A stretch of DNA of 64,000 nucleotides, from the NCBI GenBank assembly GCA_964388715.1, contig CAYMBN010000001.1:200962-264961 (forward strand), in the 5' to 3' direction. Of the stretch, positions 1 to 64,000 are shown one piece after another; position 1 is the first letter of the stretch, and the number at the start of each line of letters is the position of its first letter. A model generated the notes under the pieces. The model saw only the letters and a list, made by a program, of their open reading frames with translations, searched no databases and had not been told where the DNA came from. The stretch comes from an uncultured Methanosarcinales archaeon (GTDB taxonomy: Archaea > Nanobdellota > Nanobdellia > Woesearchaeales > CAYMBN01). The translations under genes and the position numbers were made by a program.

Positions 1-1041
1 GTATTCTTTTGGTGGTTTTCCAGGAATGTGTTTGTATCTTATTTCTAATGTTTGTATTGGTCTAACTTCTTTTGCTGTGAATAAATCCAAAGGTGAACCT
101 GGGATGAATGCTCTTTGTGTTGCTTGATTAACATCTGCTGTTGTGTCTTGATATTGAGGATATCTTCTGCTTAATACAGGTTCAGGGAAGACCCTAAGAG
201 TTTCTATAGGACCTAAAATTCGTTGTTGAAGGTTTTGTAGTCGCATACGTCTTATTTGTTTTGTAGTTAAACCATAAGGAATAAGGAACCCCCAAAAAAG
301 ATTTGTTTTTTTAGGGTGTTGGTAAGTGATTAAAACAGAACTAAGACCATCTTTATTATATAGAGGAGAATCCTTTGCATCAAGATAATTTCTAAGGAAA
401 ATTACTTGTCCACTTGGGAGTTTAACAAAAGGTTTTTCATCTGGGTCAACATCAGTGCGTATGTTAACTTCTTCATTAAGATAAAGATTAACAACAGAAT
501 TAATTCCTCTTACATAAACAGAGGTGTTATAGAGGATTAAATCGTCTATGGTTAATGTTAATGTTTTTGATTCACCAATAAATACGCCTGTTAAATTATT
601 ACCTTCTTGGATAATTCTTAATTTGTATTTTTTGTTTGGGTCATAGCTTTCAAAACGTTTTCTACGTAGAACTCCGTTTCTACAAAAAGCTTTGAAATAT
701 TTTCCCCTTTTCTCGAGGTAAACTTCAACATCTTGGCCAACTTTAAGACGGACAGAACGATTATGTCTTCCTCTTTCTACTGCTTGTTGATATTTAGGAT
801 CACGTAATTGTTCGATTTGTTTGTTTGTAAGATCATGTATGTTTTTTACAATTGCACAGTTTTTTTCAATTTTTGTAATGATAGCTGTTAGAGTTTTTTG
901 TCTTTCTCCAAGTGGTTTTTTTTGGCTAATCACCCTTACAAAAGTACCTTTTCCGTCGAGAATATTACCAGTAGCTTCTCTACCATAATTTCTACGAATT
1001 CTAACGTTACATTGTTGTCCTAATTGATATTGTTGCTGCAT
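1..1041 (-). CDS. Hypothetical protein, runs off the left edge (MQQQYQLGQQCNVRIRR...)
   Basis: Manually translated open frame from ATG at 1041 to window start; TATA-like AT box about 25-30 nt upstream; absent from ORF track because it is truncated. Confidence 0.7.
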   Translation of the reverse strand, partial: MQQQYQLGQQCNVRIRRNYGREATGNILDGKGTFVRVISQKKPLGERQKTLTAIITKIEKNCAIVKNIHDLTNKQIEQLRDPKYQQAVERGRHNRSVRLKVGQDVEVYLEKRGKYFKAFCRNGVLRRKRFESYDPNKKYKLRIIQEGNNLTGVFIGESKTLTLTIDDLILYNTSVYVRGINSVVNLYLNEEVNIRTDVDPDEKPFVKLPSGQVIFLRNYLDAKDSPLYNKDGLSSVLITYQHPKKTNLFWGFLIPYGLTTKQIRRMRLQNLQQRILGPIETLRVFPEPVLSRRYPQYQDTTADVNQATQRAFIPGSPLDLFTAKEVRPIQTLEIRYKHIPGKPPKEY

Positions 1042-1146
1042 AATTAGCTGTAGTTTTGATGTATTATATAAAATTTTTCATCAACTCTTTTTCTCGACGG
1101 TAAAATAACCGAAAAGTATATAAACTACATAGTGCCTAATAGAGTT

Positions 1147-1629
1147 ATGGCGTTTGTTAGAATCAAAAAGATACAAGGAAAAGAGTATGCATATAAGGTA
1201 TGGAATGTTTGGAGAAAGAGAAAACAGTCTTCTCGACAAAAACAGACAAAATACCTTGGGAAGCTCTATAAACCCAAAATTATAGGGAATCAGACGTTTC
1301 AGGAGTATGTTAAAGATGTTGAAGAGTATTTTGAGACTCACTTTTTCAAGGAAATTATTTATGATATGATAAAGGCTGAATTGAAGAATTTAGACGTTCC
1401 AGAGGCTGTAACCATAGATTTCCAAAGACACAAAGTGCACATTAAGGAGAGGAATGTGGTGTTGAAGATGAATGAAGGCTTCTTTTGTACTCTCACTTTT
1501 AGAGAATTGATTAATTTTAAGGGTTCTGGAATTGATAGACAAGTTGGTGAACAACTTGCAAAGAAACTTTTGGAAGTTGGATTAAAGGTTGAACCTGAGA
1601 TTTTTGTTCAATTATTCCAGAAAATATAG
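1147..1629 (+). CDS. Hypothetical protein with transposase-like N-terminal DNA-binding segment, no catalytic domain
   Basis: MAFVRIKKIQGKEYAY...RQKQTKYLGK resembles N-termini of IS4/IS1634-type transposases; only about 160 aa, no DDE region; ATG at 1147 follows a TATA box. Confidence 0.6.
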   Translation: MAFVRIKKIQGKEYAYKVWNVWRKRKQSSRQKQTKYLGKLYKPKIIGNQTFQEYVKDVEEYFETHFFKEIIYDMIKAELKNLDVPEAVTIDFQRHKVHIKERNVVLKMNEGFFCTLTFRELINFKGSGIDRQVGEQLAKKLLEVGLKVEPEIFVQLFQKI

Positions 1630-1630
1630 T

Positions 1631-1654
1631 GTAATGCTTTAAAACACGCATTAC
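1631..1654 (+). terminator. Hairpin directly after the stop codon, T-rich tract downstream
   Basis: gtaatgc...gcattac inverted repeat. Confidence 0.35.
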
Positions 1655-2025
1655 AGCCTTTCTAGTGCAAGAATTGATGTTTTTTGTGGTTTTTTTGATA
1701 CTTTTCCTTCTAACTCTGCTCTTTTTTGTTATTTTCCTCTAGATATCACTTTAACTCTCACTTTTTACACGTAAATACCCTATAAACAATTTTTTTCAAT
1801 ACTGCAAATATATTGTAGAATATATCTATTAAAACATATATTTACAAAAAAATATTTTCTAGAATTGGATAAAACTTTTAATCAATGATTATAATCAATT
1901 TTCTTGAAAGTAACTGAAAAAGCTTAAAATATTTAGTTTGTAGTTGGGCAAAATGCCTTACTATTATGGCACAAAACCGAAAGATTTATATAACAGCTTG
2001 TGTATTAAAAAAATGGTGATTTTCA

Positions 2026-2541
2026 ATGAAACAAACAAAAATAATTTTAACTGATATTGAATCAAGTATTAATCCTTCAAGTGATGAATTAGCCAATGTT
2101 GTGATTAGTAGATTAGGCTTAATTCCGCGGAAAAAGGGTGCTACAAAGGATATGCCTAAGGTTCTTGTTGAAATGTATGAACGCAGTAAATATGCTTCTA
2201 AAGAGAAAAATCCACAGTTAGGAGTGATGACTGTAGAAGATATGGGAAGTTGTGCTGGAATCACAAGGCAAACAATGTATGATTATTTGAAACGATGGCT
2301 TGATCTGCAATTGATTAAAAAAATCAGTTTTATGAAAGATGGTGTTTTGGTTGTTGGCTATGTGTTAAATGGGAATACCTTAGAAAATGCTTTTCAAAAG
2401 ACTAAATCTGCTATTATGGGAAATCTAGACGTTACAGAGCGTTACATCAAGGAATTGCAAAAAGAGTTGAAGAATGAAAAGCTTAGGAAGATGAGTAAGA
2501 AAGAAGAAGAAGAGGAAGATGAAGCAAGCGATGAGCAGTAA
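2026..2541 (+). CDS. HTH (winged-helix-like) DNA-binding protein with C-terminal coiled coil and acidic tail
   Basis: MTVEDMGSCAGITRQTMYDYLKRWLDLQLIKK HTH pattern; GGTGA ribosome-binding site upstream. Confidence 0.75.
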   Translation: MKQTKIILTDIESSINPSSDELANVVISRLGLIPRKKGATKDMPKVLVEMYERSKYASKEKNPQLGVMTVEDMGSCAGITRQTMYDYLKRWLDLQLIKKISFMKDGVLVVGYVLNGNTLENAFQKTKSAIMGNLDVTERYIKELQKELKNEKLRKMSKKEEEEEDEASDEQ

Positions 2542-3365
2542 TTACTCGTGAGTGAACGGGATGTGGTGTATTGCTTGAATTCTGTGTTGTAAATTGTTCT
2601 GAGCATGGTTTAGGGTAAATGGAGAAAATTAAAGGGGAAATTAGACGAAAAGATTGAAATGTGTGTTCTAAAACGTTGTACTGCTTGGATTTTGGTGGCT
2701 GATTTTGGATTTAAGTTGAATTTTATGAATGAAAAAATAAGGAAAATGGGATAAAAATTCCTTGTAGGGAGAACTCAAATTTAGCTGAAATTTCCTTTAT
2801 AGAAAGATAATTGAAAATTACACAAATGCCATCCGAAAGTGATTTTTTTGAATGTTGGGAATTTGGAAGTTTTGAATTGATTTTAGATTTTTACTAAATT
2901 GTATCTATATTTTTCTTTGGGCATAAAAGCCTGTTTGGTAGACGTTTTAGCCTTTGCTGGCAAAGGGAATTTGCTAAATACGAAAAATAAGCGTGATTTA
3001 GGTATGTTTTTTTTGAAAAAGGATATTAGGGTAGAAAAAAATAAGGTGTTTTGCAGAGGGAGGATAGGAGTTTTTAGGGTTTAATGGATTTGTCGGGAAA
3101 ATGTAAGAATAGGGTTTTGGGTATTTTTTGATGGTTTCTGGAATCATGGCAGAGGAGTCGAAATCATGGTACCCTGTTCTGGGATTATTCCGAATGATAG
3201 TTTTTTATTGTTTACATGGGGAACCAAGGTTCTTGGGTATGGATTGTTGAAAAGAGGGTGATTTTTGGTGCTTTATTGGGCTTGTTGGGATAATGTCATA
3301 ATGAGTGTTTTAGCGTCTGAAAGAGGGGGTGAGAGTTTGGTTGATTTTGGGCAGAATTAGGAGTT

Positions 3366-4388
3366 TTATAGGAAACGTAGTTTTCTGTAAATGTGATCAA
3401 GTTCAGCCATAATTTCTGGTGAGAATGGAGCAGTAAGATAGGTTTGAGTGAATCCTTGGCATTGTGTGATTATTTGTTGTTTTTTTGTTTCTGGAGTTAA
3501 TTCTGGTATTAGTGCTTCTCTTTCTTGATAGATATTCTGAGCATGCTCTAAAGCTTTATTTTCAGCGTCTTGAAGATGTTTAAAGGTGTTTTCTGCTATA
3601 TGAGCTCCTTTTATTGCGTCTTGATCTGCTGCAGAATGAGGTATTTTTGTGATAAAGTAATGAATTAGCTTGTATAGAGCTCTCTCAGGCCTGCAAATCG
3701 CCTGGCAGAAAGGGTTTAAGTCCTGATTTGTGATTTTTTTGCCTTCTTCTTGTTCTCTTAGTATTTGATTATAAACAATTTCAATGAAAATAGCATCATG
3801 AGGGTTTTTTGATCTGTATACTTTAACACATTCTTTACATTTAGGGTCTTTAGAATGCCTTTTTCTGGCACTTCGGTAGTCTGTTGCAAGGTTTGATCTT
3901 AGTTCTCTTATCTCACTAATTGAATAACATCGTCCATTAGAAAGTTTTTGATCAAGATCTGAACCAAATCGCTTTGCTTTCCTTTTCTGTTGGGTTTTAA
4001 GTTCTTTTGCAATCTGCTCTAAACCCTTGAAAAACATGTATAGAGCCCTTGTAGGTCTACAAACATCATAACAAGAATAATCAATAAAATGGTCTGCTCT
4101 TCTTGAAATATCAAATTGGGTCATTGATTTTTTATAAGGGGTGAAATACTGTAAAAGAGTATTTAAAGCCTCTTTATCCTGGTTTCCCTCAATATGAAAC
4201 ATTGTTTGGTTTCCAGGAGAAAAACTAAATTGAGAAAGAAGATATGGTTCTCTTAAATTAGCAGAATTGCCATTATTAACCACTACAACGTTTGTTTCAG
4301 GGAAATTCTCCATTAACTCCTTTAATCTTGTTACTTGATCTACTGAAAAACGTTTTAATTCTTTCAAATGCACTTTTAATTCTAACAT
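3366..4388 (-). CDS. Protein with N-terminal HPr-like domain and two CxxxCRPxRALY repeats
   Basis: First about 85 aa align by eye to HPr (NGNSANLRE vs NGKTVNLKS; IEGNQDKEALNTL vs ASGADENDALNAL). Confidence 0.6.
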   Translation of the reverse strand: MLELKVHLKELKRFSVDQVTRLKELMENFPETNVVVVNNGNSANLREPYLLSQFSFSPGNQTMFHIEGNQDKEALNTLLQYFTPYKKSMTQFDISRRADHFIDYSCYDVCRPTRALYMFFKGLEQIAKELKTQQKRKAKRFGSDLDQKLSNGRCYSISEIRELRSNLATDYRSARKRHSKDPKCKECVKVYRSKNPHDAIFIEIVYNQILREQEEGKKITNQDLNPFCQAICRPERALYKLIHYFITKIPHSAADQDAIKGAHIAENTFKHLQDAENKALEHAQNIYQEREALIPELTPETKKQQIITQCQGFTQTYLTAPFSPEIMAELDHIYRKLRFL

Positions 4389-4518
4389 TCATCAAAGGTT
4401 TTAATAGGTTATATATAAAATTACCTGTTTTTCCTAACTAATTGGTAATAGATTAAGAAAGGATTTATTTGAAGTAAAATCTTTAAGCTTTGATAGAATG
4501 TTTTATTCTGTGTGTTTT

Positions 4519-5064
4519 TTAGAAATAATCCCTTAGGAATTGATTCTTAGAGCCAATTTCAGGCTGAAATAATGGGCTTTTTATTTCAATTATATTTTCT
4601 CTTGCTTGAAGTTCTTTAAACGCCTTATCAAGGCTTAAATAGGCTGTGCTGAGCTTATATTCAATGACCACAGATATGCCTTTGGTTATCAAAACGTTGA
4701 TATGTTGCTTTACAAGCTTTGTGGAAAGGTGTAGTTTTTCTGAGATTTGTTTGAATGTTAGTTTTTCTCCAGAAAGGTATAAAACAAGGAAAACCTGCTT
4801 TTCTTGAAGGTTCAGGGGCTGTATTGCTGTTTTTTCAGATTTGATGTTTTGAGAAATCTTTTCAACACTAACTTGGATATCGTCGATACGTTGTTGTAAT
4901 TTGTTCATTTTTTGGTCTATTTCGTATAAACCGTCTGTTTTTTCCTGTAATTCCCCTGTATTCTCATTAATTGACTCTCTATGGTCGTCTAGTTCGTGTT
5001 TTAGATTAGAAATTGTTTTTTTTAGTTCGTCAGTCACCTTTTTTATGTGTTTCTTACTAAACAT
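4519..5064 (-). CDS. Coiled-coil plus winged-helix protein with C-terminal PIP-like motif
   Basis: N-terminal heptads; LNLQEKQVFLVLY...LTFKQISEKLHLSTKLVKQHINVLITKGI wHTH; ends NQFLRDYF. Confidence 0.75.
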   Translation of the reverse strand: MFSKKHIKKVTDELKKTISNLKHELDDHRESINENTGELQEKTDGLYEIDQKMNKLQQRIDDIQVSVEKISQNIKSEKTAIQPLNLQEKQVFLVLYLSGEKLTFKQISEKLHLSTKLVKQHINVLITKGISVVIEYKLSTAYLSLDKAFKELQARENIIEIKSPLFQPEIGSKNQFLRDYF

Positions 5065-5133
5065 ATAGATTTACCCCCGAGAAGCTAGGGGATTAGGTTG
5101 CTTAAAAAATTTTCGATTTTTAGTTGCTACTTT

Positions 5134-5772
5134 TTAGTGTTTTTGAACTGGTTTTACGACGATAAACTTTTCTTTTCCTTGCTTTATAATTTCAAAATTT
5201 TCAGTAGTTTCAAGTTCAGTTAATAGACGATAAAATGAACTTTTTGAACATAAACCTTGTTCATCGACGAGCATTTCTTTTAATTGATAGGCTGAGATCT
5301 TCTCATATCGTTTTATCGTCGATAAAATCAATCCCTTGATATAATCTTTTGAGTTTCGACTAAACTTTTTAAGCAGTTTTTGTCTGAAATTTGAGGTTGC
5401 TTTTTCCTTTTTCTGTTCTAAAAGAGCTAATCTTTGGTTAATCTGGTCAATTTTTTCTTCTGGGATTGAAGTGAGGTCAGTTTGATGTAATTTTGCCTTT
5501 ATCTGGTTGATTTCGGTTGTTACATCTCTTAAGTGGTATTCCTGGTCCAGGATTTGTCTTATCTCTTGTTTTATGTCTGGTTGGTACTTGAGCTGGAGTG
5601 ATAGTTCTTGGATTTGAGATTGCTGCTCTAAATTTTGTTTGTGGAGGTAATCAATCCATTCTTTTATGCTTTGGTTTTCCCTTTTTAAACCACCAAAATT
5701 TTGTTTGAGAAATTGATATAATTGCATCCATCTGCTTTGTTCAAGTTCCTTATTTTTGGTAAAAAGTCCCAT
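5134..5772 (-). CDS. Coiled-coil plus C-terminal winged-helix protein
   Basis: Long heptad region; ISAYQLKEMLVDEQGLCSKSSFYRLLTELE wHTH. Confidence 0.75.
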   Translation of the reverse strand: MGLFTKNKELEQSRWMQLYQFLKQNFGGLKRENQSIKEWIDYLHKQNLEQQSQIQELSLQLKYQPDIKQEIRQILDQEYHLRDVTTEINQIKAKLHQTDLTSIPEEKIDQINQRLALLEQKKEKATSNFRQKLLKKFSRNSKDYIKGLILSTIKRYEKISAYQLKEMLVDEQGLCSKSSFYRLLTELETTENFEIIKQGKEKFIVVKPVQKH

Positions 5773-6076
5773 TTTCTAATAATAAAACACAGCAAATATA
5801 AAAATCTTTTGTTTTTTGGGATTATAATGGGAATGAAATGGGAGCATTTTGGGAATGTTTATCGACGCTGTGGTGGTTGGGACTGGGACTATGGTGGGAC
5901 AGTCTCGGGAGTACGAAAAGACTATGTATATTTTGATGAAAAAGGCTGGGGTCTACGAACAAGTTTTTGGATGGTTTTTCTAAATGGTTGAAAAAATGTG
6001 ATTGAAAAATTAATGTTAAAAATTACAGGAAAATCATGATTTTTGAAAAAATAAGGTAAAAATGACTATTTTGTTG

Positions 6077-6277
6077 TCGGTAAGATGTCCAAATAGTGTC
6101 GAAAAGTGAGGGTTTATTTGTGAGTTTTAGGGCTAGTTTTGGTAAGATTAATCAAAAGTGAGAATTTGATTTGTAACCAATTTTGATAGAAATTAAACAA
6201 ATATGAGATATGCCAAAAAGTGAGTGTTTTGAGTCGGTAAGATAGGCTAATTATAGGAAAAAGTGAGGGTTTATTTG
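6077..6277 (+). repeat. Iterated intergenic motif AAAAGTGAG (x4), three preceded by GGTAAGAT
   Basis: Copies at 6102, 6154, 6216, 6259; 19-bp AAAAGTGAGGGTTTATTTG exact at 6102 and 6259. Confidence 0.8.
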
Positions 6278-6386
6278 AGGTATTTATGGGATGTAGGGCT
6301 TGGAATGTTTGAATTTGGTGGTTTGAGGGCTTGTGAAGGTATTTTGAAGGGTAAGGTTTAAATATTTGAGGTCATTAGAGTGAAAT

Positions 6387-7028
6387 ATGAGCTTGATTAA
6401 AACAAAAAAACAGCTAGCAATGGTTTTGAGTGGCTTGGAAATCTTTGATAAGCCTAAAGTGAGACTTGAGCAGTATGCAACTGATGGAGATAGTGCTGCA
6501 ACTGTATTATGGAATGCTTTTATGCAAGGTGATATTGAGCAGAAGGAAGTGGTTGATATGGGCTGTGGTACTGGAATTCTAGGTATAGGGGCTCTATTGT
6601 TAGGTGCTAGAAAAGTACATTTTATTGATATTGATGAAGCTGCTTTGTTTAAAGTGAGGATAAACATCAAAAAAGTGGAAAGTTTGCTTGGTGTGGTGTT
6701 GAGTTCTAAAGTGGAAGTCGTTTCAAAAGATGTTGTCGACGAGGGTGTTGGAATTAAAGTTGATACTGTCGTCGAGAATCCACCGTTTGGGATTAAGAAA
6801 AAACATGCAGACCGCGATTTTGTCGTCGAGGCAATGAAAGTTGCAGATGTTGTTTATTCAATTCATATGGTAGAGAGTGAGGAATTTATTAAAAAGCTCG
6901 TCGAGAAAGAGGGTTTTTTGGTTAGTGGAGTTTTTGATTTTTCTATTCAATTAAAGCAAACAATGAGTTTTCATAAGAAAAAAATTGATAGGGTAGGAGT
7001 TGTTTGTTTGAGAATTGTTAAAAAGTAA
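6387..7028 (+). CDS. METTL5-like RNA N6-adenine methyltransferase
   Basis: LEQYAT, VVDMGCGTGILG, NPPFG motifs. Confidence 0.9.
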   Translation: MSLIKTKKQLAMVLSGLEIFDKPKVRLEQYATDGDSAATVLWNAFMQGDIEQKEVVDMGCGTGILGIGALLLGARKVHFIDIDEAALFKVRINIKKVESLLGVVLSSKVEVVSKDVVDEGVGIKVDTVVENPPFGIKKKHADRDFVVEAMKVADVVYSIHMVESEEFIKKLVEKEGFLVSGVFDFSIQLKQTMSFHKKKIDRVGVVCLRIVKK

Positions 7029-7175
7029 ATTGTTTTTTAATAGTCTCACATAGTCTCAGTCTTGATTTTTATCGACGAGAAATGATAGTCTCAGGTTGGG
7101 AATGATGATTTAACAGTAACATTTATATAGGTTTGGACGTTTCTTGTGAGTATTAATATCAAGAGGGGAATTATT

Positions 7176-7451
7176 ATGGAACTAAATGTTATCGAACAAA
7201 GTAAAGGAAAATTAATCTTTGAATTAAAAGGAGAAGATCATGGTTTTTGTAATGTGTTGAAAGATGAGTTGAACAAAGACAAACATGTTAAAGGTGCTAC
7301 TTATAATATTGAACATCCACTTGTTTCTGAACCACGATTTGTCGTGGAGACCGACGGTGCTGATCCTAAAAAAGTGTTAACAGATGCTGCTAAGAGATTA
7401 AGTAAGACTGTGGATAAGTTTAAGACTCAATATAAAAAAGAAGTAAAATGA
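7176..7451 (+). CDS. rpoL: DNA-directed RNA polymerase subunit L (Rpo11)
   Basis: GEDHGFCNVLKDEL...ATYNIEHPL. Confidence 0.93.
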   Translation: MELNVIEQSKGKLIFELKGEDHGFCNVLKDELNKDKHVKGATYNIEHPLVSEPRFVVETDGADPKKVLTDAAKRLSKTVDKFKTQYKKEVK

Positions 7452-8014
7452 TTTCTTTAGAACAAGCTGAGAAATTGATTAAACTTGCTAGACAGAGTAT
7501 TGAAAGTCATTTTTCTGGAAAAGAAGTTAGTACTGAGTTTAAGGAGGAGTTTTCTGAGAAAAGAGGAGTGTTTGTTACTCTGACTATTAACAAGGAGTTG
7601 AGAGGTTGTATTGGATATATTGAAGCTGTGGTGCCGTTGTGGCAGGCTGTGATTGATGCTGCGCGAAATGCTGGTTTTTCTGATCCTAGGTTTGGGCCGT
7701 TATCAAAAGAAGAATATGAAAAGGTGGATGTTGAGGTTTCGGTTTTGACTGTGCCTAAGCTTGTTGAAGGTGATTATTTGCAAAAGGTTAAAGTTGGAAG
7801 AGATGGTTTGATTGTTGAGAAAGGAATGAATAAAGGGTTATTGCTGCCACAAGTGCCTGTTGAGTGGAAATGGGATGTTAGGCAGTTTTTGAATCATACT
7901 TGTATGAAAGCTGGCTTAGCTCCTAGTGCTTGGGAGAGTGGGGAGTGTAAGATATATTCTTTCCAATGTCAGGTTTTTAGTGAGGAAGATGGTAAGATTG
8001 TACAGAAAATGTAA
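7448..8014 (+). CDS. AMMECR1 / AmmeMemoRadiSam protein A
   Basis: GVFVTL...LRGCIG, DPRF, GLLLPQV, CMKAG. Confidence 0.93.
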   Translation: MISLEQAEKLIKLARQSIESHFSGKEVSTEFKEEFSEKRGVFVTLTINKELRGCIGYIEAVVPLWQAVIDAARNAGFSDPRFGPLSKEEYEKVDVEVSVLTVPKLVEGDYLQKVKVGRDGLIVEKGMNKGLLLPQVPVEWKWDVRQFLNHTCMKAGLAPSAWESGECKIYSFQCQVFSEEDGKIVQKM

Positions 8015-8201
8015 ACTTTTAGAAATTTCTTAAATTTCTAAACGGTTTAAAAACTCTGTTTTTAAAACTTTTTCTTTTGGTTGTCTGAAATAGCTGTTTT
8101 ACGACGGTATAAGGGGTGTAGAGAAGGGTCCTAAAACAGGTATTTTCATAGTGCCTAATTTGTGGAGAAATGTGTTGTTTTTTGGATTAATTCTGACATT
8201 T

Positions 8202-8384
8202 TTATATAGCAGGTTCTGCTATTGGACCCTTGTAAGGTTTGTTTTTATTTGGACGGTTAAGTATTTTTAGAATGTCTTCAACTCTTTTCATGTAATATCT
8301 TTTATCAGGATTATCATAAGGATTACCAATATCAGTTGGAACTGTCTTACAGCCTTCTTTTATAATTTCATTTATTGTGGTCAT
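8202..8384 (-). CDS. Small hypothetical protein
   Basis: ATG-start 60-aa ORF with TATA-like box upstream, downstream of PEP-mobile gene. Confidence 0.4.
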   Translation of the reverse strand: MTTINEIIKEGCKTVPTDIGNPYDNPDKRYYMKRVEDILKILNRPNKNKPYKGPIAEPAI

Positions 8385-8430
8385 TTTATACTATAAAAGA
8401 AGTTATTCTTTATAAATCTTTTGTTTTTTG

Positions 8431-9783
8431 TTACTGTTTAGTGACAATGCCTTTGTCTGCGTTGACTTCAACAATATCACCATCTCTTAATGCTCTGGTG
8501 GCTATCTTTGTTCCGATGATGCATGGCTTTTTCATTTCTCTTGCTATGATTGCTGCATGACATAAGATTCCACCTTCGTTTGTTACAAATGCTGCTGCAC
8601 GTTCCATTGCAGGTACAAATTCTGGGATTGTCATTGATGCAACTAAGATGTCTCCTGGTTTTACTTTTCTTATGTCTGAGATTTCTTGGATAATTTTAAC
8701 AGTGCCTTTTGCATATCCTGCAAAAGCTGTGCTACCTTTGATTTCTTTGATACCTGTTATTGATTCATCTTTTAGGTTTTTGATTATTTCTACTGACATT
8801 ACACCATCTTGGCTTAGAAAAGATATGTTTTTTTGTTGAAGTCTTTGTTTGAATTGGTTTTGGTCAGTATATTTGTTGTTTAATAGGTTGATTATTTCAT
8901 GGAATAGCATGTTTCTTACAATTTGGTAATCCCATTCTGTTTGTTTTGATATTTCTTTTAGTAAATAAGACATGTAAAAGGATGATTTTAGGAAAAGGTT
9001 CATTCTGTGGGTTCTGAAGTAGACATATGTTTTGACTAGTTCAACATAATCAGGATCTATATTGATTTTTTTTATTATTTCTTGTGATTTTAATTTGATT
9101 TCTTGTTTTTTTTCTTTTATTGATTTTTTTGAGATTTCTTTTTTGAGTCTTGATTCTATTTGTTCTTTGGTTAAAGCTTCTCCTGACCTTCCTTGAAATA
9201 TCCAGCCCCATTTTTTTATGTGATTGTCTATAGGGGTTTTGTTAATTTGAATATCTCTTAGTTCATCAAGTTCTTGCTCTGTTTCGTCGATAAGTTCTGT
9301 TGTTGTTAGGATCTGGAAATATTCTTTTTGTAGGTCTGGGTTAGGTTCTTTCTCATTTATCATTAATCTAAGGTTTGTTTCAATAACAGGTTCAATTACA
9401 TTAGCAATTACTAAAGCTGGTGAGTAGTCTCTTGCAAGGTTTTGGATTGTTATTATTGCTTGTTTTAGTTCTTGTTTTGAGTTAAAGGTTTTGTTTTGGA
9501 GTGTTAAACAATAGTTTACTAGTTTGTTTCCTAAGAAACCTAGTTTTTTTGTTAAGTTAATGAAATATCTTGGAGTTTTTTCTTTTAATTGTTTTTTTAT
9601 GATTTCAACTCCTTGCTTGAATTCATGATCCTTATATCCTATTTCATAGCAATAATTTCTGAATGCATTTACTCCTAGTTTAAATCCAAGAATTTCTTTA
9701 CATTTTTCATCATATACTCCTAAGGAAACTAAATCTAGGAAAGTTACAATGTTTTTTCTTTCTCCTATTTTCATCCATTTCAT
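8431..9783 (-). CDS. PEP-utilising enzyme mobile (phosphohistidine swivel) domain protein with helical N-terminal region
   Basis: GDILVASMTIPEFVPAM...TNEGGILCHAAIIAREMKKPCIIG; no ATP-grasp domain evident. Confidence 0.88.
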   Translation of the reverse strand: MKWMKIGERKNIVTFLDLVSLGVYDEKCKEILGFKLGVNAFRNYCYEIGYKDHEFKQGVEIIKKQLKEKTPRYFINLTKKLGFLGNKLVNYCLTLQNKTFNSKQELKQAIITIQNLARDYSPALVIANVIEPVIETNLRLMINEKEPNPDLQKEYFQILTTTELIDETEQELDELRDIQINKTPIDNHIKKWGWIFQGRSGEALTKEQIESRLKKEISKKSIKEKKQEIKLKSQEIIKKINIDPDYVELVKTYVYFRTHRMNLFLKSSFYMSYLLKEISKQTEWDYQIVRNMLFHEIINLLNNKYTDQNQFKQRLQQKNISFLSQDGVMSVEIIKNLKDESITGIKEIKGSTAFAGYAKGTVKIIQEISDIRKVKPGDILVASMTIPEFVPAMERAAAFVTNEGGILCHAAIIAREMKKPCIIGTKIATRALRDGDIVEVNADKGIVTKQ

Positions 9784-9840
9784 TTTAATACCTGAAAACT
9801 TACTGTTTTATTTAAATTTAGCCAAGATATATTAATATTA

Positions 9841-9859
9841 GTGCCCCCTTAGGGTGCAC
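9841..9859. promoter_or_regulatory. GC-rich imperfect palindrome, probable TrmB-family operator between divergent genes
   Basis: GTGCCCCCT-T-AGGGTGCAC (8 of 9 bp symmetric) in an otherwise AT-rich spacer. Confidence 0.55.
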
Positions 9860-9900
9860 CAATAGTAAGATTTATATATTAGAATGGATTATTGTATATT

Positions 9901-10638
9901 ATGAAGTTGCTTAGAGAGATTGGATTGACTGATTCAGAAGTAAAGGTGTATCTTGCTTTGTTGGAATTAGGTAGTTCTAAAAAGGGTAGGATTGTGAAGA
10001 AGGCTGGGATTACGTCTTCTAAAGTGTATGAGGTTGTTGATAAGTTGATTGAGAAAGGTCTTGCAAGTTATGTTATCAAGAATAAGGTTAAGCATTTTAG
10101 TGCTGCGCCACCTTCTAGGATTAAAGATTACCTGATTGAGAAGGAGGATAGGTTAAAGAAGCAGGAGCAAGAGTTTGAAAATATATTGCCTGGTTTGGAA
10201 TTAAAGCAGAAGCTTGTTAAGAAAGGAACTGATGCAGAGGTTTATCGTGGTTGGAAAGGGATGCAGACTGTTTATAATGATTTGTTAACTAGTTTGAAGA
10301 AAGGAGAAGAGTATTATATTGTTGGTGCTAGCAAAGGAATGGATGAGAAAAGAGTAAAATCGTTTTTTATTAGGTTTAATCAGAGAGTTGTTAGGAAGGG
10401 ATTAAAGGTTAAGATAATATTTAATGAAAATGCTAGAGGTAATATACCTAATGTTGGGAAAACTGGCAAGGTAAGGTATCTTGATCAGACAACTCCTGCT
10501 GAGATTTTAGTGTATAAGGATAAGGTTGGGATTGTGTTGCTTGAGAAAGAACCTTTGGTTGTTTTGATAAGTGGTAAGAGTGTTGCGAATTCTTTTAGGG
10601 CGTACTTTGATGTTATGTGGGTTATGGGGAAGAAGTGA
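9901..10638 (+). CDS. TrmB-family transcriptional regulator
   Basis: LREIGLTDSEVKVYLALLELG...SKVYEVVDKLIEKGL; C-terminal effector domain ending FDVMW. Confidence 0.92.
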   Translation: MKLLREIGLTDSEVKVYLALLELGSSKKGRIVKKAGITSSKVYEVVDKLIEKGLASYVIKNKVKHFSAAPPSRIKDYLIEKEDRLKKQEQEFENILPGLELKQKLVKKGTDAEVYRGWKGMQTVYNDLLTSLKKGEEYYIVGASKGMDEKRVKSFFIRFNQRVVRKGLKVKIIFNENARGNIPNVGKTGKVRYLDQTTPAEILVYKDKVGIVLLEKEPLVVLISGKSVANSFRAYFDVMWVMGKK

Positions 10639-11478
10639 TTATTCTTTAGATTGTTCTTCAAGTACTTGACCAAGGTTTTTTCCACCTGTACAAGTTTTTA
10701 CTAATTTTTGGTATGCTTCTCTTGTATAAAGTTGGGCTTGAGATTCTGTAACATAATCAACACCTTTTTCTTTGGCAATCAATGCTAATGCAATTCCTTG
10801 TAATCCATAACTTATTTCATTCATTAAGAGTTGATGAGGTAAATAATTAGCAATTGCTAGTTCTGTGCATTCTTCACTTCCACAAACATAAACTCTTCCT
10901 GCAATCCCAATAAGACAGGGTTTATAGTAAAAAAAGTGTTTGTTATCCTCTTGATTACTAGAAACAATTATTGCTTCACCACAGTATCCACAAAGAGAAT
11001 TGCGTGTTTTTCTATCATTTATTAATTCTGTATTTAATATTTTCCTTCTTAATTTTGGGGGTACTTCATGCATATCCTTTACCAACTTTTGACTTACACC
11101 ATCTTCTTCCTTATAATTAAATCTTGAACCTAGCCAATAATCGTCTTTTACTTCTGGATAAAAATAAGTAGGACATGGAGTTACTTTGTGTTCTTGTCTA
11201 TGTAACTTTAAAGCATTATTATAATCTAGGATTGCTTTTTCAAGTTTTCCAACAATCTTTTCATCTCTTCTGTTTTGCAACCAATGAATTGTAATATGAT
11301 CTGGTAGTTTTAGTTTAGAAGCTATCCTATACCACAATCTATTATTAAAAGCTTCTTCAAGTTTTCCAATCTGTCTAGAATATTTAATAAGTCTTTGCCA
11401 TTCTGGAGTTCTTTTTAGCTCTTCAACTGGTTCTAAGATCTTTTCTAATTCTTTTTTAGGAAAGTCTTCAAATCTCAT
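10639..11478 (-). CDS. Hypothetical protein with putative Zn-binding cysteines
   Basis: 279-aa ORF with CGYC ... VCGSEEC. Confidence 0.65.
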   Translation of the reverse strand: MRFEDFPKKELEKILEPVEELKRTPEWQRLIKYSRQIGKLEEAFNNRLWYRIASKLKLPDHITIHWLQNRRDEKIVGKLEKAILDYNNALKLHRQEHKVTPCPTYFYPEVKDDYWLGSRFNYKEEDGVSQKLVKDMHEVPPKLRRKILNTELINDRKTRNSLCGYCGEAIIVSSNQEDNKHFFYYKPCLIGIAGRVYVCGSEECTELAIANYLPHQLLMNEISYGLQGIALALIAKEKGVDYVTESQAQLYTREAYQKLVKTCTGGKNLGQVLEEQSKE

Positions 11479-11516
11479 TTACATAGAATAAAAAGTTAGA
11501 GTTTATAAATGTTTTG

Positions 11517-12833
11517 TTACTGTTTAGTAATTAAACCTTTCTCAGCATCAAGTTCAATCTTTTGGTTGTCTTTGAGTATTTCTGTTGCGTTTTTGACTCC
11601 AACTAAGCATGGAATGTTAAATTCTCTGCTCACTATTGCTGCATGACTTCCAAGACCACCTCTATTTGTGATTATCCCTGCTGCTCTTCTCATTGCAGGT
11701 ACAAAGTCTGGAGTTGTTTCTGGTGCAACAAGAATGTCACCTTTGTTGACTTTGATTATGTCATCTGGGCTGATTACTATTTTTACTATCCCTATTGCTT
11801 TTCCTTTTGAAGCTATTCTTCCTTTGAGTGGCAATTCTGTTTTTGTTGGTTTTTCTAAGAATTGTTCAAGAATTTTGTCTACTTCTTTGCCTGAGATGAT
11901 GATTTCTTTGTTGTCTATTGGAATTGTTCCTGTTTTTTGTTTTCTGGATTCAATATCTGGTCTTTTGAATAATGTTGGGTTTTCTAAGCCTTGCATTATT
12001 TCATCATAACTTAACCATAAATAGTCATTTTCTTTTAGATTAAGGATCTTGTTTGCTTGTTTTAGTTTTGGTGTTATATTATGTTGCAAAAAACCAGATG
12101 TTTCTGCCATATATGTTCTTGCAAATACAACAAAACAAGCTAGTTTTACTTTGTCTTTTAGTTCTTCTGGGATCTTTATTTCTGGTTCTTGTTGTTTTGT
12201 TCTTAGATGAAAACCATTGATAAATGATTCTACAGAATATGGTTGGCCAACAAAATGATGGACTCCGCAGAATTCAAATTCTTTAACGTGTTGTTCTATT
12301 TCTTGCATTATATCATCTGGTTTTATTCCTAGTTTGTTTATTTTTTGATATAATTTCGAAGCTTGTTCATATTGTTGTACTAAAAAAGGTTTTCTTGATG
12401 GTTTTATTCCCTGGCTTATTTTTTGGAAATCATATCCTTTGTTTTTACATATAGTTTCTATTTCTTTGGTGATAATATAATCCAATATAACAAAGAAAAC
12501 CCATGCATCTGTCATTTTTGCATATAGTTTTCTGAAATTTTTTAGAGAATCTATTAGATTTAGGTTAAGGTTGATGTTTTTTCTACATTCTTGGTGAACA
12601 TCATCAGCCCATTTTTCTAGAACTTGTATTTTATTTGGGTTGATAAACTTTCTAATAATTTTAATATCATTTTTTCTTAGAAATGAGTAACCATATAATA
12701 TTATAGCTCTTCCATCTAACTTAGGAATGTCGAAAGGGTAATTGTTTTGAGACCAATTGTTCCATAGGCAGTCTGATAAAGTGGGTTGTACCCATTGACC
12801 CATGTTGACCCATTCTGATTTGTTGAATTTCAT
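11517..12833 (-). CDS. Second PEP-utilising mobile-domain protein
   Basis: GDILVAPETTPDFVPAM...TNRGGLGSHAAIVSREFNIPCLVG. Confidence 0.88.
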   Translation of the reverse strand: MKFNKSEWVNMGQWVQPTLSDCLWNNWSQNNYPFDIPKLDGRAIILYGYSFLRKNDIKIIRKFINPNKIQVLEKWADDVHQECRKNINLNLNLIDSLKNFRKLYAKMTDAWVFFVILDYIITKEIETICKNKGYDFQKISQGIKPSRKPFLVQQYEQASKLYQKINKLGIKPDDIMQEIEQHVKEFEFCGVHHFVGQPYSVESFINGFHLRTKQQEPEIKIPEELKDKVKLACFVVFARTYMAETSGFLQHNITPKLKQANKILNLKENDYLWLSYDEIMQGLENPTLFKRPDIESRKQKTGTIPIDNKEIIISGKEVDKILEQFLEKPTKTELPLKGRIASKGKAIGIVKIVISPDDIIKVNKGDILVAPETTPDFVPAMRRAAGIITNRGGLGSHAAIVSREFNIPCLVGVKNATEILKDNQKIELDAEKGLITKQ

Positions 12834-12926
12834 TAGATGTTAGAAAGGGTCATTTGTTTATTAATTTTTCTTAATATATTCTGGAGTTTAATAATATTTT
12901 AAAAATAATGATGGTTTTTGTTGTTT

Positions 12927-13772
12927 ATGGCAGATTATTCAAAGGATTTGGTTAGGAAGGAGAAGTTTTGTTGGTTTGTTGAAAGACTTGGTAGGTATGT
13001 ATTGCAAACTTACTTTGATGTTCAGTATGAAGGGTTGAAGAATTTTGAAGGGTTGAGGAATAAAGGGTTTGTTTTGTTGCCTAAGCATCAAAGAAGGAGG
13101 GATATTGTTTATGAAGGGATTATGTTTAAGAGGTTTCTTAATGTGTTTGCTTATTTTATGATGAAGAACACTTTTCGTTGGCCATTTGATGTTCTCCAAA
13201 AATGGTTAGGTGGGATTGAGACTTATCAATGGAAGTATTTTAGAAATACTGTTAATGCACGGCTTAAGGCTGGATTTGGAGAAGGAAAGCTAGAAGGAAT
13301 ATTAAAAGAAAAAAGAGATGTAAGAAGAGAGGAAATAAAAGAAGAAGTTAGATCTGAAATGGAGGAAAGGATTGATTTTGTATATGAAATGTTTGCATAT
13401 TTATTAAATAAAGGAGAAGTTGTTGTTATACAACCTGAAGCTACAAGAAAGTTCAGGAAAAAATTAAGTGTAAATAAAGATGTTATGAAAAGATTAGTTA
13501 CATTGCCAGAGCTAGTTAAAGACTCTGTTACATATGTTCCTTTGGATATTTATTATGAAAGGTTGTGGGTGCCTAGGTCTGATGTGATTCTTAAAGTTGG
13601 TGAACCTTTTGAATTGGATTATTTTCCTGAGTTTATGGCTGAAGTGGAAATAAAGAAAGATGATAAAGAAGAAGATGTGTTAGAAAAAAAGACAAAATTA
13701 AGAGAGTTTAGAAAAGAACAGATTAGTGTGTTGGAGGAGCATTTAGAGAAAGAGATTGTGATGAATAAGTAA
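12927..13772 (+). CDS. PlsC-like lysophospholipid/glycerol acyltransferase family protein
   Basis: PKHQRRRD (HxxxxD), QPEATR (block III-like), YVPLDIYY...KVGEP. Confidence 0.7.
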   Translation: MADYSKDLVRKEKFCWFVERLGRYVLQTYFDVQYEGLKNFEGLRNKGFVLLPKHQRRRDIVYEGIMFKRFLNVFAYFMMKNTFRWPFDVLQKWLGGIETYQWKYFRNTVNARLKAGFGEGKLEGILKEKRDVRREEIKEEVRSEMEERIDFVYEMFAYLLNKGEVVVIQPEATRKFRKKLSVNKDVMKRLVTLPELVKDSVTYVPLDIYYERLWVPRSDVILKVGEPFELDYFPEFMAEVEIKKDDKEEDVLEKKTKLREFRKEQISVLEEHLEKEIVMNK

Positions 13773-13807
13773 AATTTATAAAGCATAAGTAAATTAATTC
13801 TATATGT

Positions 13808-13923
13808 GCCGCGGTGGCACAACCTGGTACTGCGCAGGATTGCTAATCCTGTTTCCTCTGGATATGAGGGTTCAAATATCAGAAAGGTTCAAACCTTTCG
13901 GTTTGAAAGTCCCTCCCGCGGCG
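13808..13923 (+). tRNA. tRNA-Ser(GCT) with about 33-nt intron in the T-loop
   Basis: GCCGCGG/CCGCGGC acceptor, CAGGA-TTGCTAA-TCCTG, long variable arm, G73; GAGGG-TTCAAA[intron]T-CCCTC. Confidence 0.9.
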
Positions 13924-13937
13924 TTTCTTAATTTAAA

Positions 13938-14726
13938 ATGAAAATTGCAATAACACAACAGGAAAGTATTAATGAAGATGTTGCTAAGTTAGTTGATTAT
14001 ATTGAGTTAGTGCATGTTGATATGAATGCTGTTCGAGAGTTTTCTAGGTTTAATAAACCTTTTTTATTGCATGCACAGTTTCCAGCTGGTTCTAGTCAAA
14101 CAATTAATTTGTGTGATCCTGATTTTATTAATAAGATTGGACCGATTAAAGAAATCATTGGTATGATTAAGACTCCTTATGTTTCTTTTCATCTTGGTTA
14201 TTGTGCTGAAAAGGTTTTTTCAAAAGGATGGGATCATGCTGATGAAGCACTTTCATCAAGTCTTTCAGCTGAACAGATTGTTATGAGAATTAAAGATAAT
14301 TTAAAATTGCTTAAACTTGATATTCCTATTCTATTAGAAAACCTGGATTATAATGAGACTGGTGCTTACAAACATATATGTGATCCTGTTTTTATTAAAT
14401 GTTTTTTTAAGGATTGTCCTTGTGATATGTTATTAGATATTGGACATATGGTTGTTGCTGCAAAGAATCTTGGTTATAGTGTTGATGATTATTTAGAAAA
14501 GTTGCCTTTGGATAAGGTTGTAGAAATTCATATGTCAAAGCCAAAAGAGGTTAAAGAAGGTGTTTATTTTGATAGTCATGCTAGTATTGATAATGAAGAG
14601 ATTGAATTAGTAAAGAAAATTCTAGAAAAAGCTAAAGGTGTTGAAGTGATTTGTTTAGAAACATTTGGAAATCCTGATGAATTGATTAGAGAATTGGAGT
14701 TGATTAGGGAGAATTTCTGTCACTAG
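13938..14726 (+). CDS. DUF692-family (MNIO-like) TIM-barrel metalloenzyme
   Basis: SFHLG, LLENLDY, LLDIGH, EIHMS, DSH, LE metal-ligand pattern. Confidence 0.75.
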   Translation: MKIAITQQESINEDVAKLVDYIELVHVDMNAVREFSRFNKPFLLHAQFPAGSSQTINLCDPDFINKIGPIKEIIGMIKTPYVSFHLGYCAEKVFSKGWDHADEALSSSLSAEQIVMRIKDNLKLLKLDIPILLENLDYNETGAYKHICDPVFIKCFFKDCPCDMLLDIGHMVVAAKNLGYSVDDYLEKLPLDKVVEIHMSKPKEVKEGVYFDSHASIDNEEIELVKKILEKAKGVEVICLETFGNPDELIRELELIRENFCH

Positions 14727-14953
14727 ACAAACTTATTTGTCGAGTGGGATTTTGATGTTCTAGGTTCTGTGTGTGTTGTTTTCTTTGGATTAGGTTTGTC
14801 ACAACCCACTGGACAAGTGGTGGCGTGAGATATATAAAGGAGTAAGGTTCTATATATATTACATTGTTGAATGGGTTCGGCAAGGTTTCCTTATCCCCTA
14901 AGCACCTTGCCCCAATTCTTTTTCCTACAATGTTTTAAAAGGAGGTGTATAAG

Positions 14954-15082
14954 ATGTCAGTAGATTTAAGTCCAAAAACAATTAATGAACTTTTTAATAA
15001 ACAAATACGTGATCTTACAACAAAAACTGTTGGTAGTTTTGATTATCAGTTTAGTGATAGATGGTTAAAGGTGAGATTATGA
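14954..15082 (+). CDS. 42-aa microprotein MSVDLSPKTINELFNKQ...RWLKVRL
   Basis: Strong AAGGAGGTG site before ATG; own TATA box near 14832. Confidence 0.55.
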   Translation: MSVDLSPKTINELFNKQIRDLTTKTVGSFDYQFSDRWLKVRL

Positions 15083-15183
15083 GACAGACAAATATAAGAG
15101 AATTGTTGTTAAAGTATCAGCCAGAACAATTTTCACATCTAAAAGATCATGGTGATGAGTGGTCCCAGCACCCTGTGTTTTAA
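15079..15183 (+). CDS. 34-aa microprotein MRQTNIRELLLKYQ...EWSQHPVF
   Basis: ATGA overlap with previous ORF and AAGGTGA site. Confidence 0.45.
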   Translation: MRQTNIRELLLKYQPEQFSHLKDHGDEWSQHPVF

Positions 15184-15248
15184 ATCTGTTAGAAACCTCA
15201 AACTTGTTTCAAGTTTGAGCATTCACACTCCCGCAGAGCAATCTGCGT

Positions 15249-15286
15249 TGAAACAAAATGCGACAAGCAAGGAGGTGTTTTATATG
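15249..15286 (+). repeat. 38-nt leader repeat, copy 1
   Basis: TGAAACAAAATGCGACAAGCAAGGAGGTGTTTTATATG identical to 15819-15856. Confidence 0.95.
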
Positions 15287-15463
15287 CAAGAATCAAAAGA
15301 ACATTTTACAAAAAAATGGGAGATTTCTTTAATTGAATTAGAGAATCATATTGGTAAGAAATATAAGGTAACTAAAAGAATTTCTGAGTTGTCTGTAGCA
15401 GAAACAAAGGTTTTTAGTTCTAAGCAGGAAGCAAAAGAACAAATGGAGGAATGGTTAGAATAA
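15284..15463 (+). CDS. 59-aa hypothetical protein
   Basis: ATG preceded by GGAGGTG within the repeat. Confidence 0.7.
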   Translation: MQESKEHFTKKWEISLIELENHIGKKYKVTKRISELSVAETKVFSSKQEAKEQMEEWLE

Positions 15464-15760
15464 TTGATTTATCTTAGAATTCAAAATTTTAATTAATTCG
15501 GGTTGATTATGATGGTAAATATCTGGAATATTCAAAGAAAGTATTTGTTTTTTCATGTATTCACGAGGAAAACGTCTAGCAATCTCAGAACGATGAGAAT
15601 CTTCCATAACAATTACAGTATCTGCCCAGGAAAGTTGTTTTTTGGAAAGAGGTTTTTCATTAAACAAACCAGCAGATTTGGTTTGGAATCTATTCCGAAA
15701 TATGTCAGCAGCTGTCTTGCTGCGGTTCTGGTTTTGGTTACAAACAAAAAGTACTTTCAT
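15455..15760 (-). CDS. Low-molecular-weight protein tyrosine phosphatase-like protein
   Basis: MKVLFVCNQNQNRS (CX5RS P-loop), SAG, WAD, LNIPD. Confidence 0.85.
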   Translation of the reverse strand: MKVLFVCNQNQNRSKTAADIFRNRFQTKSAGLFNEKPLSKKQLSWADTVIVMEDSHRSEIARRFPREYMKKQILSLNIPDIYHHNQPELIKILNSKINQLF

Positions 15761-15818
15761 AAACACATGAAAATGTTTAATAGATATAAATTTTACGCTC
15801 CAGCAGGTTAATCCTGTC

Positions 15819-15856
15819 TGAAACAAAATGCGACAAGCAAGGAGGTGTTTTATATG
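15819..15856 (+). repeat. 38-nt leader repeat, copy 2
   Basis: Identical to 15249-15286. Confidence 0.95.
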
Positions 15857-16123
15857 GAGAACTATAAAGAAACAGGTGTTAATGTACCTGAAAAAAAGTT
15901 TAGCACTGGTGTAATCCAGGCAACTATCTGGAAAAACCAGGCAATAAGAAAGAATGGTGAGGCTTTTGCGTACAGGACTATTTCTCTATGCAGAAGGTAT
16001 AGTGATAAACATGGACAATGGAAATCTACTTCTTCTTTTAGAAGGGATGATTTGCCTAATGCAGCGTTAGTTATTCAAAAAGCATATGAATATATTGCTT
16101 TGAAAGAGAAGGAAGCTGCTTAA
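15854..16123 (+). CDS. 89-aa hypothetical protein, possibly nucleic-acid binding
   Basis: PEKKF...ATIWKN...RRYSDKHGQWKSTSSFRRDDLP; strong ribosome-binding site. Confidence 0.75.
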   Translation: MENYKETGVNVPEKKFSTGVIQATIWKNQAIRKNGEAFAYRTISLCRRYSDKHGQWKSTSSFRRDDLPNAALVIQKAYEYIALKEKEAA

Positions 16124-16126
16124 ATT

Positions 16127-18334
16127 TTATTTTTCTTTTTTATTATTTTCAATCTTTTCTGTGCAACGGCATTTAGGATAATTAGAACATCCATAAAATT
16201 TACCATAAACACTTTGTCTTAGAACAAGTTTACCATTTTCACATTTAGGACATTTCTTTTCTATCTTACCTGCTTCAACTTTTTTTGCATTTTTTTCTTC
16301 TTCTTTAGACAATTTTTTAGAAGGACATTTAGGATTAATACAAATTATTCTTTTATTGAGTTGTATCATTGGATGATTACATTCAGGACATACTTTTTCT
16401 GTTGTTTTTAGAAAACCTGTATTTGGAACATTAAATGTTGTTTTACAATCAGGATATTTGTTGCATGCAATAAAACGGCCAAATTTGCCTTTTCTTATTT
16501 GGAGTTCTCCATCTTTACATACAGGACAAGGTCCTACTCTGCTTGCCTCAATCATTGCATTGTAATTTGCTTCTTTTAGGTTTTTTCCAATCTTTTTTTC
16601 ATGTTTTTTCATGTCTTCTGAGATTTTTGTGACTGCTTTTTTTGCTTCTTTAAGAATTGATTCACTTTTTGCTTTACCTTGTAGAATCTTTTCCATTTCT
16701 ACTTCAAAATGTCTTGTTAATGCTTCGTCAACTATTGTTGGAGAATATTTTGTAAGAGTGTCAGAAGTTTTTATACCTAAGATTGTTGCTTGAAGTGGTT
16801 TTCCGTTAATATAACCTCTATTAAGTAATGTTTCTAGGATTGATGCACGTGTTGCTTTTGTTCCTAAATTACGTTTTTCTAATTCTTTTATGATAGAAGC
16901 TTGAGTATAACGTTTTGGAGGTTTTGTTTCTTTTTCATGTAATGTAATTTTTTTAACTTTAAGTACTTGGCCTTCTTTAACATCAGGTAGTTCAAGTTCT
17001 TTGAGCATGACAAATGAACCATAAAGAGTATGCCAGCCTTTTTCTTTTGTTGTTGTGCCTTTTGCAATAAATATTTCTTGTTTACAATCAATCTTTATTG
17101 TTAATGTTTCCCTAGTAGCAGGATCACCAAATGTTGCTAAGAATCTTCTTGCGATTAAATCATAAAGTTGTTCTTCTTTGCCTTCTAAACCTTTTGGTGG
17201 AATACCTGTTGGATAAATTGCTGGATGTGCTGGGTCTGATTTTTTACCTTCATTTGGTTTTAGAACTGATTTTTTTAATAAAAAATCTGATTCTTTTTTG
17301 TAACCTTCTCTTCCTAAAGCTGTAATTATCTTTTTGTAATTGATTTCTTTAGGTAATTTCTGAGAAGATGTTCTTGGATAAGAAATCCAACCATTTGTAT
17401 AAAGTTCTTGTGCAATCTCAAGTGTTTTTTTAGGAGAAATATGAATTGTTTTGTGAGCTTCAATTTGTAATGATGTTAGATCAAAAGGAAATGGTGGTGC
17501 CTGTTGAAATTCTTTTCTTTTGATTTCTTTTACTATTGCTGTTTTTTCTGATTTGATTTTTTTGTGGATTGTTTGTGCTTCTTTCTTTTCCCAGAATTTA
17601 TCTTTTTCATGCCAGGATTCAATTATTTTTGTTTTTGGAGTTGAATCAAGTTGAATTTGCCAGTATTTGACTGGAATAAAAGCTTTGATTTCTTTTTCTT
17701 TATCAACAATTAATTTAAGAGCAGGACCTTGGACACGGCCTGTTGACATTACTTTGAATGAACCAATTGATTTTATTGCTGAAGTTAGCGCTCTGCTTGT
17801 GTTAATGCCATAAAACCAGTCCATTTTATGTCGTGTTTCACCTGCGTTTGCTTGGCCCCAATCAAGATGTTTTGTTTTGTTTTCATATGCTTTAATTAAA
17901 TCTTGTTTTGTTAATGTTGAGAATTTCATTCTGTTTGCATCTTTTTTTTTGCAAATAAAACGGATTACATTAAGTCCAATAACTTCACCTTCAACATCAT
18001 AATCTGTTGCAACTGTGAATTCTGAAGCATCTTTTGCAAGTTTTTTTAAAACATTAAGATATTTTTTTGAGAATTTTGCTGTTTTACTTGTTTCTGAAGT
18101 TGGTTTCCATTCAATGTCAAATATTGGAAAACCGTATTTTTCGCCTGATTTTTGGGTGAGTCCGTACAAGTGACCAACTGCACATCCAACGATAATATCT
18201 TTGTTTCCATGTGTTATTTCATAATAAGGTACTTTATTAACTGATCTTTTGATAGGTTTACCGTCGGCAAGTGCTTGTGCAATTTTTAATGCTGCTTTTG
18301 GTTTTTCGGAAATTATTAATTCATATTTTGTCAT
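16127..18334 (-). CDS. topA: DNA topoisomerase I (type IA) with C-terminal Zn ribbons
   Basis: ISEKPKAA, ATDYDVEGE, STGRVQGPAL, ISYPRTSS, GTKATRA, C4 repeats. Confidence 0.97.
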   Translation of the reverse strand: MTKYELIISEKPKAALKIAQALADGKPIKRSVNKVPYYEITHGNKDIIVGCAVGHLYGLTQKSGEKYGFPIFDIEWKPTSETSKTAKFSKKYLNVLKKLAKDASEFTVATDYDVEGEVIGLNVIRFICKKKDANRMKFSTLTKQDLIKAYENKTKHLDWGQANAGETRHKMDWFYGINTSRALTSAIKSIGSFKVMSTGRVQGPALKLIVDKEKEIKAFIPVKYWQIQLDSTPKTKIIESWHEKDKFWEKKEAQTIHKKIKSEKTAIVKEIKRKEFQQAPPFPFDLTSLQIEAHKTIHISPKKTLEIAQELYTNGWISYPRTSSQKLPKEINYKKIITALGREGYKKESDFLLKKSVLKPNEGKKSDPAHPAIYPTGIPPKGLEGKEEQLYDLIARRFLATFGDPATRETLTIKIDCKQEIFIAKGTTTKEKGWHTLYGSFVMLKELELPDVKEGQVLKVKKITLHEKETKPPKRYTQASIIKELEKRNLGTKATRASILETLLNRGYINGKPLQATILGIKTSDTLTKYSPTIVDEALTRHFEVEMEKILQGKAKSESILKEAKKAVTKISEDMKKHEKKIGKNLKEANYNAMIEASRVGPCPVCKDGELQIRKGKFGRFIACNKYPDCKTTFNVPNTGFLKTTEKVCPECNHPMIQLNKRIICINPKCPSKKLSKEEEKNAKKVEAGKIEKKCPKCENGKLVLRQSVYGKFYGCSNYPKCRCTEKIENNKKEK

Positions 18335-18430
18335 TAAAGTTTACAAAAGTGATTAATCCTTTATAAATGTGTCGAAATGGTGATTTTTTTGGATAAATTT
18401 TTAAAGGAATCGCTCTTTTTTTGTATTAAA

Positions 18431-19753
18431 ATGTTTAAATTCCTAAAAGAAAAACTGAAGAAAGGACTTGATCTATTTAGTAAGAAGGTTGAAGAAGATG
18501 TTGTTAGTGAGGAAGTTGTTGAAGAAAAGGTTGAAGAAGTTAAAGTTGAAGAGAAAAAGGTTGTTGAGGAGTTTAAAGATAGGATTCCTACTGCTTATGA
18601 ACTAGCGCAACGTAAGAAAAAGAAAGAAGTTGAAGAGAAAAAGGAAGAAGTGATTGAAGAGCTTGAACCTGAACCTGAGGTTGAAGTGGAGGAGAAAAAA
18701 CCTAGTGCTGCTGAGTTATTAAAGCAGGTTGATGAAAAACCTCAAGTAAAGATTCCTACTGCTGCTGAAATACTTGATCAAGCTGTTGAAGAAAAAGAAA
18801 AGTTGGAGAAGAGAATACCAACTGCAAGAGAAGTTGTTGAAAAATTAAGAGAAGAGAAAAAAGAGCCTGAGAAAAAAGGGTTTTTTGGGAAATTAAAAGA
18901 TAAGATTGTTACTAAAAAGATTGATGAGAAACAGTTTGAAGAATTGTTTTGGAATCTTGAGTTAATTCTTTTGGAAAATAATGTTGCTGTTGAAGTTATT
19001 GAAAAGATTAAGAGTGATCTTAAGGAAGAACTTGTTGATAAACCTATTCAAAGAGGAAAAGTTTTGGATAGAATTTCTGGAGTTTTGAAAAACAGTGTTG
19101 AAGGATTGTTTGATGTTGAACAGTTTGATTTGTTAGAAAGAGTTAAGGTTAAGAGTCCTTTTATTATTTGTTTTGTTGGTATTAACGGTTCTGGAAAAAC
19201 AACAACTATTGCAAAGATTGCTCAGTTGTTAATGGATAATGATCTTAAATGTGTGATGGCTGCTGCTGATACGTTTAGAGCAGCTTCAATTGAACAGTTG
19301 GAAGAACATGCTAATAATTTAGGTGTTAAAGTAATTAAACATGATTATGGTAGTGATGCTGCTGCTGTTGCGTTTGATGCAGTACGTTATGCAGAATCAA
19401 AAGGTACTGATGTTGTTTTGGTTGATACAGCTGGTAGATTACAGTCAAATGTTAATTTAATGGATGAATTGAAAAAAGTTATTAGAGTTGTTAAACCTGA
19501 TTTAACATTGTTTGTTGGAGAATCTATAACTGGAAATGATTGTGTTAATCAAGCAAGAGAATTCAATGAAATTGTTGGAATTGATGGAATTATATTATCT
19601 AAAGCAGATATTGATGAGAAAGGTGGTGCTGCTATTTCAGTAAGTTATGTTACTAAGAAGCCTATATTGTTTATTGGTACAGGTCAAGAGTATAAAGATC
19701 TGAAAGAATTTAATTCTGATGTTGTGGTTGAGAGTTTAGGATTGGAAAGTTAA
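18431..19753 (+). CDS. ftsY: Signal recognition particle receptor FtsY with acidic N-terminal extension
   Basis: GINGSGKTTTIAK, DTFRAAS, DTAGR, KADIDEKGG, GTGQ. Confidence 0.97.
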   Translation: MFKFLKEKLKKGLDLFSKKVEEDVVSEEVVEEKVEEVKVEEKKVVEEFKDRIPTAYELAQRKKKKEVEEKKEEVIEELEPEPEVEVEEKKPSAAELLKQVDEKPQVKIPTAAEILDQAVEEKEKLEKRIPTAREVVEKLREEKKEPEKKGFFGKLKDKIVTKKIDEKQFEELFWNLELILLENNVAVEVIEKIKSDLKEELVDKPIQRGKVLDRISGVLKNSVEGLFDVEQFDLLERVKVKSPFIICFVGINGSGKTTTIAKIAQLLMDNDLKCVMAAADTFRAASIEQLEEHANNLGVKVIKHDYGSDAAAVAFDAVRYAESKGTDVVLVDTAGRLQSNVNLMDELKKVIRVVKPDLTLFVGESITGNDCVNQAREFNEIVGIDGIILSKADIDEKGGAAISVSYVTKKPILFIGTGQEYKDLKEFNSDVVVESLGLES

Positions 19754-20702
19754 ATTCTGTTGTTATGATTTCTAAATCTTGTAATTCTGGTACTGCATCT
19801 ACAATGTAAAGGTCTGTGATGATAGTTTTTGGTTCTGGTAACCTTTCTAAATAAATACTAAAGTCAGGGTAAAACATGACTGTTTCAGCAAATCTATCTT
19901 TAATACACTTACGCATCATTTTTTGTATAGCTTCTGGTTGATCATCAATTGTGGAATTTATCATATCTAAAAAATCCTGTATTTCCTTAGGAATCTCAGG
20001 TTCTTTTTGTAGATAAACAGTATACTTTGTTGGTTTAAAATTAGGTGGATAAAAATACAAAGGCAAGGATTCTGAAACTTGATTTGCTCTAAACCTTTCT
20101 TCATAGTATTCTTCTATTTGTTTAAGTTTGTCTCTATTCATAGGAAAACTTTCAATATTTTGAACTGCTTGTTCTAATACTGAACTAACATTTAGGTGAG
20201 GTAATTGTACTTTTGATTTTTCACCAAGTTCTTTAATTTGACGCTTTGAAATTTGAGCATGTGCAATTGTAGTCATAAGAGGTATTAAAAATTCTAAATT
20301 TTTGGGAATAGTCTTGTCAAGCAAAATAGAGGGATTACAAAATAAATATTTGACATTTCGGTAGAAATATTCTGCATCAACAAGATCTTTTATTTCTTCT
20401 TTTTCTAATTTTAATGCTGTTCTTAAAATGGTTAATGGAAGAAAAGTTGTAAAATAATCAATAGATCCAAATTCTTTTATTAAGCTTTCAGATTCATGAA
20501 AAAAATCTCTAATAGGTTGTAAGTAAGTCACAACACCTATTGTTTCAGGTAGATCTGGAACTGTCTTTCTCAGGTGCTCATAGTTAACCCTTAATTTTTC
20601 TCTGGTATTTTCACATAATCCATACATAGAACGATACATTTCTGTATTATCAAATCTAAACAAATCTGAATTCGGAGTGTATATTATGTGTATTGGTTTC
20701 AT
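19710..20702 (-). CDS. Hypothetical protein
   Basis: 330-aa ORF with AAGGTGA site; convergent overlap with ftsY. Confidence 0.7.
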   Translation of the reverse strand: MKPIHIIYTPNSDLFRFDNTEMYRSMYGLCENTREKLRVNYEHLRKTVPDLPETIGVVTYLQPIRDFFHESESLIKEFGSIDYFTTFLPLTILRTALKLEKEEIKDLVDAEYFYRNVKYLFCNPSILLDKTIPKNLEFLIPLMTTIAHAQISKRQIKELGEKSKVQLPHLNVSSVLEQAVQNIESFPMNRDKLKQIEEYYEERFRANQVSESLPLYFYPPNFKPTKYTVYLQKEPEIPKEIQDFLDMINSTIDDQPEAIQKMMRKCIKDRFAETVMFYPDFSIYLERLPEPKTIITDLYIVDAVPELQDLEIITTEFNFPILNSQPQHQN

Positions 20703-20757
20703 TTTTATTGTTAGAAATCACCTTTTTTATTGAAAATAGGAGGTTTGGTTTATAAAT

Positions 20758-21423
20758 TTATTCAAACTCAACTTTTCCTTTGTAATAAATGCCTTTATGG
20801 AGTTTGACTGGGCGCCAGTTGTCTATGATTAGGTTTGCATTGAGCCATTTAGAAAGTTCTTTTGGGTTGCCTATTGTTGCGCTTAATGCTATTATTTGTG
20901 CGTGAGGGAGGAGTTCTCTTAGGATTGTTAAGAGGATTTCTAGGGTTGGACCTCTGCTGATGTCATTTAATAAGTGGACTTCGTCAACAATTATTGTAGA
21001 AACATCTCTGAGCCATGGTGAGTGGTGGCGAATCAAGGAATCTAATTTTTCAGAAGTTGTTAGGATGAGGTCATAGTTCGCTAAGTAAGGTTCTGCACTG
21101 TCCATGTCTCCTATTGAAAGTGCGATTCTGCAGAGATGTTGGTATTTTCGTTTGAAATCTTTGAATTTTTCGTTTGCTAAGGATTTGAGTGGAACAATGT
21201 AAATGGTTTTTCCGATTCTGTTGATTATGTTTTTTAATGCAATTAGTTCTGCGATTAATGTTTTACCTGAAGCAGTTGGTGTGCAGACAAGAAGGTTTTT
21301 TTTGTCAAATAGTCCTTTGTTAATTGCTTTGGTTTGACATTTTCTTAGTTCTGCTATGTTTTCTGCTTTTAGAACTGTGTATAATTGTTCTGGGATTTGT
21401 TTTTTTATGTCTTTTAGATTCAT
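20758..21423 (-). CDS. Ski2/Hel308-like helicase N-terminal (DExH) domain only
   Basis: PTASGKT, VPLKSLANEK, DEVH, LSAT, WRPVKL; stops before the second RecA domain. Confidence 0.85.
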   Translation of the reverse strand: MNLKDIKKQIPEQLYTVLKAENIAELRKCQTKAINKGLFDKKNLLVCTPTASGKTLIAELIALKNIINRIGKTIYIVPLKSLANEKFKDFKRKYQHLCRIALSIGDMDSAEPYLANYDLILTTSEKLDSLIRHHSPWLRDVSTIIVDEVHLLNDISRGPTLEILLTILRELLPHAQIIALSATIGNPKELSKWLNANLIIDNWRPVKLHKGIYYKGKVEFE

Positions 21424-21439
21424 TTTTCTTATTAAAGGG

Positions 21440-21561
21440 CGCCGGGGGCGGGATTTTCACCCGAGGTTCAAATCAATGAAGCCAAGATATTTGAACCCGC
21501 ATGATCCGGTGAGATCACTTAGTTCTAAACTAAGCGTCATACCAAATTAGACAACCCCGGC
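21440..21561 (-). tRNA. tRNA with TAG anticodon (nominally Leu) but Ser-like body; about 36-nt T-loop intron
   Basis: GCCGGGG/CCCCGGC-G73; CTTAG-TTTAGAA-CTAAG; variable arm TGATC..GATCA; GCGGG-TTCAAA[intron]T-CCCGC. Confidence 0.85.
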
Positions 21562-21602
21562 ATTATGGAAAAGTTTAAATATGAGCTTAACTTATAATAC
21601 TT

Positions 21603-21649
21603 TGATCCGGTGGAGAGTCAAGGTACATACCAAATTAAGCGACCCTGGC
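21603..21649 (-). pseudogene. Degenerate partial copy of the adjacent tRNA
   Basis: GCCAGGGTCGCTTAATTTGGTATG...CACCGGATCA matches the 5' half and variable arm; no anticodon stem or T arm. Confidence 0.65.
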
Positions 21650-21721
21650 TTTTTTTCTTTTTTTATTATTGAATTAGAATTAGTTTATATATTTTTACCG
21701 TGTTTGTCTAGTGGGGAGTGG

Positions 21722-23809
21722 TTATTCAACATGACCATTCTTTACTTTTTCTACTGTTACTTGTTTTAGTTGGAGGTTGTTGTAGTAGACTTTACTGTCT
21801 CTTATTTTGAGTTTTATTTTTTTGAATTCCTCGAATGTTATTTCTGAGGTGTTGTTTTTTAGGTTTTCTGGGTTTATTTGAGTGCCTGGTTTTGCTTTTG
21901 TTGTTAATATCCCTACATTTTTCTTTTTGTCAATGCCTGCTAATAACATTCCTTGGCTTTCAATTCCTCTAAGTTTAGCTGGTTTTAGGTTTGTGACTAC
22001 AATTAGGTTTTTGTTTTTTAGTTGGTCTTTTGTGTAGTAACCTTTAAGTCCTGCGACAAGTTGTCGCTTTTCTTTTCCAAGGTTGACTTTTAATATATAG
22101 AGTTTGTCTGCTTTTGGATGTTGTTTTACATCTGTTATTTTTGCTACTTTTAGATTGAGTGGGAATTTTTCTGTTGTTTTTTTGCCTGCAAACATTTTTC
22201 TGAATTTTTGCATATCTTTGTCTTCGAGTTTTTGGAATAAAACCTTTGCTTTGTTGATTTTGTGTGATTTTTTTATTGAGATTTTGTTAAGGTCTTTTAA
22301 TGTAAGGTCTTTTATGTTAAGTTGTTGTTGGATTGAAGCTGATGTTTGTGGTAAGAATGGACTGATTAGGATGCTTAGGTCTTTGACTACATTGATTAAA
22401 GTGGCTATTGTGTTTGGCGCAGTGTCTTTATTTTTCCATGGTTCGTTTTCTTGGAAATATTGGTTTGCAAGTTTGCTTATTGCCATGATTTTTCTTAATG
22501 ATTCTTTAAGTTGGATCTTTGACATTAGCTCTGTTACTTTGTCTGATTCTTGTTGTACTTTTTTTAGGAATGTTTTGTCTGGTTTAAAGTTTGGAACTTG
22601 ATTGTTGAAAAATCTGTTTGTGAATGTGATTGTTCTGTTTACTAAGTTTCCAAAGTTTGCAATAAGTTCTTTATTTAATTTTGCTTGGAAATCTTCCCAA
22701 ATAAATTCTGTATCTGTTTTTTCTGGACGGTTTACAATGATGTAATAACGCCAAACATCTGCTGCAATACCTGTTGCTTTTGCATCGTCGCCAAAAACAC
22801 CGATGTTTCTTGACTTTGAGAAATGGCCTGATTCATAATTAAGGTATTCGTTAACAGAGAGTTCTCTAACTAAAGTGTAAGGATCTTTTGTTCCTATTAG
22901 GAATCCTGGGAATAAAATTGTGTGGAATGGAATGTTATCTTTGCCCATGAACTGAACTAGTTTAACATCTTTGTTGTTTTTCCACCAGTTTTGCCAGTTA
23001 GGTTTGTGTTCTTTTGTGATTCCAATGTATCCAATAGGTGCGTCAAACCATGAGTAAAATACTTTATCTTCATATCCTTTTTTTGGCACAGGTATTCCCC
23101 ATTTAAGGTCACGTGTTATGCAACGTGGTTTAATACCTTCCTTAAGCCAGGCATAAGTCATTGTTCTTGCGTTTTCTGACCAGTTTTTTTCAACTGTTTT
23201 GATCCAGGATTTTAATTGAGGTTCAAGTTTTGGTAAGTCAATGAATAAATGGTGTGTTTCTTTTACTTCTGGGGTTGAAGAGCAGATTTTGCATTTTGCG
23301 TTGATTAATTCTGTTGCATTCAATAGTTTACCACAGTGTTCGCATTGGTCACCACGTGCTTCTTTGTAATTGCAAAAAGGACATTCGCCTTCAACAAAAC
23401 GATCTGCTAGAAATTTATTGCATTTTTTACAGAATGTTTGTTCAAGTATGTCTTCTTTGATAAAACCGTTTTTGTCGAGTTTTTTGAAAATATCAATTGT
23501 AACTTCTTTATTTGGTTTAGAGCTGGTTCTTCCGAAGCAGTCAAAGTCGCAATTGAACCAATCATAGATTTCTTTTTGGAGTTTATAGTATTTATCTGTG
23601 ATTTGTCTTGGTGTGAGACCTTCTTCTAATGCTTTTGTTTCTGTTGTGGTTCCGTGTTCATCTGTTCCGCACACGCTGATAACGTTTTCTCCTTTAAGCC
23701 TGAGAAATCTAGTATAAACATCTGCACTTAGCACGCATACCATTGTTCCAAGATGTGGCAGATTGTTTACATAAGGTAATGCGCTTGTTACGAGTATTTT
23801 TTTGGTCAT
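21722..23809 (-). CDS. metG: Methionyl-tRNA synthetase with C-terminal tRNA-binding domain
   Basis: SALPYVNNLPHLG, GTDEHGT, Zn knuckle, GKDNIPFH, FSKS, C-terminal OB domain. Confidence 0.97.
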   Translation of the reverse strand: MTKKILVTSALPYVNNLPHLGTMVCVLSADVYTRFLRLKGENVISVCGTDEHGTTTETKALEEGLTPRQITDKYYKLQKEIYDWFNCDFDCFGRTSSKPNKEVTIDIFKKLDKNGFIKEDILEQTFCKKCNKFLADRFVEGECPFCNYKEARGDQCEHCGKLLNATELINAKCKICSSTPEVKETHHLFIDLPKLEPQLKSWIKTVEKNWSENARTMTYAWLKEGIKPRCITRDLKWGIPVPKKGYEDKVFYSWFDAPIGYIGITKEHKPNWQNWWKNNKDVKLVQFMGKDNIPFHTILFPGFLIGTKDPYTLVRELSVNEYLNYESGHFSKSRNIGVFGDDAKATGIAADVWRYYIIVNRPEKTDTEFIWEDFQAKLNKELIANFGNLVNRTITFTNRFFNNQVPNFKPDKTFLKKVQQESDKVTELMSKIQLKESLRKIMAISKLANQYFQENEPWKNKDTAPNTIATLINVVKDLSILISPFLPQTSASIQQQLNIKDLTLKDLNKISIKKSHKINKAKVLFQKLEDKDMQKFRKMFAGKKTTEKFPLNLKVAKITDVKQHPKADKLYILKVNLGKEKRQLVAGLKGYYTKDQLKNKNLIVVTNLKPAKLRGIESQGMLLAGIDKKKNVGILTTKAKPGTQINPENLKNNTSEITFEEFKKIKLKIRDSKVYYNNLQLKQVTVEKVKNGHVE

Positions 23810-23848
23810 ACTCTGAAGAAATGAGGTTTTTATTTATAAATGTAATGA

Positions 23849-24574
23849 TTAAATTCCTAGATATTCTACTAGTTGATTTAGGACTTTTTCAAAACGTTGG
23901 TTTACTTCATTATGAGTTATATCACAAGAAATATTTCTTAAAACATAATTCTTAGAACCTGTTCTATTAAAGTTTATGTTAACAAAATCATGGTTTATTT
24001 GTCCTGACTCATCCGGGCTGTAACAGGAATATTTTTGTACAAAACCATTCCTACTAACAAGAAAGTCTTCATCTTCAATAACATTTGGATCATTTTCTGT
24101 TCTAAATTGTAGATCATCAATGTAAAATATGTTTTGTGGTCTAGGGGATTCTTTTTTTAGTTTTGCATGATGAATCAAAACTCCATTTATAGTTTCTGTG
24201 TCAAAAGGACCACAAGCATAAATTGAAAAATATTCTTTACCAACCATAAGATCTAATTGATAACTACGCATTGTTATCCAAGCAAAAGGGCCTCTTGCTG
24301 CTTCTGCGGAAAATGTATCTTTTTTACCATTTTCAATAAAAAAATGGATTGTTTTATCTAAAGATTCTTTTACTGACGGTTTAACATCTTTTGAAATTTT
24401 TTCATCATAAGAGTAACGTAAACCAATATCATTATCAACATCTTCTTTTCTGATTATTATTCTGTACAAGAGTTTTAATTTATCAGTGAATTGTTTTTGT
24501 CTATTTGCAATTCTATGTAAAGTTTCCATTTCCTTGAAAAATTCTTTTGAAAAAGGGTTTTGGTTCATTTTCAT
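23849..24574 (-). CDS. Hypothetical protein, likely paralog of 24607-25635
   Basis: 241-aa ORF, last gene of a five-gene run. Confidence 0.7.
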   Translation of the reverse strand: MKMNQNPFSKEFFKEMETLHRIANRQKQFTDKLKLLYRIIIRKEDVDNDIGLRYSYDEKISKDVKPSVKESLDKTIHFFIENGKKDTFSAEAARGPFAWITMRSYQLDLMVGKEYFSIYACGPFDTETINGVLIHHAKLKKESPRPQNIFYIDDLQFRTENDPNVIEDEDFLVSRNGFVQKYSCYSPDESGQINHDFVNINFNRTGSKNYVLRNISCDITHNEVNQRFEKVLNQLVEYLGI

Positions 24575-24606
24575 TTTCTAGTTTTGGTTTGTTTTGTATT
24601 TTTATT

Positions 24607-25635
24607 TCACCTTATAGGAAAAGCATAACTTCTTCCTTGGGTTGTTTTTTCATTATACTTCTTAATAGATTCAGCTAAAATTAAGTCACCGGATTTTGTT
24701 CCAAACTCCCCTTCTGTTGTTTCATTATTTGTGCTAGAAAATCTTGTAACTAAATTATTTGGATTATTAAATGGTCTAAACCAATACAAACCTTGTCTAT
24801 CAAATGCCACTAATACAGTAGAGAACCTTTGTTCTGGGGAATCCCCACGCTCTCTAGTTTTACTAGAGATAGTACCAGTATCTGTATTATAAGTGATTTC
24901 ATATACCTTATATCCATATTCTTTACCAGAAATACCATTTTCTCTTAAGACTTTGGCTTCAACAAATTTGACATTTCCGTTTGGAGAACCTAACATATCT
25001 AAATTAGAGTCAAGTACTTTTTTTGTGTGTAATTTCATTAGGTGATTAATCATTTTATCAAGGTTACACTTTATTGCTTCATAAGAAACATCACCTTTTA
25101 ATACGTGAAATCCTGTTTCTCTGTTTGATAAATAACCAATCGCCCCTATTGATTGATGTTGTTTACTTAATCTGTCTGCAAACCCCATGGTTTGAATATC
25201 ATCTTTATTAGAGTTAAAATATGCCATTAAAGTACCATCAAGATTTACAAAAAAACGTTCATGTTTTGTGATGTAATCTTCTTCTTTTTCTGGTTTTCCT
25301 CCTGTAAAGATTGTAAACCAATGTTCTCTACTAAATGATATTTTTTTGTTACTAATTATTTCACAAATATCTTTTTCTGAGATTACATGATGAATTTCAA
25401 TATCATCAATTGTTCCATTTTTATCATAATCATTAGCAATTACACATAAATATTCATTCCCGTTTATAAAATCTGATGCATATTGAGATTTAGTAATATT
25501 TTTAGTTTGCTCGTTTAGTATTGAACCATTCTGCATTGCAATTCCAAATGTAAAGTTTGCAAGTTGTTGGACTATACCTGATCTTGTTACTTGTTCTAGT
25601 AATTTATTTGTTGAATTTGATTTTTGTTTTTGCAT
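24607..25635 (-). CDS. Hypothetical protein (MQKQKS start)
   Basis: AAAGGTGA site overlapping upstream stop; DYDKNG Ca-binding-like motif. Confidence 0.7.
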   Translation of the reverse strand: MQKQKSNSTNKLLEQVTRSGIVQQLANFTFGIAMQNGSILNEQTKNITKSQYASDFINGNEYLCVIANDYDKNGTIDDIEIHHVISEKDICEIISNKKISFSREHWFTIFTGGKPEKEEDYITKHERFFVNLDGTLMAYFNSNKDDIQTMGFADRLSKQHQSIGAIGYLSNRETGFHVLKGDVSYEAIKCNLDKMINHLMKLHTKKVLDSNLDMLGSPNGNVKFVEAKVLRENGISGKEYGYKVYEITYNTDTGTISSKTRERGDSPEQRFSTVLVAFDRQGLYWFRPFNNPNNLVTRFSSTNNETTEGEFGTKSGDLILAESIKKYNEKTTQGRSYAFPIR

Positions 25636-25642
25636 TTTTATT

Positions 25643-26713
25643 TCACCTTTCAACATATGAATTTGGTATGAATGTGAATGGACCAAGGTTAAGTCTAATT
25701 GCTTTGCCTTTTAGATCATCAAGCTTTTTACCTAAGTATTCAATTTGTTCTTGCTCTGACATTAATTGGTTAACATATTTTCCAAATGTTTTTCTCCATT
25801 CATCTGGTGAAGCACTTCCAACTTTGATTTTTGTATCAACAATATTTTTTTCTCTGTCAAGTGCGATGAATCCTGACAAATCTTCTAATTCTACTTCTAA
25901 GACTTTTCTGTAAGGAATACCACTATGACCTATCTGATTTTTTAGAACTGTTATTTTTACTCCATCTTGTTCATTTGTGTACATTTCATCAGGATCAGTG
26001 TACCATTTAATTAGTTCAACTATTCTTGAGTAGCATTCATCTTTAAAATGTGTTATTTGGTCTGGCCCTACTTGCTTTAACACTTGAGCAAATCTTATTG
26101 TTTCTTCTTCTGATAGATGTTTACCCCATTTATCCTTTGAATAATCATATTTTAGTTCATAAGGTGTTCCATCAGAATTAAATACTTTACCAGTTTCAAA
26201 GTTGCTTCTTAGAAGGTTATTATCTAAATCAAAAAACTTAACTTTGTTAAGATCTATTTCCAAAACACTTCCATCTGATTTTCTTAAGGAATTTTTACCT
26301 GTTTCTGGATCAAATTGAATTTTTTTAAGGTCTAGAACATCTAATTTATCTCCCTCAACCGGATATTTAACAATGAAATTGCTTGGGATCTGTTCTCTTG
26401 AATTTAATCCAACAGAGACAGTACCATTTGAAACATAATGAGTACCTCCTGGAAAAAGAATATTAGATCTTGCCAAACTTTCAATATCAGGATTATAAGC
26501 TACTTGTATGATACTGTGATAAGCAAGTTCGTCTGAAGTAACCATTTGACCTTTTTTTGAATCAGATAAATGTTTAATTGTTCCTTCAAGAGATCTCATG
26601 AAATCTTTAATACGTTCATCTGACTCGCTTGGATCTATAGTAAATATAACATCTCTGTGATCTCTGTATAGATCACTTATTGACATTATATCAATTCCTT
26701 TTTGTTGGTTCAT
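25643..26713 (-). CDS. Hypothetical protein (MNQQKG start)
   Basis: Long ORF with AAAGGTGA site. Confidence 0.7.
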   Translation of the reverse strand: MNQQKGIDIMSISDLYRDHRDVIFTIDPSESDERIKDFMRSLEGTIKHLSDSKKGQMVTSDELAYHSIIQVAYNPDIESLARSNILFPGGTHYVSNGTVSVGLNSREQIPSNFIVKYPVEGDKLDVLDLKKIQFDPETGKNSLRKSDGSVLEIDLNKVKFFDLDNNLLRSNFETGKVFNSDGTPYELKYDYSKDKWGKHLSEEETIRFAQVLKQVGPDQITHFKDECYSRIVELIKWYTDPDEMYTNEQDGVKITVLKNQIGHSGIPYRKVLEVELEDLSGFIALDREKNIVDTKIKVGSASPDEWRKTFGKYVNQLMSEQEQIEYLGKKLDDLKGKAIRLNLGPFTFIPNSYVER

Positions 26714-26732
26714 TTTTGATTTCACCTTTTGA

Positions 26733-27617
26733 TTATCTTGCTAGATTGTATTCTTTCTTTGCTTGATTTATTGTTATCTGAGCTAGATCACCAATAAGTT
26801 CTTCTAACAGTGTTTTTATTCCACCGCTGATATCAATATTAGGTAATACTGAAGATCCACCAGGTAGTAAGACTGTAAATTGATAATTATCTCTTCCTTT
26901 CTCTGCTTGTACAAAGTATTGAGTTCCGTTTTTGTCTGTCATAAAAATTGTTGCTATTTGGTATTCATCAAAGGAACCTTTAACTTTGATTCTTCCATCT
27001 AATGTTTCCATTTGAGGCAGTTTATAACCCATAGAACTATTTGCTTTATATTTCAAAAATTCATCATAATCCCTTGAAAGTACTAGTTCAATGTCTCCTT
27101 CTTCTTTCCCTTGAACAATTGATCTGAATTTGTTTGCATATTTTTTTACAAATTCATCTCTTTTTTGTCTGAATAATCCTCCATATTGTGCATCTACTTG
27201 TTTTTCTCCATTTGTTTCTGTTTCTTTTCCATCTATTAAAGAAAATGCTTTTTCTGGATAGTCATTTGCACTGTTTTTTCGTTTGTCTGGATCTAATTCA
27301 ATTACTTCATCATTTTCAGTAACTTTGAATCTTAATTCTTGACCACCATCTTTAAATTGGAATTTACCAGAATCTGTTTCAAAGTATAATGTTTGTAAAC
27401 CACATTTGTAAGTATATACATTATCTGCCTCAACAAACTTTTGAGTTCCTCTTGCACGATACCTAAAATTATGTTCATTAATTATATTACCACCAACTTT
27501 TTGTTCTGTTGCTCCAGCTGGTTTTTCATCATGAGCAATAAAATTATTTGCATATGTAGGGGCTCCTGATGCTGCTAAAAGCATTGTTGTTAAAATTATA
27601 TTTCTTAAGTTTTTCAT
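26733..27617 (-). CDS. Putative secreted protein
   Basis: MKNLRNIILTTMLLAASGAPTYA signal-peptide-like N-terminus. Confidence 0.72.
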   Translation of the reverse strand: MKNLRNIILTTMLLAASGAPTYANNFIAHDEKPAGATEQKVGGNIINEHNFRYRARGTQKFVEADNVYTYKCGLQTLYFETDSGKFQFKDGGQELRFKVTENDEVIELDPDKRKNSANDYPEKAFSLIDGKETETNGEKQVDAQYGGLFRQKRDEFVKKYANKFRSIVQGKEEGDIELVLSRDYDEFLKYKANSSMGYKLPQMETLDGRIKVKGSFDEYQIATIFMTDKNGTQYFVQAEKGRDNYQFTVLLPGGSSVLPNIDISGGIKTLLEELIGDLAQITINQAKKEYNLAR

Positions 27618-27624
27618 TTTTTAA

Positions 27625-28311
27625 TCACCTTTTCATGTATGTTTTTCCTAATTTCAATTGTGTTTTGTATGATTGCACTGGTTTTCTCATTGTATCCCAC
27701 AAATTCTTAACATTTGCAAGCTCTTCTTTTGTATCTCTACCTTGTTTAACAAACCAGTTTGTGTTAGGATTAAAATCAATGTTTTCTGGATCAGGAGAAC
27801 CTTTTTTTAGTGTTCCACTAATTCCAGAAGCTTTTCCACCATGAGCTTGTCTAAGGTTCATGTAATCTCTCAAATAGGTTTTTTCTGTATCAGGTCTATA
27901 TTTAATATCTTTTGTAGACTCACTAATTGTATTATCTTCTAATGGAGAAATTCTTGGAACAAAACGATAGGCATTAGGTTTACCATCTTTTTCTTGATCA
28001 TAAAATCTGTGGATAAAGATCTTTCCATCTTTTTCATATGCAACTGTAAAAGCTATATCAGGATTAACATCTCCAGGAGGTAGTTGACCAGTGCCAACTC
28101 TATATTTTTTACCATCAAGCTCAAAATAGCCTGTTTGACCATGCTGGCCCATGTATACTTCAACAGGGATTTTTTTACCTTCATGTGTGAAATTAGTTTG
28201 GATAACATTAACATCGCTACATCCAGTTGTGGTTACAATAAGACCAACAAGGCCCGCAGTAGTTAATCCTCTTTTAGTATAATTGTTTAATTTTTGTCTT
28301 AAGTTTTTCAT
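27625..28311 (-). CDS. Putative lipoprotein
   Basis: ...KRGLTTAGLVGLIVTTTGC lipobox-like segment. Confidence 0.7.
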   Translation of the reverse strand: MKNLRQKLNNYTKRGLTTAGLVGLIVTTTGCSDVNVIQTNFTHEGKKIPVEVYMGQHGQTGYFELDGKKYRVGTGQLPPGDVNPDIAFTVAYEKDGKIFIHRFYDQEKDGKPNAYRFVPRISPLEDNTISESTKDIKYRPDTEKTYLRDYMNLRQAHGGKASGISGTLKKGSPDPENIDFNPNTNWFVKQGRDTKEELANVKNLWDTMRKPVQSYKTQLKLGKTYMKR

Positions 28312-28442
28312 TTTTTTGATCACCTTTGGTTTTTGTTACTAGTAAGTGAGTTATCTATTTTATGTAAACTTTTTGTGTAAATGGTGTATATTTATTGAAA
28401 AGTGTAAATAAAATAGAAAGTTTTTTATATTAAAGATGTTTA

Positions 28443-29369
28443 TTGAATGTTATGAATAGAAAGCTTGTAAAGCATGGACCTAGCACTTTAATGGTTTCTT
28501 TACCTAGAAAATGGATCAAAAAAAATGAATTAGAAAAAGGAGTTGAGTTGAATATAGAAGAACATGATAATGTGTTGATGTTAAGCACTGGAAAGATTGT
28601 TAAGGAAAAGAAGGAAACTTTTGTTAATATTGAAGTTAATGATGAGAGATACATAAGAATTGTTCTTAATAATACTTTTAGGATGGGTTTTGATAAAGTC
28701 AAGGTTAATTTTAAGGCAAGGAATGTTTTTAATGTTGTTCAAGATGTTGTAGATCATCATTTGCTCGGATTTGAGATTACAAAGAAAGAGTTGGATTATT
28801 GCATTATTGAAAATATTACTGAACCTACAAAGGACAAATCATCTATTTTATTGAAAAGAATGTTTATGATTATTAAGGATTCTTTGAATGTGTTGGAAGA
28901 AGATATGAAGAAAAATGAGTTTGAAAATATGAAAGTAATAAAACAACACACCAGCAAATTAGGGCAATATGATAATTTTTGTAGGAGAAGCATAACAAAA
29001 GGAATTTTTATAGAAAAAAATTCTAATTTTTATTGGTCATTATACAGGGAATTACTTTTTATTCAGAGAGACATGTTTTATCTGTATAAGTATTTGTCTG
29101 AGGAAAAAATAAAGATTAGCAAGGAAACTATTGAACTTATTCAAGAGACTAAAGTGATGTTTAATGATTTGTTTGAGTTGTTTTATAAAAAAGATATTAA
29201 AAAAATGATGGAAGTTAATAAGAGATTTAAAAAAATACATTTTGGAGAGATCTATGAATTATTAAGCAAAAATAAAGGAAAAGAAAATGTTATTATATTT
29301 TATTTGGGGAAATTAGTGAGAAAAATTAATCTTTGCACTAGCCCAGAGTTTTCTATTGTTTTTCAGTAA
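28443..29369 (+). CDS. AbrB-domain / PhoU-like phosphate uptake regulator family protein
   Basis: RKLVKHGPSTLMVSLPRKW N-terminus, GFEI, helical PhoU-like region. Confidence 0.8.
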   Translation: MNVMNRKLVKHGPSTLMVSLPRKWIKKNELEKGVELNIEEHDNVLMLSTGKIVKEKKETFVNIEVNDERYIRIVLNNTFRMGFDKVKVNFKARNVFNVVQDVVDHHLLGFEITKKELDYCIIENITEPTKDKSSILLKRMFMIIKDSLNVLEEDMKKNEFENMKVIKQHTSKLGQYDNFCRRSITKGIFIEKNSNFYWSLYRELLFIQRDMFYLYKYLSEEKIKISKETIELIQETKVMFNDLFELFYKKDIKKMMEVNKRFKKIHFGEIYELLSKNKGKENVIIFYLGKLVRKINLCTSPEFSIVFQ

Positions 29370-31274
29370 ATTCTTAATATTATACATTGATTTAAAATAA
29401 GGAGTAGGATCTCTACCACGTGAAACTTCCCATGCACCAATCCTTAGATTTTCAACAAAAGCTCTTTCTAAAGTGTGTTGATAAAATTCTTCTGAGTCTA
29501 CTTCAAAGTTTTCTTCATGTTTTCTCATAGCTATATATGAATTTATGTATTGTTTTGCTGTTAATCCTTTTGTCCTTGAGTTTCTAAATACTTCTGGACT
29601 TAGTAAGAATGGTCTTGCCATGTCACAATATTCATTGCTTGGTTTAACAGAACCAAAATCTCCTAGGAATATGTGATTAAAGAAATTATCTGGTTTTGCA
29701 TCATAGTGAGCAAGTACTGTTACAATATCATCAATTTCTTTTAATTTTCTTACACATTCTTCATATTTCTTTTTTATTTCTACCATGTCACCTTTGTATT
29801 TTTTAAACACGTTATTTTGTTTTAACATTCTTTGGGCTAAAAATTCATAGTCATTAAAAGAAGCCATTTTTCCTTTTTGTACTTCTGGTGAGTTCATGTG
29901 TTTTTTCATATAAGTGTGGAATAATGATAAAACATATAATCTATGCATAATTGGGTCTGTAAAATGCTTTCTTAAGCCAAGTTCTTCAAAGGTTTTCAAT
30001 TTTTCTTCACTGAATGGGATAACCTTTTTTGATATATCTTCGTAGAGGACTAAACTATAACCATTATTTGTGATTGGTTCATTAATCAGAACATTAGGAA
30101 CATATGGTTGTAATTTTTTTATTTTTCTTGCTTCTGTTGTGATAAATATTTCTTTTTCAGCTCTTCCCTGATTTTTTGTAATCTTAAAAACATAAGCATC
30201 TTTTCCAATAATTAATCTACCAACAGCATCTGATAATGTTTTATCATTGCTAAGGTTTTGGAAGTATATTTTATCAACATGAATATTACCATCAATGCCT
30301 TGTAATGCTTCATAAACAGATTCTTGGATTATGTTAGGATCAAGTTTTTTGAATAAATCTCTTAGTATGTCTTCTAGTTCTTGATGTTCTCTAACAATAT
30401 CATCTGCTTTTCTTTTTCTGATCCATGCTCTTTCTTCTTGTCTTTTTTGATAAGGATTAGCTTCTTGAGCTGAAGGGTTATGGCAAACTGTGCCCAAAAC
30501 ACTAGCTAACAAAAAGGTGTGTTTTAGTTGAGGTATAGAAAAATCAATACCTTTAGCAAAAGTATCTTCTTCACACCATGCAGGTATTTCTTCTAGATAT
30601 GAATCTATATTACTCATAAAACTGTTGTACATTTGTTTTGCTTCATATGGATTTTTAGCAGTTAATAATGAATTAAAGTAATCCATAAATTTAAAACTAA
30701 AAGACCTACATGAATTTGACATTTGGATAAGACTTGCTACTTTATTATTTTTAATACAATATTGTTTTAATTGATTAACTTGTTTTTTTAATTTAGGAGA
30801 AGACCATTTTTTAGGAGAACCTGAATATTCTCTACCTATTTTAGAAAGTGTTGATTTAATATGCTGACTTCCTTCATCTTCTTGGTAGTACACAAAATCA
30901 TCATTAGCTGTTGTTTTATGGCTAAATAATTCTAATAAGTCAAGAGTTAAATTTTCCATGTATTTTTTATATAAAATAGGATCATAATCTATTGAATTAA
31001 TAGTTATTGAAGATCCTTGATTAAATGGGGCATTAAAACCAGAATATTTAGATCTTTGTTCCTCTGTTAAATGTACATTTGTACTAAGTTCATTTTTACT
31101 ATCAATTTTATAAACATTATTTTTAATTGAAAGTTTATCTTGAGGAAATAATGAACAATAAAATGAAGGGTTGAAAAGAGTAAATAATGATAATATAATT
31201 GGGAGAGTTTTTCTTTTAATACTCATTAAACATTTAGGAGAGTCCACTTTTTCCTCAAGTGATTTAGTTGTCAT
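29313..31274 (-). CDS. Large protein with N-terminal hydrophobic segment and C-terminal APH/choline-kinase-like domain
   Basis: YVFK...EKE, HYDAKPDN, LGDFG, EYCDMAR. Confidence 0.72.
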   Translation of the reverse strand: MTTKSLEEKVDSPKCLMSIKRKTLPIILSLFTLFNPSFYCSLFPQDKLSIKNNVYKIDSKNELSTNVHLTEEQRSKYSGFNAPFNQGSSITINSIDYDPILYKKYMENLTLDLLELFSHKTTANDDFVYYQEDEGSQHIKSTLSKIGREYSGSPKKWSSPKLKKQVNQLKQYCIKNNKVASLIQMSNSCRSFSFKFMDYFNSLLTAKNPYEAKQMYNSFMSNIDSYLEEIPAWCEEDTFAKGIDFSIPQLKHTFLLASVLGTVCHNPSAQEANPYQKRQEERAWIRKRKADDIVREHQELEDILRDLFKKLDPNIIQESVYEALQGIDGNIHVDKIYFQNLSNDKTLSDAVGRLIIGKDAYVFKITKNQGRAEKEIFITTEARKIKKLQPYVPNVLINEPITNNGYSLVLYEDISKKVIPFSEEKLKTFEELGLRKHFTDPIMHRLYVLSLFHTYMKKHMNSPEVQKGKMASFNDYEFLAQRMLKQNNVFKKYKGDMVEIKKKYEECVRKLKEIDDIVTVLAHYDAKPDNFFNHIFLGDFGSVKPSNEYCDMARPFLLSPEVFRNSRTKGLTAKQYINSYIAMRKHEENFEVDSEEFYQHTLERAFVENLRIGAWEVSRGRDPTPYFKSMYNIKNLLKNNRKLWASAKINFSH

Positions 31275-31413
31275 TGTTCTTTACCTCTTCTACTAGTTTC
31301 TTTACAGCGAATTCTACTACGTGGGATTTATTACGGAAAGAACCTGATCTGACTAGCTCTCTAATTGCATATATGGTGTCTTCTTCAAATGCAACGCTTG
31401 TCTTGTGTTTCAT
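31264..31413 (-). CDS. 49-aa ribbon-helix-helix (CopG/CdrS-like) protein
   Basis: Manual translation MKHKTSVAFEEDTIYAIRELVRSGSFRNKSHVVEFAVKKLVEE; overlaps the kinase start. Confidence 0.8.
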   Translation of the reverse strand: MKHKTSVAFEEDTIYAIRELVRSGSFRNKSHVVEFAVKKLVEEVKNNDN

Positions 31414-31572
31414 ATATACCTATAATTACCCCAAGTATTTAAATCTTTCGGTTTTTAACTACTGTTTAGTGATAAATTATAACATAATGTGTTTTAGAGG
31501 TTGTACTGTGGGAATTGATGGGTTTGGGGGGAATGAAAAACTTTAAATATTAGCACTTAAGTTGAGGTTTGT

Positions 31573-31959
31573 ATGGCACCAGATAGAGTAATACATTATG
31601 GAAAACATGTGGATAGTCTTAAAGTATATGGTACTCCTGATTTTAATCCTGCGCTGGGAGAAGCTGCTCTTTTTGCAAATGATGCTTTTGGAGATGGAAG
31701 TCATATAATTGAAGCAGAGCTTGTGCCTACAGATGGAGGACATGTTTTAGTTGAAAGAAGACATATATTTGAAGGAAATTATGTGTATACTCACACTTCA
31801 AGAGGGGTTTTTGGACCAGTTAGAAATGTTAGAGTAACACAAGATGAAGGTCTTCATATTGAAGCTGAGGTTGAACTTCCTGATGATAGAGATTCATTAG
31901 CTAAACAGGTTGATGCATTTCATAATAGAGGACGTTTAAATAATAGAGATCTAAAATAA
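31573..31959 (+). CDS. Hypothetical protein
   Basis: 128-aa ORF with GAGGT site. Confidence 0.65.
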   Translation: MAPDRVIHYGKHVDSLKVYGTPDFNPALGEAALFANDAFGDGSHIIEAELVPTDGGHVLVERRHIFEGNYVYTHTSRGVFGPVRNVRVTQDEGLHIEAEVELPDDRDSLAKQVDAFHNRGRLNNRDLK

Positions 31960-31962
31960 AAA

Positions 31963-32652
31963 TTAAACATTCATTTCAATCTCTGTTTCTGTTGTTTTGC
32001 CATCTATGTTTACTAGACGCTTTATCTTGCCTTTTCTGGTTGCCTTTAGTCTTGCTTGTGCTGGGTCGTTCTCGTATTGTTTTGGGACATCGATTTTGTC
32101 AATTATGTATGTGTGCTTGATTTCTACTGTTTTGAATTCACTGCCTGGGTTGTCAAATAAGAAGAGTTTCTTTGCTGCTTCATAGTCTTTCTTTGGAAGT
32201 TTTGCTGTTAAGAACTTTTCAACTAACTTGCCTGGTTTTGGTATTGATTTTTTTAGTTTAAGAACATAGTTAGGTGACTTTAGATTCAATAAAAGCGCGT
32301 ATTGATTGAATGCTTTTACAAATTCTTTGAATTTTGCTGGGTTTAGAGTTATGTCTATTGTGTATTTCTTGCCTGTTACTTTTTCTGGCTCAATACCTTG
32401 TGCTTGAAGTTCTGGTAAAATTTTTTTCTTTGTTACAATTACACCTTTGAGTGGGACATCTTCGTCAATAATTCCAGATAAAAAGTCAAATATTACATCA
32501 AGATATTCATGTCCTGCTTGTATTGTTACTCCTTTGCCTGTTTTTTTCATGAAGAAGGTTTCTTTTTCAAACTGACCCAAACCGTAACGGATAAACTTCT
32601 TATGTGTCCATTCATCTATGTTTTTTTCGAAAATATTTTTTATGTGGTTCAT
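31963..32652 (-). CDS. Hypothetical protein
   Basis: 229-aa ORF with GAGGTGG site. Confidence 0.75.
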   Translation of the reverse strand: MNHIKNIFEKNIDEWTHKKFIRYGLGQFEKETFFMKKTGKGVTIQAGHEYLDVIFDFLSGIIDEDVPLKGVIVTKKKILPELQAQGIEPEKVTGKKYTIDITLNPAKFKEFVKAFNQYALLLNLKSPNYVLKLKKSIPKPGKLVEKFLTAKLPKKDYEAAKKLFLFDNPGSEFKTVEIKHTYIIDKIDVPKQYENDPAQARLKATRKGKIKRLVNIDGKTTETEIEMNV

Positions 32653-32881
32653 GTGACCACCTCACAATTTTTTTCATATGTTGTTTAGCATAATGTATTC
32701 CTTCTAATCCGCTCATTAAAAAACCAAATCCTAGCATGATCCAAGTGAAAATGTATACTCCACCCCAAAATTTAACAAGTGATATGTTAGGGTAGGCAAC
32801 TGCACCTAATGCAACACTGATCCAACCAATAATGTAACTTATTAAGATTACTGCAACACCAATATGAAATAATTTCTTCAT
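32612..32881 (-). CDS. Small two-TM membrane protein
   Basis: Two hydrophobic segments; ATGA coupling to upstream gene. Confidence 0.65.
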   Translation of the reverse strand: MKKLFHIGVAVILISYIIGWISVALGAVAYPNISLVKFWGGVYIFTWIMLGFGFLMSGLEGIHYAKQHMKKIVRWSHEPHKKYFRKKHR

Positions 32882-33684
32882 AGTCTTTTCACCTCTATAC
32901 TAACTGCATCACAAAGTACTCTTATGTAACGTGGACAAAAAGTAAATTCAAGTTCTCGTTCTTCGCAATAATCAATTATCTTTTGTTTTTCTTGATCATC
33001 TTTGTATTTGATAATAACATTTATACCATTTTTATCTTTATGGATTATGTTGAAATCTTTAAGATCTGATTTAACTTTTTCAGAAACTTTCCTGAAATAT
33101 TCTTGTCGTGGTTTAACATTTTCAAGTAATTGTTTTAATTCATCAAGTTTGGTTTTGTCAAAGCTAAATTGGGAAAATTGATCTTTTATCTTGAAAAAAT
33201 CTTGATTGTTTGTTGTTATGAATCCACCATAACCAAGATTAACAGGTTTCCATTTACCAAAACTTCCTACTATTATATCTGCGTAGTTACCATCACACAT
33301 ATCTGTGGCAATTGAACCACTACAATCCATTATAACAAGACATTTACCTTTACATGTTTGGTAAATTTTTTTGAAGTCTTGTTCTGCAAAATAACCTGCA
33401 GGATTTGTATAAATTAAACAAGAAGCATTGTCTAGTTTGTTTTTCAAATCGTCAATATTAATGATACCATTATCTGTTTTTAGTTCAACAAATTTCATTC
33501 CAAGCTTTTTTGGATAGTTTTTATATGTAAGCCACCCACCTTGGTCAGGAATTAGAACATTTCCTTCTGGATTTAAACGTTTTACAATAGAAAATGCAAT
33601 ATATATTGAATTATTGCCACGGGCTGTTAATTCTACAAGTTTATGTTTAGTATATTTTTGTAATAATTCTACTACTTTTTCCAT
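32878..33684 (-). CDS. PLP-dependent transferase (DegT-like fold)
   Basis: TARGN, IPDQGGWLTY, IMDCSGS, GSFGKWKPVNLGYGG. Confidence 0.8.
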   Translation of the reverse strand: MEKVVELLQKYTKHKLVELTARGNNSIYIAFSIVKRLNPEGNVLIPDQGGWLTYKNYPKKLGMKFVELKTDNGIINIDDLKNKLDNASCLIYTNPAGYFAEQDFKKIYQTCKGKCLVIMDCSGSIATDMCDGNYADIIVGSFGKWKPVNLGYGGFITTNNQDFFKIKDQFSQFSFDKTKLDELKQLLENVKPRQEYFRKVSEKVKSDLKDFNIIHKDKNGINVIIKYKDDQEKQKIIDYCEERELEFTFCPRYIRVLCDAVSIEVKRL

Positions 33685-33779
33685 TCTAATTGATAAAAAA
33701 GGTTTTTTATTAATAAATGTTACTATGCACATAGTATAGACCATAACATTTATAAAGGGTTGATAATTTATGTAAATAA

Positions 33780-34157
33780 ATGAGGAAGATAGTGTTTGAT
33801 ACTAATTTCCTGTTGATACCTTACCAATTTAAGGTTGATATTTTTGAGGAAATAAAGCGTATAGTGCTTTTTAAATACAAATTATGTGTTTTAGATAAGA
33901 CAATTGAGGAACTTAAAAAGATTATAAAAGAGCAAAAAGGCAAGCATAAACTCGCTGCAAAACTGGGTTTAGAACTTGTAAAATCAAAACATATAAATAT
34001 TATTCATACAAAATCATTAAAAAATACTGATGATACATTAGCTGAGTTGTCAAAAAAAGGGTATATTATTGCAACTCAGGATAAAGGTTTAAAAGTTAAG
34101 ATTAAGAAAGGAAATTTAATAACATTAAGACAAAAAAAATATATTGGGGTAGGATAA
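33780..34157 (+). CDS. PIN-domain (Fcf1/Utp24-like) nuclease
   Basis: VFDTNFL, EEL, TDD, IATQD; usual position before rpoE. Confidence 0.88.
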   Translation: MRKIVFDTNFLLIPYQFKVDIFEEIKRIVLFKYKLCVLDKTIEELKKIIKEQKGKHKLAAKLGLELVKSKHINIIHTKSLKNTDDTLAELSKKGYIIATQDKGLKVKIKKGNLITLRQKKYIGVG

Positions 34158-34745
34158 ATGTTTTACAAAGCCGAAATAAAAGATCATATAAGAGTACCAC
34201 CTGTACTTTTTAGTATTCCAAAGCAAGAAGCAGTAATAAAGTGTATCAAAAAAGAATATGAAGGTTATATTTCAAAAGACCTAGGCATTGTTATTGATGT
34301 TTGTAGTGTTAGTGACATCAAAGAAGGTGTAATTATAGCAGGTGATGGTGCTTCATATTATGAAACAACATTTAATTTGCTTATTTTAAAGCCAGAAATG
34401 CAAGAGGTTTTACTTGGAAAGGTAAAGGATATTGCTGACTTTGGTGTTTTTATGGCACTAGGTCCAATAGAAGGAATGATTCATATTTCACAAGCAATGG
34501 ATGATTTTGTAAGTTTTTCAAAAGACAAAACATTGTCTGGTAAAGAATCAAAAAAGATTTTAAAGGTTGGTGATCTTTGTAAGGCAAGAGTCATTGCTGT
34601 AAGTTACAAAGACCTAACAAATCCTAAGCTTGGTTTAACAATGAGACAAGCTGGTTTAGGACGAATGGATTGGATTGAAGAAGAGTTTGCTCCAAAAAAG
34701 GAGAAAAAAGAAGTTAAAAAGAAAGAAACCAAGGGTAAAAAATAA
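34158..34745 (+). CDS. rpoE1: RNA polymerase subunit E' (Rpo7)
   Basis: IRVPP, GDGA, FGVFMALGPIEGMIHISQ, LTMRQAGLG. Confidence 0.95.
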   Translation: MFYKAEIKDHIRVPPVLFSIPKQEAVIKCIKKEYEGYISKDLGIVIDVCSVSDIKEGVIIAGDGASYYETTFNLLILKPEMQEVLLGKVKDIADFGVFMALGPIEGMIHISQAMDDFVSFSKDKTLSGKESKKILKVGDLCKARVIAVSYKDLTNPKLGLTMRQAGLGRMDWIEEEFAPKKEKKEVKKKETKGKK

Positions 34746-34746
34746 A

Positions 34747-34935
34747 ATGGTAAAGAAAAAAGTGTGTAAGAAATGTAAAATATTTGTTGATGGTAGCAAG
34801 TGTCCTATTTGTAGTGATAATCAGTTTACAACAAATTGGAAAGGACGTGTTTATATTCTTGATGCTAACAAATCAATGGTCGCAAAAAAATTAGGGATAA
34901 CTGTAAAAGGAGAGTATGCTATAAAAGCAAAATAA
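34747..34935 (+). CDS. spt4: Transcription elongation factor Spt4 (RpoE'')
   Basis: CKKC...CPIC...WKG...SMVAKKLGI...GEYA. Confidence 0.93.
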   Translation: MVKKKVCKKCKIFVDGSKCPICSDNQFTTNWKGRVYILDANKSMVAKKLGITVKGEYAIKAK

Positions 34936-34936
34936 A

Positions 34937-35344
34937 ATGCAATTAAAATTACTTGAGAAGAAAGAGAATCCTTTGTTAAGTAGGTCTGAGGTAAAGGGAG
35001 AATTAACTTTTGATGGTGCAACACCTAAAGAAGCTGATGTTAAAAAGTTGTTAGCTACCACAACAAAAAGTGATGAGAAATTAGTTAAGGTTAAAAATAT
35101 TTATACACATAATGGTCATCAAAAGGCTGATATTCATGCACATATTTATACTGATGAGAAAGTTATGAAAGAGCTTGAGAAGGAAAAGAAGAAAAAAGGA
35201 GATAAGAAAGCTCCAAAAAGTGGAGCACCAGCAGCTCCTGCTGAGCAACCTAAGAAAGAAGATAAAAAAGAAGAGGCAAAGAAAGAAGAAGATAAAAAAG
35301 AAGAGAAACCAAAAGAAAAACCTAAGAAGGAAGGTGAGAAGTAA
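34937..35344 (+). CDS. rps24e: 30S ribosomal protein eS24 with K/E-rich C-terminal extension
   Basis: [13 protein letters not shown]; conserved gene order. Confidence 0.88.
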
Positions 35345-35529
35345 TGCCAAAAAAACAAAGAAAACCAAAAAAAACAAGTTCAAAGTATAAATGTTATGAT
35401 ACTTCTTCAGGATTAAAAAGAAAAAATAAGACATGCCCAAAATGTGGTTCTGGTGTGTTCTTAGCACAACACAAGGATAGAGTTACATGTGGTCAGTGTG
35501 GTTATGCTGAATTTATGAGTAAGAAATAA
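35344..35529 (+). CDS. rps27ae: 30S ribosomal protein eS31 (S27ae)
   Basis: [24 protein letters not shown]. Confidence 0.95.
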
Positions 35530-35530
35530 T

Positions 35531-36415
35531 TTATTTTCCATCTTGTTGAAATGCTAATAAATCTTCTGTGGTTAGTTTTTGTCTTTTCTTGATCTTTTCT
35601 TCAACACCCATTTTAATATCTTCTAGTTTTTTCTCGATCTTTTTCTTTTTTTCCTGCTTTTTCTTTGTTTTTAATTTATCTATCTTTTCCTTTATTGGAG
35701 CCACTTCTATAAGTTTCTTTTTCAATTCGTTGTTTATTTCAATAAATTGTTTTTTTAGTTGTATAAATTTTTCAAGAGCTTGTTTTTCTTTTTCTCTGAG
35801 TTCATCGATTTGTTTAGAATTTTCTATTATATGTTCGTGTTTCTCCTGAGATTCTTTTGCTCTACTTTGTACTTTTTTGTGTGTTTCATCTGCTTGCTTT
35901 TTTAGTGTATCTATTTCCTTTGATAACTTTTGAATTTGTTCAAAAACAGTACTTATCACTTTTACTTCATTATATTTCTTTTTAATGGTTTTAATCTGTT
36001 TCATGATTTCTTTTTCTTTTTCAAAACTCATTGGTTGAGTTTCTATTCTTGTTTCTAGTGCTTCTATTTCTGATTTTAACTTAGAAGGATCACCTTTTAT
36101 ATTGTGTTTTTTTAGAATATCTGTTTTTTTGGTTCTAAGTTCTTTAACAGACTGAATCTTCTTTTTAATGAATTCATTAAGTTTTTTTCTTTCTCCTTTA
36201 TCTTTCTTGACTTTAGTTGTGAATGAATCTCTCTTGTTTTTACTTTGTTTTATTTCCCTGATAAGCTTAAGAATTTCTTTAGTATATTTTTCCTTTTTCT
36301 CAAACCATGATTCTTTTTGGTCATTTATTTGGTTAAGTTTAGACCTTAGACTACTAACTTCCTTCTTTTTTTGATTAAATTGGTCAAATAATTCTTTCCT
36401 CGCATTATCTTGCAT
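35531..36415 (-). CDS. Archaeal coiled-coil protein (COG1340-like)
   Basis: Continuous heptads, IETQPMSFEKEK, ADETH, KLTTEDLLAFQ. Confidence 0.75.
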   Translation of the reverse strand: MQDNARKELFDQFNQKKKEVSSLRSKLNQINDQKESWFEKKEKYTKEILKLIREIKQSKNKRDSFTTKVKKDKGERKKLNEFIKKKIQSVKELRTKKTDILKKHNIKGDPSKLKSEIEALETRIETQPMSFEKEKEIMKQIKTIKKKYNEVKVISTVFEQIQKLSKEIDTLKKQADETHKKVQSRAKESQEKHEHIIENSKQIDELREKEKQALEKFIQLKKQFIEINNELKKKLIEVAPIKEKIDKLKTKKKQEKKKKIEKKLEDIKMGVEEKIKKRQKLTTEDLLAFQQDGK

Positions 36416-36422
36416 TGTAAAA

Positions 36423-36743
36423 CTAACCAAACAAAGCGCCTAAACCAGCAGCTGCTTGTTCCTCTGATTTTTTCTCTTCTTCAGCTGCCTTTTTTTCGTC
36501 TGCTTTTTTATCTTCAGCTTTTGGTGCATCTCCACCAGCAGCAGGAGCAGCAGCGACAGCGACAGGAGTTGCAGCTTTTTCAATAGCTTCATCAATATTA
36601 ACTCCATCAAGAGCAGCAACTAAAGCTTTAATCCTAGCATCATCTACCTTGACACCAGCAGCTTCAAGTACTTTTTTTACAGAATCTTCTTTGACTTCTT
36701 TACCAGCTTTATGCAATAACATTGCAGCGTATACGTATTCCAT
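36423..36743 (-). CDS. rpl12: 50S ribosomal stalk protein P1 (L12p)
   Basis: [11 protein letters not shown]...[10 protein letters not shown]. Confidence 0.96.
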
Positions 36744-36765
36744 TTTGTTCATCCTCCAATAATTA

Positions 36766-38343
36766 TTATTTTTTTTGCTCACGTTTCTTCTTTCTTTGAA
36801 GAAGTTCGTAAGCAGTAGGAACATCATCCTTTTTCTTTTGTACTTTTTCTTTTCTAAAATCACCAACAAGTTTTTCTGCACTTATTACTTCTGGTGGTGT
36901 TTCTTTTTCTTTAAGTTGTCCATTTTTGAATGATTGTTTTGTTTTTTCAATAATTTCTTTAGCAGATGGGACAGCATCTTCTTCAACTCCTTTAAGTGCG
37001 TCTTTTACTACTTCTCTAACTTTTTCAGCTGCTTTTTCTACTTTTTGTTTGGTTTCTTCAGGAGCTTTCTTTTCTTCTTCTGCTAATTTTTCAGTAACAT
37101 CAATAACTTCATCTTGAATCTTTTTTTCTGTTTTTTTTATTTCTTCTTGAATATCTTGAACAGGTTCTGATTTTGGTGGTTGAGGTTTAGGTTCTGGTTG
37201 AGGTTTTGGTTCTGGCTGAGGTTTTTCTACTGGTTTTAGTTCTTCCTCTTGTTTTGGTTCCTCAACTTTTGGTTCTTCTTTTTTAACTTCTGGAGCCTTT
37301 GGTTCTGGCTTCTTTTCTTCTTTTACTTCTTCCTTTGGCTTTTCTTCAACTTTTGGTTCAGGTTTTGGCTCTTCAACTTTTGGTTCTGGTTGTTTAGGCA
37401 CTTCTTTTGGTTTTTCTTCTGTCTTTGGCTGTTCTGCTGGTGTTTCCTCACTCTTAGGTTCTTCCTTTGGTTTTTCTTCAGGTTTTGCTTCTTCTGGAAT
37501 ATTAGCAGCAGTCTTTAAACCATTCATTTGTAAGTGTGCTTTTTGAACCATTTCTTTAACTGTTTCACTGCAAACAATGTTTTGTTCTGTTGCAAGTGCT
37601 TTTGCATCTCTAAATGCTTTTGCAATTGAAATTTCTGTGGTCTCTTTTGTAAGATGACCAATTTCAACGCATAAGTTGATTGCTTGTGATGCAAGTTTAG
37701 TAATATTATTAATATATTCTGTCTCGTCAACAGCAAGAATGTCTTTTGTAAAGATTGAACCATCTTCATAAACAGCAACAAGGTCAAGACCTACTTCCAT
37801 TGGTTCAATTCCTAAACGAGTTAGTAATTCTGCGACCTTTGCTTGGATTATTTCTCCTTCTTTAACAACAATAGAATCAGCTTTGATAGCAACTTTACCA
37901 TTTTCAACTCCTGTTTTAATACCAAGCATGCCTAATTCACCAATAATTGGGCCTGGTGCAAATGAAGTTGGACCTGCTTTAACAGTAATGTCCCTTGGAG
38001 CTGTCTGACCTGGTTTAGCAGGAGCAGAAGATTTGTTTTTTGAAAGCATTTTGTAAAGTTTGAAAGGGTTTTCTTTTGTAAAAAGTAATGCTGGCATACC
38101 TTTAAGGTGTTCAACAAGTTTTTCAACACCTTTCTTTTTTTCTTTTGCTTTATCAAATGCGAGTTTCATAAACCTTCTTTTGGTCATTTTGATTACAACA
38201 GAGTCTCTTAACTTTTCTCTCATCTTTTGTAGTTGTTGCGCTGGCAGATTTTCCATGTTAAGAGCACCAACAATAGGATAATCTAGTATTAATTTGCTGA
38301 ATTCAGTTACAATGTCCTTTTTGTATTGTGCTGCTTCTGTCAT
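36766..38343 (-). CDS. rpl10: 50S ribosomal protein uL10 (P0) with about 240-aa Pro/Glu/Lys-rich C-terminal extension
   Basis: [34 protein letters not shown]. Confidence 0.95.
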
Positions 38344-38345
38344 TT

Positions 38346-38996
38346 TTATGCCACTTTAATTGGTTTACTCATTGTGAGTTTGATAAGTACTTTTTTGATA
38401 TTGTTTTTTTCATTTGGGAGATGGTGTATGATTGCATTGTATAAAGTGATTATGTTATCCATCAAAGCTTCTTCATCCATTTCTTCTGTTCCAACAGAAC
38501 ATTTGAATGCTGGTTCTGTTTTAACACTAACCTTAACTAATTTTTGTAATCTGTCGTATAATGGTCTTAGGTTTGCTTTTGGAGGTACAACACAACCTGC
38601 TTTTGGGTTTGGCATTTTACCTCTTGTACCTAAAATACGGCCAAATGTTGTTGCTACTTTTGCCATTACATTTGCCTGTGCAATGAAAAAGTCATATGTT
38701 TCTGCTAGTTTTTTTGTTGCTTTTTTATCTTTATACTTAGGAAAATCATCTGGACTGATTGTTAAGTCAAATATTTCTTTTGCTTGTGATAATAGTTCAG
38801 GACCTACAAAGGCGCAAACTTTAACTTTCTTACCTTTATCATGGTGTAGGTTTGTAAAGAAATCTACATGGTTTTCTGTTTTTTTAAGATCGAGACTTTT
38901 GAAGTTAAAGATTATGTCAATTGTCTGAGTAAAATTACGTTTTTTAGATTCAGCTTTTAATTTTTTTAGTGCTTCTGATAGTTTATTTTTATCCAT
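38346..38996 (-). CDS. rpl1: 50S ribosomal protein uL1
   Basis: KRNFTQTID, LGTRGKMPNPK, IKLTMSKP. Confidence 0.95.
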   Translation of the reverse strand: MDKNKLSEALKKLKAESKKRNFTQTIDIIFNFKSLDLKKTENHVDFFTNLHHDKGKKVKVCAFVGPELLSQAKEIFDLTISPDDFPKYKDKKATKKLAETYDFFIAQANVMAKVATTFGRILGTRGKMPNPKAGCVVPPKANLRPLYDRLQKLVKVSVKTEPAFKCSVGTEEMDEEALMDNIITLYNAIIHHLPNEKNNIKKVLIKLTMSKPIKVA

Positions 38997-39003
38997 TTAA
39001 GCT

Positions 39004-39030
39004 CCCTCCTACATTACGTAGTATCACGGG
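39004..39030 (-). promoter_or_regulatory. Putative uL1-binding autoregulatory leader (23S rRNA mimic) over the ribosome-binding site
   Basis: mRNA CCCG-UGAUA-CUAC-GUAAU-GUAG-GAG-GG just before the rpl1 ATG. Confidence 0.55.
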
Positions 39031-39103
39031 TAATATTGGTTAGAAAATGGAATTTATTTATAAAGTTAACTGTTTGTGAGGTGTGTTACTGTTCAAAGCC
39101 TGT

Positions 39104-40990
<1,887 letters not shown>

Positions 40991-41120
40991 TTACCGTCGA
41001 GAATAGCCATCAAAATTTGGCTTATTTTAATATAAAATAATACGAGTTTCTTTATATAACTTTCGTTTTTAAAATGATAGTAGATGAGCTGTACCTAAAG
41101 AATTTAGGGGTTTGAGCAAA

Positions 41121-41687
41121 TTATTTAATCATTGATTTATTGAAAAAAGACCTGCATTTTTTGTCTTTTTTAAGTTCTGTTTTTAGGGAATTAAAGATTT
41201 TTGTAATGTTTTTATGGAGTTGTTTTTGTTTTCTACAGAGGTCTGATAATTGTTGAATGTTATTGTTTTTGATGTTAAATTTTTTTGAAAGGATTTTATA
41301 ATTTCTTTTTAAGGTAATTAACTTTTTTCTAAAGTCATCAATGTCAGCTGAAATAAAATTTAAGTTCATGTCATCTTGCTGTAAAAATTTGTAAAGAATT
41401 TTTCTTGTAACTCTGTAATCTTTGGTTAGTGTGTTTACTTTTAATCTGCCAAGGTAGCAAGCAAGGCCTTCTAAATTATCACTGATTCTTTGTTTTAGAA
41501 TTAGTCCATCATATAGAAATTTTAATTTTGCAAGTGCGTTGTTAGTTTGTTTTTTTTCTCTTTCAGAAAGTTTTTTGAATTTGGTTATGCTAATTTGAGA
41601 TTTGATTGAAGTGTAAAAACTAGGCATAAGTTCTTCTATGTTTTCTAAGTCAAATACTTTGTCTCTTACTTGTCTAATTGGATTCAT
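41121..41687 (-). CDS. Hypothetical basic helical protein
   Basis: 188-aa ORF with upstream TATA. Confidence 0.65.
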   Translation of the reverse strand: MNPIRQVRDKVFDLENIEELMPSFYTSIKSQISITKFKKLSEREKKQTNNALAKLKFLYDGLILKQRISDNLEGLACYLGRLKVNTLTKDYRVTRKILYKFLQQDDMNLNFISADIDDFRKKLITLKRNYKILSKKFNIKNNNIQQLSDLCRKQKQLHKNITKIFNSLKTELKKDKKCRSFFNKSMIK

Positions 41688-41733
41688 ATTAAGAAAGAAT
41701 GTATTTTGATATATAAATGCTTTTATGCTTCAT

Positions 41734-41887
41734 TGTTTTTGTCAAGAATTTGGCATTGGTACTATGCATAGTGTCATGCCTGTAAAAAACACGAAAACAT
41801 GCTTTTTTAAATTAAGGTTTTCGCTATTACTGTCTTACGATCCGAATAAATGTTTTTTACAAGAATTTGGCATAGACATTATGCATA
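41734..41887. repeat. Imperfect direct repeat, two units 117 bp apart
   Basis: CAAGAATTTGGCAT at 41743 and 41860, each followed by ATGCATA. Confidence 0.75.
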
Positions 41888-41907
41888 TATTAGATATTAT
41901 GTATGTT

Positions 41908-42636
41908 TTATACACAGGTGTTTGCTGATGTACAACTTCCACCGCAACTGCATACTGTTGCTGTTACTGTTACTGTAGTACCTACTGAACCAGATGATGC
42001 GTCTGATGGAACTGCTACAACAAAATCAATACCATACTCATCATTATCATCGTCATAATTTAGTGCACCACATGATATGTTTGTTTTGTTTGCTAGCACT
42101 GATGTTGGTGTGTTTGGGAATACACTTCCTGTATCGCCAAAAGTATTGTTTTTACAATTTACTCCTCCGATTGATGCTGCAAACCATTTGAATGCTTTTT
42201 GAGTTGAAGAACTCCAAGCAGTCCAACTAGATGTGTTTTCATTAAAAGAAACATTTATTCTTGCCCATGTGTTACCTTGATTTTCTAAAACAAGGCCTGT
42301 TGTAATATTGTTAAAATCCCAACAACCTGAGTTACTTGCATTGATATTTTTATCACATTCAGCAGGAGTTGTGTTTGTACAAAGAGTACAATTACCAGAA
42401 CCTGTTGCAACACTACCAGAACCCCAGGTTATGTTATCTGTTGTAAGGTTAATGCTAAGTAGTGTTCCTACTGTTGCATTTGCCATTCCTGTGTCACTTG
42501 TTTGGTTTGTTGCCATGCCAGTTATCATGCGCATGTATAATGCAGCTGGTTGAGTTGTAAGGATTCCTATGATTGAGATTAAGATTGCAATAAATATCAA
42601 AATTGCCATTGTTTTGTTTGAAAGTTCTTTAGTCAT
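41908..42636 (-). CDS. Membrane-anchored Asn/Thr/Cys-rich surface protein
   Basis: N-terminal TM, ITGMA motif, many NxS/T sites, paired cysteines. Confidence 0.78.
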   Translation of the reverse strand: MTKELSNKTMAILIFIAILISIIGILTTQPAALYMRMITGMATNQTSDTGMANATVGTLLSINLTTDNITWGSGSVATGSGNCTLCTNTTPAECDKNINASNSGCWDFNNITTGLVLENQGNTWARINVSFNENTSSWTAWSSSTQKAFKWFAASIGGVNCKNNTFGDTGSVFPNTPTSVLANKTNISCGALNYDDDNDEYGIDFVVAVPSDASSGSVGTTVTVTATVCSCGGSCTSANTCV

Positions 42637-42839
42637 TTTACAGTTAGATTAACCTCACCTGTATCTGTTGATTGAGTATCAATTGGTTTTTCAACTGTTA
42701 AACCAATTTGTGCTGAGGATTCTGATTTTGGAGGTGATGTTAGTGCTGGTTTTTGGTTTAGCACAAAGATAGTGCTTAAAATAGATATAATTATTGTTAA
42801 TAGAATCAAAACTGCTACCACCTTTTTTGAAATGTCCAT
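42633..42839 (-). CDS. Small membrane-anchored protein coupled to the surface protein gene
   Basis: MDISKKVVAVLILLTIIIS; ATGA overlap; N-terminus similar to next gene. Confidence 0.7.
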   Translation of the reverse strand: MDISKKVVAVLILLTIIISILSTIFVLNQKPALTSPPKSESSAQIGLTVEKPIDTQSTDTGEVNLTVK

Positions 42840-43148
42840 ATTCTTCTTTTATATTAAACTAATATTTAAATCTTTTCTTAAAACAGCGAAAAGTTTATAT
42901 ACTAGTGTTACTTATTAGTATATTAATATATGAATTGTATGAGTTGTTGCTTTTAGTATAAAATGGGGAAAGAGAGGCTGATGTGATGAAAATTAAAATT
43001 TTCAGCACATTCCAAAATTTGAAATGAATCTAAAAAAACTAAATGCTGTAAGATGTTTTAGAAAGGTTTCAAGAAAATATTCTAGGCGTGATCCTATTTA
43101 TTATAATGTACAACAGAATTTAGTGATTGTTAGCACTTTAAAGGCTTC

Positions 43149-44960
43149 TTAAAGAATTATTCTAACATTTTCTCTATTATTTAATGCTTCTGCAAGTATT
43201 TTGCCTAGTTTGTTTGATCTACGGATTTTTATTAAAGCTGTTTTACTTGCTTTTGCGCTCATTAAATAATCATCATCAATAAATATGTCAACATCTTTGT
43301 TTTTCATCTTTATATCAAGGTAAAGTAGTATTTGTTTCTTGCTAATATTGAATTCAAATGGTACTGTGTCTCCTGTTGGTTGTGTTGATTGGTCTAGCTC
43401 TTGTACATCAATGCTTAAACCAAGTTTTTTCTCAAGTGCTTCAATATTTTTTCCTTGTTTACCAATAATTCTTGCAATGTTTTTTTCTGGAACTCTTACA
43501 ATACATTTGTTGTCTGAAACAACATCAACTTCAACTTGGTCTGAATAATTTTTGAATGTACGTTCTATTTCATTTGCTGCTAATCTTTTTGCACCTGTTA
43601 TTTTTCCTGTTGATTCACTAGCTGTAACAGGAATAACAACTGTTTGTTCACCATAAGTATAAATTTCATATTCTAATTTTTGTGTTTCAAAATCGTTTAC
43701 AACTACAACAGGACGTGCTAGATCTGCTTCTGTCATTCCGCTTGGTACTTTGACTGTCATGCCTAAGCTAAGAACTTTGTCAACTTGGCCATTTTTTATG
43801 AAAACAACTGTATCAATGATCTGTGGAATGACTCCCATTTCAACACGGCCTATAAATCTTTGAATTGCATCAATTGGATTTGTTGCGTGAACAACACCTA
43901 CCATACCAACACCTGCTAAACGCATGTCTGCAAAAAGTTTAAAATCGTCTGTGTTACGCATTTCATCAAAGATAGTGTAATCTGGACGTGATAAGAGAAG
44001 AATATCATGTATTTCTTGGCTTGAACCGTGGCTGATTGCATATTGAGTTATTGATTCCGGAAGAATAAGGTCTCGAGGTGCTTCAACTGTTTTTACAATC
44101 TTATTTTGTAAAGCATAATGAACTGCTAGTGCTTGTGCAAAAGTTGATTTACCCATACCTGGTGCACCTGCAATAAGAATACCTTCTGCTTGTTCTGCAA
44201 TACGTTGCTTAAGTTTTTCAGTTAATTTATAATCTTCAAGTTCTAATCTTTTTACAGGATGTACTGCTGTTATTTCCCAACCATCTGCAAAAGGTGGCTT
44301 TGTGATAACAATTCTAAATTTACCTAATTGAACTATTGTTGAACCTGGTCTGTCAATTTCAATAAAAGAGTCTCTTCTTATCTTTGTTTCTTCAATTATT
44401 TCTTCTGCAATCTCTTGGATTTGTTTTTGGGTTAGTTGTTTTTTTGATACTTTTTCAAATTTCCAGTTTCCTGGCATACCTTTTTTTGCAAAAGCTTCAA
44501 CTTCTTGCCTTAAGTGAACACTCATTGTTAGTTCGTCAAAGAATTTTTCTAATTTAATTTTCTTTTTTGTTGTTGAAGGTTGAATATGAAGGACTTTCAT
44601 GCCACGTGCTTCTGCAACTTTTGCTTGAACTCTATCTGCTGTGATTAAAGTTGCATCTTCATCATATGCAAGTTTACGGATCAGTGCGTCAATTTCACCT
44701 AAAGAAGCGTGTTTGATTTCAACTGCTTTTGGTCTTTGACCTGAGAATTTTAATTGTGCTAAAGAAGATAATCTTTTTATTTCATCTAAACCAAGAAAAC
44801 CAATCACTTTGTTTTGGTTTGCTTGATGTTCAAGTTCAGCAAGAGCTGCTTCATGGATAATGATTTCTTGTATTTTGAATTCTTTCTTGTTTATTTTGTT
44901 TGAAAGGATTCCTTCAATTAAGACAGAAGTGTCTGGTACTATTTTGTCGAATTTTTGCAT
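43149..44960 (-). CDS. PINA: PIN-domain/VirB11-like ATPase with KH domain
   Basis: VPDTSVL, GAPGMGKSTFAQAL, RPDYTIFDEMR, IIGKQGKNI. Confidence 0.93.
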   Translation of the reverse strand: MQKFDKIVPDTSVLIEGILSNKINKKEFKIQEIIIHEAALAELEHQANQNKVIGFLGLDEIKRLSSLAQLKFSGQRPKAVEIKHASLGEIDALIRKLAYDEDATLITADRVQAKVAEARGMKVLHIQPSTTKKKIKLEKFFDELTMSVHLRQEVEAFAKKGMPGNWKFEKVSKKQLTQKQIQEIAEEIIEETKIRRDSFIEIDRPGSTIVQLGKFRIVITKPPFADGWEITAVHPVKRLELEDYKLTEKLKQRIAEQAEGILIAGAPGMGKSTFAQALAVHYALQNKIVKTVEAPRDLILPESITQYAISHGSSQEIHDILLLSRPDYTIFDEMRNTDDFKLFADMRLAGVGMVGVVHATNPIDAIQRFIGRVEMGVIPQIIDTVVFIKNGQVDKVLSLGMTVKVPSGMTEADLARPVVVVNDFETQKLEYEIYTYGEQTVVIPVTASESTGKITGAKRLAANEIERTFKNYSDQVEVDVVSDNKCIVRVPEKNIARIIGKQGKNIEALEKKLGLSIDVQELDQSTQPTGDTVPFEFNISKKQILLYLDIKMKNKDVDIFIDDDYLMSAKASKTALIKIRRSNKLGKILAEALNNRENVRIIL

Positions 44961-45075
44961 TTTAATAAGAAATAGGGAGAAGGGATATTTAAGAGTTGTG
45001 CTGTATATTGTTATCACTTTATAGTGGTGTAAAAGCGAAAGGTTTATAAAGGAGTAGTTTTTCTTTTTTATTAAG

Positions 45076-45162
45076 TAGTTTGGTCAGTTTTCATTCTTAT
45101 AATGAAGACCCCCCAATAACCAAGCTATTTATAAGAAAGTGTCCTGCAAAGGATGCTTTCTT
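45076..45162 (+). promoter_or_regulatory. Structured 5' leader (two hairpins) after BRE/TATA
   Basis: TAGTTTGGT...ACCAAGCTA and AGAAAGTGTCCT-GCAA-AGGATGCTTTCT (GNRA loop). Confidence 0.5.
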
Positions 45163-45186
45163 CTAATAATTCAAAAGGTGGAAAAT

Positions 45187-45282
45187 ATGGCTGAAGTTGG
45201 AAGATGCGATAAATGTAGAGCAAAAAGAATTGTTAAGCATAAGCTTTGTAAAAGATGTAGAATGAGGAATGGAACTAAATGA
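45187..45282 (+). CDS. 31-aa CxxC/CxxC zinc-finger microprotein
   Basis: MAEVGRCDKCRAKRIVKHKLCKRCRMRNGTK; AAGGTGG site. Confidence 0.6.
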   Translation: MAEVGRCDKCRAKRIVKHKLCKRCRMRNGTK

Positions 45283-45443
45283 CTGGAATAAGACATGCTT
45301 TTCAAAAGGTAAAAGAAGATATTTATCATTTAAAGAATGTTGTTTATGATTGGATTATGTTTTTTAACCAAAAACAGAATGATGTTGAGAAGAAGGTTGT
45401 TGAGCTTGAGTATAGATTAAAGATGTTGGAGGAGAAGAGATGA
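45279..45443 (+). CDS. 54-aa coiled-coil microprotein
   Basis: MTGIRHAFQKVKEDIYHLKNVVYDWIMFF...; ATGA overlaps at both ends. Confidence 0.7.
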   Translation: MTGIRHAFQKVKEDIYHLKNVVYDWIMFFNQKQNDVEKKVVELEYRLKMLEEKR

Positions 45444-45892
45444 AGTTGGAAGAATTAGATCAGGATGTTATTGATAAAGCATTGTTAGTTTATTATAAAT
45501 ATGCTAATCCAAATCATGAAGAAAAATCTAGATTAGATCAAAAACTTTGTGATTTACTTGGTTATGATGGAAAAATAACTAATGAAAATTTAAAGAGGGA
45601 TATTCAAGATATTTTAAAGAAATATTATCTATCTAATAATTCTCATGTAAGTGATGAAAGTTATCATCCTATTACTTTAGATGAGGTTGAGAGATCTTTT
45701 TTTGCTGGGCATATGTATCAAGTAAGATTAGGTAGTGAAGATGGACAAACACTTGGAATTGTTATTAGTGTTGATGAAAAAAGACGTGTTTTATTTGATG
45801 TTGATACTAAAAGTAATGTTATAACAAAAGAAAAACAAGATATTAAAGAAATGTGGGAATTATATGGTATACCTATAACACTGGTCAATTAA
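45440..45892 (+). CDS. Hypothetical protein
   Basis: 150-aa ORF with GGAGG site and ATGA overlap. Confidence 0.7.
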   Translation: MKLEELDQDVIDKALLVYYKYANPNHEEKSRLDQKLCDLLGYDGKITNENLKRDIQDILKKYYLSNNSHVSDESYHPITLDEVERSFFAGHMYQVRLGSEDGQTLGIVISVDEKRRVLFDVDTKSNVITKEKQDIKEMWELYGIPITLVN

Positions 45893-45893
45893 A

Positions 45894-46031
45894 ATGGATG
45901 ATGTAGATAAGCTTGAGGAGATTAAGGAAAATAAAGAAAAACCTGATTTTGTTAAGGTTTTGAATAAGAGAGATTTAGATAGGTTTGAACTTGATGTTTT
46001 GATGAATGATGAGGATTTGAAAGAGTCCTGA
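45894..46031 (+). CDS. 45-aa acidic hypothetical protein
   Basis: ATG 1 nt after previous stop; MDDVDKLEEIKENKEKPDF... Confidence 0.45.
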   Translation: MDDVDKLEEIKENKEKPDFVKVLNKRDLDRFELDVLMNDEDLKES

Positions 46032-46094
46032 GCTTGTTTTTTCTAGTGTTTTTTAATAAAATTTATAAATCACATAAAAAATAATCTATTATAT

Positions 46095-46247
46095 GCCGTG
46101 GTGGCACAACCTGGTAAATGGCGAGGCTTGTCCGAGCCTCACTTTCAGGAAACTGCGCAAGCCTGGAAAGCTTGTTTCCTATGGATATCCCAGAGATTTT
46201 TAAGGAAATTTCTTAGAAATCGGGGAATTCAAATCTGGGCCACGGCG
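46095..46247 (+). tRNA. tRNA-Ser(GGA) with two non-canonical introns (D-loop about 36 nt; T-arm 53/54 about 34 nt)
   Basis: GCCGTGG/CCACGGC-G; CAAGC-CTGGAAA-GCTTG; exons nearly match tRNA-Ser(GCT). Confidence 0.88.
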
Positions 46248-46278
46248 TTTTTTCTTAATAAAAAAGAATTATTTTAGT

Positions 46279-47769
46279 TTATTTAATTACAACAATATCT
46301 TTGAGTCTTTTTAGTGCTTGCTTTGCGTATTTAAGACGGGTTTTGTTTTCTGCGTAGATTGTGAAGATTCTTTCTCCTTTCTTTACTTTGTCTTTTTCAT
46401 GTTTGTAAAGATACATTCCTGCGCCATTATCTTTTGGTGCACCTGCGATTCTGCATACTTTTGCAATGTGATAATTGTTTAAATCATATATTTTTCCTGA
46501 TTTTTTTGCCTTGTAATGGAAAGAGTGTTTTCCTATTTCAATTTGACTTGGCTTAATGTTAGATTTACCTTTCTGAGCTTTGATAATCTCTTTCATTTTC
46601 TTGTATGCTTTGCCTGATTCAAGTATTTCTCTTGCTTTCTTTTCTGGATTTTTTATGTCAAGCATTCTGAAAACATCTCCTGCAAGATGAATTGCTTTTC
46701 TTCTTAAATCTTCAGGTGCTTTTGGATGATTTCTTAGAACCCAAAGAACGTCACGTGCTTCAAGTGCAGGGCCAATTCCGTTTCCAATTGGTTGGTAACC
46801 TTCTGTCATGTATACTTTAACTTTCATTCCAAGTTTTTTTCCTATCTTTATGAAGTCATTCTTAAGTGCAACTGCTTTTTTGTGAGTTTTAATCTTAGTA
46901 TCTTTGCCAACAGGAATATCAATTACAACGTGGGTTGAACCAACTGCAGCTTTTTTTGCAAGAATACTTGCAAGTAACATACCTCTTGGATCAAGTGCGA
47001 GTGGGTTTCTTATTTGAATTAATTTGTCGTCAGCACCTGCTAAGTTAACAGCACCACCCCAAACAATGCAGGCATTTGTTTTTCTTACTATTTTTCTCAT
47101 TTGTTTTGCAGAAAAAGATACTTTTGCTAAAACTTCCATTGTGTCTGCTGTACCAGCTGGGCTTGTTATTGCTCTTGAAGATGTTTTTGGCATTGTATAA
47201 CCAGCTGCTGCAACAATTGGTACAACTAACATTGTTGTCCTATTGCCTGGAACACCACCAGAACAGTGTTTGTCAACAATAATTTTGTTTTTTAGTTTTA
47301 ATGTGTTACCATTTCTTACAATTGCTTTTGTTAATGAGACACTTTCTATATCATTAAGACCGTGTAAGTAAGAAGCTGCTACAAAATAAGTCATTTCAAC
47401 ATTGTCAAGATTTCTGTTAACAACGTCTTTTACTATTTCGTTTATTTCATCATTGTTTAATCTTTCACCTTTCAGTTTTTTCTTGATATAAGAGATTGAG
47501 ATCGGTTTGTTAGCTATATCAATTTCAACTGTGGAACCATTTCTTGCACCAATAGCGTCGAGAACTTCTTCAAACAAACCAATATTACCTGGTGGAACTG
47601 CTTTGCTTGATTCAGCTATGTCAACTACAGCGATAACTGATTCAACACCTCTTTTTATTTTAATTCTGTCAAGAACATGAAAATCAAATTTGGTTGCATC
47701 TCTCTCATTAATTAAACAAACAAAAGTACCACCTGTAGAAATATCCATATCTTTTACTTTGATTTTCAT
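46279..47769 (-). CDS. AMP phosphorylase (thymidine phosphorylase family)
   Basis: DKHCSGGVPGNRTT, KTSSRAITSPAGTADTMEVLA, GIGPALEA; N-terminal extra domain. Confidence 0.93.
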   Translation of the reverse strand: MKIKVKDMDISTGGTFVCLINERDATKFDFHVLDRIKIKRGVESVIAVVDIAESSKAVPPGNIGLFEEVLDAIGARNGSTVEIDIANKPISISYIKKKLKGERLNNDEINEIVKDVVNRNLDNVEMTYFVAASYLHGLNDIESVSLTKAIVRNGNTLKLKNKIIVDKHCSGGVPGNRTTMLVVPIVAAAGYTMPKTSSRAITSPAGTADTMEVLAKVSFSAKQMRKIVRKTNACIVWGGAVNLAGADDKLIQIRNPLALDPRGMLLASILAKKAAVGSTHVVIDIPVGKDTKIKTHKKAVALKNDFIKIGKKLGMKVKVYMTEGYQPIGNGIGPALEARDVLWVLRNHPKAPEDLRRKAIHLAGDVFRMLDIKNPEKKAREILESGKAYKKMKEIIKAQKGKSNIKPSQIEIGKHSFHYKAKKSGKIYDLNNYHIAKVCRIAGAPKDNGAGMYLYKHEKDKVKKGERIFTIYAENKTRLKYAKQALKRLKDIVVIK

Positions 47770-47785
47770 TATTTACCTCTCTTTT

Positions 47786-48214
47786 TTACTTGCTTCTCAT
47801 AATATACAATTTAATTTGATCATGAATTTGTTTTTTATCTTTAACATGATGCATTTTAAAGTTAGGAGTGAAAAGGATTGAACATGTTCCAAGTAATGTG
47901 TCAAAAAAGTTTCGTATAATGCTCATCTTACTTATGTTTTTTAAGGGAAGTGTTTTGTTTTTATGTTGAACTTTGTCATGGAAAAAGTGAAATTTTTTGT
48001 AATTTTTTTTGTGGAATAGGATAAGTTCAAGTGCAATTAGGATAAGGATGATTGAGATTGACATTAAATGTAAGTGCGGATTTAGTTTGTAATCAAGAAA
48101 ATAAAAGTTTAGTAAAACTCCAATGTAAAGGATTGCTCCTAATGCTAAAAGTTTTATTCCATAAGGTATAAGAATTCTTGGAGTGTGTGTTTTTAATGTA
48201 AAGTGAGGTATCAT
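47786..48214 (-). CDS. Two-TM membrane protein with PH-like domain
   Basis: Two hydrophobic helices then NFFDTLLGTCSI pattern. Confidence 0.6.
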   Translation of the reverse strand: MIPHFTLKTHTPRILIPYGIKLLALGAILYIGVLLNFYFLDYKLNPHLHLMSISIILILIALELILFHKKNYKKFHFFHDKVQHKNKTLPLKNISKMSIIRNFFDTLLGTCSILFTPNFKMHHVKDKKQIHDQIKLYIMRSK

Positions 48215-48251
48215 TTTAGGAGTATATATGGGCTTAATAAAAAAGCCTGAA

Positions 48252-48374
48252 TGGGCCTGACCGGACTTTCAAAAATTGGAATTTTCAATTCCAATTAATA
48301 TTTGAACCGGCGATCCTCTCCATTTTGAGTTTTAACTCGTCAAGGAGATGTCATAGCCACTAGACCACAAGCCC
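48252..48374 (-). tRNA. tRNA-Val(GAC) with anticodon-loop intron (about 15 nt) and T-loop intron
   Basis: GGGCTTG/CAGGCCC-A; TCTCC-TTGAC..GGAGA; GCCGG-TTCAAA[intron]TCCGGT. Confidence 0.87.
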
Positions 48375-48426
48375 TTGTTATTGTGATTAACTATTTTTGT
48401 TTATAAATTTTTCTACCAAGTTGAAA

Positions 48427-49209
48427 TTAATTTGGGATTTCTAAATCAGCTGGTTTTACTGTTCTAAACTTATAGGCTGTGAATCTTAAGTTTAGTGTTA
48501 CATCTCCATTATCATTAAATTCTTTGTAAGTGTAAGGAACTCCGTAATTTCCTTCAAGTAAGACTTCTATTTTTTTGCCTTGTTTGTTAGTACCTTCAAT
48601 TTTGTGACTTGTTCTTTGTTCATATATTTCTTCTGATACAATCTTACCTGTGTCAATTAATAAAGTGATTTCTTTAGGAGTGATTGTATAAAGTTCATTG
48701 AAATCACGTTCTGTTGCAACACTTTCTTTTTCACAATCTGCTTCTTTACAAAAGCTGACTGCTATTTGTTGTTCTAGGTCAAGTATTGCAATGTTATCTT
48801 CACCTGTGTTAAACATTTCTCTTGTTCTGATTATGTCAAGACGTGCTGTGTTGGCTATTATTTGATAATCGCGTTCTTCAACACCTTTAATATATCGATA
48901 TTCATAATTTTCAAGGTTTTCTGCGCTTTCGATAATAGTTTTAAGTTTTTCTTCCATTTCTGGTTTTTCACAATCTGAGCATGTTGTGAAATCTTCACCT
49001 TCCTCACACAGTGTGTTGCCGCAGCAAGGAATTATTTCAGAATGTTGACATTCAAAATTAGTTTGTTCTGAACAAAGATCATCTGTGCATGCATTAGCAT
49101 CATCACATGATGCAGGACATGTTTGTGCTTCTGGTTCTTCTGGCACTTCTTCTTTTCCACAAGCTGTTATTAATAGAACTAAAACGATTAATAATAATAT
49201 TTTTCTCAT
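48427..49209 (-). CDS. Lipoprotein with Cys-rich module
   Basis: LLITAC lipobox; CPASCDDANACTDDLC...CCGNTLCEEGE. Confidence 0.8.
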   Translation of the reverse strand: MRKILLLIVLVLLITACGKEEVPEEPEAQTCPASCDDANACTDDLCSEQTNFECQHSEIIPCCGNTLCEEGEDFTTCSDCEKPEMEEKLKTIIESAENLENYEYRYIKGVEERDYQIIANTARLDIIRTREMFNTGEDNIAILDLEQQIAVSFCKEADCEKESVATERDFNELYTITPKEITLLIDTGKIVSEEIYEQRTSHKIEGTNKQGKKIEVLLEGNYGVPYTYKEFNDNGDVTLNLRFTAYKFRTVKPADLEIPN

Positions 49210-49298
49210 TAAAATCACCTCTTGTTTTGAATATTTAAGTATAGAGTATTTATATAGGTTTCGTTAAATATTAATATTTGGGATGATTCTTTTGTTTT

Positions 49299-49964
49299 AT
49301 GTTATCAAAACATGAGAGATTGTTGGAAAGGTTTGAAAAGAAACGGCTTGAGTTTAATAAAACAAAAGATAAAGAAAGGAAAGAGTTGATTAAGAAAGAA
49401 GTTAGAGAGTTAGTTAAGGATTTTCCTGCGCTAAAAGGGTTTTATTCTAATGCTAGAGTTTTTTGGGATTCTGAAGCTCTTATATGGAAGTATAGGATTG
49501 AGCCTGAATATAGAGAGTTTGTTAGGAAATTTTTGAAAAGGAAGGTGAAAGGTAAGATTTTGGATATTGGTTGTGGTAGTTATCCTTATTTTGATTCAGT
49601 TTGTTTGGATATTTCTCATAATATGTTGAGTTTGGTTAATGGGAAACGGGTTCAAGCTGATGTTGAGAAAGGATTGCCTTTTAAAAAAGATTGTTTTGAT
49701 ACTGTTCTTATGGTTTTTCTTTTAAAGTATGTGAAGAATATTGAAGGATTGTTAAAAGAAGCTAAGAGGGTTTGTAAAGGAAAGATAATAATTGTAGAGT
49801 CTTTGGCTAAAACAAATGATTGGTTTGTTGAACAGTTGAAGCAGAAGGATGATGGTTTTGATGAATTCTTGATTAAGTTGTTGAAGAAGAAGAGGTTTAA
49901 GTTTAAGAAGTCTGTTAAAAAGGTTGGGAAGAAAGAGTTGTTGATTGTAAAGATTGGAAAATAA
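49299..49964 (+). CDS. Class I SAM-dependent methyltransferase
   Basis: ILDIGCGS, LDIS..ML, ADVEKGLPFKKDCFD. Confidence 0.85.
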   Translation: MLSKHERLLERFEKKRLEFNKTKDKERKELIKKEVRELVKDFPALKGFYSNARVFWDSEALIWKYRIEPEYREFVRKFLKRKVKGKILDIGCGSYPYFDSVCLDISHNMLSLVNGKRVQADVEKGLPFKKDCFDTVLMVFLLKYVKNIEGLLKEAKRVCKGKIIIVESLAKTNDWFVEQLKQKDDGFDEFLIKLLKKKRFKFKKSVKKVGKKELLIVKIGK

Positions 49965-50085
49965 GCCTCTGGAGGGATCTGCACCCTCGACCTCGGCCTT
50001 ACCAAGGCTTTGCGGACACTTGAAAAACCAGAGTGTCTCGCGCAATTTGTAGGACCTAAAGATCTAGCTACTATGCTACAGAGGC
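49964..50085 (-). tRNA. tRNA-Thr(GGT) with two non-canonical introns (D-loop and anticodon stem)
   Basis: GCCTCTG/CAGAGGC-T; CG[intron]GCC-TTGGTAA-GGCCG; T-loop TGCAGAT with A18/G55 covariation. Confidence 0.82.
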
Positions 50086-50223
50086 ATAATGTGATGTTTT
50101 GTGTATTGATTTATATAATTTTTGCATGTTTTTCAGTTTTTGTCTTTTTTTTCCAACGTATATACTGTTCTAAAGAAAACTTTTTAAAGTGGTTGTGTTT
50201 AGTTGTTTCTGGGGTGTTTAGAC

Positions 50224-50592
50224 ATGAAAAAGAACATTCTTATTATTGAAGATGAAGAAGCAATTGCAAAAGCAGAAGCAATGATATTGGGTAGTGATTT
50301 CAATATTCATGTTGCAAAAGATGGTGAACAGGGATTTAAGATGGCTAAAGAAATTAAGCCTGAGCTTGTTGTCCTTGATTTGATGTTACCAAAACGCGGT
50401 GGGTATGATGTATGTTTTAATATTAGGCAAGATGATGAATTAAAAAATACAAAAATATTAATGGTTACAGCTAAAGCGCAAGAGATTGATGAAGATAAAG
50501 GTATGATGGTTGGTGCTGATCATTACCTTAGAAAACCTTTTGAACCACAAGAGTTAAGAGCGCAGGTAAAGAGATTACTGGAAAATGATTGA
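50224..50592 (+). CDS. Single-domain response regulator (receiver)
   Basis: ILIIEDE, VLDLMLP, MVTAK, KPF. Confidence 0.93.
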   Translation: MKKNILIIEDEEAIAKAEAMILGSDFNIHVAKDGEQGFKMAKEIKPELVVLDLMLPKRGGYDVCFNIRQDDELKNTKILMVTAKAQEIDEDKGMMVGADHYLRKPFEPQELRAQVKRLLEND

Positions 50593-52036
50593 TTTAATTC
50601 ATAAATTCTTTTTCTTTTTAGGTACTGCTGGTGGAGAGTTGCTAAAAAATTCTGTTGAATTGCTTATCTTTACTATTCTAGCTTATATGGTGATATCTGA
50701 ATATTCAAGGATTAAGGGAACTGAGTTAAAATTGTTCTCAATTGCGTTTCTTGGGTTAATGGCTCACAGAGCAATGGTTGTTTTTTTATATTTTTTTGTT
50801 GTTTTTGGTGGTTATAGTACGTTGTCTTTAGAGAAGTATATGCCAATAATAATGCATGCACCTGAATTGTTTGCTTTAGTGTTTCTTGTGAATGCTTTTA
50901 TTTATCCTTTAATTAAAAAAAGGTTTAAGAGAAATCTTCTTGTTGAAACTGGTTTAGTAATTTTGATTGTAATCATTATAGAAATTTTCTGGTTGAATAT
51001 GTGGAGAGCTGATCGAGCTTTGTTGTTTAGGAATCACTGGTTTAATACTATTTTTATATTGTTGCAGATTTTGATATTAGCTTATCCTATTTATTATATC
51101 CCACTTAAAGCTTCGAGAAGGGTAATAAGGTATAGAAAAAATATTGTGCTTGGGTTTACTGTTTATTTAATCAAACCTTTCTTGCACTTAACTAATATTG
51201 TTTTATATGATAATCAGTCTGTAAGATTAGCTTTGGTTGAACATCCGTTTACAATATTAGCAGTACTTTTGTTTGTGAGAGTTATTTATCTTAAACTTGC
51301 TGATAAAGCAAGACTTCTTGATAAATTAAGGTCAACAGAGTATAAGTATAAAAAAGAGAAGGAGATAAGTGAAATGAAGGATGAGTTTATTTCTGTTGTA
51401 AGTCATGAGTTAAGAACGCCGTTGACATCTATAAAATTGTATTTGTCTTTATTAAGGGATGGTAATTTTGGGAAAGTGAGTAAAAAACAAAAAGATGCTA
51501 TTACTACTATTGATGATGAAGCTGGAAGATTGAATGGAATGATTAATAATATACTTGATTTGTCAAGACTTGAGGCAAAGAGGGTTAAGTTAAGCATTAA
51601 AAAAGTAGATTTAAATGAGTTGATTTCTGATTTTTATTTTAAAGAAGCTGAACAAAAGGGGTTAAAGGTTGTGATAAAGGTTCCTGGTAAGTTTATGGTT
51701 AATGTTGATCCTGAACAGTTTAAACAGGTTTTGATTAACTTGATTAATAATGCAACAAAGTTTACTGAAAAGGGTAAGATTATTATTTCTGCTAAAAAAG
51801 TTAAGCAAGGATGGACATTGATTATAGAAGATACTGGTGTTGGAATTGAAAAGGATAAAATTCCTTTGTTGTTTGATAAGTTTTATCAGACAGAACATCA
51901 TATGACCCGAACACAAAAGGGTTCTGGACTTGGTCTTGCTATTGCAAAAAAGATTGTTGAGTTACATAATGGCAGAATTGAGGTTGAAAGTGATTATGGT
52001 AAAGGAAGTAGGTTTATTATAGATATGCCTGAGTGA
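50585..52036 (+). CDS. Multi-TM sensor histidine kinase (HisKA + HATPase_c)
   Basis: SHELRTPLTSI, NLINNATKFT, DTGVGI, GSGLGL; about 7 TM N-terminus. Confidence 0.95.
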   Translation: MIDLIHKFFFFLGTAGGELLKNSVELLIFTILAYMVISEYSRIKGTELKLFSIAFLGLMAHRAMVVFLYFFVVFGGYSTLSLEKYMPIIMHAPELFALVFLVNAFIYPLIKKRFKRNLLVETGLVILIVIIIEIFWLNMWRADRALLFRNHWFNTIFILLQILILAYPIYYIPLKASRRVIRYRKNIVLGFTVYLIKPFLHLTNIVLYDNQSVRLALVEHPFTILAVLLFVRVIYLKLADKARLLDKLRSTEYKYKKEKEISEMKDEFISVVSHELRTPLTSIKLYLSLLRDGNFGKVSKKQKDAITTIDDEAGRLNGMINNILDLSRLEAKRVKLSIKKVDLNELISDFYFKEAEQKGLKVVIKVPGKFMVNVDPEQFKQVLINLINNATKFTEKGKIIISAKKVKQGWTLIIEDTGVGIEKDKIPLLFDKFYQTEHHMTRTQKGSGLGLAIAKKIVELHNGRIEVESDYGKGSRFIIDMPE

Positions 52037-52057
52037 TTCTTTTTCTAGAAAAAAATA

Positions 52058-52199
52058 TGCGAGGGAGGGGACATTCGTGCCATATGGCATTTCGAACCCC
52101 CGGACCCACTAAGAGACAGGATAACATATTAATTCCCATTATCAACAATGGGTGTCAATCTTAAGTCCTGCGCATTTGACCAGACTCTGCAACCCTCGC
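52058..52199 (-). tRNA. tRNA-Leu(TAA) with anticodon-loop and T-loop introns
   Basis: GCGAGGG/CCCTCGC-A73; CAGGA-CTTAAG[intron]A-TCCTG; long variable arm. Confidence 0.88.
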
Positions 52200-52254
52200 G
52201 TAATGTCTGGTATTTAGAAAAAGATGGATTTTATTTAAAAATGTTTTTGTTTTT

Positions 52255-52761
52255 CTACTGTATCTCTACTAAATCTATTCTTTTTTCATCTGAAAAGAAA
52301 ACTCTTTCACCATCCTTAAAGAAAGATGCTCTAGCCTTTATCACAAGAAAAGAAGGATATTCAATTCCTGATCTGAATTTTAGATTGGAAACTGTTAGAT
52401 ATTGTTTTGCATTAGGATTAAGTTTTTCTATACCAAAACTAAAATCTCCAAGTGATTTATCAAAGTGACCAGGTGTTATGCCAAGAATGTCAACTCCTAA
52501 GTCTTCTATTGTATGATTAAAATTGTTTTTTAACTCAACATATATTTCAAAATTGTTCCTGTTTCTTAAGTCATAATATAATCTTGATTCTGGTTGAATG
52601 ATTCTAACTTCAATATTCCCTGTTTCTTCTTCCACAATAGGTTCTTGTTCAACTACTGTTTCATTTGGTTCTTCAACTACAACTGGTTCTGATTGTGGAA
52701 TAGTTTTAGTGCAAGCTGATAAAAGTAGTACTAAAAGTAAAATTGTAATTATTTGTCTCAT
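52255..52761 (-). CDS. Lipoprotein
   Basis: LLLSAC lipobox, acidic linker, beta-rich domain. Confidence 0.75.
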   Translation of the reverse strand: MRQIITILLLVLLLSACTKTIPQSEPVVVEEPNETVVEQEPIVEEETGNIEVRIIQPESRLYYDLRNRNNFEIYVELKNNFNHTIEDLGVDILGITPGHFDKSLGDFSFGIEKLNPNAKQYLTVSNLKFRSGIEYPSFLVIKARASFFKDGERVFFSDEKRIDLVEIQ

Positions 52762-52799
52762 AATAGGTTTAAAATAAGCTATGTTTATAAAATTAACTC

Positions 52800-53336
52800 T
52801 TAGAATGTTACAGATCCTGCACTTACTTGAGCTGATGCGTATCTGTATAGGTTTAGGAATGATTTGACTGATGTTTGTATATGATGAACATCATCAATGA
52901 GTTCTGCTTCAAATGCATCTGTATGAAATTTAAAGATATATTTATCAAAAAGTGCTCTTATGAAGAAGAATGTTGGTTTTTGTTCCCATTTATTTTCATA
53001 GTCTGTTTCAATGTAACCATCAATTATAATCTGTACACTACCTTGATTAAGACGATGTTTGACACCATCTTTTTCAACAACAACATCTTTTATACCTTTC
53101 ATGAAAAGTCTTATTTTCATGATCTTGTTTGCATAATCAGTTGGTTTTTTCCATGGTCGCATTTCTATTTCAATATCTTTACCATTAGGAGTGACTCGCT
53201 CATCATTTTTCTTTTCTAACTTATCATAAGCATTTTCGTAGAACCAGCTGTCAAGTAACTTGTATAAGCCGTTGACACTAAATATACCATCATAATTAAT
53301 CTTCAATTGATCAACTACCAGCTTTTTTTCACTCAT
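52800..53336 (-). CDS. Hypothetical protein, paralog of 53374-53925
   Basis: YDGIFSVNGLYKLLDSW. Confidence 0.78.
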   Translation of the reverse strand: MSEKKLVVDQLKINYDGIFSVNGLYKLLDSWFYENAYDKLEKKNDERVTPNGKDIEIEMRPWKKPTDYANKIMKIRLFMKGIKDVVVEKDGVKHRLNQGSVQIIIDGYIETDYENKWEQKPTFFFIRALFDKYIFKFHTDAFEAELIDDVHHIQTSVKSFLNLYRYASAQVSAGSVTF

Positions 53337-53373
53337 TGTAAAGTATAATTATGTTTGTCATTTATATAACTTT

Positions 53374-53925
53374 CTAAACATTATCTCCTAAGTAACCAGC
53401 ATATTCCCTTCCTTTTGTTTCCATGTTAAGGTAATCTTTTATAACAGCTGCAAACTTAAGCATTCTATAATATATTGTATCCCATGTAATGGAATCTGTT
53501 TTTTTGAAAATGATATATTTGTTGTAGAAATCTTTAAGGAATTCTGTTAATTTGTTTTGTTTGTATCTTCTTTGCCAGTCCCTATATAAGGTACATTTTA
53601 ACTTTATTTCCATACGTGCTTTTGTTAATGTTTTTTTCTGACCATCTTGGAAAATTTCTACTTCATTTATGTCCCAAATATGAAAATTAACTGTAAGATG
53701 GAAGCGGAAGTATTCGTCAATGTTTTTCCAGGCAACCCATTTAAGCATGACTTCTTTACCAAAACCATCACCTGGTTTGAATTTGTAAGTGTCTTCATGA
53801 AACCAATAACGTCTTTGTTTGAGCCATTGTACCATTACTTTGTATAAACCGTCAAAGTCAAATATACCTGTATAACGTATTATCTGTCTCTTTGCAGCAA
53901 TCTTGTCTCCGTGGATTGGTTCCAT
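53374..53925 (-). CDS. Hypothetical protein, paralog of 52800-53336
   Basis: YTGIFDFDGLYKVMVQW. Confidence 0.78.
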   Translation of the reverse strand: MEPIHGDKIAAKRQIIRYTGIFDFDGLYKVMVQWLKQRRYWFHEDTYKFKPGDGFGKEVMLKWVAWKNIDEYFRFHLTVNFHIWDINEVEIFQDGQKKTLTKARMEIKLKCTLYRDWQRRYKQNKLTEFLKDFYNKYIIFKKTDSITWDTIYYRMLKFAAVIKDYLNMETKGREYAGYLGDNV

Positions 53926-54040
53926 TTTATTTTATGTATGAAAAATAGGTTTATAAATCTTTTGAAAAATCCGATGGATTTTTTAAGACATTTATACTTC
54001 AAAAAAAATTTTGTATAAATATTTTTACATATAAATCTGA

Positions 54041-55930
54041 TTATTTAATTCTGATAGTTTCTAGATTTCTTGGTGCATTGGTTTCAATCCTGTTTTGTTT
54101 ATGAATTGAAGATGCTAAGTCAAGGCACCTAGAGTTTTCGCCGTGGTTAATGATAACTTTCTTAGGTTTTGGATTACAACGTTGTACAAAAGTCATTAGT
54201 TCGTTTCTGTCTGCGTGATTTGTAATTTCTATCTTGCTAACTTCCATTTTAAGTTCTGTTACTTCTTGTTTGTTTCCACTGTGAAATACAATTTCTCTTA
54301 AACCGTTCTGGATACGTCTTCCTAGTGAACCTTCACCTTGGTAACATGAGAAAACTAAAGAGTTTTTTGGATTATCTGCAAGATGTTTAAGATATTCAAC
54401 ACTTGGTCCTCCTACCAACATACCTGATGTTGCAAGGATTAAACAAGGACCGTGCTCTTCTATTAATTGCATTCTTTCTTTTTGTGAACCTACTCTTTTG
54501 AAAATGCTTGATAAGAATGGATTTTGATCTTTATGGAAAATCTGTTTTCTTACCTGGCTGTTGAGAAATTCTGGGTATGCTGTGTGTATTGCTGTGATAT
54601 CCCAAACCATTCCATCAATATAAACTGGAATTTCTTTTAATTCTTTGTTTCTTACCATGTTTTCAATAAGTATCATAATTTCCTGTGCCCTACCTGAACC
54701 TAAAACTGGCATTAATATTTTCCCACCACGTTTAACAGTATCAATGATTATTTTCTTGAGAACATTGTCTGATTCTTTTCTGTTAGGCATAATATTATCT
54801 TTTCCACCATATGTTGATTCGATAATCATTGTTTCTAAACGCGGAAAGACTGTTGAACAACCTTCTAAAAGTTGTGTCCTGTTAAATTTGAGATCTCCTG
54901 TAAAAACTAGGTTATGTAATCCATTTCCTATGTGTAAATGGGCCATTGCAGAACCAAGAATATGACCTGAATTATATAATGTGAGTCTTACATCAGGTGT
55001 AATGTCAGTTACTTCTTCGTAATTAAGGCAAATGGTATGTTTAACCATTTCTTTAACGTCATCACTTGTATAGATTGGATCTTTACCTTCATTTCTAGTA
55101 ATTTTAATAAAATCAAGTTGCAACAGACTCATAACATCACGTGTAGGAAGAGTACAATAAACTGGTCCTTTATAGCCAAACTTGAACAAGTATGGAAGGA
55201 AACCTGAGTGATCTAAATGTGAGTGTGATATAATTACTGCGTCAAGTTCATTTATCTTAAACTCAGGTGCGTCTAAAAAAGGGTATGGTTCTCTATCATT
55301 TGCAACATCAATTCCACAATCTAATAATACCCTTGATTCTGGTGTTTGAAGTAAAAGACAACTTCTACCAACATGACGTGCACCTCCTAAGAAGCTTACT
55401 CGAATCCATTCATGTTTTTTCTCACGTATCCAACCATCATATACTCTGTGACCTGTTTTATCTAAAAATTTTCTTCTTGCGTCACTATTTTGATAAAGAA
55501 CAGCTCTAATATTATCAATAATTTTTGATTTGATCGCTGGAGTTCTCTTTATTAAAGGGATCCATAATGTTTTTTCTCTTACTTCCCTTAAAATTGAACC
55601 TTGCTTACCAATTGCTAAACCAGGTTTTTCAGCTTCAATTATAACCATACTTCTTTGTGAGTCAAAGATAATTTGGGATATACCTGCTTCTTTTGGAATA
55701 AGTTTTTTTATTTGTTTTTCTGCTTTTTCAAGTTCCATGCAAATAGAAGGATCTGGTCTTAATTCAACTCTTTTTTTAAATTCATTAACTATTTTTCTGA
55801 TTAATCCCTCATTGTCAAAAAAAAATTGTTTATCTTTGGTGTAAAGAACAATGTTTGCTCCTTCAAACCCTGCTGTGGAAACCTTTTTTGCAGGTACTAT
55901 TTTTAAAATTTCTTTTAGAATATCTCCCAT
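54041..55930 (-). CDS. aCPSF1 (FttA) beta-CASP ribonuclease with KH domains
   Basis: FEGANIVLY, SHSHLDH, GHILGS, ESTYGG, SGML.GGPS, HGE. Confidence 0.96.
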   Translation of the reverse strand: MGDILKEILKIVPAKKVSTAGFEGANIVLYTKDKQFFFDNEGLIRKIVNEFKKRVELRPDPSICMELEKAEKQIKKLIPKEAGISQIIFDSQRSMVIIEAEKPGLAIGKQGSILREVREKTLWIPLIKRTPAIKSKIIDNIRAVLYQNSDARRKFLDKTGHRVYDGWIREKKHEWIRVSFLGGARHVGRSCLLLQTPESRVLLDCGIDVANDREPYPFLDAPEFKINELDAVIISHSHLDHSGFLPYLFKFGYKGPVYCTLPTRDVMSLLQLDFIKITRNEGKDPIYTSDDVKEMVKHTICLNYEEVTDITPDVRLTLYNSGHILGSAMAHLHIGNGLHNLVFTGDLKFNRTQLLEGCSTVFPRLETMIIESTYGGKDNIMPNRKESDNVLKKIIIDTVKRGGKILMPVLGSGRAQEIMILIENMVRNKELKEIPVYIDGMVWDITAIHTAYPEFLNSQVRKQIFHKDQNPFLSSIFKRVGSQKERMQLIEEHGPCLILATSGMLVGGPSVEYLKHLADNPKNSLVFSCYQGEGSLGRRIQNGLREIVFHSGNKQEVTELKMEVSKIEITNHADRNELMTFVQRCNPKPKKVIINHGENSRCLDLASSIHKQNRIETNAPRNLETIRIK

Positions 55931-55974
55931 TTACATTCACCTTTTCAGAATTTTATTCATTTTAAATGAAAAAT

Positions 55975-56616
55975 TTAAATTTCAACCTTGGTTGTGAATT
56001 CCTTATTTAGTACTCTTTTAAAACCTTCTTTTGTAAAGGTTATAACATCAATTCCTCCACCTGATGCTGAGTCTCTTTGTAAAGCAGCATTGATTGATTT
56101 TACTGCAAGTTTAACTCCTTCATCTACTGTGAGGTTTGGTTGGTATAATGTTTCTAAAACACCATATGCCATTACACTTCCTGAGCCAGATGAAATAAAG
56201 TCGTCTACTTCAGTGATGGAACCATCTGCGAAAAGATCATATATGTGAAAACCATCATTGTCTGAGCCACCCATTACAAAATGTGCGATTCCTGGTATCA
56301 TTGACATTCTTCGAATGTTACCATAAACCATGCCTGCTAATAGGTTTGCTGCCTCTTTTACAGTCATTTGTCTACTATTTCTTATTTCTTTAAGTTTGAT
56401 TTCTGCTTTGATTAGTTTTGTTAGTAATTGAGCATCACTTACAGTACCTGCCATTGTGACTGCCATTGTATCTGCAATTAGATGTATTTTTTCAACTCTT
56501 TTGTTAACAATAAAATGTCCAGATGTTGCTCTTTTGTCAGCTGCAAGTACAATTCCATCCTTACAAACTAATCCCAGAGTTGTTGTACCGGTTTTCAAAA
56601 GTTCTTTTTCATTCAT
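55975..56616 (-). CDS. psmB: Proteasome beta subunit
   Basis: KTG/TTT propeptide junction, AADKRAT, SGSGS, RDSASG. Confidence 0.96.
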   Translation of the reverse strand: MNEKELLKTGTTTLGLVCKDGIVLAADKRATSGHFIVNKRVEKIHLIADTMAVTMAGTVSDAQLLTKLIKAEIKLKEIRNSRQMTVKEAANLLAGMVYGNIRRMSMIPGIAHFVMGGSDNDGFHIYDLFADGSITEVDDFISSGSGSVMAYGVLETLYQPNLTVDEGVKLAVKSINAALQRDSASGGGIDVITFTKEGFKRVLNKEFTTKVEI

Positions 56617-56734
56617 TAGTATGCACCTCAGAACTCCTTTATTCTAGAGGGGATAATATTGGTGTATATTTAAATGTTGTGGTTTTTTAATTAAATATAA
56701 ATAAAAGAAATAATTACTCTAAGCTTTGGGGAGA

Positions 56735-57958
56735 ATGAACGTTAGGTGTATTAAATGTCAGGGTAAAGGTCATTGTGGTAGGAGTTTTTGTCCTATTTAT
56801 GCTAAAAGTGAAGCTATGTTTAAGGTTAGGAAAGAGGTTAAGGAAGACTTTTCTGGGTCTGCGCCAAATGTTTTTGTTGGAAGATATGGTTATCCTAATG
56901 TTAATGTTGGAATTTTGAGTCCTTCTGAACAAGTAGGAGATGCCTGGTTGTATGATGCGCCAAGGCATTGGGCTGAAAAGGATTTTGGGATTAGAAAGAT
57001 AATTGATTATAGGTCATCACTTGTTAATTCAAGGTATAAGATGGATGTTAAATTAAGGCATAAGTTTCTTGATGTTAGTCAGGAAGTTGGGATGGCTTCG
57101 AAACCTGTTGATATTGAAGTTGGTTTGGAAGCGAAGCCTAAATTTAAGCTTAGTTTTAATCCTGAATTAATGCCAATGGGACCTAATGCTAAATTAAAGA
57201 AAGTGCAAGTAGTTAGTAATCCGTTTGTGGATTCAAGAGTTGATAAAGTTGTTGCTGATACTGATTTTAAAGCGAATGATGCGATTTTGCATTTGTATAA
57301 AAAGAATTTTGATGAGAATTTTTTATCAAAGTTGTTGAGTATTGGTAATATTGGTGTTAAGAAAAACAGAAAGTTGGTGCCAACGCGTTGGAGTATTACT
57401 GCTGTTGATGATAATTTAGGAAAAGATTTGATTAAAAAAGCAAGGGATTTTCAAACTTGTGATTACTCTGCTTATTTTGGTTCGTATCTTGGTAATTATT
57501 ATTTAATATTATTTTTTCCAGATGTCTGGAGTTATGAATTGTTTGAAACATATGCTCCAAGAGCAAGTTGGAATGTGAGTGATGAAGTACAGTTTTCAAC
57601 TGATCATGAAGGTTATTATGGAAGAAAAACTTATGCTGAGAATTGTGTTGGTGGTTATTATGCTGCAAGGTTAGCTGTTTTAGAAAAATTAGTTGGAATG
57701 AAGAGGCAAGCGAGTGTGTTGTGTTTGAGGTTTATTACAGGAGAATATGCTGCACCTCTTGGAGTGTGGGTTGTACGTGAAGCTACACGTAAGGCTATGG
57801 CTTCGAGTGCTATTAAGTTTGCTTCTAAAGAGTTAATGATGACTTATGCCAAACATTTGGTTAAGAAGAAGTTTGGGATTGAGTTGGATAATATTTTAAA
57901 GGAAAGTTTTTTGTTGAAAGAGATGAAACAGCAAAGTAAGTTGAGAGAGTTTTTTTAA
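56735..57958 (+). CDS. Nre-family DNA repair protein with C-terminal PIP box
   Basis: CIKC...CGRSFCP, FVGRYGYP, LVPTRWSITAVD, GGYYA, GVWVVRE; ends QSKLREFF. Confidence 0.92.
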   Translation: MNVRCIKCQGKGHCGRSFCPIYAKSEAMFKVRKEVKEDFSGSAPNVFVGRYGYPNVNVGILSPSEQVGDAWLYDAPRHWAEKDFGIRKIIDYRSSLVNSRYKMDVKLRHKFLDVSQEVGMASKPVDIEVGLEAKPKFKLSFNPELMPMGPNAKLKKVQVVSNPFVDSRVDKVVADTDFKANDAILHLYKKNFDENFLSKLLSIGNIGVKKNRKLVPTRWSITAVDDNLGKDLIKKARDFQTCDYSAYFGSYLGNYYLILFFPDVWSYELFETYAPRASWNVSDEVQFSTDHEGYYGRKTYAENCVGGYYAARLAVLEKLVGMKRQASVLCLRFITGEYAAPLGVWVVREATRKAMASSAIKFASKELMMTYAKHLVKKKFGIELDNILKESFLLKEMKQQSKLREFF

Positions 57959-57974
57959 AAAAAGAAAAAAGAAA

Positions 57975-58160
57975 TTATTTTCCTTTAGCTTTTAACATAA
58001 AAAGCCCTAATACAATTCCTAGTACTACAAATCCCCAGACAATTGATGGAAGTACTGATACCATCATTTCTTTGGCAAATATTACAAGTATTATTATTAT
58101 TGTTAATAAAATACCTCCCAAAGAAGCACCAAGTCCTATAAAATCATTTCCTTTAGCCAT
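57975..58160 (-). CDS. Small two-TM membrane protein
   Basis: GGAGGTGG site; two hydrophobic helices. Confidence 0.7.
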   Translation of the reverse strand: MAKGNDFIGLGASLGGILLTIIIILVIFAKEMMVSVLPSIVWGFVVLGIVLGLFMLKAKGK

Positions 58161-58178
58161 ATAACCACCTCCATGGTT

Positions 58179-59093
58179 TTATATTAATTCTTGAATTTCT
58201 TCTGCTGATAATGGTTCATTGTAGATTCTGAAGTCGTCAATTAATCCTTTGTAATAAATAAAGTCAGGTGAGATCATAAAAGATGATCTTCCATAGCCAA
58301 TTGTCATTTGTTCTTTTACTGGAATGTCATCAAAGAACGCTTTGTCACTTGATGATCCAAAGTTATAATCTCTGTTTGTCATTTCTTCTCCGTTTAAGTA
58401 TCCTGCATTTCCATCTGGTCCTACAGTAACAGCAAAGTGATGCCAAGTGTTTTCTTCAAGGTTATCTGTTGAATCATAACAAAGGAAAGGTTCTGCACCG
58501 TTCTTAACCCATGTTGAATAAAGCATTTTATTTGTTGGATCAGGAGTTGATCCTGAACCTTCACCACCTGCACCACCACTATGTCCTATTTCTATGAGGA
58601 ACATGTTATCTTGTCCTTGTTCCATTCCAATGTAAAAGATTGGCATTAGTGTTTGTGTTTCAAGAATTGATTCATAATTAAACCAGAATGCAATTGTTCC
58701 TTGAGTTAAAGAGCCAATGTCATTTAATGGGAGATCAACATAGCTGTTATCAAGGTAAAGTGCTTTGTCTTTTTTTCCTTCAGAGAAACTTGTTTGTCCT
58801 ACAATTGTTCCGTCATAGTTTCCTGTTGCATCTTTAAGATCATCATCGAATTTCCAGTATGCAACTAGATTTTCTGGAAATGTTTCTTGTGGTGCAGTGA
58901 CTTGTGTTTCCTCTGGTTGTTCTTCAATAGTTTCTTCTGGTTTTGGAGTTGGTTCTTCAACTGGAGTTTCTTCTGGTGTTGGTTCTGTTACTTCTGGTTC
59001 TGGTTCTTCTGGTTGAATATCTTGTTGTTGTGCGCAACTTACAATGAATAAAATTAATACAAATAAGATCAGTATTTTTTTTATTTTAATCAC
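58179..59093 (-). CDS. Lipoprotein with LamG/concanavalin A-like domain
   Basis: IVSC lipobox, P/E/T linker, LVAYWKFD, TWHHFAVT, GLIDDFRIYN. Confidence 0.88.
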   Translation of the reverse strand: MIKIKKILILFVLILFIVSCAQQQDIQPEEPEPEVTEPTPEETPVEEPTPKPEETIEEQPEETQVTAPQETFPENLVAYWKFDDDLKDATGNYDGTIVGQTSFSEGKKDKALYLDNSYVDLPLNDIGSLTQGTIAFWFNYESILETQTLMPIFYIGMEQGQDNMFLIEIGHSGGAGGEGSGSTPDPTNKMLYSTWVKNGAEPFLCYDSTDNLEENTWHHFAVTVGPDGNAGYLNGEEMTNRDYNFGSSSDKAFFDDIPVKEQMTIGYGRSSFMISPDFIYYKGLIDDFRIYNEPLSAEEIQELI

Positions 59094-59164
59094 CTCTTTG
59101 GTTTTATGATATGTTTAATATATATAAAAGTTTTTATATTAGTAAATCTTGATAACTTTAAGAG

Positions 59165-59368
59165 GTGATGCACATGAGTTATATAAATTGGATGAATAAA
59201 TGTGTTAAGAAACTTGATTGGAAAGATATTGGATTAGTTAAATTAAGTGTTGCTGGATTTATTTTGATGGTCGCGAAGTTATGGTCAGGGATATTGGCTT
59301 TAGACTGGTATTGGTATCTAGTTATTGCATTAGTCGCTGCAATTAGACCAATGAAGAAGATGTTTTAA
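59165..59368 (+). CDS. Small membrane protein
   Basis: KKLDWKDIGLVKL...WYWY; GAGGTG site. Confidence 0.7.
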   Translation: MMHMSYINWMNKCVKKLDWKDIGLVKLSVAGFILMVAKLWSGILALDWYWYLVIALVAAIRPMKKMF

Positions 59369-59434
59369 TTGTTTTTTATTTTATTTTTTCTATCACAACA
59401 ATCTTTATAAAAAAAACCTAATTAAAATATATTT

Positions 59435-60522
<1,088 letters not shown>

Positions 60523-60526
<4 letters not shown>

Positions 60527-60891
60527 AGAAATCGTTTGAAGAATTGTATCTTGCATTGAAGGTTAATAGAGAGAAATGTCATTGGGCTTCTAAAGTTGAT
60601 ATTGAAGAGTATAGTGATGAACTAATAAGTGAGATCGAGGAAGTGAAGAAAGCTGTTAAGAATAATGATATGAAGAATCTTAAAGAAGAGGTTGGTGATA
60701 TGTTATGGGATGCTATTTTTTTAGCAATAATTGCTGAAGAAAAAGCTGGTTTTGAGTTAAAGGAAGCTTTACAGGGTGCTTTAGATAAGTTGAAGAGAAG
60801 GAAATCATGGATGTTTGAAGGAAAAGATGTTACAATTGAGGAAGCTAGGCGAATCTGGAGAGAAGCTAAGGCTAAGGAAAAAAATATTTAA
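60523..60891 (+). CDS. MazG-like NTP pyrophosphohydrolase
   Basis: CHW, EIEEV, LKEEVGD, KLKRR. Confidence 0.85.
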
Positions 60892-60915
60892 ATATGTACT
60901 TCTTTAAATAATAAA

Positions 60916-61383
60916 ATGGCAAAGAAAGATATTCATAAGGAGATACAAGAAAAGATTGGGACTTATGAAGATAAAGAAAAGATGTGTATTTTTTGTAAGA
61001 TTATAAGAGGAGAGATTCCTAGTTCTAAAGTTTATGAAGATGATGAGATTCTAGCTTTTCTTGATATTATGCCTGTGCATAAAGGACATACATTAGTTAT
61101 TCCAAAACAACATTATGAAACAATATTGGATACACCTGATGAATTGTTGCAGAAAATTATTACGGTTGTGAAAAAGGTTGGTGGAGCTGTGATTAAAGCT
61201 GCTCAAACTGATGGGTTTAATGTTTTGCAGAGTAATAATGAAACAGCAGGACAGGTTGTTCCTCATTTACATTTCCATATTATACCTAGGCATGTTGATG
61301 ATAATCTAAAGTTTTGGCCTCAAGGTAAGTATAATGAAGGAGAGATGCAAGAATATCTTGAAGATATAAAGAAACATTTATAA
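60916..61383 (+). CDS. HIT-family hydrolase
   Basis: CIFCKI, AFLDI, GHTLVIPK, HLHFHIIPR. Confidence 0.95.
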   Translation: MAKKDIHKEIQEKIGTYEDKEKMCIFCKIIRGEIPSSKVYEDDEILAFLDIMPVHKGHTLVIPKQHYETILDTPDELLQKIITVVKKVGGAVIKAAQTDGFNVLQSNNETAGQVVPHLHFHIIPRHVDDNLKFWPQGKYNEGEMQEYLEDIKKHL

Positions 61384-61409
61384 AAAAGATATGATTTTTC
61401 TGTGTTAAT

Positions 61410-61531
61410 GCCGCTGTAGCTCAGCCTGGTTAGAGCGCTAGACTCATATTTTTGAGTGATGAGGATTATTCCGATGAAAAGACTCATAACGAGGCATCTA
61501 GAGGCCATGGGTTCAGATCCCGTCAGCGGCA
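61410..61531 (+). tRNA. tRNA with CAT anticodon (probably elongator Met), 47-nt intron at 37/38
   Basis: GCCGCTG/CAGCGGC-A; CTAGA-CTCATA[61449-61495]A-TCTAG; GGGTTCAGATCCC. Confidence 0.87.
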
Positions 61532-61542
61532 TTTTTATTTTT

Positions 61543-61875
61543 TTAATTTGAATATCTTTTATCACAATCTTGTATAGTGGTTGTAACTTCTTTGATATAA
61601 TCTCCTAGTTGATTGCCTTGTGCTTGATACCTTTCTAGACTGCTAAGAATTGCATTTAGTGCTGGTTTAATATGTCTGGGGTATAATCCAATTACTACAT
61701 CTTCTCGTTGATGTTCTTTTAGGAAGTTACTTAATTCCTCAAACATATGTATAGCAGAGTCAGGACTTGTTATTCTAATTGTATTTGTAAAATGATCAGT
61801 AATCAGTTCTGCTGTTTGGGTGCTTTGAGCAACACAACTTGTAGAACTAGACTGTACTTTTTGTACTAAACCCAT
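61543..61875 (-). CDS. Hypothetical protein
   Basis: AAAGGTGA site before MGLVQK. Confidence 0.6.
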   Translation of the reverse strand: MGLVQKVQSSSTSCVAQSTQTAELITDHFTNTIRITSPDSAIHMFEELSNFLKEHQREDVVIGLYPRHIKPALNAILSSLERYQAQGNQLGDYIKEVTTTIQDCDKRYSN

Positions 61876-62007
61876 TTTTTCATCACCTTTTTTGGTTAAT
61901 ATTTTTATCTTCAAATCAAAATTTGAAGTTAGTCTATAATCAAAAGGTGGAGAGTTATTGTTTATATAGTTATTGATTTTGTCGACGAGAAAAGGTATTA
62001 CTTTATA

Positions 62008-62322
62008 TTACTTCTTATAAGGGAATCTCATGTATTTCTTGCAGTTGAGGCAGTAATATACTAGTTTGCTTTTGTTTGTTCTTATGCGGCAATTCTTGCT
62101 TGGCACGAGGTAAGTGTAGCAGTGTTTACAAAATTGTTTTTTTAGGTTAGAAGGAATCTTTACTTTGTATTTCATAGCCATTTTCCTGGCAAGACGAACA
62201 TATCTATTAGATAATTTCGGGTCTTGTTTGAATGCTTTTTTAGCTTGTTTAAATAATTCCTTGATTCTCTCATTAGCTATCTCAAGCTGTTTTTTAGGCT
62301 TTTTATTGTGTTTCCTAACCAT
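62008..62322 (-). CDS. rnp4: RNase P protein component Rpp21 (Rpr2)
   Basis: IANERI..LF, RYV.LARKMAMK, FCKHC...CLNC...RFPY. Confidence 0.92.
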   Translation of the reverse strand: MVRKHNKKPKKQLEIANERIKELFKQAKKAFKQDPKLSNRYVRLARKMAMKYKVKIPSNLKKQFCKHCYTYLVPSKNCRIRTNKSKLVYYCLNCKKYMRFPYKK

Positions 62323-62385
62323 ATACTTCAATGAATATTCTTGGGTTTATAAAACTTTATATAGGGAAATATATTTCTATAGTCT

Positions 62386-63639
62386 ATGTTTGAATTTATA
62401 AAGAAATTTTTTACAAAACCTGTTGTTTACCAGGAACAGGTTCTATTGAATGAGGTTGATACTTGGTTTTCTAATAAAATGCGTTCTAGAACTAAAAGGT
62501 TGGATGATAATTTCTTTTCTTTTTTTAATTCTGTACAAACAGAAGTATCTTTTTTACAAAGTAAAATAAAAGAATTGGAAAGTGCAGAGATTGATGAAAA
62601 AGAAAATATTCAGCATAGGGTTAAGCAGGTGGTTTTAGGTAACAGACAACATTATGTAAGGCAGTTAAACAGTTTTATACAAAATATCAAGGTTCCGGAA
62701 AGCAAGAATGCTCAAGTAGGGATGAATTATCTTAATAGGCTTTCTGTTGAACTTGATAATTTTGCTAAAAAAACAACCAAAACATATTATACAACACAAC
62801 ATTTATTCCATAAACAGGCTGATGAGATTGCAAAGATAATAAAAAATCTTTCTAATCTTTTGAAAGAGATGAAATCAACAATGAAGGAAGATGAATTAGA
62901 GCTATTACAACAAACACAAAGTATAATTAAAGAGTTTTTTGAAAAAAGAGAATTAAAAAGTCAGTTAGAAAAGGAACTTATTGAAAAACAAAGTGCTTTT
63001 AAGAAGGTTGAATCTGAGATTAATGAGTTTACAAATCAAATTAAAAATAAAACAGAATCAGATGGGTTTAAAGATTATACTGAGTTGGAACAAAAAAATA
63101 AAGAATTGGATGATTCACTGAAAAGTATGAAGGATGAGATTTATAGTTTATTTAAGTCAATTGAACGTAGCCTTAAAAAGTTTGAACATATTGACGATAA
63201 AAATCAAAAATTAATCAAAGAATATATCAATGATCCTGTAAAAACACTCTTTGAAGATAAGAGTTTTGAGATATTGAATATTCTTAAGGAATTGAAAGCA
63301 AATATTGATTCTTTGGGTTTAAAGGATAAAGAAAAGGAAAAAACATTGGATATACTTAAACAAATAACTTCAAAGAAACTTAAAGATTTTGTTAAAGAAG
63401 AGGAAAATATTAAACAACAGCAAAAATTACTTGGACAACAGGTAGAAAACCATGAGGTTAAAAAGTCTATTAATGAAATTAAATATCTTATGACTTTTAA
63501 ACTTCATAAATTTGATAACATTAAAGAGGATATTGAGAAGATTAATGAGAAATTGAGTAGTATTGACTTGGAAAAACTTAAACAACAAATAAAAGAAAGT
63601 ATAAAAGAAAGTATTAATATTGATATTATATTAGCTTGA
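62386..63639 (+). CDS. Long coiled-coil hypothetical protein
   Basis: 417-aa heptad-rich ORF. Confidence 0.75.
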   Translation: MFEFIKKFFTKPVVYQEQVLLNEVDTWFSNKMRSRTKRLDDNFFSFFNSVQTEVSFLQSKIKELESAEIDEKENIQHRVKQVVLGNRQHYVRQLNSFIQNIKVPESKNAQVGMNYLNRLSVELDNFAKKTTKTYYTTQHLFHKQADEIAKIIKNLSNLLKEMKSTMKEDELELLQQTQSIIKEFFEKRELKSQLEKELIEKQSAFKKVESEINEFTNQIKNKTESDGFKDYTELEQKNKELDDSLKSMKDEIYSLFKSIERSLKKFEHIDDKNQKLIKEYINDPVKTLFEDKSFEILNILKELKANIDSLGLKDKEKEKTLDILKQITSKKLKDFVKEEENIKQQQKLLGQQVENHEVKKSINEIKYLMTFKLHKFDNIKEDIEKINEKLSSIDLEKLKQQIKESIKESINIDIILA

Positions 63640-64000
63640 TTATTTCTTTTCAAAAAAGAAATTTACTAACCATTTATTTAACTTACTTTGTTTTTTTGGT
63701 TTCTGTTTTTTCTTAGGTTTTTTTACTATTTTCTTTTTAGGAGCTTTTTTCTTAATTTTAACTTTTTTCTCTTGGAAAAAGAAGTTTAATAAAGATTTGC
63801 TTGTTCTCTTAAAAAAGTTTTTGATTTTTCTAAATCCTTTTTTTATTGGGTTAGAGATTTTTTTCTTTTTCATTTTTATTTTTGGTCTCCATTGTTTTAA
63901 TTGTTCTATTTTGCTTAGCTTTTTAGGTTTTTTCTTTTTAGGAGTTAACATTATTACTGTTGTTAGTAATATTATTAAAATAACAACAATTGTTGCAATT
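63640..64000 (-). CDS. 3' end of a membrane-anchored protein with Lys-rich tail; begins beyond the right edge
   Basis: Frame open to the edge: IATIVVILIILLTTVIMLTPKKKK... Confidence 0.7.
   Translation of the reverse strand, partial: IATIVVILIILLTTVIMLTPKKKKPKKLSKIEQLKQWRPKIKMKKKKISNPIKKGFRKIKNFFKRTSKSLLNFFFQEKKVKIKKKAPKKKIVKKPKKKQKPKKQSKLNKWLVNFFFEKK

Follow-up and report, generated by a model that had tools for sequence, protein, structure and literature searches.

What is a dense array of CpG-rich palindromes doing in a genome that is otherwise depleted of CpG (CG 0.27), carries an excess of TpG and CpA (TG 1.25, CA 1.24), and has TCGA as its most depleted NCGN word (0.17)? The genome is that of a tiny DPANN archaeon (1.3 Mb, ~90% coding), and the window, the whole stretch of DNA analysed here, covers 64 kb of it. 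The palindrome array is kept by selection, at a cost in rare codons. The rare palindrome crowds into and around two neighbouring DNA-binding-protein genes, here and in relatives, and single copies precede the gyrase genes. This suggests a so far undescribed protein, regulating genes or organising the chromosome, that docks at these sites. In our best reading, to which we give about an even chance, the sites are putative binding sites of a locally encoded dimeric winged-helix protein (ccHTH181, p212 or both), which would control the locus that encodes it as well as the gyrase genes.

A cluster of palindromes at one locus

CGWCG occurs 21 times in the window, where 100 dinucleotide-preserving shuffles gave 3.27 +/- 1.95 and at most 9. 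An exact recount places 15 clustered copies where a preliminary description had listed them (starts 954, 1095, 4881, 5157, 5265, 5317, 5863, 6737, 6770, 6824, 6899, 7073, 7352, 8102 and 9285), and the other 55 kb holds six (18262, 22786, 40063, 40995, 47556 and 61983), the number estimated there by eye. The density claimed for the cluster also holds genome-wide: a 3.2-kb core contains 12 of the 135 sites in 1,300,152 bases, against ~0.31 expected (Poisson P ~1e-15), and the bin C1:205001-210000 has 12 sites where all other 5-kb bins on contig C1 have 0-3. The longer TCGWCGA is found eight times in 3.8 kb of the locus, against 0.07 expected and a genome total of 32. Neighbouring CpGs lie 3 nt apart in 12 of 58 pairs within 4400-8200, compared with 184 of 8364 elsewhere, so the cluster is more than a CpG-richer patch. 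An assembly error is ruled out by letter-identical contigs from four other public runs (two studies), which cover parts of the region (among them 5090-5549, 5810-6004, 6588-6835, 6869-7068 and 6975-7608), with 0 letter differences in these pieces.

The individual sites are as follows.

951..961, CGWCG site TTCCGTCGAGA, inside a gene running off the window start
1092..1102, CGWCG site TCTCGACGGTA, in a spacer, 15 nt upstream of the cgaaaag-TATATAAA box of the p165 gene
4878..4888, palindrome TATCGTCGATA, inside ccHTH181, codons ATC GAC GAT
5154..5164, CGWCG site TTACGACGATA, inside p212
5262..5272, CGWCG site CATCGACGAGC, inside p212, codons CTC GTC GAT
5311..5327, perfect 17-bp palindrome TTTTATCGTCGATAAAA, inside p212
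5860..5870, CGWCG site TATCGACGCTG, embedded in the p212 promoter repeat array
6734..6744, site TGTCGACGAGG, methyltransferase gene, GTC GAC GAG
6767..6777, site TGTCGTCGAGA, methyltransferase gene, GTC GTC GAG
6821..6831, site TGTCGTCGAGG, methyltransferase gene, GTC GTC GAG
6896..6906, site GCTCGTCGAGA, methyltransferase gene, CTC GTC GAG
7070-7080, site TATCGACGAGA, within a composite repeat upstream of rpoL
7352, site inside the RNA polymerase subunit L gene, ACC GAC GGT
8099..8109, CGWCG site TTACGACGGTA, in a spacer between convergent genes
9282..9292, site TTTCGTCGATA, inside a PEP-utiliser-domain gene

Extended by its flanks, the motif becomes the palindrome T-M-TCG-W-CGA-K-A, frequently preceded by more T and followed by more A. 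Among the 15 sites, T stands at -1 in 11 and at -3 in 12, and A at +1 in 11 and at +3 in 10; these symmetric flanks, like the perfect palindrome at 5311-5327, are present in the sequence as first reported. TNTCGWCGANA occurs 11 times in the genome, five times at this locus, and five of the 11 copies are intergenic, against an intergenic share of ~9%.

Genes and repeat arrays

The sites fall on a divergent, conserved locus, with p212 and ccHTH181 pointing leftward and the methyltransferase, rpoL and AMMECR1 genes rightward.

1132..1629, plus strand, p165 gene, without family match
2026..2541, plus strand, HTH171 gene, weak Crp-like HTH match below the Pfam cut-off
4519..5064, minus strand, ccHTH181 gene, N-terminal coiled coil and C-terminal winged helix, candidate binder
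5134..5772, minus strand, p212 gene, three long helices and C-terminal winged helix, candidate binder
5818..5912, plus strand, ~9 short repeats, their starts mostly 11 bp apart, in the spacer with the p212 promoter
6097..6272, plus strand, four AAAGTGAG copies, three listed as a AAAAGTGAGGGTTT-type repeat, in the 614-bp spacer
6387..7028, plus strand, MTS-type methyltransferase gene, NPPF motif
7042..7103, composite upstream of rpoL, AGTCTC three times (7042, 7052, 7087) and GGGAAT (7098) around the 7070-7080 site
7177..7451, plus strand, RNA polymerase subunit L (Rpo11) gene, rpoL
7448..8014, plus strand, AMMECR1 gene, last conserved member of the rightward operon

The units of the p212 promoter array read, in order, GGGATT, GGGAAT, GGGAGC, GGGAAT, GGGACT twice, GGGACA and GGGAG, and CGACG at 5863-5867 occupies a gap between them. 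It is the sole array of 11-bp period in the genome; the rpoL composite is the second of two spacer repeat arrays of this kind, both at this locus. The 614-bp spacer that holds the p212 promoter array also contains a 57-nt direct repeat. Upstream of p212, repeat arrays with an embedded palindrome are found in 10 genomes, this one included.

A long, repeat-rich spacer in so densely coding a genome, together with some satellite sites near replication genes, might suggest initiator recognition boxes at the chromosomal origin, and the array had indeed been proposed to mark an origin. We abandon that proposal as a very remote prospect. One Orc1/Cdc6 gene is found at C1:8.8 kb, 197 kb from the locus at C1:205-210 kb, and the other on contig C12. 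Five relatives have cdc6 on a different contig or at a distance: 328 kb from p212 in the one-contig genome G016, and 41 kb for a second cdc6-like gene of G022. GC skew does not turn at the locus, being positive there and along almost the whole 269-kb contig, and the sites are mostly gene-internal.

Retention at a cost in codons

Eleven of the 15 sites are gene-internal and use rare codons; the other four, in spacers, carry the same flanks. The four in-frame sites of the methyltransferase gene fall within 165 bp, and all 12 of its CpGs lie in 6728-6903. These copies (GTC GAC GAG, GTC GTC GAG twice, and CTC GTC GAG), whose GTC, GAC and CTC codons had already been remarked on, are built from codons that are rare genome-wide: GTC makes up 5.2% of Val, CTC 3.6% of Leu, GAC 20.5% of Asp and GAG 15.9% of Glu. 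When synonymous codons were shuffled within each gene (200 shuffles per gene), the four methyltransferase sites compared with 0.38 expected, 0 of 200 shuffles reached four, and the gene ranked top among 1118 gene models; p212 has three sites against 0.49 expected. The test is conservative, since the shuffled genome total is 214.6 sites against 104 observed.

Could the array nevertheless be a by-product of codon or mutation bias with no dedicated binder, either a patch escaping CpG loss or translation-slowing runs of rare codons at hydrophobic-Val/Asp-Glu/Asp triplets? The strong CpG depletion and TpG/CpA excess would fit, as would the fact that 3 nt is the commonest short CpG spacing genome-wide and the single codon phase (NNC GWC GNN) of 91 of 103 genic sites, from which the 5311..5327 palindrome, in phase 2, is the only genic departure in the cluster. 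The excess nonetheless survives a shuffle that keeps each gene's codon use, and the four spacer sites share the flanks. The 11-mer flanks are, moreover, specific to the CpG core: summed over distant genomes, TATCGWCGAKA counts 194 against 156 for a reversed, CpG-free control, even though in most CpG-poor genomes the bare core is outnumbered 5-10 times by its control. Given also the recurrence of the excess in other families, described below, we consider bias an improbable source of the array.

CGWCG is the recognition sequence of Hpy99I, and the local sites might serve as an epigenetic switch targeted by a DNA methyltransferase or by restriction-modification enzymes. All that speaks for this is the match of the 5-mer to a known restriction site and the general depletion of CpG, deepest at TCGA. 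This seems to us highly unlikely: the informative motif is at least 11 bp and so exceeds the 5-mer, CGWCG is not avoided beyond CpG depletion (21 against 3.3 in the window), and clustering at one locus and in gyrase leaders is unlike the prediction of restriction avoidance.

Conservation in relatives

At 19 syntenic loci of relatives from other families, where the methyltransferase is 42-51% identical to its counterpart here, TCGWCGA occurs 20 times against 4.1 expected (P 1.5e-8), consistent with the clustering first described; the control loci are not enriched (MetRS, 3 against 8.66 expected; FttA, 12 against 10.46). Where compared, the sites stand at non-homologous codons, contrary to a bias by-product. 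Between this genome and G018 they fall at different places of the orthologous methyltransferase gene, and on this comparison clustering appears to be conserved without inheritance of the sequence itself. The rpoL site of G001 lies two codons upstream of the 7352 equivalent, within the same conserved F-[VI]-V-E-T-D-G stretch. In relatives p165 follows AMMECR1 in the same gene cluster, and the G013 copy has a site in its 5' end.

The cluster follows p212 in relatives. Loci with p212 adjacent to the methyltransferase have 13 sites against 0.43 expected, and those without have 7 against 3.67. The 12 loci of strong p212 orthologues, which include four with p212 away from the methyltransferase or with no methyltransferase found in the genome, have 17 sites against 0.685 expected. 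p212 always occurs paired with its relative ccHTH181, a gene that 34 of 41 genomes in the order carry as a single copy. Against our best reading, G010 and G020 have ccHTH181 beside the methyltransferase yet 0 sites in the locus.

Sites in gyrase leaders

Two satellite sites in the window deserve mention.

40992..41002, minus strand, satellite site, TTCTCGACGGTAAAAAATG on the sense strand, 8 nt ahead of the gyrB start
61980..61990, satellite site TGTCGACGAGA, in a spacer

The gyrB site lies ~50 nt downstream of a cgaaag-TTATATAAA box. A CGWCG within 100 nt upstream of gyrB is found in 5 of 27 relatives, in addition to this genome (-8) and G001 (-61); for gyrA, 6 of 24 relatives and this genome have one between -100 and +40. 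Two control genes have the same kind of site in 1 of 54 cases. The corresponding Fisher P values, 0.014 for gyrB and 0.008 for gyrA without G021, come from relatives that are not independent and from the same genome set in which the gyrase hypothesis arose. CGACG is the sense-strand reading at all 14 gyrA/gyrB sites (P 1.2e-4). A BRE/TATA-like box, read by eye, stands 30-55 nt upstream of most of them, and the sites fall in the interval from this box to the start codon, three of them 4-7 nt ahead of the ATG. This oriented, conserved placement in many families speaks for gene regulation. An association with topoisomerase I (6 of 29) was not significant, three of the six being one conserved codon pair. 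Less regularly placed sites are found near ftsZ, cdc6, RFC and Mre11/HerA-NurA genes. In this genome, sites outside the cluster show no more than a weak enrichment ahead of gene starts (18 of 110, compared with 12.8% of all CpGs), which tells against our best reading.

The same central base, and with it the same strand sense, in 14 of 14 cases is also unexpected for a symmetric homodimer, and a heterodimer, asymmetric flanks or an RNA-level role is needed to explain it. UCGACGA in the gyrA/gyrB leaders might thus be read by an RNA-binding protein or small RNA, with the gene-internal copies as further targets, and the position between TATA-like box and start codon would suit such an element. 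We nonetheless doubt this strongly. Sense is mixed within the cluster: of the nine sites that ccHTH181, p212, the methyltransferase gene and rpoL contain, four read CGACG and five CGUCG. Sites also occur in divergent-gene and convergent-gene spacers, and the flanks have the symmetry of duplex DNA. An Rfam search of window positions 1-12000 gave no family at the gathering score and one sub-threshold match.

A possible regulator or chromosome organiser

The earlier proposal of a binding array for a dimeric DNA-binding protein gains inferential support from the symmetry of the sites, their codon-defying retention, the conserved clustering and the linkage to two coiled-coil winged-helix genes. The sequences themselves show the sites and their excess, the price in rare codons, the conserved clustering with its link to p212, the oriented gyrase sites and the domain make-up of the two proteins; binding as such, the identity of the binder and its effect on transcription are inferred. 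The coiled coils would form a dimer whose two winged helices read two TMTCG half-sites. With a dozen sites in and around the proteins' own genes and the 11-bp-period GGGAAT/GGGACT array, a densely occupied stretch of DNA would result, feeding back on both divergent operons, and single sites ~30-55 nt downstream of the gyrA/gyrB TATA boxes may act as operators at the transcription start.

A predominance of gene-internal sites is, however, uncommon among operators and characteristic of centromere-like or nucleoid-organising arrays. The palindromes may instead be loading or bridging sites through which p212/ccHTH181 compacts, tethers or positions the region, with gene regulation secondary or absent; we hold this to be possible, though on balance doubtful. 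The long coiled coils of the candidate binders would suit bridging, the sites are densest on the presumed binder genes, and the p212 promoter array, whose 11-bp period is unique in the genome, is reminiscent of the iteron centromeres that serve plasmid partition (ParR/parC, omega). According to the ChIP-seq account of SegB in Sulfolobales (PMC12284271), the 46-49 SegB sites are 13-bp odd palindromes with a degenerate centre, 83.7% of them inside genes and mainly near the segAB locus. The present array is like them in its odd palindrome, its mostly gene-internal sites and its greatest density at the presumed binder's gene. The centromere-like character first proposed may hold: this SegB-like pattern speaks for it, the partition proteins and the gyrase sites against it. 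PF13614 has no match in a profile search of the genome, PF01656 matches one unrelated-looking 460-aa frame (28.5 bits) and a CTP synthase region, so that no ParA-type ATPase was found, and a ParB_N domain was not found in this 95.75%-complete genome. For a ParABS or SegAB-type centromere, neither the motor nor the protein families were found in this genome. Strong p212 orthologues in 12 of 40 relatives make a scattered distribution for a core part of the segregation machinery, cdc6 is not close to the locus, and pure organisation gives no reason for oriented sites in gyrA/gyrB leaders.

As to the reader itself, gyrase sites are present in genomes with and without p212, so p212 cannot be their sole reader, and the wide occurrence of ccHTH181 makes its presence uninformative either way. 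Among the three proteins put forward at the outset, those encoded at 4519 and 5134 remain good candidates. HTH171, encoded at 2026, is a third candidate binder that none of the tests singled out; it is 44-59% identical in five relatives, beside or a few kb from ccHTH181. Across eight families the winged helix of p212 retains invariant residues in the stretch LCSKSSFYR, which would be compatible with an unchanged DNA target.

CGWCG sites are concentrated at one locus

The word CGWCG occurs 21 times in the window, compared with 3.27 ± 1.95 times in dinucleotide-preserving shuffles. A pattern search of the window returned every one of the 15 positions in the preliminary description exactly, together with six more sites in the remaining 55 kb. 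The host genome (1.30 Mb in 31 contigs, 31% G+C) holds 135 CGWCG in total. The 5-kb bin at the cluster contains 12, all other bins of the 269-kb contig contain 0-3 each, and the Poisson expectation for the 3.2-kb core of the cluster is 0.31. For the longer word TCGWCGA, eight copies fall between 4400 and 8200, where 0.07 are expected, out of a genome total of 32.

The cluster region is mildly richer in CpG, and its odd feature is the way in which the CpGs are paired. The cluster bin has 65 CpG; the next richest bins have 59-65, yet carry 1-2 sites each. Neighbouring CpGs lie 3 nt apart in 12 of 58 cases in the core, versus 184 of 8364 elsewhere. Parts of the cluster region recur without one differing letter in contigs of four other public DNA runs, while no RNA run carrying the region was listed. 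Across the genome CpG is depleted (observed/expected 0.27) with an excess of TpG (1.25) and CpA (1.24), and the most depleted NCGN word is TCGA (0.17); several relatives have 2-8 TCGWCGA in about 1 Mb, versus 65-233 copies of the reversed control word.

On both sides the half-site profile reads T, T, A/C, T, C, G, and from this symmetry we take the word to be T-M-TCG-W-CGA-K-A, with TATCGTCGATA and TATCGACGAGA among the palindrome sites. The stretch at 5311-5327 is a perfect 17-mer palindrome, as originally reported. TNTCGWCGANA is present 11 times genome-wide; 5 of the 11 lie in the cluster locus, and 5 of the 11 in spacers.

Anatomy of the locus

The core of the cluster spans two divergent gene groups and the spacer between them.

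Features of the cluster core
4519-5064, leftward: ccHTH181, candidate DNA-binding protein gene
5134-5772, leftward: p212, candidate DNA-binding protein gene
5773-6386: 614-bp spacer between the leftward and rightward genes
5818-5912: array of GGGAAT/GGGACT-type hexamers, about nine copies, mostly at 11-bp spacing, in the opening part of the spacer
6387-7028, rightward: MTS-type methyltransferase gene (NPPF)
7042-7103: composite upstream of rpoL, with AGTCTC three times, TATCGACGAGA and GGGAAT
7177-7451, rightward: rpoL
7448-8014, rightward: AMMECR1

The p212 operon consists of two winged-helix genes only, and the CGACG site at 5863 occupies a gap of the hexamer array. Arrays of the GGGAAT/GGGACT/AGTCTC kind are found genome-wide at this locus alone, plus one weak genic match. 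NCBIfam and Pfam gave nothing usable for p212, for p165 (the gene at 1132-1629) or for the genes at 3366-4388 and 1-1041. An Rfam search of window positions 1-12000 (E <= 1) returned one sub-threshold match only, the tRNA scan run beside it found no tRNA, and a scan for bacterial-type promoters and terminators gave matches at shuffle level. We rejected a recently transferred island, because the G+C content is ordinary and the core genes stand in an order kept in relatives. Helical phasing was also dropped: a period of 10.7-10.9 bp fits five of six spacings in the cluster (P 0.011, post hoc), 5 of 13 at relatives' loci and 25 of 75 at control loci.

Other repeated words and genes are present in the region. 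The genome has 41 copies of AAAGTGAG, of which nine lie in window 900-9300 and four at 6097-6272 within the 614-bp spacer, where three of the four copies are AAAAGTGAGGGTTT-type repeats inside a 57-nt direct repeat. AAAGTGAGAGTT or AAAGTGAGTGTT stands directly 5' of the methyltransferase start in five relatives (L081, L082, L083, L084, L090). Words of the AAAGTGAG type may represent a small RNA, an additional binding site or a word of the ribosome-binding kind. Downstream, paralogous genes of 438-450 aa at 8431-9783 and 11517-12833, whose recognisable part is a C-terminal PEP-utilising mobile domain, enclose a TrmB-family regulator gene at 9892-10638.

Sites inside genes are built from rare codons

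Eleven of the 15 sites are genic, and ten of these share the phase NNC GWC GNN. Within the methyltransferase gene they encode V-D-E (GTC GAC GAG), V-V-E (GTC GTC GAG, twice) and L-V-E (CTC GTC GAG), while genome-wide GTC supplies 5.2% of Val, CTC 3.6% of Leu and GAG 15.9% of Glu codons. Synonymous-codon shuffling within the gene (200 times) leaves 0.38 sites where four are present, the largest excess among 1118 gene models; these crude models take the longest ORFs that do not overlap, with a minimum of 90 aa, and cover 90.7% of the genome. The p212 gene has three sites, against 0.49 expected from the same within-gene shuffle. Applied genome-wide, the shuffle predicts 214.6 sites where 104 are observed, so the codon test is conservative. 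The preliminary description had named a density equal to background after codon-preserving shuffling as grounds for abandoning the array, and the density at this locus exceeds that background. All 12 CpGs of the methyltransferase gene fall inside 176 bp (6728-6903).

The cluster is conserved and follows p212

For comparison we used the 40 nearest genomes available (G-numbers), all members of this order but of other families, in which the methyltransferase is at most 51% identical; expected TCGWCGA counts for each locus set were drawn from each genome's own total. The 19 methyltransferase loci of relatives (65 kb) contain 20 TCGWCGA, against 4.1 expected (P 1.5e-8, rough like the other P values from relatives because genome sizes were rounded and the relatives are non-independent). 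Control loci show no enrichment, with 3 versus 8.66 expected at 29 MetRS loci and 12 versus 10.46 at 29 FttA loci; the clustering is conserved in these relatives. In the 14 genomes poorest in TCGWCGA, the methyltransferase loci hold 16, against 0.97 expected.

The gene order ccHTH181, p212, spacer, methyltransferase, rpoL, AMMECR1, p165 is kept in relatives. A 12.6-kb stretch of G018 has five CGWCG, every one of them inside 1.5 kb spanning ccHTH181, p212 and the methyltransferase gene, and in G001 three of the eight TCGWCGA in the genome lie within 5 kb at the syntenic locus. Where compared, the site codons differ between orthologues; a G018 site falls in an IDID motif where our genome has none. 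Sites at different codons of an orthologous gene argue that they are kept by selection rather than inherited. The feature is real, selected and conserved.

The site cluster follows p212. At the 12 strong p212-orthologue loci there are 17 TCGWCGA, against 0.685 expected, and these loci include four genomes (G013, G016, G017 and G023) in which p212 is away from the methyltransferase gene or the latter was not found. Methyltransferase loci with p212 adjacent carry 13 sites versus 0.43 expected, and those without adjacent p212 carry 7 versus 3.67. A repeat array with an embedded palindrome stands 5' of p212 in ten genomes, namely our own and G001, G009, G011 (core degenerate), G015, G017, G018, G023, G027 (variant repeat GAGACAAT) and G038. 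In G013 and G016, p212 and ccHTH181 point away from each other across a short spacer that lacks the repeat array.

Candidate binding proteins

We name ccHTH181, p212 and HTH171 (2026-2541) as candidate binders from co-location and conservation alone. In p212 and ccHTH181 alike, a helical N-terminal region is followed by a winged helix at the C-terminus; in the p212 model (mean pLDDT 71.9), helices at 3-62, 67-97 and 105-156 precede the winged helix. Across the eight families compared, invariant residues of the p212 winged helix lie in an LCSKSSFYR stretch. For ccHTH181, NCBIfam and Pfam gave sub-threshold to borderline HTH matches and a sub-threshold coiled-coil match. A fold search with the p212 model found no match at E <= 0.001 and assigned no family; its best row was the 64-residue DNA-recognition domain 2mh2 (1.8e-3), a generic winged helix, as are the PadR, BlaI/MecI, Fur and ArsR types among the other top rows. 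Strong p212 orthologues (profile, E <= 1e-26) are present in 12 of 40 relatives. ccHTH181 occurs in one copy each in 34 of 41 genomes, and adjoins p212 wherever both are seen. Atlas clusters near the two proteins are labelled 'hypothetical' or 'HTH type 11 domain-containing', and come almost entirely from Woesearchaeota or Nanobdellota.

Our best reading, to which we give about an even chance, is a predicted protein-binding array whose reader would be a dimeric winged-helix protein encoded at the locus.

Origin and segregation

The suggestion that the array marks an origin is not supported. Orc1/Cdc6 genes lie at 8.8 kb on C1, the contig of the window, and on contig C12. In the one-contig genome G016 the two genes are far apart (p212 at 437 kb, cdc6 at 765 kb), and in four other relatives the main cdc6 is on a different contig from the locus; in G022, the contig of the locus also carries a second cdc6-like gene at a distance of 41 kb. 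GC skew is positive across the locus and nearly the whole contig. The locus has neither the adjacent orc1/cdc6 gene nor the skew turn of an archaeal origin, and the same observations separate it from ParABS, whose sites lie near the replication origin. In this 95.75%-complete genome the ParB_N domain (PF02195) gave no match at E <= 0.001, in a search that was positive in 10 of 14 control genomes, and the ParA-type domain PF13614 gave none. PF01656 matched a 460-aa frame on C8 at 28.5 bits and the CTP synthase region at 19.5 bits, both outside the locus. No convincing ParA-type ATPase was found in the genome as assembled.

A mainly organising, SegB-like role ranks second, and we regard it as unlikely. 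According to PMC12284271, SegB of Sulfolobales recognises a 13-bp odd palindrome, TCTAGA-S-TCTAGA, conserved across genera, with 46-49 sites that are 83.7% genic and mainly near segAB. This is the closest pattern on record, and the two systems are alike in a palindrome of odd length whose central base is degenerate (here TMTCG-W-CGAKA), in tens of sites or fewer per genome, in a mostly genic placement (11 of 15 here), in a maximum density around the binder's gene (a candidate in our case) and in conservation across genera. Against this, SegB is a ribbon-helix-helix protein encoded beside the ParA-type SegA, whereas the local DNA-binding genes encode coiled-coil winged-helix candidates and a ParA-type gene was not found; the motif sequence is also different, and additional single sites are fixed in gyrase leaders. 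Plasmid-type iteron centromeres (ParR/parC, omega) share with the locus the helical-period direct repeats in the binder's promoter (11-bp, unique in the genome, seen in ten genomes), while the ribbon-helix-helix binder and the actin-like or ParA motor of their operons are missing from the p212 operon; the neighbouring genes at 3366-4388 and 1-1041, which matched no family, do not name a motor either.

Dual global repressor and partition proteins are known from plasmids. KorB (acting on OB in IncP plasmids) is of the ParB family and omega (pSM19035) is a ribbon-helix-helix protein; both are plasmid-borne with ParA partners and control their own operon and others through roughly a dozen sites, palindromic or iterated, that lie partly in promoters and partly at a distance from them or inside genes. 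The KorB operator also has a T-rich arm, a GC core with a degenerate centre and an A-rich arm. Our array differs in being chromosomal and archaeal, with another fold and with ParB_N not found. RacA of Bacillus subtilis combines an HTH with a coiled coil and binds a GC-rich palindrome (ram) at largely genic sites in an AT-rich genome, features that our candidates would share. However, its DNA-binding domain is N-terminal and the ram sites are scattered through an origin-proximal region of hundreds of kb, whereas here the domain order is reversed and the array covers 3-9 kb distant from cdc6. A literature search on the motif letters gave only primers and unrelated texts among the 30 matches listed of 6,788, and one on palindromic promoter motifs and winged helices in DPANN gave nothing on this element among the matches listed.

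Gyrase genes and other sites outside the cluster

Single sites recur upstream of, or at the start of, the gyrase genes.

CGWCG near gyrase starts in relatives
gyrB, -100 to 0 of the start: 5 of 27
gyrA, -100 to +40 of the start: 6 of 24
MetRS and FttA controls, gyrB/gyrA windows: 1 of 54

The Fisher P values are 0.014 for gyrB and 0.008 for gyrA, the latter without G021, the genome that prompted the idea. With our own genome and G001 included, CGACG is the sense-strand reading of all 14 proximal gyrA and gyrB sites (two-sided P 1.2e-4). The motif is hence conserved 5' of orthologous genes in diverged genomes, as an operator would be. In an alignment on the motif, judged by eye, a cgaaa-TTTATAAA-like box precedes most gyrase sites by 30-55 nt, and the start codon follows at 4 to about 100 nt. 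With the usual archaeal spacing between TATA box and transcription start, this box would put the site just after the likely transcription start. Archaeal repressors of the MDR1, LrpA and Phr types bind at or just 3' of the transcription start, and the gyrase-leader sites look like such ordinary operators, with a palindrome between TATA box and start codon; autoregulation of the repressor's own promoter would be a further likeness. Those repressors differ in using one to few promoter operators, without a genic rare-codon array or 11-bp repeats.

Several relatives' gyrase genes have open frames of 828-1310 aa in which the match is split in two (gyrB in G007, G013, G020, G026 and G029; gyrA in G005, G008, G010 and G019). 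These are probably inteins; GyrB of G001 (L174, G001:C96) matches an intein splicing domain.

TCGWCGA was listed completely in ten CpG-poor relatives (2-12 sites each), and neighbours were annotated for most of the listed sites, four in G013 being left out. In G001 the word is found at the 5' edge of ftsZ, just 3' of an RFC gene and 61 nt upstream of gyrB; in G010 it is 90 nt upstream of ftsZ. In G034 it is 74 nt upstream of cdc6, within the primase small subunit gene and an Xer-like recombinase gene, and adjoins a deoxynucleoside kinase gene. Other annotated copies in these relatives fall in unrelated genes (surface proteins, transposases, metabolic enzymes), and spot checks of the 11-mer gave neighbours including gyrA, topoisomerase I, GINS, RFC and Nre. 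In our own genome, sites lie 8 nt upstream of gyrB, at gyrA codon 7-8, at +72 in topA, 300 nt upstream of ftsZ, and in Mre11 and HerA; outside the cluster, sites are weakly enriched upstream of gene starts. At ftsZ, 6 of 30 loci (our own included) have a site at -290 to -410.

A further reading, which we consider a long shot, is an order-specific chromosome hub, in which a p212/ccHTH181 heterodimer on the palindromes would form a motor-less centromere-like body that gates topology, division and repair genes. The paralogous proteins would pair as an oriented heterodimer, reading the palindrome with its asymmetric centre, and would pile up on the iteron-plus-palindrome platform above their own genes to build that body. 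Gyrase, ftsZ, replication or repair genes would then be gated directly, from the platform or via satellite sites. A complex prediction for p212 with ccHTH181 (score 0.01, mark 0.32) speaks neither for nor against the pairing. If true, the hub would mean that one lineage-specific system couples DNA topology, division and chromosome organisation.

To our knowledge, gene regulation and chromosome handling are almost unknown in DPANN archaea, most of which cannot be grown alone. The binding-array reading that we prefer offers a testable pairing of an 11-13-bp DNA word and a unique repeat array with two uncharacterised, lineage-restricted winged-helix proteins, and a direct read-out would come from the rpoL operon, the operon of the regulators themselves and the gyrase genes. 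Read as a regulator, the array would give DPANN archaea their first cis-regulatory code for genes of DNA topology; read as an organiser, it would be a device that segregates or organises without a ParA motor. More generally, in strongly CpG-depleted genomes, local clusters of CpG words may be a sensitive route to candidate protein-binding arrays.

Further observations

Topoisomerase I (topA) was rejected as a regulon member: 6 of 29 genes have a site, which is not above controls, and three of the six are a single conserved LADG codon pair. Topoisomerase I matches in G010, G016, G017, G018, G029 and G037 each have one in-frame stop (TAA/TAG/TGA) and are otherwise full-length, possibly reflecting a split gene, error or recoding.

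In G018, a 190-aa IclR-type winged-helix gene directly 5' of ftsZ (L101, G018:C6 5217-5786) holds 3 of the genome's 13 TCGWCGA sites; its orthologue in our genome is at C11:47139-47711, 3 kb upstream of ftsZ. In G038 (L102, G038:C8 5080-5240), a 53-bp unit bearing ATCGACGAGAA and a GTCGTC half-word is repeated exactly in tandem, three units in all, within a 1-kb spacer 5' of a 131-aa ORF that is followed by a NurA-domain gene. At C3:107045-112090 of our genome, a duplication of about 2.9 kb yields two copies of a 2.5-kb ORF, with identical flanks around three CGWCG sites, 2938 bp apart. Finally, two good motif copies at C1:13605-13648, TTTCGTCGAGA and TGTCGTCGAGA, share one spacer, separated by 33 bp and positioned about 60-95 nt 5' of an apparent tRNA gene, as judged by eye.

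Follow-up and report, generated by a model that had tools for sequence, protein, structure and literature searches.

The question raised by this locus is what two adjacent genes for small proteins of DNA-binding type, here called A and B, are doing among the repeats and palindromes that surround them. From the 64,000-nucleotide stretch of DNA of a tiny marine archaeon analysed here (the window), the earlier note took them, together with two further genes, for an undescribed chromosome segregation or origin-marking module. We lean modestly towards the explanation that B and A build a nucleoprotein complex that occupies many sites around their own genes and regulates itself; the precisely spaced repeats and the palindromes beside the two genes, conserved across the whole order, suggest a large protein-DNA assembly at one chromosomal spot. 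All four reading frames listed before (D, C, A and B) have been found again, and lie with their neighbours as follows:

1147-1629 (+): gene D, of an unassigned family, conserved, present in 33 of 60 relatives
2026-2541 (+): gene C, probable HTH protein, conserved, next to A and convergent with it in a minority of genomes
3366-4388 (-): gene X, a 340-aa orphan ORF inserted between C and A
4519-5064 (-): gene A, 181 aa, long N-terminal helix plus a MarR/ArsR-like winged helix, second in the B-A pair
5134-5772 (-): gene B, 212 aa, three long helices plus a C-terminal winged helix, first in the B-A pair
6387-8014 (+): housekeeping operon facing B-A, with a small methyltransferase (6387-7028), RNA polymerase subunit L (RpoL, 7176-7451) and AMMECR1 (7448-8014), assigned with Pfam and NCBIfam

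A and B are uncharacterised Woesearchaeota proteins consisting of a coiled coil and a winged helix, and their homologues are likewise uncharacterised. This layout, which had been read from the sequence, is borne out by AlphaFold (AF2) models: that of A (mean pLDDT 88.5) has a single long helix at residues 3-74 and a wHTH at 85-144, and that of B (mean pLDDT 79.3) has three long helices followed by a winged helix at the C-terminus. The top Foldseek matches of the A model are MarR/ArsR regulators (E ~4e-4), with AdcR, CzrA and HlyU superposing best on its winged helix; the top match of the B model, to the Hop2 winged helix 2mh2, is weak (E 2.5e-3). In Pfam, A marginally passes for Sigma70_r4 (25.5 bits, cut-off 24.1) and HTH_5 (22.1 bits, cut-off 22), generic HTH signals that do not give a family assignment, and falls below the cut-off for MarR_2 (19.6 bits, cut-off 27); B has no match at E<=0.01. 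Within the N-terminal helix of A, H27, N32 and E37 are invariant and N34 and T35 nearly so.

The A profile is present in 109 of 116 genomes of the same order and in 28 of 34 of the same class. For B, a search of 1.84 billion proteins gave 723 cluster representatives at E<=0.001, and the B query is unmatched in 26 of 60 genomes of the order. The B profile brought up 80 related loci, in 77 of which A comes directly after B, so that the synteny check put forward in the earlier note comes out in favour of a conserved functional pair. Two closed relatives depart from this arrangement: G016 has B inverted relative to A, and G074 has A with B missing. A and B appear, from profile comparisons, to be distant paralogues; a protein beside an A-like gene in another order matches both the N-terminus of B (92% probability) and A (89.5%), though direct comparison of the A and B profiles gives a probability of just 20.6%, which counts against paralogy.

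The rest of the module's gene list did not hold up, since D comes from the facing operon and C is found with A in a minority of genomes only. D is the last gene of the methyltransferase-RpoL operon in relatives (operon position in 68 of 80 loci), and here it has moved from that operon to the other side of the locus. The operon lies on the far side of B from A, its linkage to B across the 80 loci being 67 for the methyltransferase, 72 for RpoL and 18 for AMMECR1. The transposase-like N-terminus attributed to D finds no counterpart in Pfam, where D and 25 of 25 aligned relatives match no family, and searches of D against NCBIfam and the PDB sequences likewise gave no family and no match. C is present in 16 of 60 relatives and adjoins A at 13 of 80 loci. 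Its description as a third HTH protein stands only as a probable one: its own HTH matches are all sub-threshold (HTH_Crp_2 at 18.2 bits against a cut-off of 27), and HTH_Crp_2 is matched by 4 of 20 members of the C family. X, which the earlier note did not list, is found in none of 60 relatives, has no Pfam or NCBIfam family, and among 5.8 billion protein clusters matches itself only.

Immediately upstream of B lie the following elements:

5794-5804 (-): TATA-like box of the putative B promoter, TTTTTATATTT towards B, 22 bp ahead of the first codon of B
5817-5860 (+): iteron array 1, four TGGGAnTnnnn units at a spacing of exactly 11 bp, with GGGA at 5818, 5829, 5840 and 5851
5858-5868 (no strand): central palindrome-like site TTTATCGACGC, between the iteron arrays, with one mismatch to TCGWCGA
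5878-5917 (+): iteron array 2, with GGGA at 5879, 5885, 5896 and 5907, the last three 11 bp apart

Some 40 bp ahead of the B coding sequence, beside the TATA-like box of the putative promoter, begin the 11-bp-phased iteron runs (TGGGAMT). The two arrays, of four and three to four units, are 17 bp apart, and the only two phased runs of at least three units in the 1.3-Mb genome are those starting at 5818 and 5885. Across 68 related spacers the median GGGA count within 260 bp of B is 8, and of the 433 distances of 4 to 39 bp from one GGGA to the next, 281 are exactly 11 bp, where random placement would give about 11, with a further 43 at 22 bp and 23 at 33 bp; the iteron consensus is TGGGA[AC]T[AG]T. 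Arrays are found at 8 of 15 loci with B, always immediately upstream of it, and at none of 26 loci with A and without B, while variant iterons at other B loci include GAGACTAT, spaced 11 bp, and TGGGAAYG, spaced 9 bp. The co-occurrence of A and B with a local motif array, another check that had been proposed, is thus found, and is conserved in relatives.

The palindromes extend well into the coding DNA:

4880-7078 (no strand): dense core of palindrome TTNTCGWCGANAA, with sites at 4880 in A; 5156, 5264 and 5316 in B; 6736, 6769, 6823 and 6898 in the methyltransferase; and 7072 in the methyltransferase-RpoL spacer
1094-1100 (no strand): outlying palindrome-like site TCGACGG, 14.2 bits, in the gene D promoter region
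953 and 9284: further outlying palindrome-like sites

The four sites previously seen inside A and B are all there, those at 4880, 5264 and 5316 being exact TCGWCGA and that at 5156 having one mismatch. The window has 10 copies of TCGNCGA where 0.57 would be expected, and none of 100 shuffles reaches 10; 9 of the genome's 32 TCGWCGA sites fall at window positions 4880-9284, and 13 of the window's 16 matrix matches of at least 8 bits are within its first 10 kb. With a matrix built from relatives only, 17 sites of at least 14 bits are found in this genome, 7 of them at window positions 1094-7072. Of the 171 TCGWCGA sites counted over the 80 loci, 135 fall in the interval from -1800 to +1100 relative to the B start, where they are about nine times as dense as in the flanks. 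In 31 of 78 loci the 260 bp upstream of B hold a palindrome of at least 10 bits, its median distance from the start being 101 bp. Synonymous sites are constrained accordingly: the window has 8 coding palindromes, whereas synonymous shuffles give 0.49 and, in 2000 trials, never more than 4. At related loci the methyltransferase (26 observed, 3.7 +/- 1.9 in synonymous shuffles), RpoL (25, 3.0 +/- 1.6) and B (25, 12.0 +/- 3.5) carry an excess, A coding DNA does not (7 against 5.3) and D coding DNA is depleted (1 against 5.3), counts in which, as in those of the gene pair, one inherited event may figure many times when a site or pair is common to many relatives; a palindrome at RpoL codon 6 is common to about 24 loci.

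In a closed 0.74-Mb genome of another order, the sole TCGWCGA lies about 600 bp from an A-like/B-like gene pair. At the locus in closed genomes G016 and G074, both of which have A, TCGWCGA was not found, and at loci with A and without B a palindrome lies within 3 kb in 9 of 26 cases, at no fixed position; since palindromes are seldom seen there, A may not bind them. About 6 of the genome's 17 best palindromes sit in promoters elsewhere, and such sites -- upstream of a tRNA-like sequence by the L21e-RpoF-DUF655 operon, by the RNase P Rpp21 gene, and at C3:33032 -- could also be those of a general transcription factor whose gene lies elsewhere. The array as a whole is richer than had been seen before, with iterons on both sides of the near-palindrome at the B promoter and palindromes in the neighbouring coding DNA.

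We propose that B and A, made from one operon, would both bind DNA and would assemble, probably as oligomers formed through their long helices, on a set of sites devoted to them at the locus that encodes them. The candidate sites are of two kinds, the two TGGGAMT iteron runs upstream of B, which in this window flank a palindrome-like site, and the TTNTCGWCGANAA copies carried by the coding DNA of B, A and the facing methyltransferase, to which relatives add RpoL. Such a complex would control transcription of its own B-A operon as a minimum, and probably also that of the divergent methyltransferase-RpoL-(AMMECR1)-D operon; since the candidate sites extend through about 3 kb of coding DNA, folding or bridging of that region is probable as well. 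It would resemble R1 parC/ParR and the archaeal SegB sites, though the proteins differ.

The spacers around these genes have features of their own:

2542-3365 (no strand): gene-free, G-over-C skewed spacer of 824 bp, GC skew +0.56, between convergent genes
6102-6267 (+): four AAAAGTGAG repeats, at 6102, 6154, 6216 and 6259, in the methyltransferase-proximal half of the B-methyltransferase spacer

The earlier note had called three spacers here, of about 400, 820 and 610 bp, the longest in the window. This is right for the 824-bp gap at 2542-3365, which tops the 67 gaps between the 68 called genes (median 54 bp); the third is 614 bp only if the ORF at 5722-5991 is not a gene, the gene caller giving 395 bp, and the first, at 396 bp, comes about sixth, with gaps of 512, 422, 422 and 416 bp elsewhere in the window. 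The B-methyltransferase spacer has a median of 515 bp and a G-over-C skew on the same strand at 67 of 67 related loci, and the related spacers have motifs in common, though their sequence is not alignable. Seven of the genome's 20 AAAAGTGAG copies are at window positions 1337-6267, a related CTCACTT core is present in 63 of 67 related spacers, and in most relatives the methyltransferase ATG follows 8-10 nt after this element, the GTGAG box. In the 2542-3365 spacer no Rfam match was found, nor by tblastn any remnant of the usual neighbour genes.

It is possible, and on the whole unlikely, that a B/A complex on iterons and intragenic palindromes marks one locus for segregation, anchoring or looping, working like SegB on its sites or ParR on parC minus a ParA, ParM or TubZ partner. 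The restriction of the iteron array to a single locus in the genome would suit such a role, as would two 11-bp direct-repeat runs flanking a core by a promoter, as in R1 parC so far as PMC2241845 describes it, and a 13-bp palindrome that is mostly intragenic and densest around the genes of its presumed binder, like the SegB sites described in parts of PMC12284271. Synonymous-site constraint 1.0-1.4 kb from the promoter is hardly explained by promoter control alone, and an XerA-like recombinase gene adjoins A in 22 of 41 sources. The absence of a ParA-type gene from the window, already noticed, extends to the whole 95.8%-complete genome, where the AAA_31 (ParA-type) ATPase has no match and all 14 control genomes match, so that segregation would need a ParA-free mechanism; CbiA gives two weak matches only, in 460- and 574-aa frames elsewhere in the genome. 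Against a segregation role, a motor, ATPase or membrane anchor is linked at none of the loci mapped, and the position of the locus relative to orc1/cdc6 is not fixed. A universal segregation role for the array is also unlikely, since so many genomes of the order leave B unmatched. It seems to us distinctly improbable that the motif arrays serve other factors and that A and B are ordinary regulators merely located here; on that view a general regulator acting on information-processing genes would bind the palindrome, and the iterons and GTGAG boxes would serve the two divergent operons as promoter or leader elements. High-scoring palindromes in other housekeeping promoters (L21e-RpoF-DUF655, the tRNA-like sequence, Rpp21), the leader-like placing of the GTGAG box and the rarity of palindromes at loci with A and without B all agree with this, but the iteron arrays accompany B alone and are absent from the rest of this genome, the palindromes are far denser at the locus than in its flanks, and the lone site of one whole genome adjoins a homologous gene pair.

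The alternative offered in the earlier note, that the locus is a replication origin or an origin-marking element, is scarcely credible, long and repeat-rich as the intergenic region beside these DNA-binding genes is. The window does lack orc1/cdc6, as had been stated: a Cdc6_C family search of the genome finds C1:8792 and C12:23448 only, the nearest gene on the same contig being at least 192 kb before the window start, and in five relatives the distance ranges from 15 to 403 kb (G155 184 kb, G016 329, G025 198 or 31, G074 403 and G152 15). A mini-ORB-like pattern (TTCC...GAA core) from PMC1904270, which may not be the ORB of the host's lineage, has 14 matches in the window, where 22.6 would be expected; each has exactly two mismatches, and they form no cluster. 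Cumulative GC skew, to which the earlier note had pointed, rises monotonically over C1 120-225 kb with no inflection, weak evidence given that skew here follows gene strand. We also find it very improbable that non-coding RNAs or a small protein are the products of the long, strand-skewed spacers, with the repeats as transcript features. The shared strand of the skew in every related spacer, the same skew between the convergent genes and the small ORF at 5722-5991, which has 54-89 codons and overlaps the iterons, would accord with such products, but Rfam at E<=1 gives one chance-level match only, no tRNA was found, and the related spacers share motifs without alignable sequence; the exact 11-bp phasing with variable unit sequence is, moreover, the signature of a DNA face, not of an RNA fold.

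The self-regulating B/A complex that we prefer has partial parallels in known systems. R1 ParR, as far as PMC2241845 describes it, binds iterons cooperatively, represses its promoter and builds a partition complex, and there too two direct-repeat runs with an 11-bp period lie beside the promoter of the presumed binder's operon. The DNA-binding fold of ParR, however, is ribbon-helix-helix, and the models of A and B show coiled coil plus winged helix; the actin-like ParM of type II partition is not among the conserved neighbours at B/A loci (methyltransferase, RpoL, AMMECR1, D, XerA-like, PAC2, PadR and UPP synthase); the B/A locus is chromosomal and vertically inherited across an order; and its inter-array core is a palindrome, not the promoter, the TATA-like box standing beside array 1. 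SegB of the Sulfolobales compacts DNA and bridges sites about 1 kb apart, and the likeness of its sites to the present palindrome is one of behaviour only: they too are 13-bp palindromes with a single central base, a few dozen in number, mostly intragenic and densest at the binder's own locus, also inside its genes (as set out in parts of PMC12284271). SegB is again a ribbon-helix-helix protein, with the ParA-type SegA as partner, and has no iteron array, whereas A and B are winged-helix proteins in a genome where AAA_31 was not found, and the B locus has such an array; SegB is not among the PDB sequence matches listed for A (the best 60 of 68) or B (the best 60 of 127). TubR of the type III partition system TubR/tubC, in what PMC6009700 reports of it, is a winged-helix protein on iterated direct repeats that controls its own operon, which is the arrangement suggested here, but TubZ is not linked at the B/A locus and TubR has no long N-terminal coiled coil. 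The TubR structure 6aht matches the B model weakly in Foldseek (rank 24, E 5.2e-2).

Palindromic operators in their own promoters are typical of the MarR/ArsR- and Lrs14-type families, to which A is similar in the superposition of its winged helix and in a weak match of its profile to the Lrs14-like chain 6cmv (E 0.0035). A differs from the MarR/ArsR proteins in that it has a 70-residue N-terminal helix with the H27/N32/E37 motif, not the MarR dimerisation helices, and the B/A locus differs from theirs in having a probably paralogous partner gene, an iteron array and constrained sites in the neighbouring genes.

Near one end of the window, two adjoining genes, A and B, encode putative coiled-coil and winged-helix DNA-binding proteins and face a small methyltransferase gene (MT) across a long spacer. 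The genes of this region, given as simple ORF calls, are:

1147-1629, + strand: D, a conserved family
2026-2541, + strand: C, a probable HTH protein
3366-4388, - strand: X, an orphan ORF
4519-5064, - strand: A
5134-5772, - strand: B
6387-7028, + strand: methyltransferase (MT)
7176-7451, + strand: RpoL
7448-8014, + strand: AMMECR1

The window is C1:200962-264961 of a genome (1.30 Mb in 31 contigs, 31% G+C) that is an estimated 95.8% complete. Its DNA was met again in metagenome runs labelled marine or seawater, all those listed being DNA runs, from two studies. Searching this genome with six proteins by tblastn detected no paralogues. Among 60 relatives of the same order, one per family, A had a match in 48 as a single-sequence query, B in 34, D in 33, C in 16 and X in none. 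Used as a profile, A is present in 109/116 genomes of the order and, by its winged-helix half only, in 28/34 genomes from other orders of the class. In the best 80 of 172 loci matching a B profile, A lies directly after B in 77, so that the linkage on which the earlier note had built holds across relatives; upstream of B, on the opposite strand, are RpoL (72/80), D (68/80) and MT (67/80), with AMMECR1 in 18 and C in 13 of the same best 80. In the window's orientation the canonical order is C> A< B<, then MT> RpoL> (AMMECR1>) D>. A further 40 loci centred on A were drawn from 40 of the 48 matching genomes, and gene families were clustered over these and the window. A XerA-like tyrosine recombinase adjoins A in 22/41 of these sources and a PAC2 gene in 20/41 (loci L026-L065 plus the window); B adjoins A in 15/41 A-centred loci (the 40 plus L147, from the closed relative G074).

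Three features of the window are not canonical: D has shifted to a place beyond C, the orphan X is inserted between C and A, and the genome's own XerA-like genes are on other contigs (C5:75693 and C21:981). The four-gene module proposed earlier therefore reduces to the B-A pair, which stands, with C as an occasional partner; D drops out, since it belongs to the facing housekeeping operon and has been displaced. The locus has been inherited vertically across the order. X matches nothing but itself among 5.8 billion clusters, and its internal 27-nt direct repeat (at 3671 and 4037, 366 bp apart) suggests a two-repeat protein. Profile searches of the PDB with D and with C gave 0 matches each. In G152, a closed genome of another order, two genes stand before the A-like/B-like pair (locus L148, 4902-8928): a winged-helix-like one of 89 aa, and a 740-aa ORF that looks, by eye, like a putative Hef-type helicase-nuclease.

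The high-confidence model of A (mean pLDDT 88.5) has a helix over residues 3-74, a winged helix over 85-144 and then one more helix, and its closest structures are MarR/ArsR regulators. That of B (mean pLDDT 79.3) combines three long helices with a winged helix at the C-terminus, its top structural match being a weak one to the winged helix of Hop2 (E 2.5e-3). No curated family was found for either protein, A giving marginal generic HTH matches and B none at E<=0.01. In the ESM Atlas both match solely Woesearchaeota/Nanobdellota clusters without names; a word-index search with A returned 4 homologues, none of them named, and the B profile matched 723 cluster representatives (E<=0.001) among 1.84 billion proteins. 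A and B do not match each other by BLASTP, and hhalign of their profiles gives 20.6% probability. Because a protein beside the A-like gene of G152 matches both the N-terminus of B (92%) and A (89.5%), we read the two as distant paralogues, with an N-terminal "K..F..VK.D" start, a putative coiled coil and a winged helix in common. Their predicted A+B complex scored 0.01, a value that speaks neither for nor against an association. Within the long helix of A, residues 27-38 (D.H..SIN.NT.E) include H27, N32 and E37, invariant in the alignment, and N34 and T35, nearly so; the spacing I31..N34-T35..L38 (IxxNTxxL) is reminiscent of an ion-binding, trimer-favouring coiled-coil motif. The A profile also has weak matches to SadA fragments 2wpq/2wpr.

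The spacer between B and MT is long in all relatives (67 loci; median 515 bp, range 266-1145) and has more G than C on the MT-coding strand in 67/67. Its B side carries GGGA-based units, or iterons (consensus TGGGA[AC]T[AG]T), at a strict 11-bp period: of the 433 neighbour distances of 4-39 bp measured in 68 spacers, 281 equal 11 bp exactly, where random placement would give about 11, and 22 bp accounts for 43 more and 33 bp for 23. With the gene starts of relatives taken from alignments, the median distance from the B start is 41 bp for the first unit and 147 bp for the last. The elements in the window are:

5794-5804, B strand: TATA-like TTTTTATATTT
5818, 5829, 5840, 5851: units of iteron run 1
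5858-5868: core between the runs, TTTATCGACGC
5879, 5885, 5896, 5907: units of iteron run 2

The only phased runs of at least 3 units in the whole genome are these two flanking TTTATCGACGC. Among the A-centred loci (n=41), arrays are found in 8 of the 15 with B, always directly upstream of B, and in 0 of the 26 without it; with the 68 spacers, this bears out the co-occurrence of gene pair and local motif array suggested by the earlier note. Variant or degenerate iterons are present in 4 of the remaining 7 B loci of this set: L051 has GAGACTAT units every 11 bp, L030 has TGGGAAYG units every 9 bp, and both L033 and L052 have degenerate TGGGAAT/GAGACTAT units, five of them on either side of ATATCGTCGATAAAT in L052. 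The three loci in which B is inverted relative to A have no array. A small Trp/Gly-rich ORF overlapping the arrays (5722-5991, + strand) is 89 codons long if read from TTG and about 54 if read from an internal ATG; it is probably a side effect of the GGGA repeats.

An RNA gene is a very improbable explanation of the region: ARAGORN found no tRNA in the window, and the sole Rfam match (E<=1) to positions 1-10000 was STnc180, at chance level (23.6 bits, where the gathering score is 50). Comparison of spacer against spacer by blastn gave matches no longer than 10-14 nt. In the 824-bp spacer at 2542-3365, no gene remnants below E 0.07 were detected when XerA, PAC2, PadR and others were compared by tblastn with positions 1-9000.

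The second kind of site is a palindrome with the core TCGWCGA. The window has 10 TCGNCGA against 0.57 expected, and 9 of the genome's 32 TCGWCGA lie at 4880-9284. In an unbiased 7-mer scan the cluster ranks 5 of 267 intervals of 8.5 kb, the others of the top 25 mostly showing A/T-rich or trinucleotide-like words. Around B in 80 related loci, 135/171 TCGWCGA sites fall between -1800 and +1100 of its start and the flanks are nearly empty; there are three peaks, one over the 3' half of MT and the 5' end of RpoL, one at 50-230 bp upstream of B, and one within B and at its junction with A. The sites extend to TTNTCGWCGANAA. Those inside MT are at lineage-specific places (near codons 46, 79, 84, 123, 167 and 192), and the excess persists.

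Palindromes in genes of related loci, observed and after synonymous codons were permuted within each locus; the loci are non-independent relatives, about 24 of them sharing one RpoL codon-6 site, so the counts overstate the number of events
MT: 26 observed, 3.7 +/- 1.9 shuffled
RpoL: 25 observed, 3.0 +/- 1.6 shuffled
B: 25 observed, 12.0 +/- 3.5 shuffled
A: 7 observed, 5.3 shuffled
D: 1 observed, 5.3 shuffled

The window's own genes contain 8 palindromes, against 0.49 in synonymous shuffles (maximum 4 in 2000). That a site like the RpoL one persists across species is nevertheless itself a constraint. Mere conservation of peptides ([VLIF][VD][DE]) as the source of the cluster is ruled out by the synonymous shuffles.

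By a matrix built from relatives only, the genome has 17 sites scoring 14 bits or more, 7 at 1094-7072 of the window and one at 61982; of the 16 matches of at least 8 bits in the window, 13 are in the first 10 kb. Elsewhere, strong palindromes lie beside the L21e-RpoF-DUF655 operon, where they precede what by eye is a tRNA-like sequence, on contig C3 within a divergent promoter, next to the Rpp21 gene, and within PAC2 and radical-SAM genes adjoining GINS51 and within genes without assigned function. At the first of these places (locus L149, 2108-2260; G000:C1:13607-13760) there are two strong palindromes 33 bp apart, just upstream of the tRNA-like sequence (again by eye), between the operon and a 174-aa gene. 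The whole-genome counts of TCGWCGA in closed relatives are 1 in G074, 1 in G152, 24 in G016 and 139 in G025; a reversed control word occurs 359, 229 and 104 times in G074, G152 and G025, respectively. CpG depletion may explain part of the scarcity in some relatives, and the spread between genomes is large. The only TCGWCGA of G152 lies about 600 bp from its A-like/B-like pair, in the 5' part of the 740-aa ORF, and none is found at the locus of G074, which lacks B, or of G016, where B is inverted relative to A. Within 3 kb of A loci without B, a palindrome of at least 10 bits occurs in 9/26, at no fixed place; such a site lies within 260 bp upstream of B in 31/78 B loci. Iterons and palindromes both track B more than A, since arrays and palindromes are seldom or never present at A loci without B. 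An assignment of the palindromes to A and the iterons to B is made less probable by the scarcity of palindromes at A loci without B.

According to PMC2241845, ParR of plasmid R1 represses its own promoter and builds a partition complex on parC, where two runs of 11-bp direct repeats flank a core, as they do here beside the B promoter. SegB of Sulfolobales has 46-49 sites, 84% intragenic and clustered near segAB, which are bridged into loops (PMC12284271); likewise, the 13-bp palindromes here are dispersed, fall mostly within genes and reach their highest density around those of the presumed binder. Because the layout is like that of R1 parC and the palindromes behave like SegB sites, the reading we favour, with modest confidence, is that of a multi-site nucleoprotein complex which B would form together with A. 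Assembling on many sites at its own locus, it would set the B-A operon, probably the facing operon as well, and may fold the 3-kb stretch. That the sites are instead bound by unrelated factors seems improbable.

A bolder reading, which we regard as rather unlikely, is a centromere-like or organising role, that is, a ParA-independent chromosomal centromere or anchoring platform in Woesearchaeales: the paralogous coiled-coil/winged-helix pair would polymerise on the iterons, an 11-bp array like that of parC, and bridge the palindromes, similar to SegB sites, that neighbouring housekeeping genes carry. A search for AAA_31 ATPases of the ParA/MinD/SegA type found none in the 95.8%-complete genome and matches in 14/14 control genomes, which extends to the whole genome the absence of a ParA/SegA gene remarked on earlier, and no NTPase is among the conserved neighbours of the loci mapped. 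For the origin marking that had also been suggested, no link was seen in the window's own genome: one orc1/cdc6 homologue lies at C1:8792, 192 kb before the window, and the second on contig C12; the cumulative skew has no turn at the locus; and a mini-ORB pattern from PMC1904270 shows no enrichment, with 14 matches at two mismatches, and none closer, where 22.6 were expected. In relatives the A or B locus is 15 kb from orc1/cdc6 in G152, 198 or 31 kb in G025, 184 kb in G155 (a canonical locus), 329 kb in G016 and 403 kb in G074. A replication origin at this place is scarcely credible.

If the centromere reading were true, this would be a previously undescribed means by which tiny ParA-less archaea mark a single chromosomal locus and move or tether it; to our knowledge, the organisation and inheritance of chromosomes in DPANN archaea are not understood. 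On the conservative reading, of self-regulation and control of the RpoL operon, putative protein-binding sites would be kept in coding DNA despite synonymous drift in many species. In its repeats the locus follows the logic of plasmid centromeres and in its intragenic palindromes the pattern of SegB, and neither of its two protein families has a characterised member; order-wide and combining these features, it is therefore a concrete, clonable target. In the literature searched, Woesearchaeota and iterons were never mentioned together, and the papers there that name DPANN together with winged helices and coiled coils deal, by their titles and abstracts, with other topics such as Lrs14 proteins, transcription and two-component systems.

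A third motif, the GTGAG box AAAAGTGAG, has 20 copies in the genome, 7 of them at this locus:

1337, 1492, 1757, - strand: AAAAGTGAG
6102, 6154, 6216, 6259, + strand: AAAAGTGAG

Its core is found in 63/67 related spacers and, in the MT leader of most of 26 relatives, follows a TTTTCAATATTGAAAA palindrome and lies 8-10 nt ahead of the MT start. Over the last 110 nt before MT (L066-L092), most relatives have TTTTCAATATTGAAAA, an A/T-rich box and TTTACTCRTGRAAAGTGAGAGTT ending 8-10 nt before the ATG, which together look like a conserved promoter and leader of the MT-RpoL operon; AAAAGTGAG looks like a leader or promoter-proximal element of that operon, multiplied in some lineages. A Shine-Dalgarno-like element, by reference to the 16S 3' end, was also considered as a reading of the GTGAG box. 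The three minus-strand copies lie in and just after D, in the orientation opposite to the four spacer copies, and may be left over from the rearrangement by which D was relocated.

Follow-up and report, generated by a model that had tools for sequence, protein, structure and literature searches.

The window analyzed here, a stretch of 64,000 nucleotides, carries the gene for the SRP receptor FtsY on the forward strand and the neighboring genes for the stalk proteins uL10 (P0) and aP1 on the reverse strand. The FtsY open reading frame was listed as 18377..19753 (+), with 458 amino acids; the protein probably starts at the Met at 18431 rather than at 18377 (18431..19753, +), because its orthologues open with the same MF.FLK.KLK helix. 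It contains the SRP54_N and SRP54 GTPase domains. The amphipathic helix at its N-terminus (18437..18499, +; predicted for residues 3–23 with a pLDDT of 85) is conserved across the order, with M1, F2, L5, K6 and K8 invariant or nearly so, and a KKGFF-type element, present in one to three repeats in orthologues, lies where the A domain meets the N domain (18872..18904, +). E. coli FtsY has two membrane-targeting sequences, an N-terminal amphipathic helix and a helix at the A–N junction, and the two elements found here likely have the same roles, the KKGFF-type element being the second of them. Both are short and share the A domain with the motif described below, but they are distinct, aromatic-rich sequences and lie outside it. 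Lipid binding by the motif itself is unlikely, because it lacks an aromatic or broadly hydrophobic face and many of its copies are Ala-rich or acidic.

All four FtsY copies of this motif, hydrophobic-P-[ST]-A-x-E-[LIV], follow the N-terminal helix and precede the NG domain, and two more occur in the tail of uL10. The fuller consensus has a further hydrophobic residue at its end, to which the main flavor adds x-[KR]-K-K-K. We distinguish a basic “T” flavor, an acidic flavor, an “M” flavor with K.K..F..G.LK after the cap and a G flavor with L.KK.GTLR. The sites were scored with a leave-out profile trained on 59 instances, all of them from other genomes. The fourfold repeat in the acidic N-terminus of FtsY, already claimed in the preliminary description, was recovered in full on the forward strand. 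Site 1 (18584..18628; 22.7 bits) is of the basic “T” flavor, a capped helix followed by a K-rich run, with the predicted helix beginning immediately after the Thr, and is almost identical to the C-terminal site of uL10. Sites 2 (18698..18742; 16.3 bits) and 3 (18752..18796; 11.8 bits; predicted helix 111–126, pLDDT about 81) are acidic, and site 4 (18815..18859) scores 8.8 bits.

The uL10 protein (36766..38343, −; 525 amino acids) has a Ribosomal_L10 domain and an RL10P_insert within residues 5–179, a conserved core to near residue 282 and a P/E/K-rich extension of 240 residues. The disordered linker at residues of about 283–457 (36973..37497, −) varies greatly in length (0 to about 440 residues) and sequence among relatives. 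Three tail helices follow on the same strand. Helix 1 (36925..36972; motif match 36928–36972, 10.5 bits; predicted helix 12–24 of the 76-residue model) is of the “M” flavor, its cap being followed by ..K.K..F..G.LK. By our own reading, the last helix of the uL10 core is spaced like this flavor. Helix 2 (36841..36879; predicted helix 40–52) has a Ser cap without Pro and aligns with the acidic flavor of relatives. Helix 3, at the C-terminus (36772..36822; motif match 36778–36822, 24.6 bits; predicted helix 62–75, pLDDT 85–93), is of the “T” flavor and is the most conserved element; in 13 aligned uL10 tails its P and L are invariant, and the linkers cannot be aligned. As had been proposed, uL10 thus carries the motif on a long P/E/K linker and lacks a GLGALFG-type tail, ending in a basic capped helix; the canonical factor-binding tail is retained on aP1 (36423..36740, −). 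Only 2 of 30 relatives keep the canonical stalk tip on uL10.

To determine how specific the motif is, we scanned the six-frame open reading frames of the whole 1.3 Mb genome. The proteome scan gave seven matches to P[TS]A.E[LIVM] in 651,962 residues, four of them in FtsY, two in uL10 and one elsewhere. The leave-out profile placed the six FtsY and uL10 sites at ranks 1–6 among 9,603 open reading frames, with scores from 24.6 to 8.8 bits; the next real match reached 7.6 bits, and the maximum was 7.1 bits in reversed and 6.7 bits in locally shuffled sequences. Both extensions are of low complexity and rich in K and E, which is what would favor a chance product of such sequence or an artefact of assembly or annotation. 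We counted motifs in composition-preserving shuffles, 20,000 per extension for each of the core, loose and strict patterns. The observed count was reached in 0/20,000 shuffles of either extension with the core and loose patterns, and with the strict pattern in 0/20,000 for FtsY and 1/20,000 for uL10, that is, in 1 of 120,000 overall. The natural control agrees with the shuffles: of 23 FtsY A domains with the same composition (105–346 residues each), from relatives whose uL10 lacks the pattern or was not recovered, 22 do not contain it, and the one exception, G027, has a variant in its uL10. Moreover, the same protein classes carry the motif in 40 further genomes. We conclude that the motif is real and far beyond chance, and we regard the chance or artefact explanation as already refuted, with a negligible probability.

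The near-identical PTAYELxQRKKK blocks of FtsY site 1 and the uL10 C-terminal site, which had been described as differing at synonymous positions, indeed do so. Over 14 codons, 29 of 42 bases are equal; 5 of the codons show synonymous and 3 show non-synonymous differences, and the other 6 are identical. This degree of divergence excludes recent DNA copying between the two blocks and argues further against an artefact. The five synonymous differences would point to selection at the protein level, which we count in favor of the docking model set out below.

We next searched 301 genomes of the same order with the profile (E≤0.005). The motif was found in 42 of them, in 62 matches distributed over uL10 (34), FtsY (11), eS19 (8), eL31 (4), eS6 (2), uL22 (1) and others (2), so that ribosomal proteins or FtsY account for 60 of the 62. 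The same holds for 44 of the 46 matches outside the training alignment. A sample spanning the phylum gave matches in 26 of 401 genomes, all within one class, including seven genomes of a sister-order family with the motif on uS3 and eL31. The identities of uL10, eS19, eL31, eS6, uL22, uS3 and FtsY were each confirmed by Pfam, so the motif occurs in otherwise unrelated proteins. Overall, in this order and the neighboring family it is found almost only on FtsY and at or near the C-terminal tips of the tails of six ribosomal proteins, all solvent-exposed. Other disordered proteins rich in K and E, of which these genomes encode many, lack it. Among relatives, 9 of 30 uL10 genes carry it, two as variants, so it is present in orthologous extensions and not peculiar to this genome. 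The carriers are scattered in the SRP54 tree, which is poorly resolved (6 changes compared with 7.2 in shuffles), and this scatter requires many gains or losses.

To examine the structure of the motif, we used AlphaFold2, which predicted seven separate short helices, three in the uL10 tail and four in the FtsY A domain, each beginning one residue past the S/T. They are embedded in disordered P/E/K-rich linkers without a compact fold (pTM of 0.27 for the uL10 tail; pLDDT below 50 in the flanks). In these models the motif would be a self-capping amphipathic helix of about 12–18 residues, a conserved island in fast-evolving disordered tethers, predicted to be helical by itself and to form no domain. 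The residues P, S/T, E and L are those required by a helix N-cap with a capping box and a hydrophobic staple, so some of the conservation may stem from helix formation rather than from recognition of a partner. A similar P-G-A-x-E-L-L helix start occurs by chance in a solved HAD phosphatase and within a folded aminotransferase encoded by G052.

The ideal N-cap raises an alternative in which nothing is docked and the motif is a structural or regulatory element: punctuation that starts helices in disordered tails, a site of Ser/Thr modification (the S/T-x-x-E spacing also suits acidophilic kinases), or a set of additional aP1-dimer sites derived from the spine helix of uL10. Chance helix starts of this kind in the phosphatase structure and in the folded aminotransferase of G052, together with the M-flavor spacing of the last uL10 core helix, are in line with it. 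However, confinement of 60/62 matches to ribosomal proteins and FtsY, the lack of the motif in other K/E-rich disordered proteins and the conservation of residues after the cap across families and carrier proteins are not expected of such an element, and a tip of about 10 residues could not accommodate an aP1 dimer. We consider this explanation quite unlikely.

The composition of the main flavor, which terminates in three to five Lys or Arg, and the fact that every carrier is an RNA-associated protein suggest another possibility, namely that the capped Lys-rich helix contacts the phosphates of rRNA or SRP RNA. The N-terminus of a helix directs its dipole at phosphates. The ribosomal tails would then be an extra rRNA anchor or a holder of SRP RNA, and FtsY would be tethered electrostatically to SRP RNA or the ribosome, like the Lys-rich ribosome-binding region of SR-alpha, whose charged RBR segment is described as adding to 80S binding (PMC6781444). 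Many of the C-terminal instances on eL31, eS19 and eS6, however, are Ala-rich, with two or three Lys plus Glu and a net charge near +1, and RNA binding is impossible for the acidic flavor. Tails of 55–440 residues all around the ribosome could not reach any single rRNA site, and a non-specific contact would not need the invariant A, E and L. This makes RNA binding improbable, though it is the strongest of the competing explanations.

The coexistence of basic and acidic flavors, with equal hydrophobic spacing, in both FtsY and uL10 could also mean that the two flavors pair without any third partner. The uL10 tail and the FtsY A domain would then bind each other directly or self-associate, the latter being an option named in the preliminary description, and ribosomes would be clustered with the receptor at the membrane. 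The multivalency (4 sites in FtsY and 2–5 in uL10 tails) and the polyampholyte character of the linkers are what such pairing would call for. It fits poorly with the single, weakly charged tips of eL31, eS6, uL22 and uS3, with helices of two to three turns, which are too short to pair stably, and with four genomes of family f72 that, at the threshold used, carry the motif on FtsY alone. We judge direct pairing to be slightly less probable than RNA binding.

We give somewhat better than even weight to a docking model, in which the motif is a candidate short linear motif, or MoRF, that folds on binding and docks both the ribosome and the SRP receptor to a single conserved partner. It has the features of such motifs: a conserved island in disorder, unrelated carrier proteins and a local helix without a domain fold. 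The helix at the tips of flexible tethers would fold upon docking into the partner, and the ribosomal tails would serve as fishing lines, a role that the canonical stalk tail plays toward GTPases. Since the same helix is present in FtsY, receptor and ribosome would occupy the same site, so they would either be held together on the partner or pass it on by competition. A common partner of FtsY and uL10 had been suggested before, and that idea is strengthened by finding the same helix at the tips of the eS19, eL31, eS6, uL22 and uS3 tails, with 60/62 matches ribosomal or in FtsY. The co-occurrence in FtsY and uL10 was only modest: of 26 relatives, 3 have the motif on both proteins, 4 on uL10 only, 1 on FtsY only and 18 on neither of them (Fisher p = 0.047, with no correction for kinship). 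This weak co-occurrence, the fact that only 11 of the 62 matches are in FtsY, and the scatter of the carriers in the SRP54 tree count against docking.

Carrier genomes go down to only about 0.6 Mb in size, and the sole non-ribosomal carrier family is the SRP receptor. For these reasons the partner most plausibly belongs to the universal components of co-translational targeting, namely SRP54 or SRP RNA, the SecY translocon or NAC. The spread of carriers all around the ribosome favors a diffusible or surface partner over a site-specific contact at the tunnel exit, and the different residues that follow the cap in the basic, acidic and K.K..F..G.LK flavors may indicate more than one partner. Comparison between genomes gave no hint for individual candidates. 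Genomes with and without the motif are not told apart by any column of SRP54 (best p of 0.0025, uncorrected for about 450 columns) or of FtsY NG (best p of 0.0004, uncorrected for about 290 columns), 40 of 41 relatives have NAC with a UBA domain irrespective of the motif, and the SRP RNA of G000 retains its GGAA tetraloop. We rejected Hsp70, which was found in 275/301 genomes but not in the carriers G017, G120 and G140; G017 is 98% complete and has the motif on uL10 and eL31. We also rejected actin, because Pfam Actin has no match in G000 (E≤0.01) and the MreB profile matches only the Hsp70 gene.

Several known systems resemble the proposed one. The stalk C-terminal tail of aP1/P1/P2, and normally of uL10/P0, likewise consists of a flexible charged linker on a stalk protein, at the end of which a short conserved segment forms a helix and brings a partner to the ribosome, and uL10 is also the main carrier here (34/62). 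The tip in the present case is a capped basic helix unrelated to the hydrophobic GLGALFG type, the linker reaches about 440 residues, and the motif is also on small-subunit and exit-side proteins and FtsY, which makes a translational GTPase (aEF1A, aEF2 or aIF5B) an unlikely partner. WH2 and beta-thymosin are disordered peptides, sometimes in tandem, in which an N-capped amphipathic helix precedes a basic L-K-K-type stretch. The M (..F..G.LKK) and G (L.KK.GTLR) flavors resemble this layout, with a spacing off by one to five residues, and the resemblance most probably arose by convergence on a favorable helix cap.

According to PMC6781444, the disordered linker of eukaryotic SR-alpha contains a MoRF that speeds SRP-receptor assembly on ribosomes. 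Like the FtsY motif, the MoRF, CBR and RBR of SR-alpha are short conserved interaction elements in a disordered stretch between the membrane anchor and NG. The signature given there for the MoRF (conserved R, W, L and Y) has no likeness in sequence to ours, which contains no W and no conserved R-W pair; the FtsY motif is repeated four times and shared with ribosomal proteins, a sharing that is not reported for the SR MoRF, and the G000 system differs in keeping the GGAA tetraloop. The UBA domain of NAC-alpha, flexibly tethered, is described as recruiting SRP through SRP54 NG and competing with the receptor (PMC12716357). It follows the handover logic proposed here, being a flexible element attached to the ribosome which brings in a targeting factor and either has a site in common with the receptor or competes with it for one (PMC12716357 and its reference 47), but it folds as a three-helix domain and belongs to a separate factor, and our motif sits on the ribosomal proteins themselves. 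The archaeal FtsY A domain is described as aiding SRP54 binding (bioRxiv 10.1101/2022.04.13.488184).

Thus, the principle is known from stalk tails and the SR-alpha MoRF, and the motif is new in sequence and distribution. The preliminary description knew of no precedent, and we found none for a motif shared by FtsY and ribosomal tails in the literature searched. Our findings suggest an undescribed way of linking ribosomes and the protein-export receptor to a common partner. A bolder version, to which we assign a distinctly lower likelihood than to docking itself, is that in a subset of DPANN, whose SRP lacks SRP19 and RNA helix 6, up to six ribosomal proteins carry fishing lines whose tips share a site on SRP or the translocon with FtsY, so that targeting machinery would be pre-concentrated at each ribosome and passed to FtsY by direct competition. 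The encounter of ribosome, SRP, receptor and translocon is known in detail for a few model organisms only, in each of which flexible tethers (the tails of the stalk, the MoRF of SR-alpha and the UBA domain of NAC) provide part of the coupling. In the uncultivated, genome-reduced archaea described here, which have a pared-down SRP, the receptor and many ribosomal tails have one short helix in common. Long tipped tails on ribosomal proteins can be gained and lost quickly, their length varying within one order between 0 and about 440 residues, which bears on the evolution of eukaryote-like ribosomal extensions. If the motif docks to one partner, it would represent a new recruitment code of the archaeal ribosome and a directly testable peptide probe of the targeting machinery in organisms that cannot be cultured. 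If the tails do act as fishing lines that hand their catch to the receptor, ribosome, SRP and receptor would be coupled through a protein motif in a manner unseen in any organism studied.

The motif, a hydrophobic residue followed by P-[ST]-A-x-E-[LIV], lies in extensions of two proteins encoded in the window. FtsY, the SRP receptor (18377..19753, + strand), likely starts at 18431, because 28 of 30 orthologues open with an MF.FLK.KLK helix, and Pfam assigned its residues 179-454 to the SRP54_N and GTPase domains. In uL10, the stalk protein P0 (36766..38343, - strand), the L10 core and the insertion domain occupy residues 5-179. Outside the Pfam domains there remain 160 residues of FtsY, its A domain, and a tail of 240 residues in uL10. 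The four FtsY and two uL10 sites were found where the preliminary description had placed them. The same description stated that uL10 lacks the usual GLGALFG tip; the canonical tip was found instead on the adjoining gene for the stalk protein aP1. Mechanically called, the aP1 ORF overlaps the end of uL10 (36423..36881, - strand; 152 aa from a GTG), and its real start is most likely the Met that gives 105 residues (36423..36740, - strand). The two best motif copies, which had been described as near-identical blocks, are alike at 11 of 14 residues; at the DNA level they agree at just 29 of 42 bases, five codons differing synonymously, and they are therefore not a recent DNA duplication.

FtsY proteins of the whole order also share a near-invariant N-terminal amphipathic helix (18437-18499 in the window; loci L032-L060) and one to three KKGFF-type elements (18872-18904 in the window) within acidic A domains of 95-346 residues. 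Both features are probably membrane-targeting sequences. Two FtsY orthologues have a folded enzyme domain within the A domain, a histidine phosphatase in one (His_Phos_1, E 7e-27; G022, L051 580..2415, + strand) and an HD domain in the other (E 5e-5; G027, L047 577..2418, + strand).

Among all six-frame ORFs of the genome that bears the window (1.3 Mb, 651,962 residues), the pattern P[TS]A.E[LIVM] matched seven times: four times in FtsY, twice in uL10 and once in a 1376-residue ORF on another contig. When each extension was shuffled 20,000 times with its composition preserved, the mean motif count per shuffle was 0.0002-0.013. The observed count was reached in none of the shuffles with the core and loose patterns, and with the strict pattern it was reached by no FtsY shuffle and by one uL10 shuffle. 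The reading of the motif as a chance product, equally frequent in shuffled low-complexity sequence, is refuted by the rarity with which shuffles reach the observed count. We also searched the 9,603 ORFs of this genome with a profile of 59 instances, all from other genomes and including rows of genomes flagged as unpublished, and the six FtsY and uL10 sites were the top six matches (24.6, 22.7, 16.3, 11.8, 10.5 and 8.8 bits). The next real match scored 7.6 bits, compared with 7.1 for the best match in the reversed proteome and 6.7 for the best locally shuffled one. Alignment A1, which is without the unpublished rows and contains this genome's own sites, gave the same picture.

A1 (22 instances, 19 columns) served as the profile for a search of 301 genomes of the order at E<=0.005, which gave 62 matches spread over 42 of them. 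The ORF beneath every match was inspected, and families were checked with Pfam. The carriers were uL10 (34 of 62, a tally that takes in one tail with an ORF of its own immediately behind the uL10 core, and one fragment assigned to uL10 solely because it resembles that separate tail), FtsY (11), eS19 (8), eL31 (4), eS6 (2) and uL22 (1). The other two matches were in a RimK-like ATP-grasp protein and, within its folded domain, in an aminotransferase; with this cut-off, some 1.5 false matches would be expected (301 x 0.005). Training rows account for 16 of the 62 matches, and 44 of the 46 new ones are in ribosomal proteins or FtsY; without the ten new matches from genomes flagged as unpublished (G244, G120, G207, G182, G131 and G205), the figure is 34 of 36. 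On ribosomal proteins, the motif stands at the C-terminus of the added tail or a few residues from the C-terminus. In a phylum-wide sample, 26 of 401 good genomes matched profile A2 at E<=0.001, 19 of them from the same order and seven from one family in another order of the same class, in which the carriers are uS3 and eL31. The element is confined to the SRP receptor and to the ribosome surface, namely the stalk, the head and body of the small subunit and the exit side of the large subunit. This restriction to FtsY and ribosomal proteins argues against a rival reading of the motif as a purely structural or regulatory cap.

When 1.84 billion representatives were searched with a 73-position profile covering the entire tail end of uL10, just 18 proteins matched at E<=0.001, mainly uL10 tails and fragments on short contigs, which marks the tail arrangement as rare in public data. 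Of 30 candidates from a word-based protein search with the uL10 tail region, none was significant; a PDB profile search gave no match below E = 1, and the ESM Atlas gave no usable match.

The aminotransferase (class I/II; G052, L098 820..2085, + strand) fits the basic flavour of the motif well (E 5.7e-5 with profile A2), but this match is probably a coincidental helix start. The separate uL10 tail, a 253-residue ORF in G085 (L065 1492..2253, - strand), starts just past the stop codon of the uL10 core (2256..3053), with aP1 on its other side (1128..1445), and could reflect a split gene, read-through or a sequencing error. A tail fragment in G241 (L077/L108) is near-identical to it. Two small predicted proteins from short metagenome contigs, P0014 (86 aa) and P0017 (72 aa), consist almost solely of two or three motif copies and could act as free competitor peptides or represent fragments of genes; searches of genome and metagenome contigs did not recover their context. 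P0018 (1085 aa) and P0019 are eukaryote-like cyclic-nucleotide-dependent protein kinases with four similar capped helices at the N-terminus, each after an RRRGS site, in which the same helix cap probably evolved independently.

The 40 nearest genomes, all of one order and each from a different family, were compared in more depth. Thirty uL10 genes were recovered, including that of the window, and they fell into four classes: no tail (14 genes, about 264-310 residues), canonical stalk tip GLGxLFG kept (two), charged tail without the motif (five) and tail with the motif (nine, two being variants). The motif is thus present in the orthologous extensions of relatives, whereas the preliminary description had named its absence there as grounds for rejection. 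Within this one order, the uL10 tail ranges from 0 to about 440 residues (L003-L030), and the factor-binding tail is lost in 14 of 30 genes. The strict pattern occurs in four of 30 FtsY A domains, a fifth has a variant, and 22 A domains of the same composition are motif-free and provide a natural negative control. Both genes were available for 26 genomes, with the motif in both proteins in three, in uL10 alone in four, in FtsY alone in one and in neither in 18; in the sole FtsY-alone genome, uL10 has a motif variant. The co-occurrence of the two carriers, a check suggested in the preliminary description, is modest, with a Fisher p of 0.047, uncorrected for kinship.

The motif instances divide into flavours that have a common cap. 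In the basic flavour, which is usually terminal, the cap is followed by hydrophobic-x-[KR]-K-K-K; a second flavour is acidic, a longer one ends in ..K.K..F..G.LK, and some tails have a related L..L.KK.GTLR helix. The cap and the GTLR ending are joined in one helix in one uL10 tail. The motif might be taken for an RNA-binding basic helix, a reading opposed by its acidic and Ala-rich copies. Alternatively, the basic and acidic helices of the tails might pair directly in a network of stickers; the single weak tips on eL31, eS6, uL22 and uS3 speak against such pairing.

In an AlphaFold2 model based on 13 aligned tails, the last 76 residues of uL10 form three separate helices (12-24, 40-52 and 62-75) with pLDDT up to 93 in the last helix, a pTM of 0.27 and no packing. 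In the AlphaFold2 model of full FtsY, the NG domain is predicted with confidence, a helix forms at the N-terminus, and the A domain has four isolated helices, between which pLDDT is below 50. All seven predicted helices start at the residue after S/T, and therefore the conserved residues form the helix N-cap. Textbook names for features of such an N-cap are "capping box" and "hydrophobic staple". Both are named in PMC9959719. The N-cap role accounts for the sharp definition of the element, and in part the motif could be conserved for the sake of helix formation and not for recognition. Together, the alignments and models present the element as a conserved short helix, predicted to be autonomous, at the end of long flexible tethers.

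A complex prediction for SRP54 of this genome (29-sequence alignment) with the last 76 uL10 residues (13 sequences), run without controls, gave no answer (both scores 0.00, mark 0.32) and speaks neither for nor against SRP54 as the partner. Hsp70, found in 275 of 301 genomes and not in the carrier G017, was rejected as a partner, as were actin and MreB, neither of which was found in the genome of the window. Two correlates of the motif were likewise rejected: an altered SRP RNA tetraloop, as GGAA is retained in this genome, and loss of the NAC UBA domain, as NAC is full-length in 40 of 41 relatives. None of the SRP54 and FtsY NG columns separates carriers from non-carriers after multiple-test correction, and a quick SRP54 tree for placing the carriers, with 17 of 27 branches open, did not separate one origin from many. 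The Pfam profile found no SRP19 in this genome or in five relatives, carriers and non-carriers alike, so that SRP19 loss was uninformative as a correlate of the motif. In the SRP RNA of this genome (C12:8212-8485; L110 1501..1774) the Alu part is kept, as is the GGAA loop of helix 8, and the 40 model positions that make up the helix 6 region are missing; together with the SRP19 result, this suggests a reduced SRP in the order.

The preliminary description proposed that FtsY and uL10 bind a common partner or surface, or self-associate. We consider it most likely that the helix would fold upon binding, fitting a groove on a single conserved partner. Since carriers are found on all sides of the ribosome and some tails measure as little as about 55 residues, a partner that is diffusible or located on a surface is more probable than a fixed ribosomal site. 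Because a 0.6 Mb genome has the motif, the partner probably belongs to the core proteins or RNAs. FtsY is the sole non-ribosomal carrier family, which makes the targeting machinery a natural candidate, be it SRP54 or SRP RNA, SecY, or NAC. An archaeal FtsY A domain is reported to aid SRP54 binding (bioRxiv 10.1101/2022.04.13.488184). The same logic as that proposed here is found in NAC-alpha, whose tethered UBA domain brings in SRP54 and is a competitor of the receptor (PMC12716357), and in the MoRF of the SR-alpha linker (PMC6781444).

A tipped flexible stalk tail and a MoRF in a receptor linker are already known in principle. What appears to be new is the motif sequence, together with its distribution across many ribosomal proteins and its presence in FtsY as well: in line with the preliminary description, our search of the open-access literature and bioRxiv on DPANN ribosomal C-terminal extensions, archaeal FtsY A-domain motifs and the Woesearchaeota stalk found no account of it. 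One common motif implies one common site on the partner, so that co-tethering and handover by competition are both possible. The ribosomal tails and FtsY would either be tethered together on the partner or pass it from one to the other by competing for that site.
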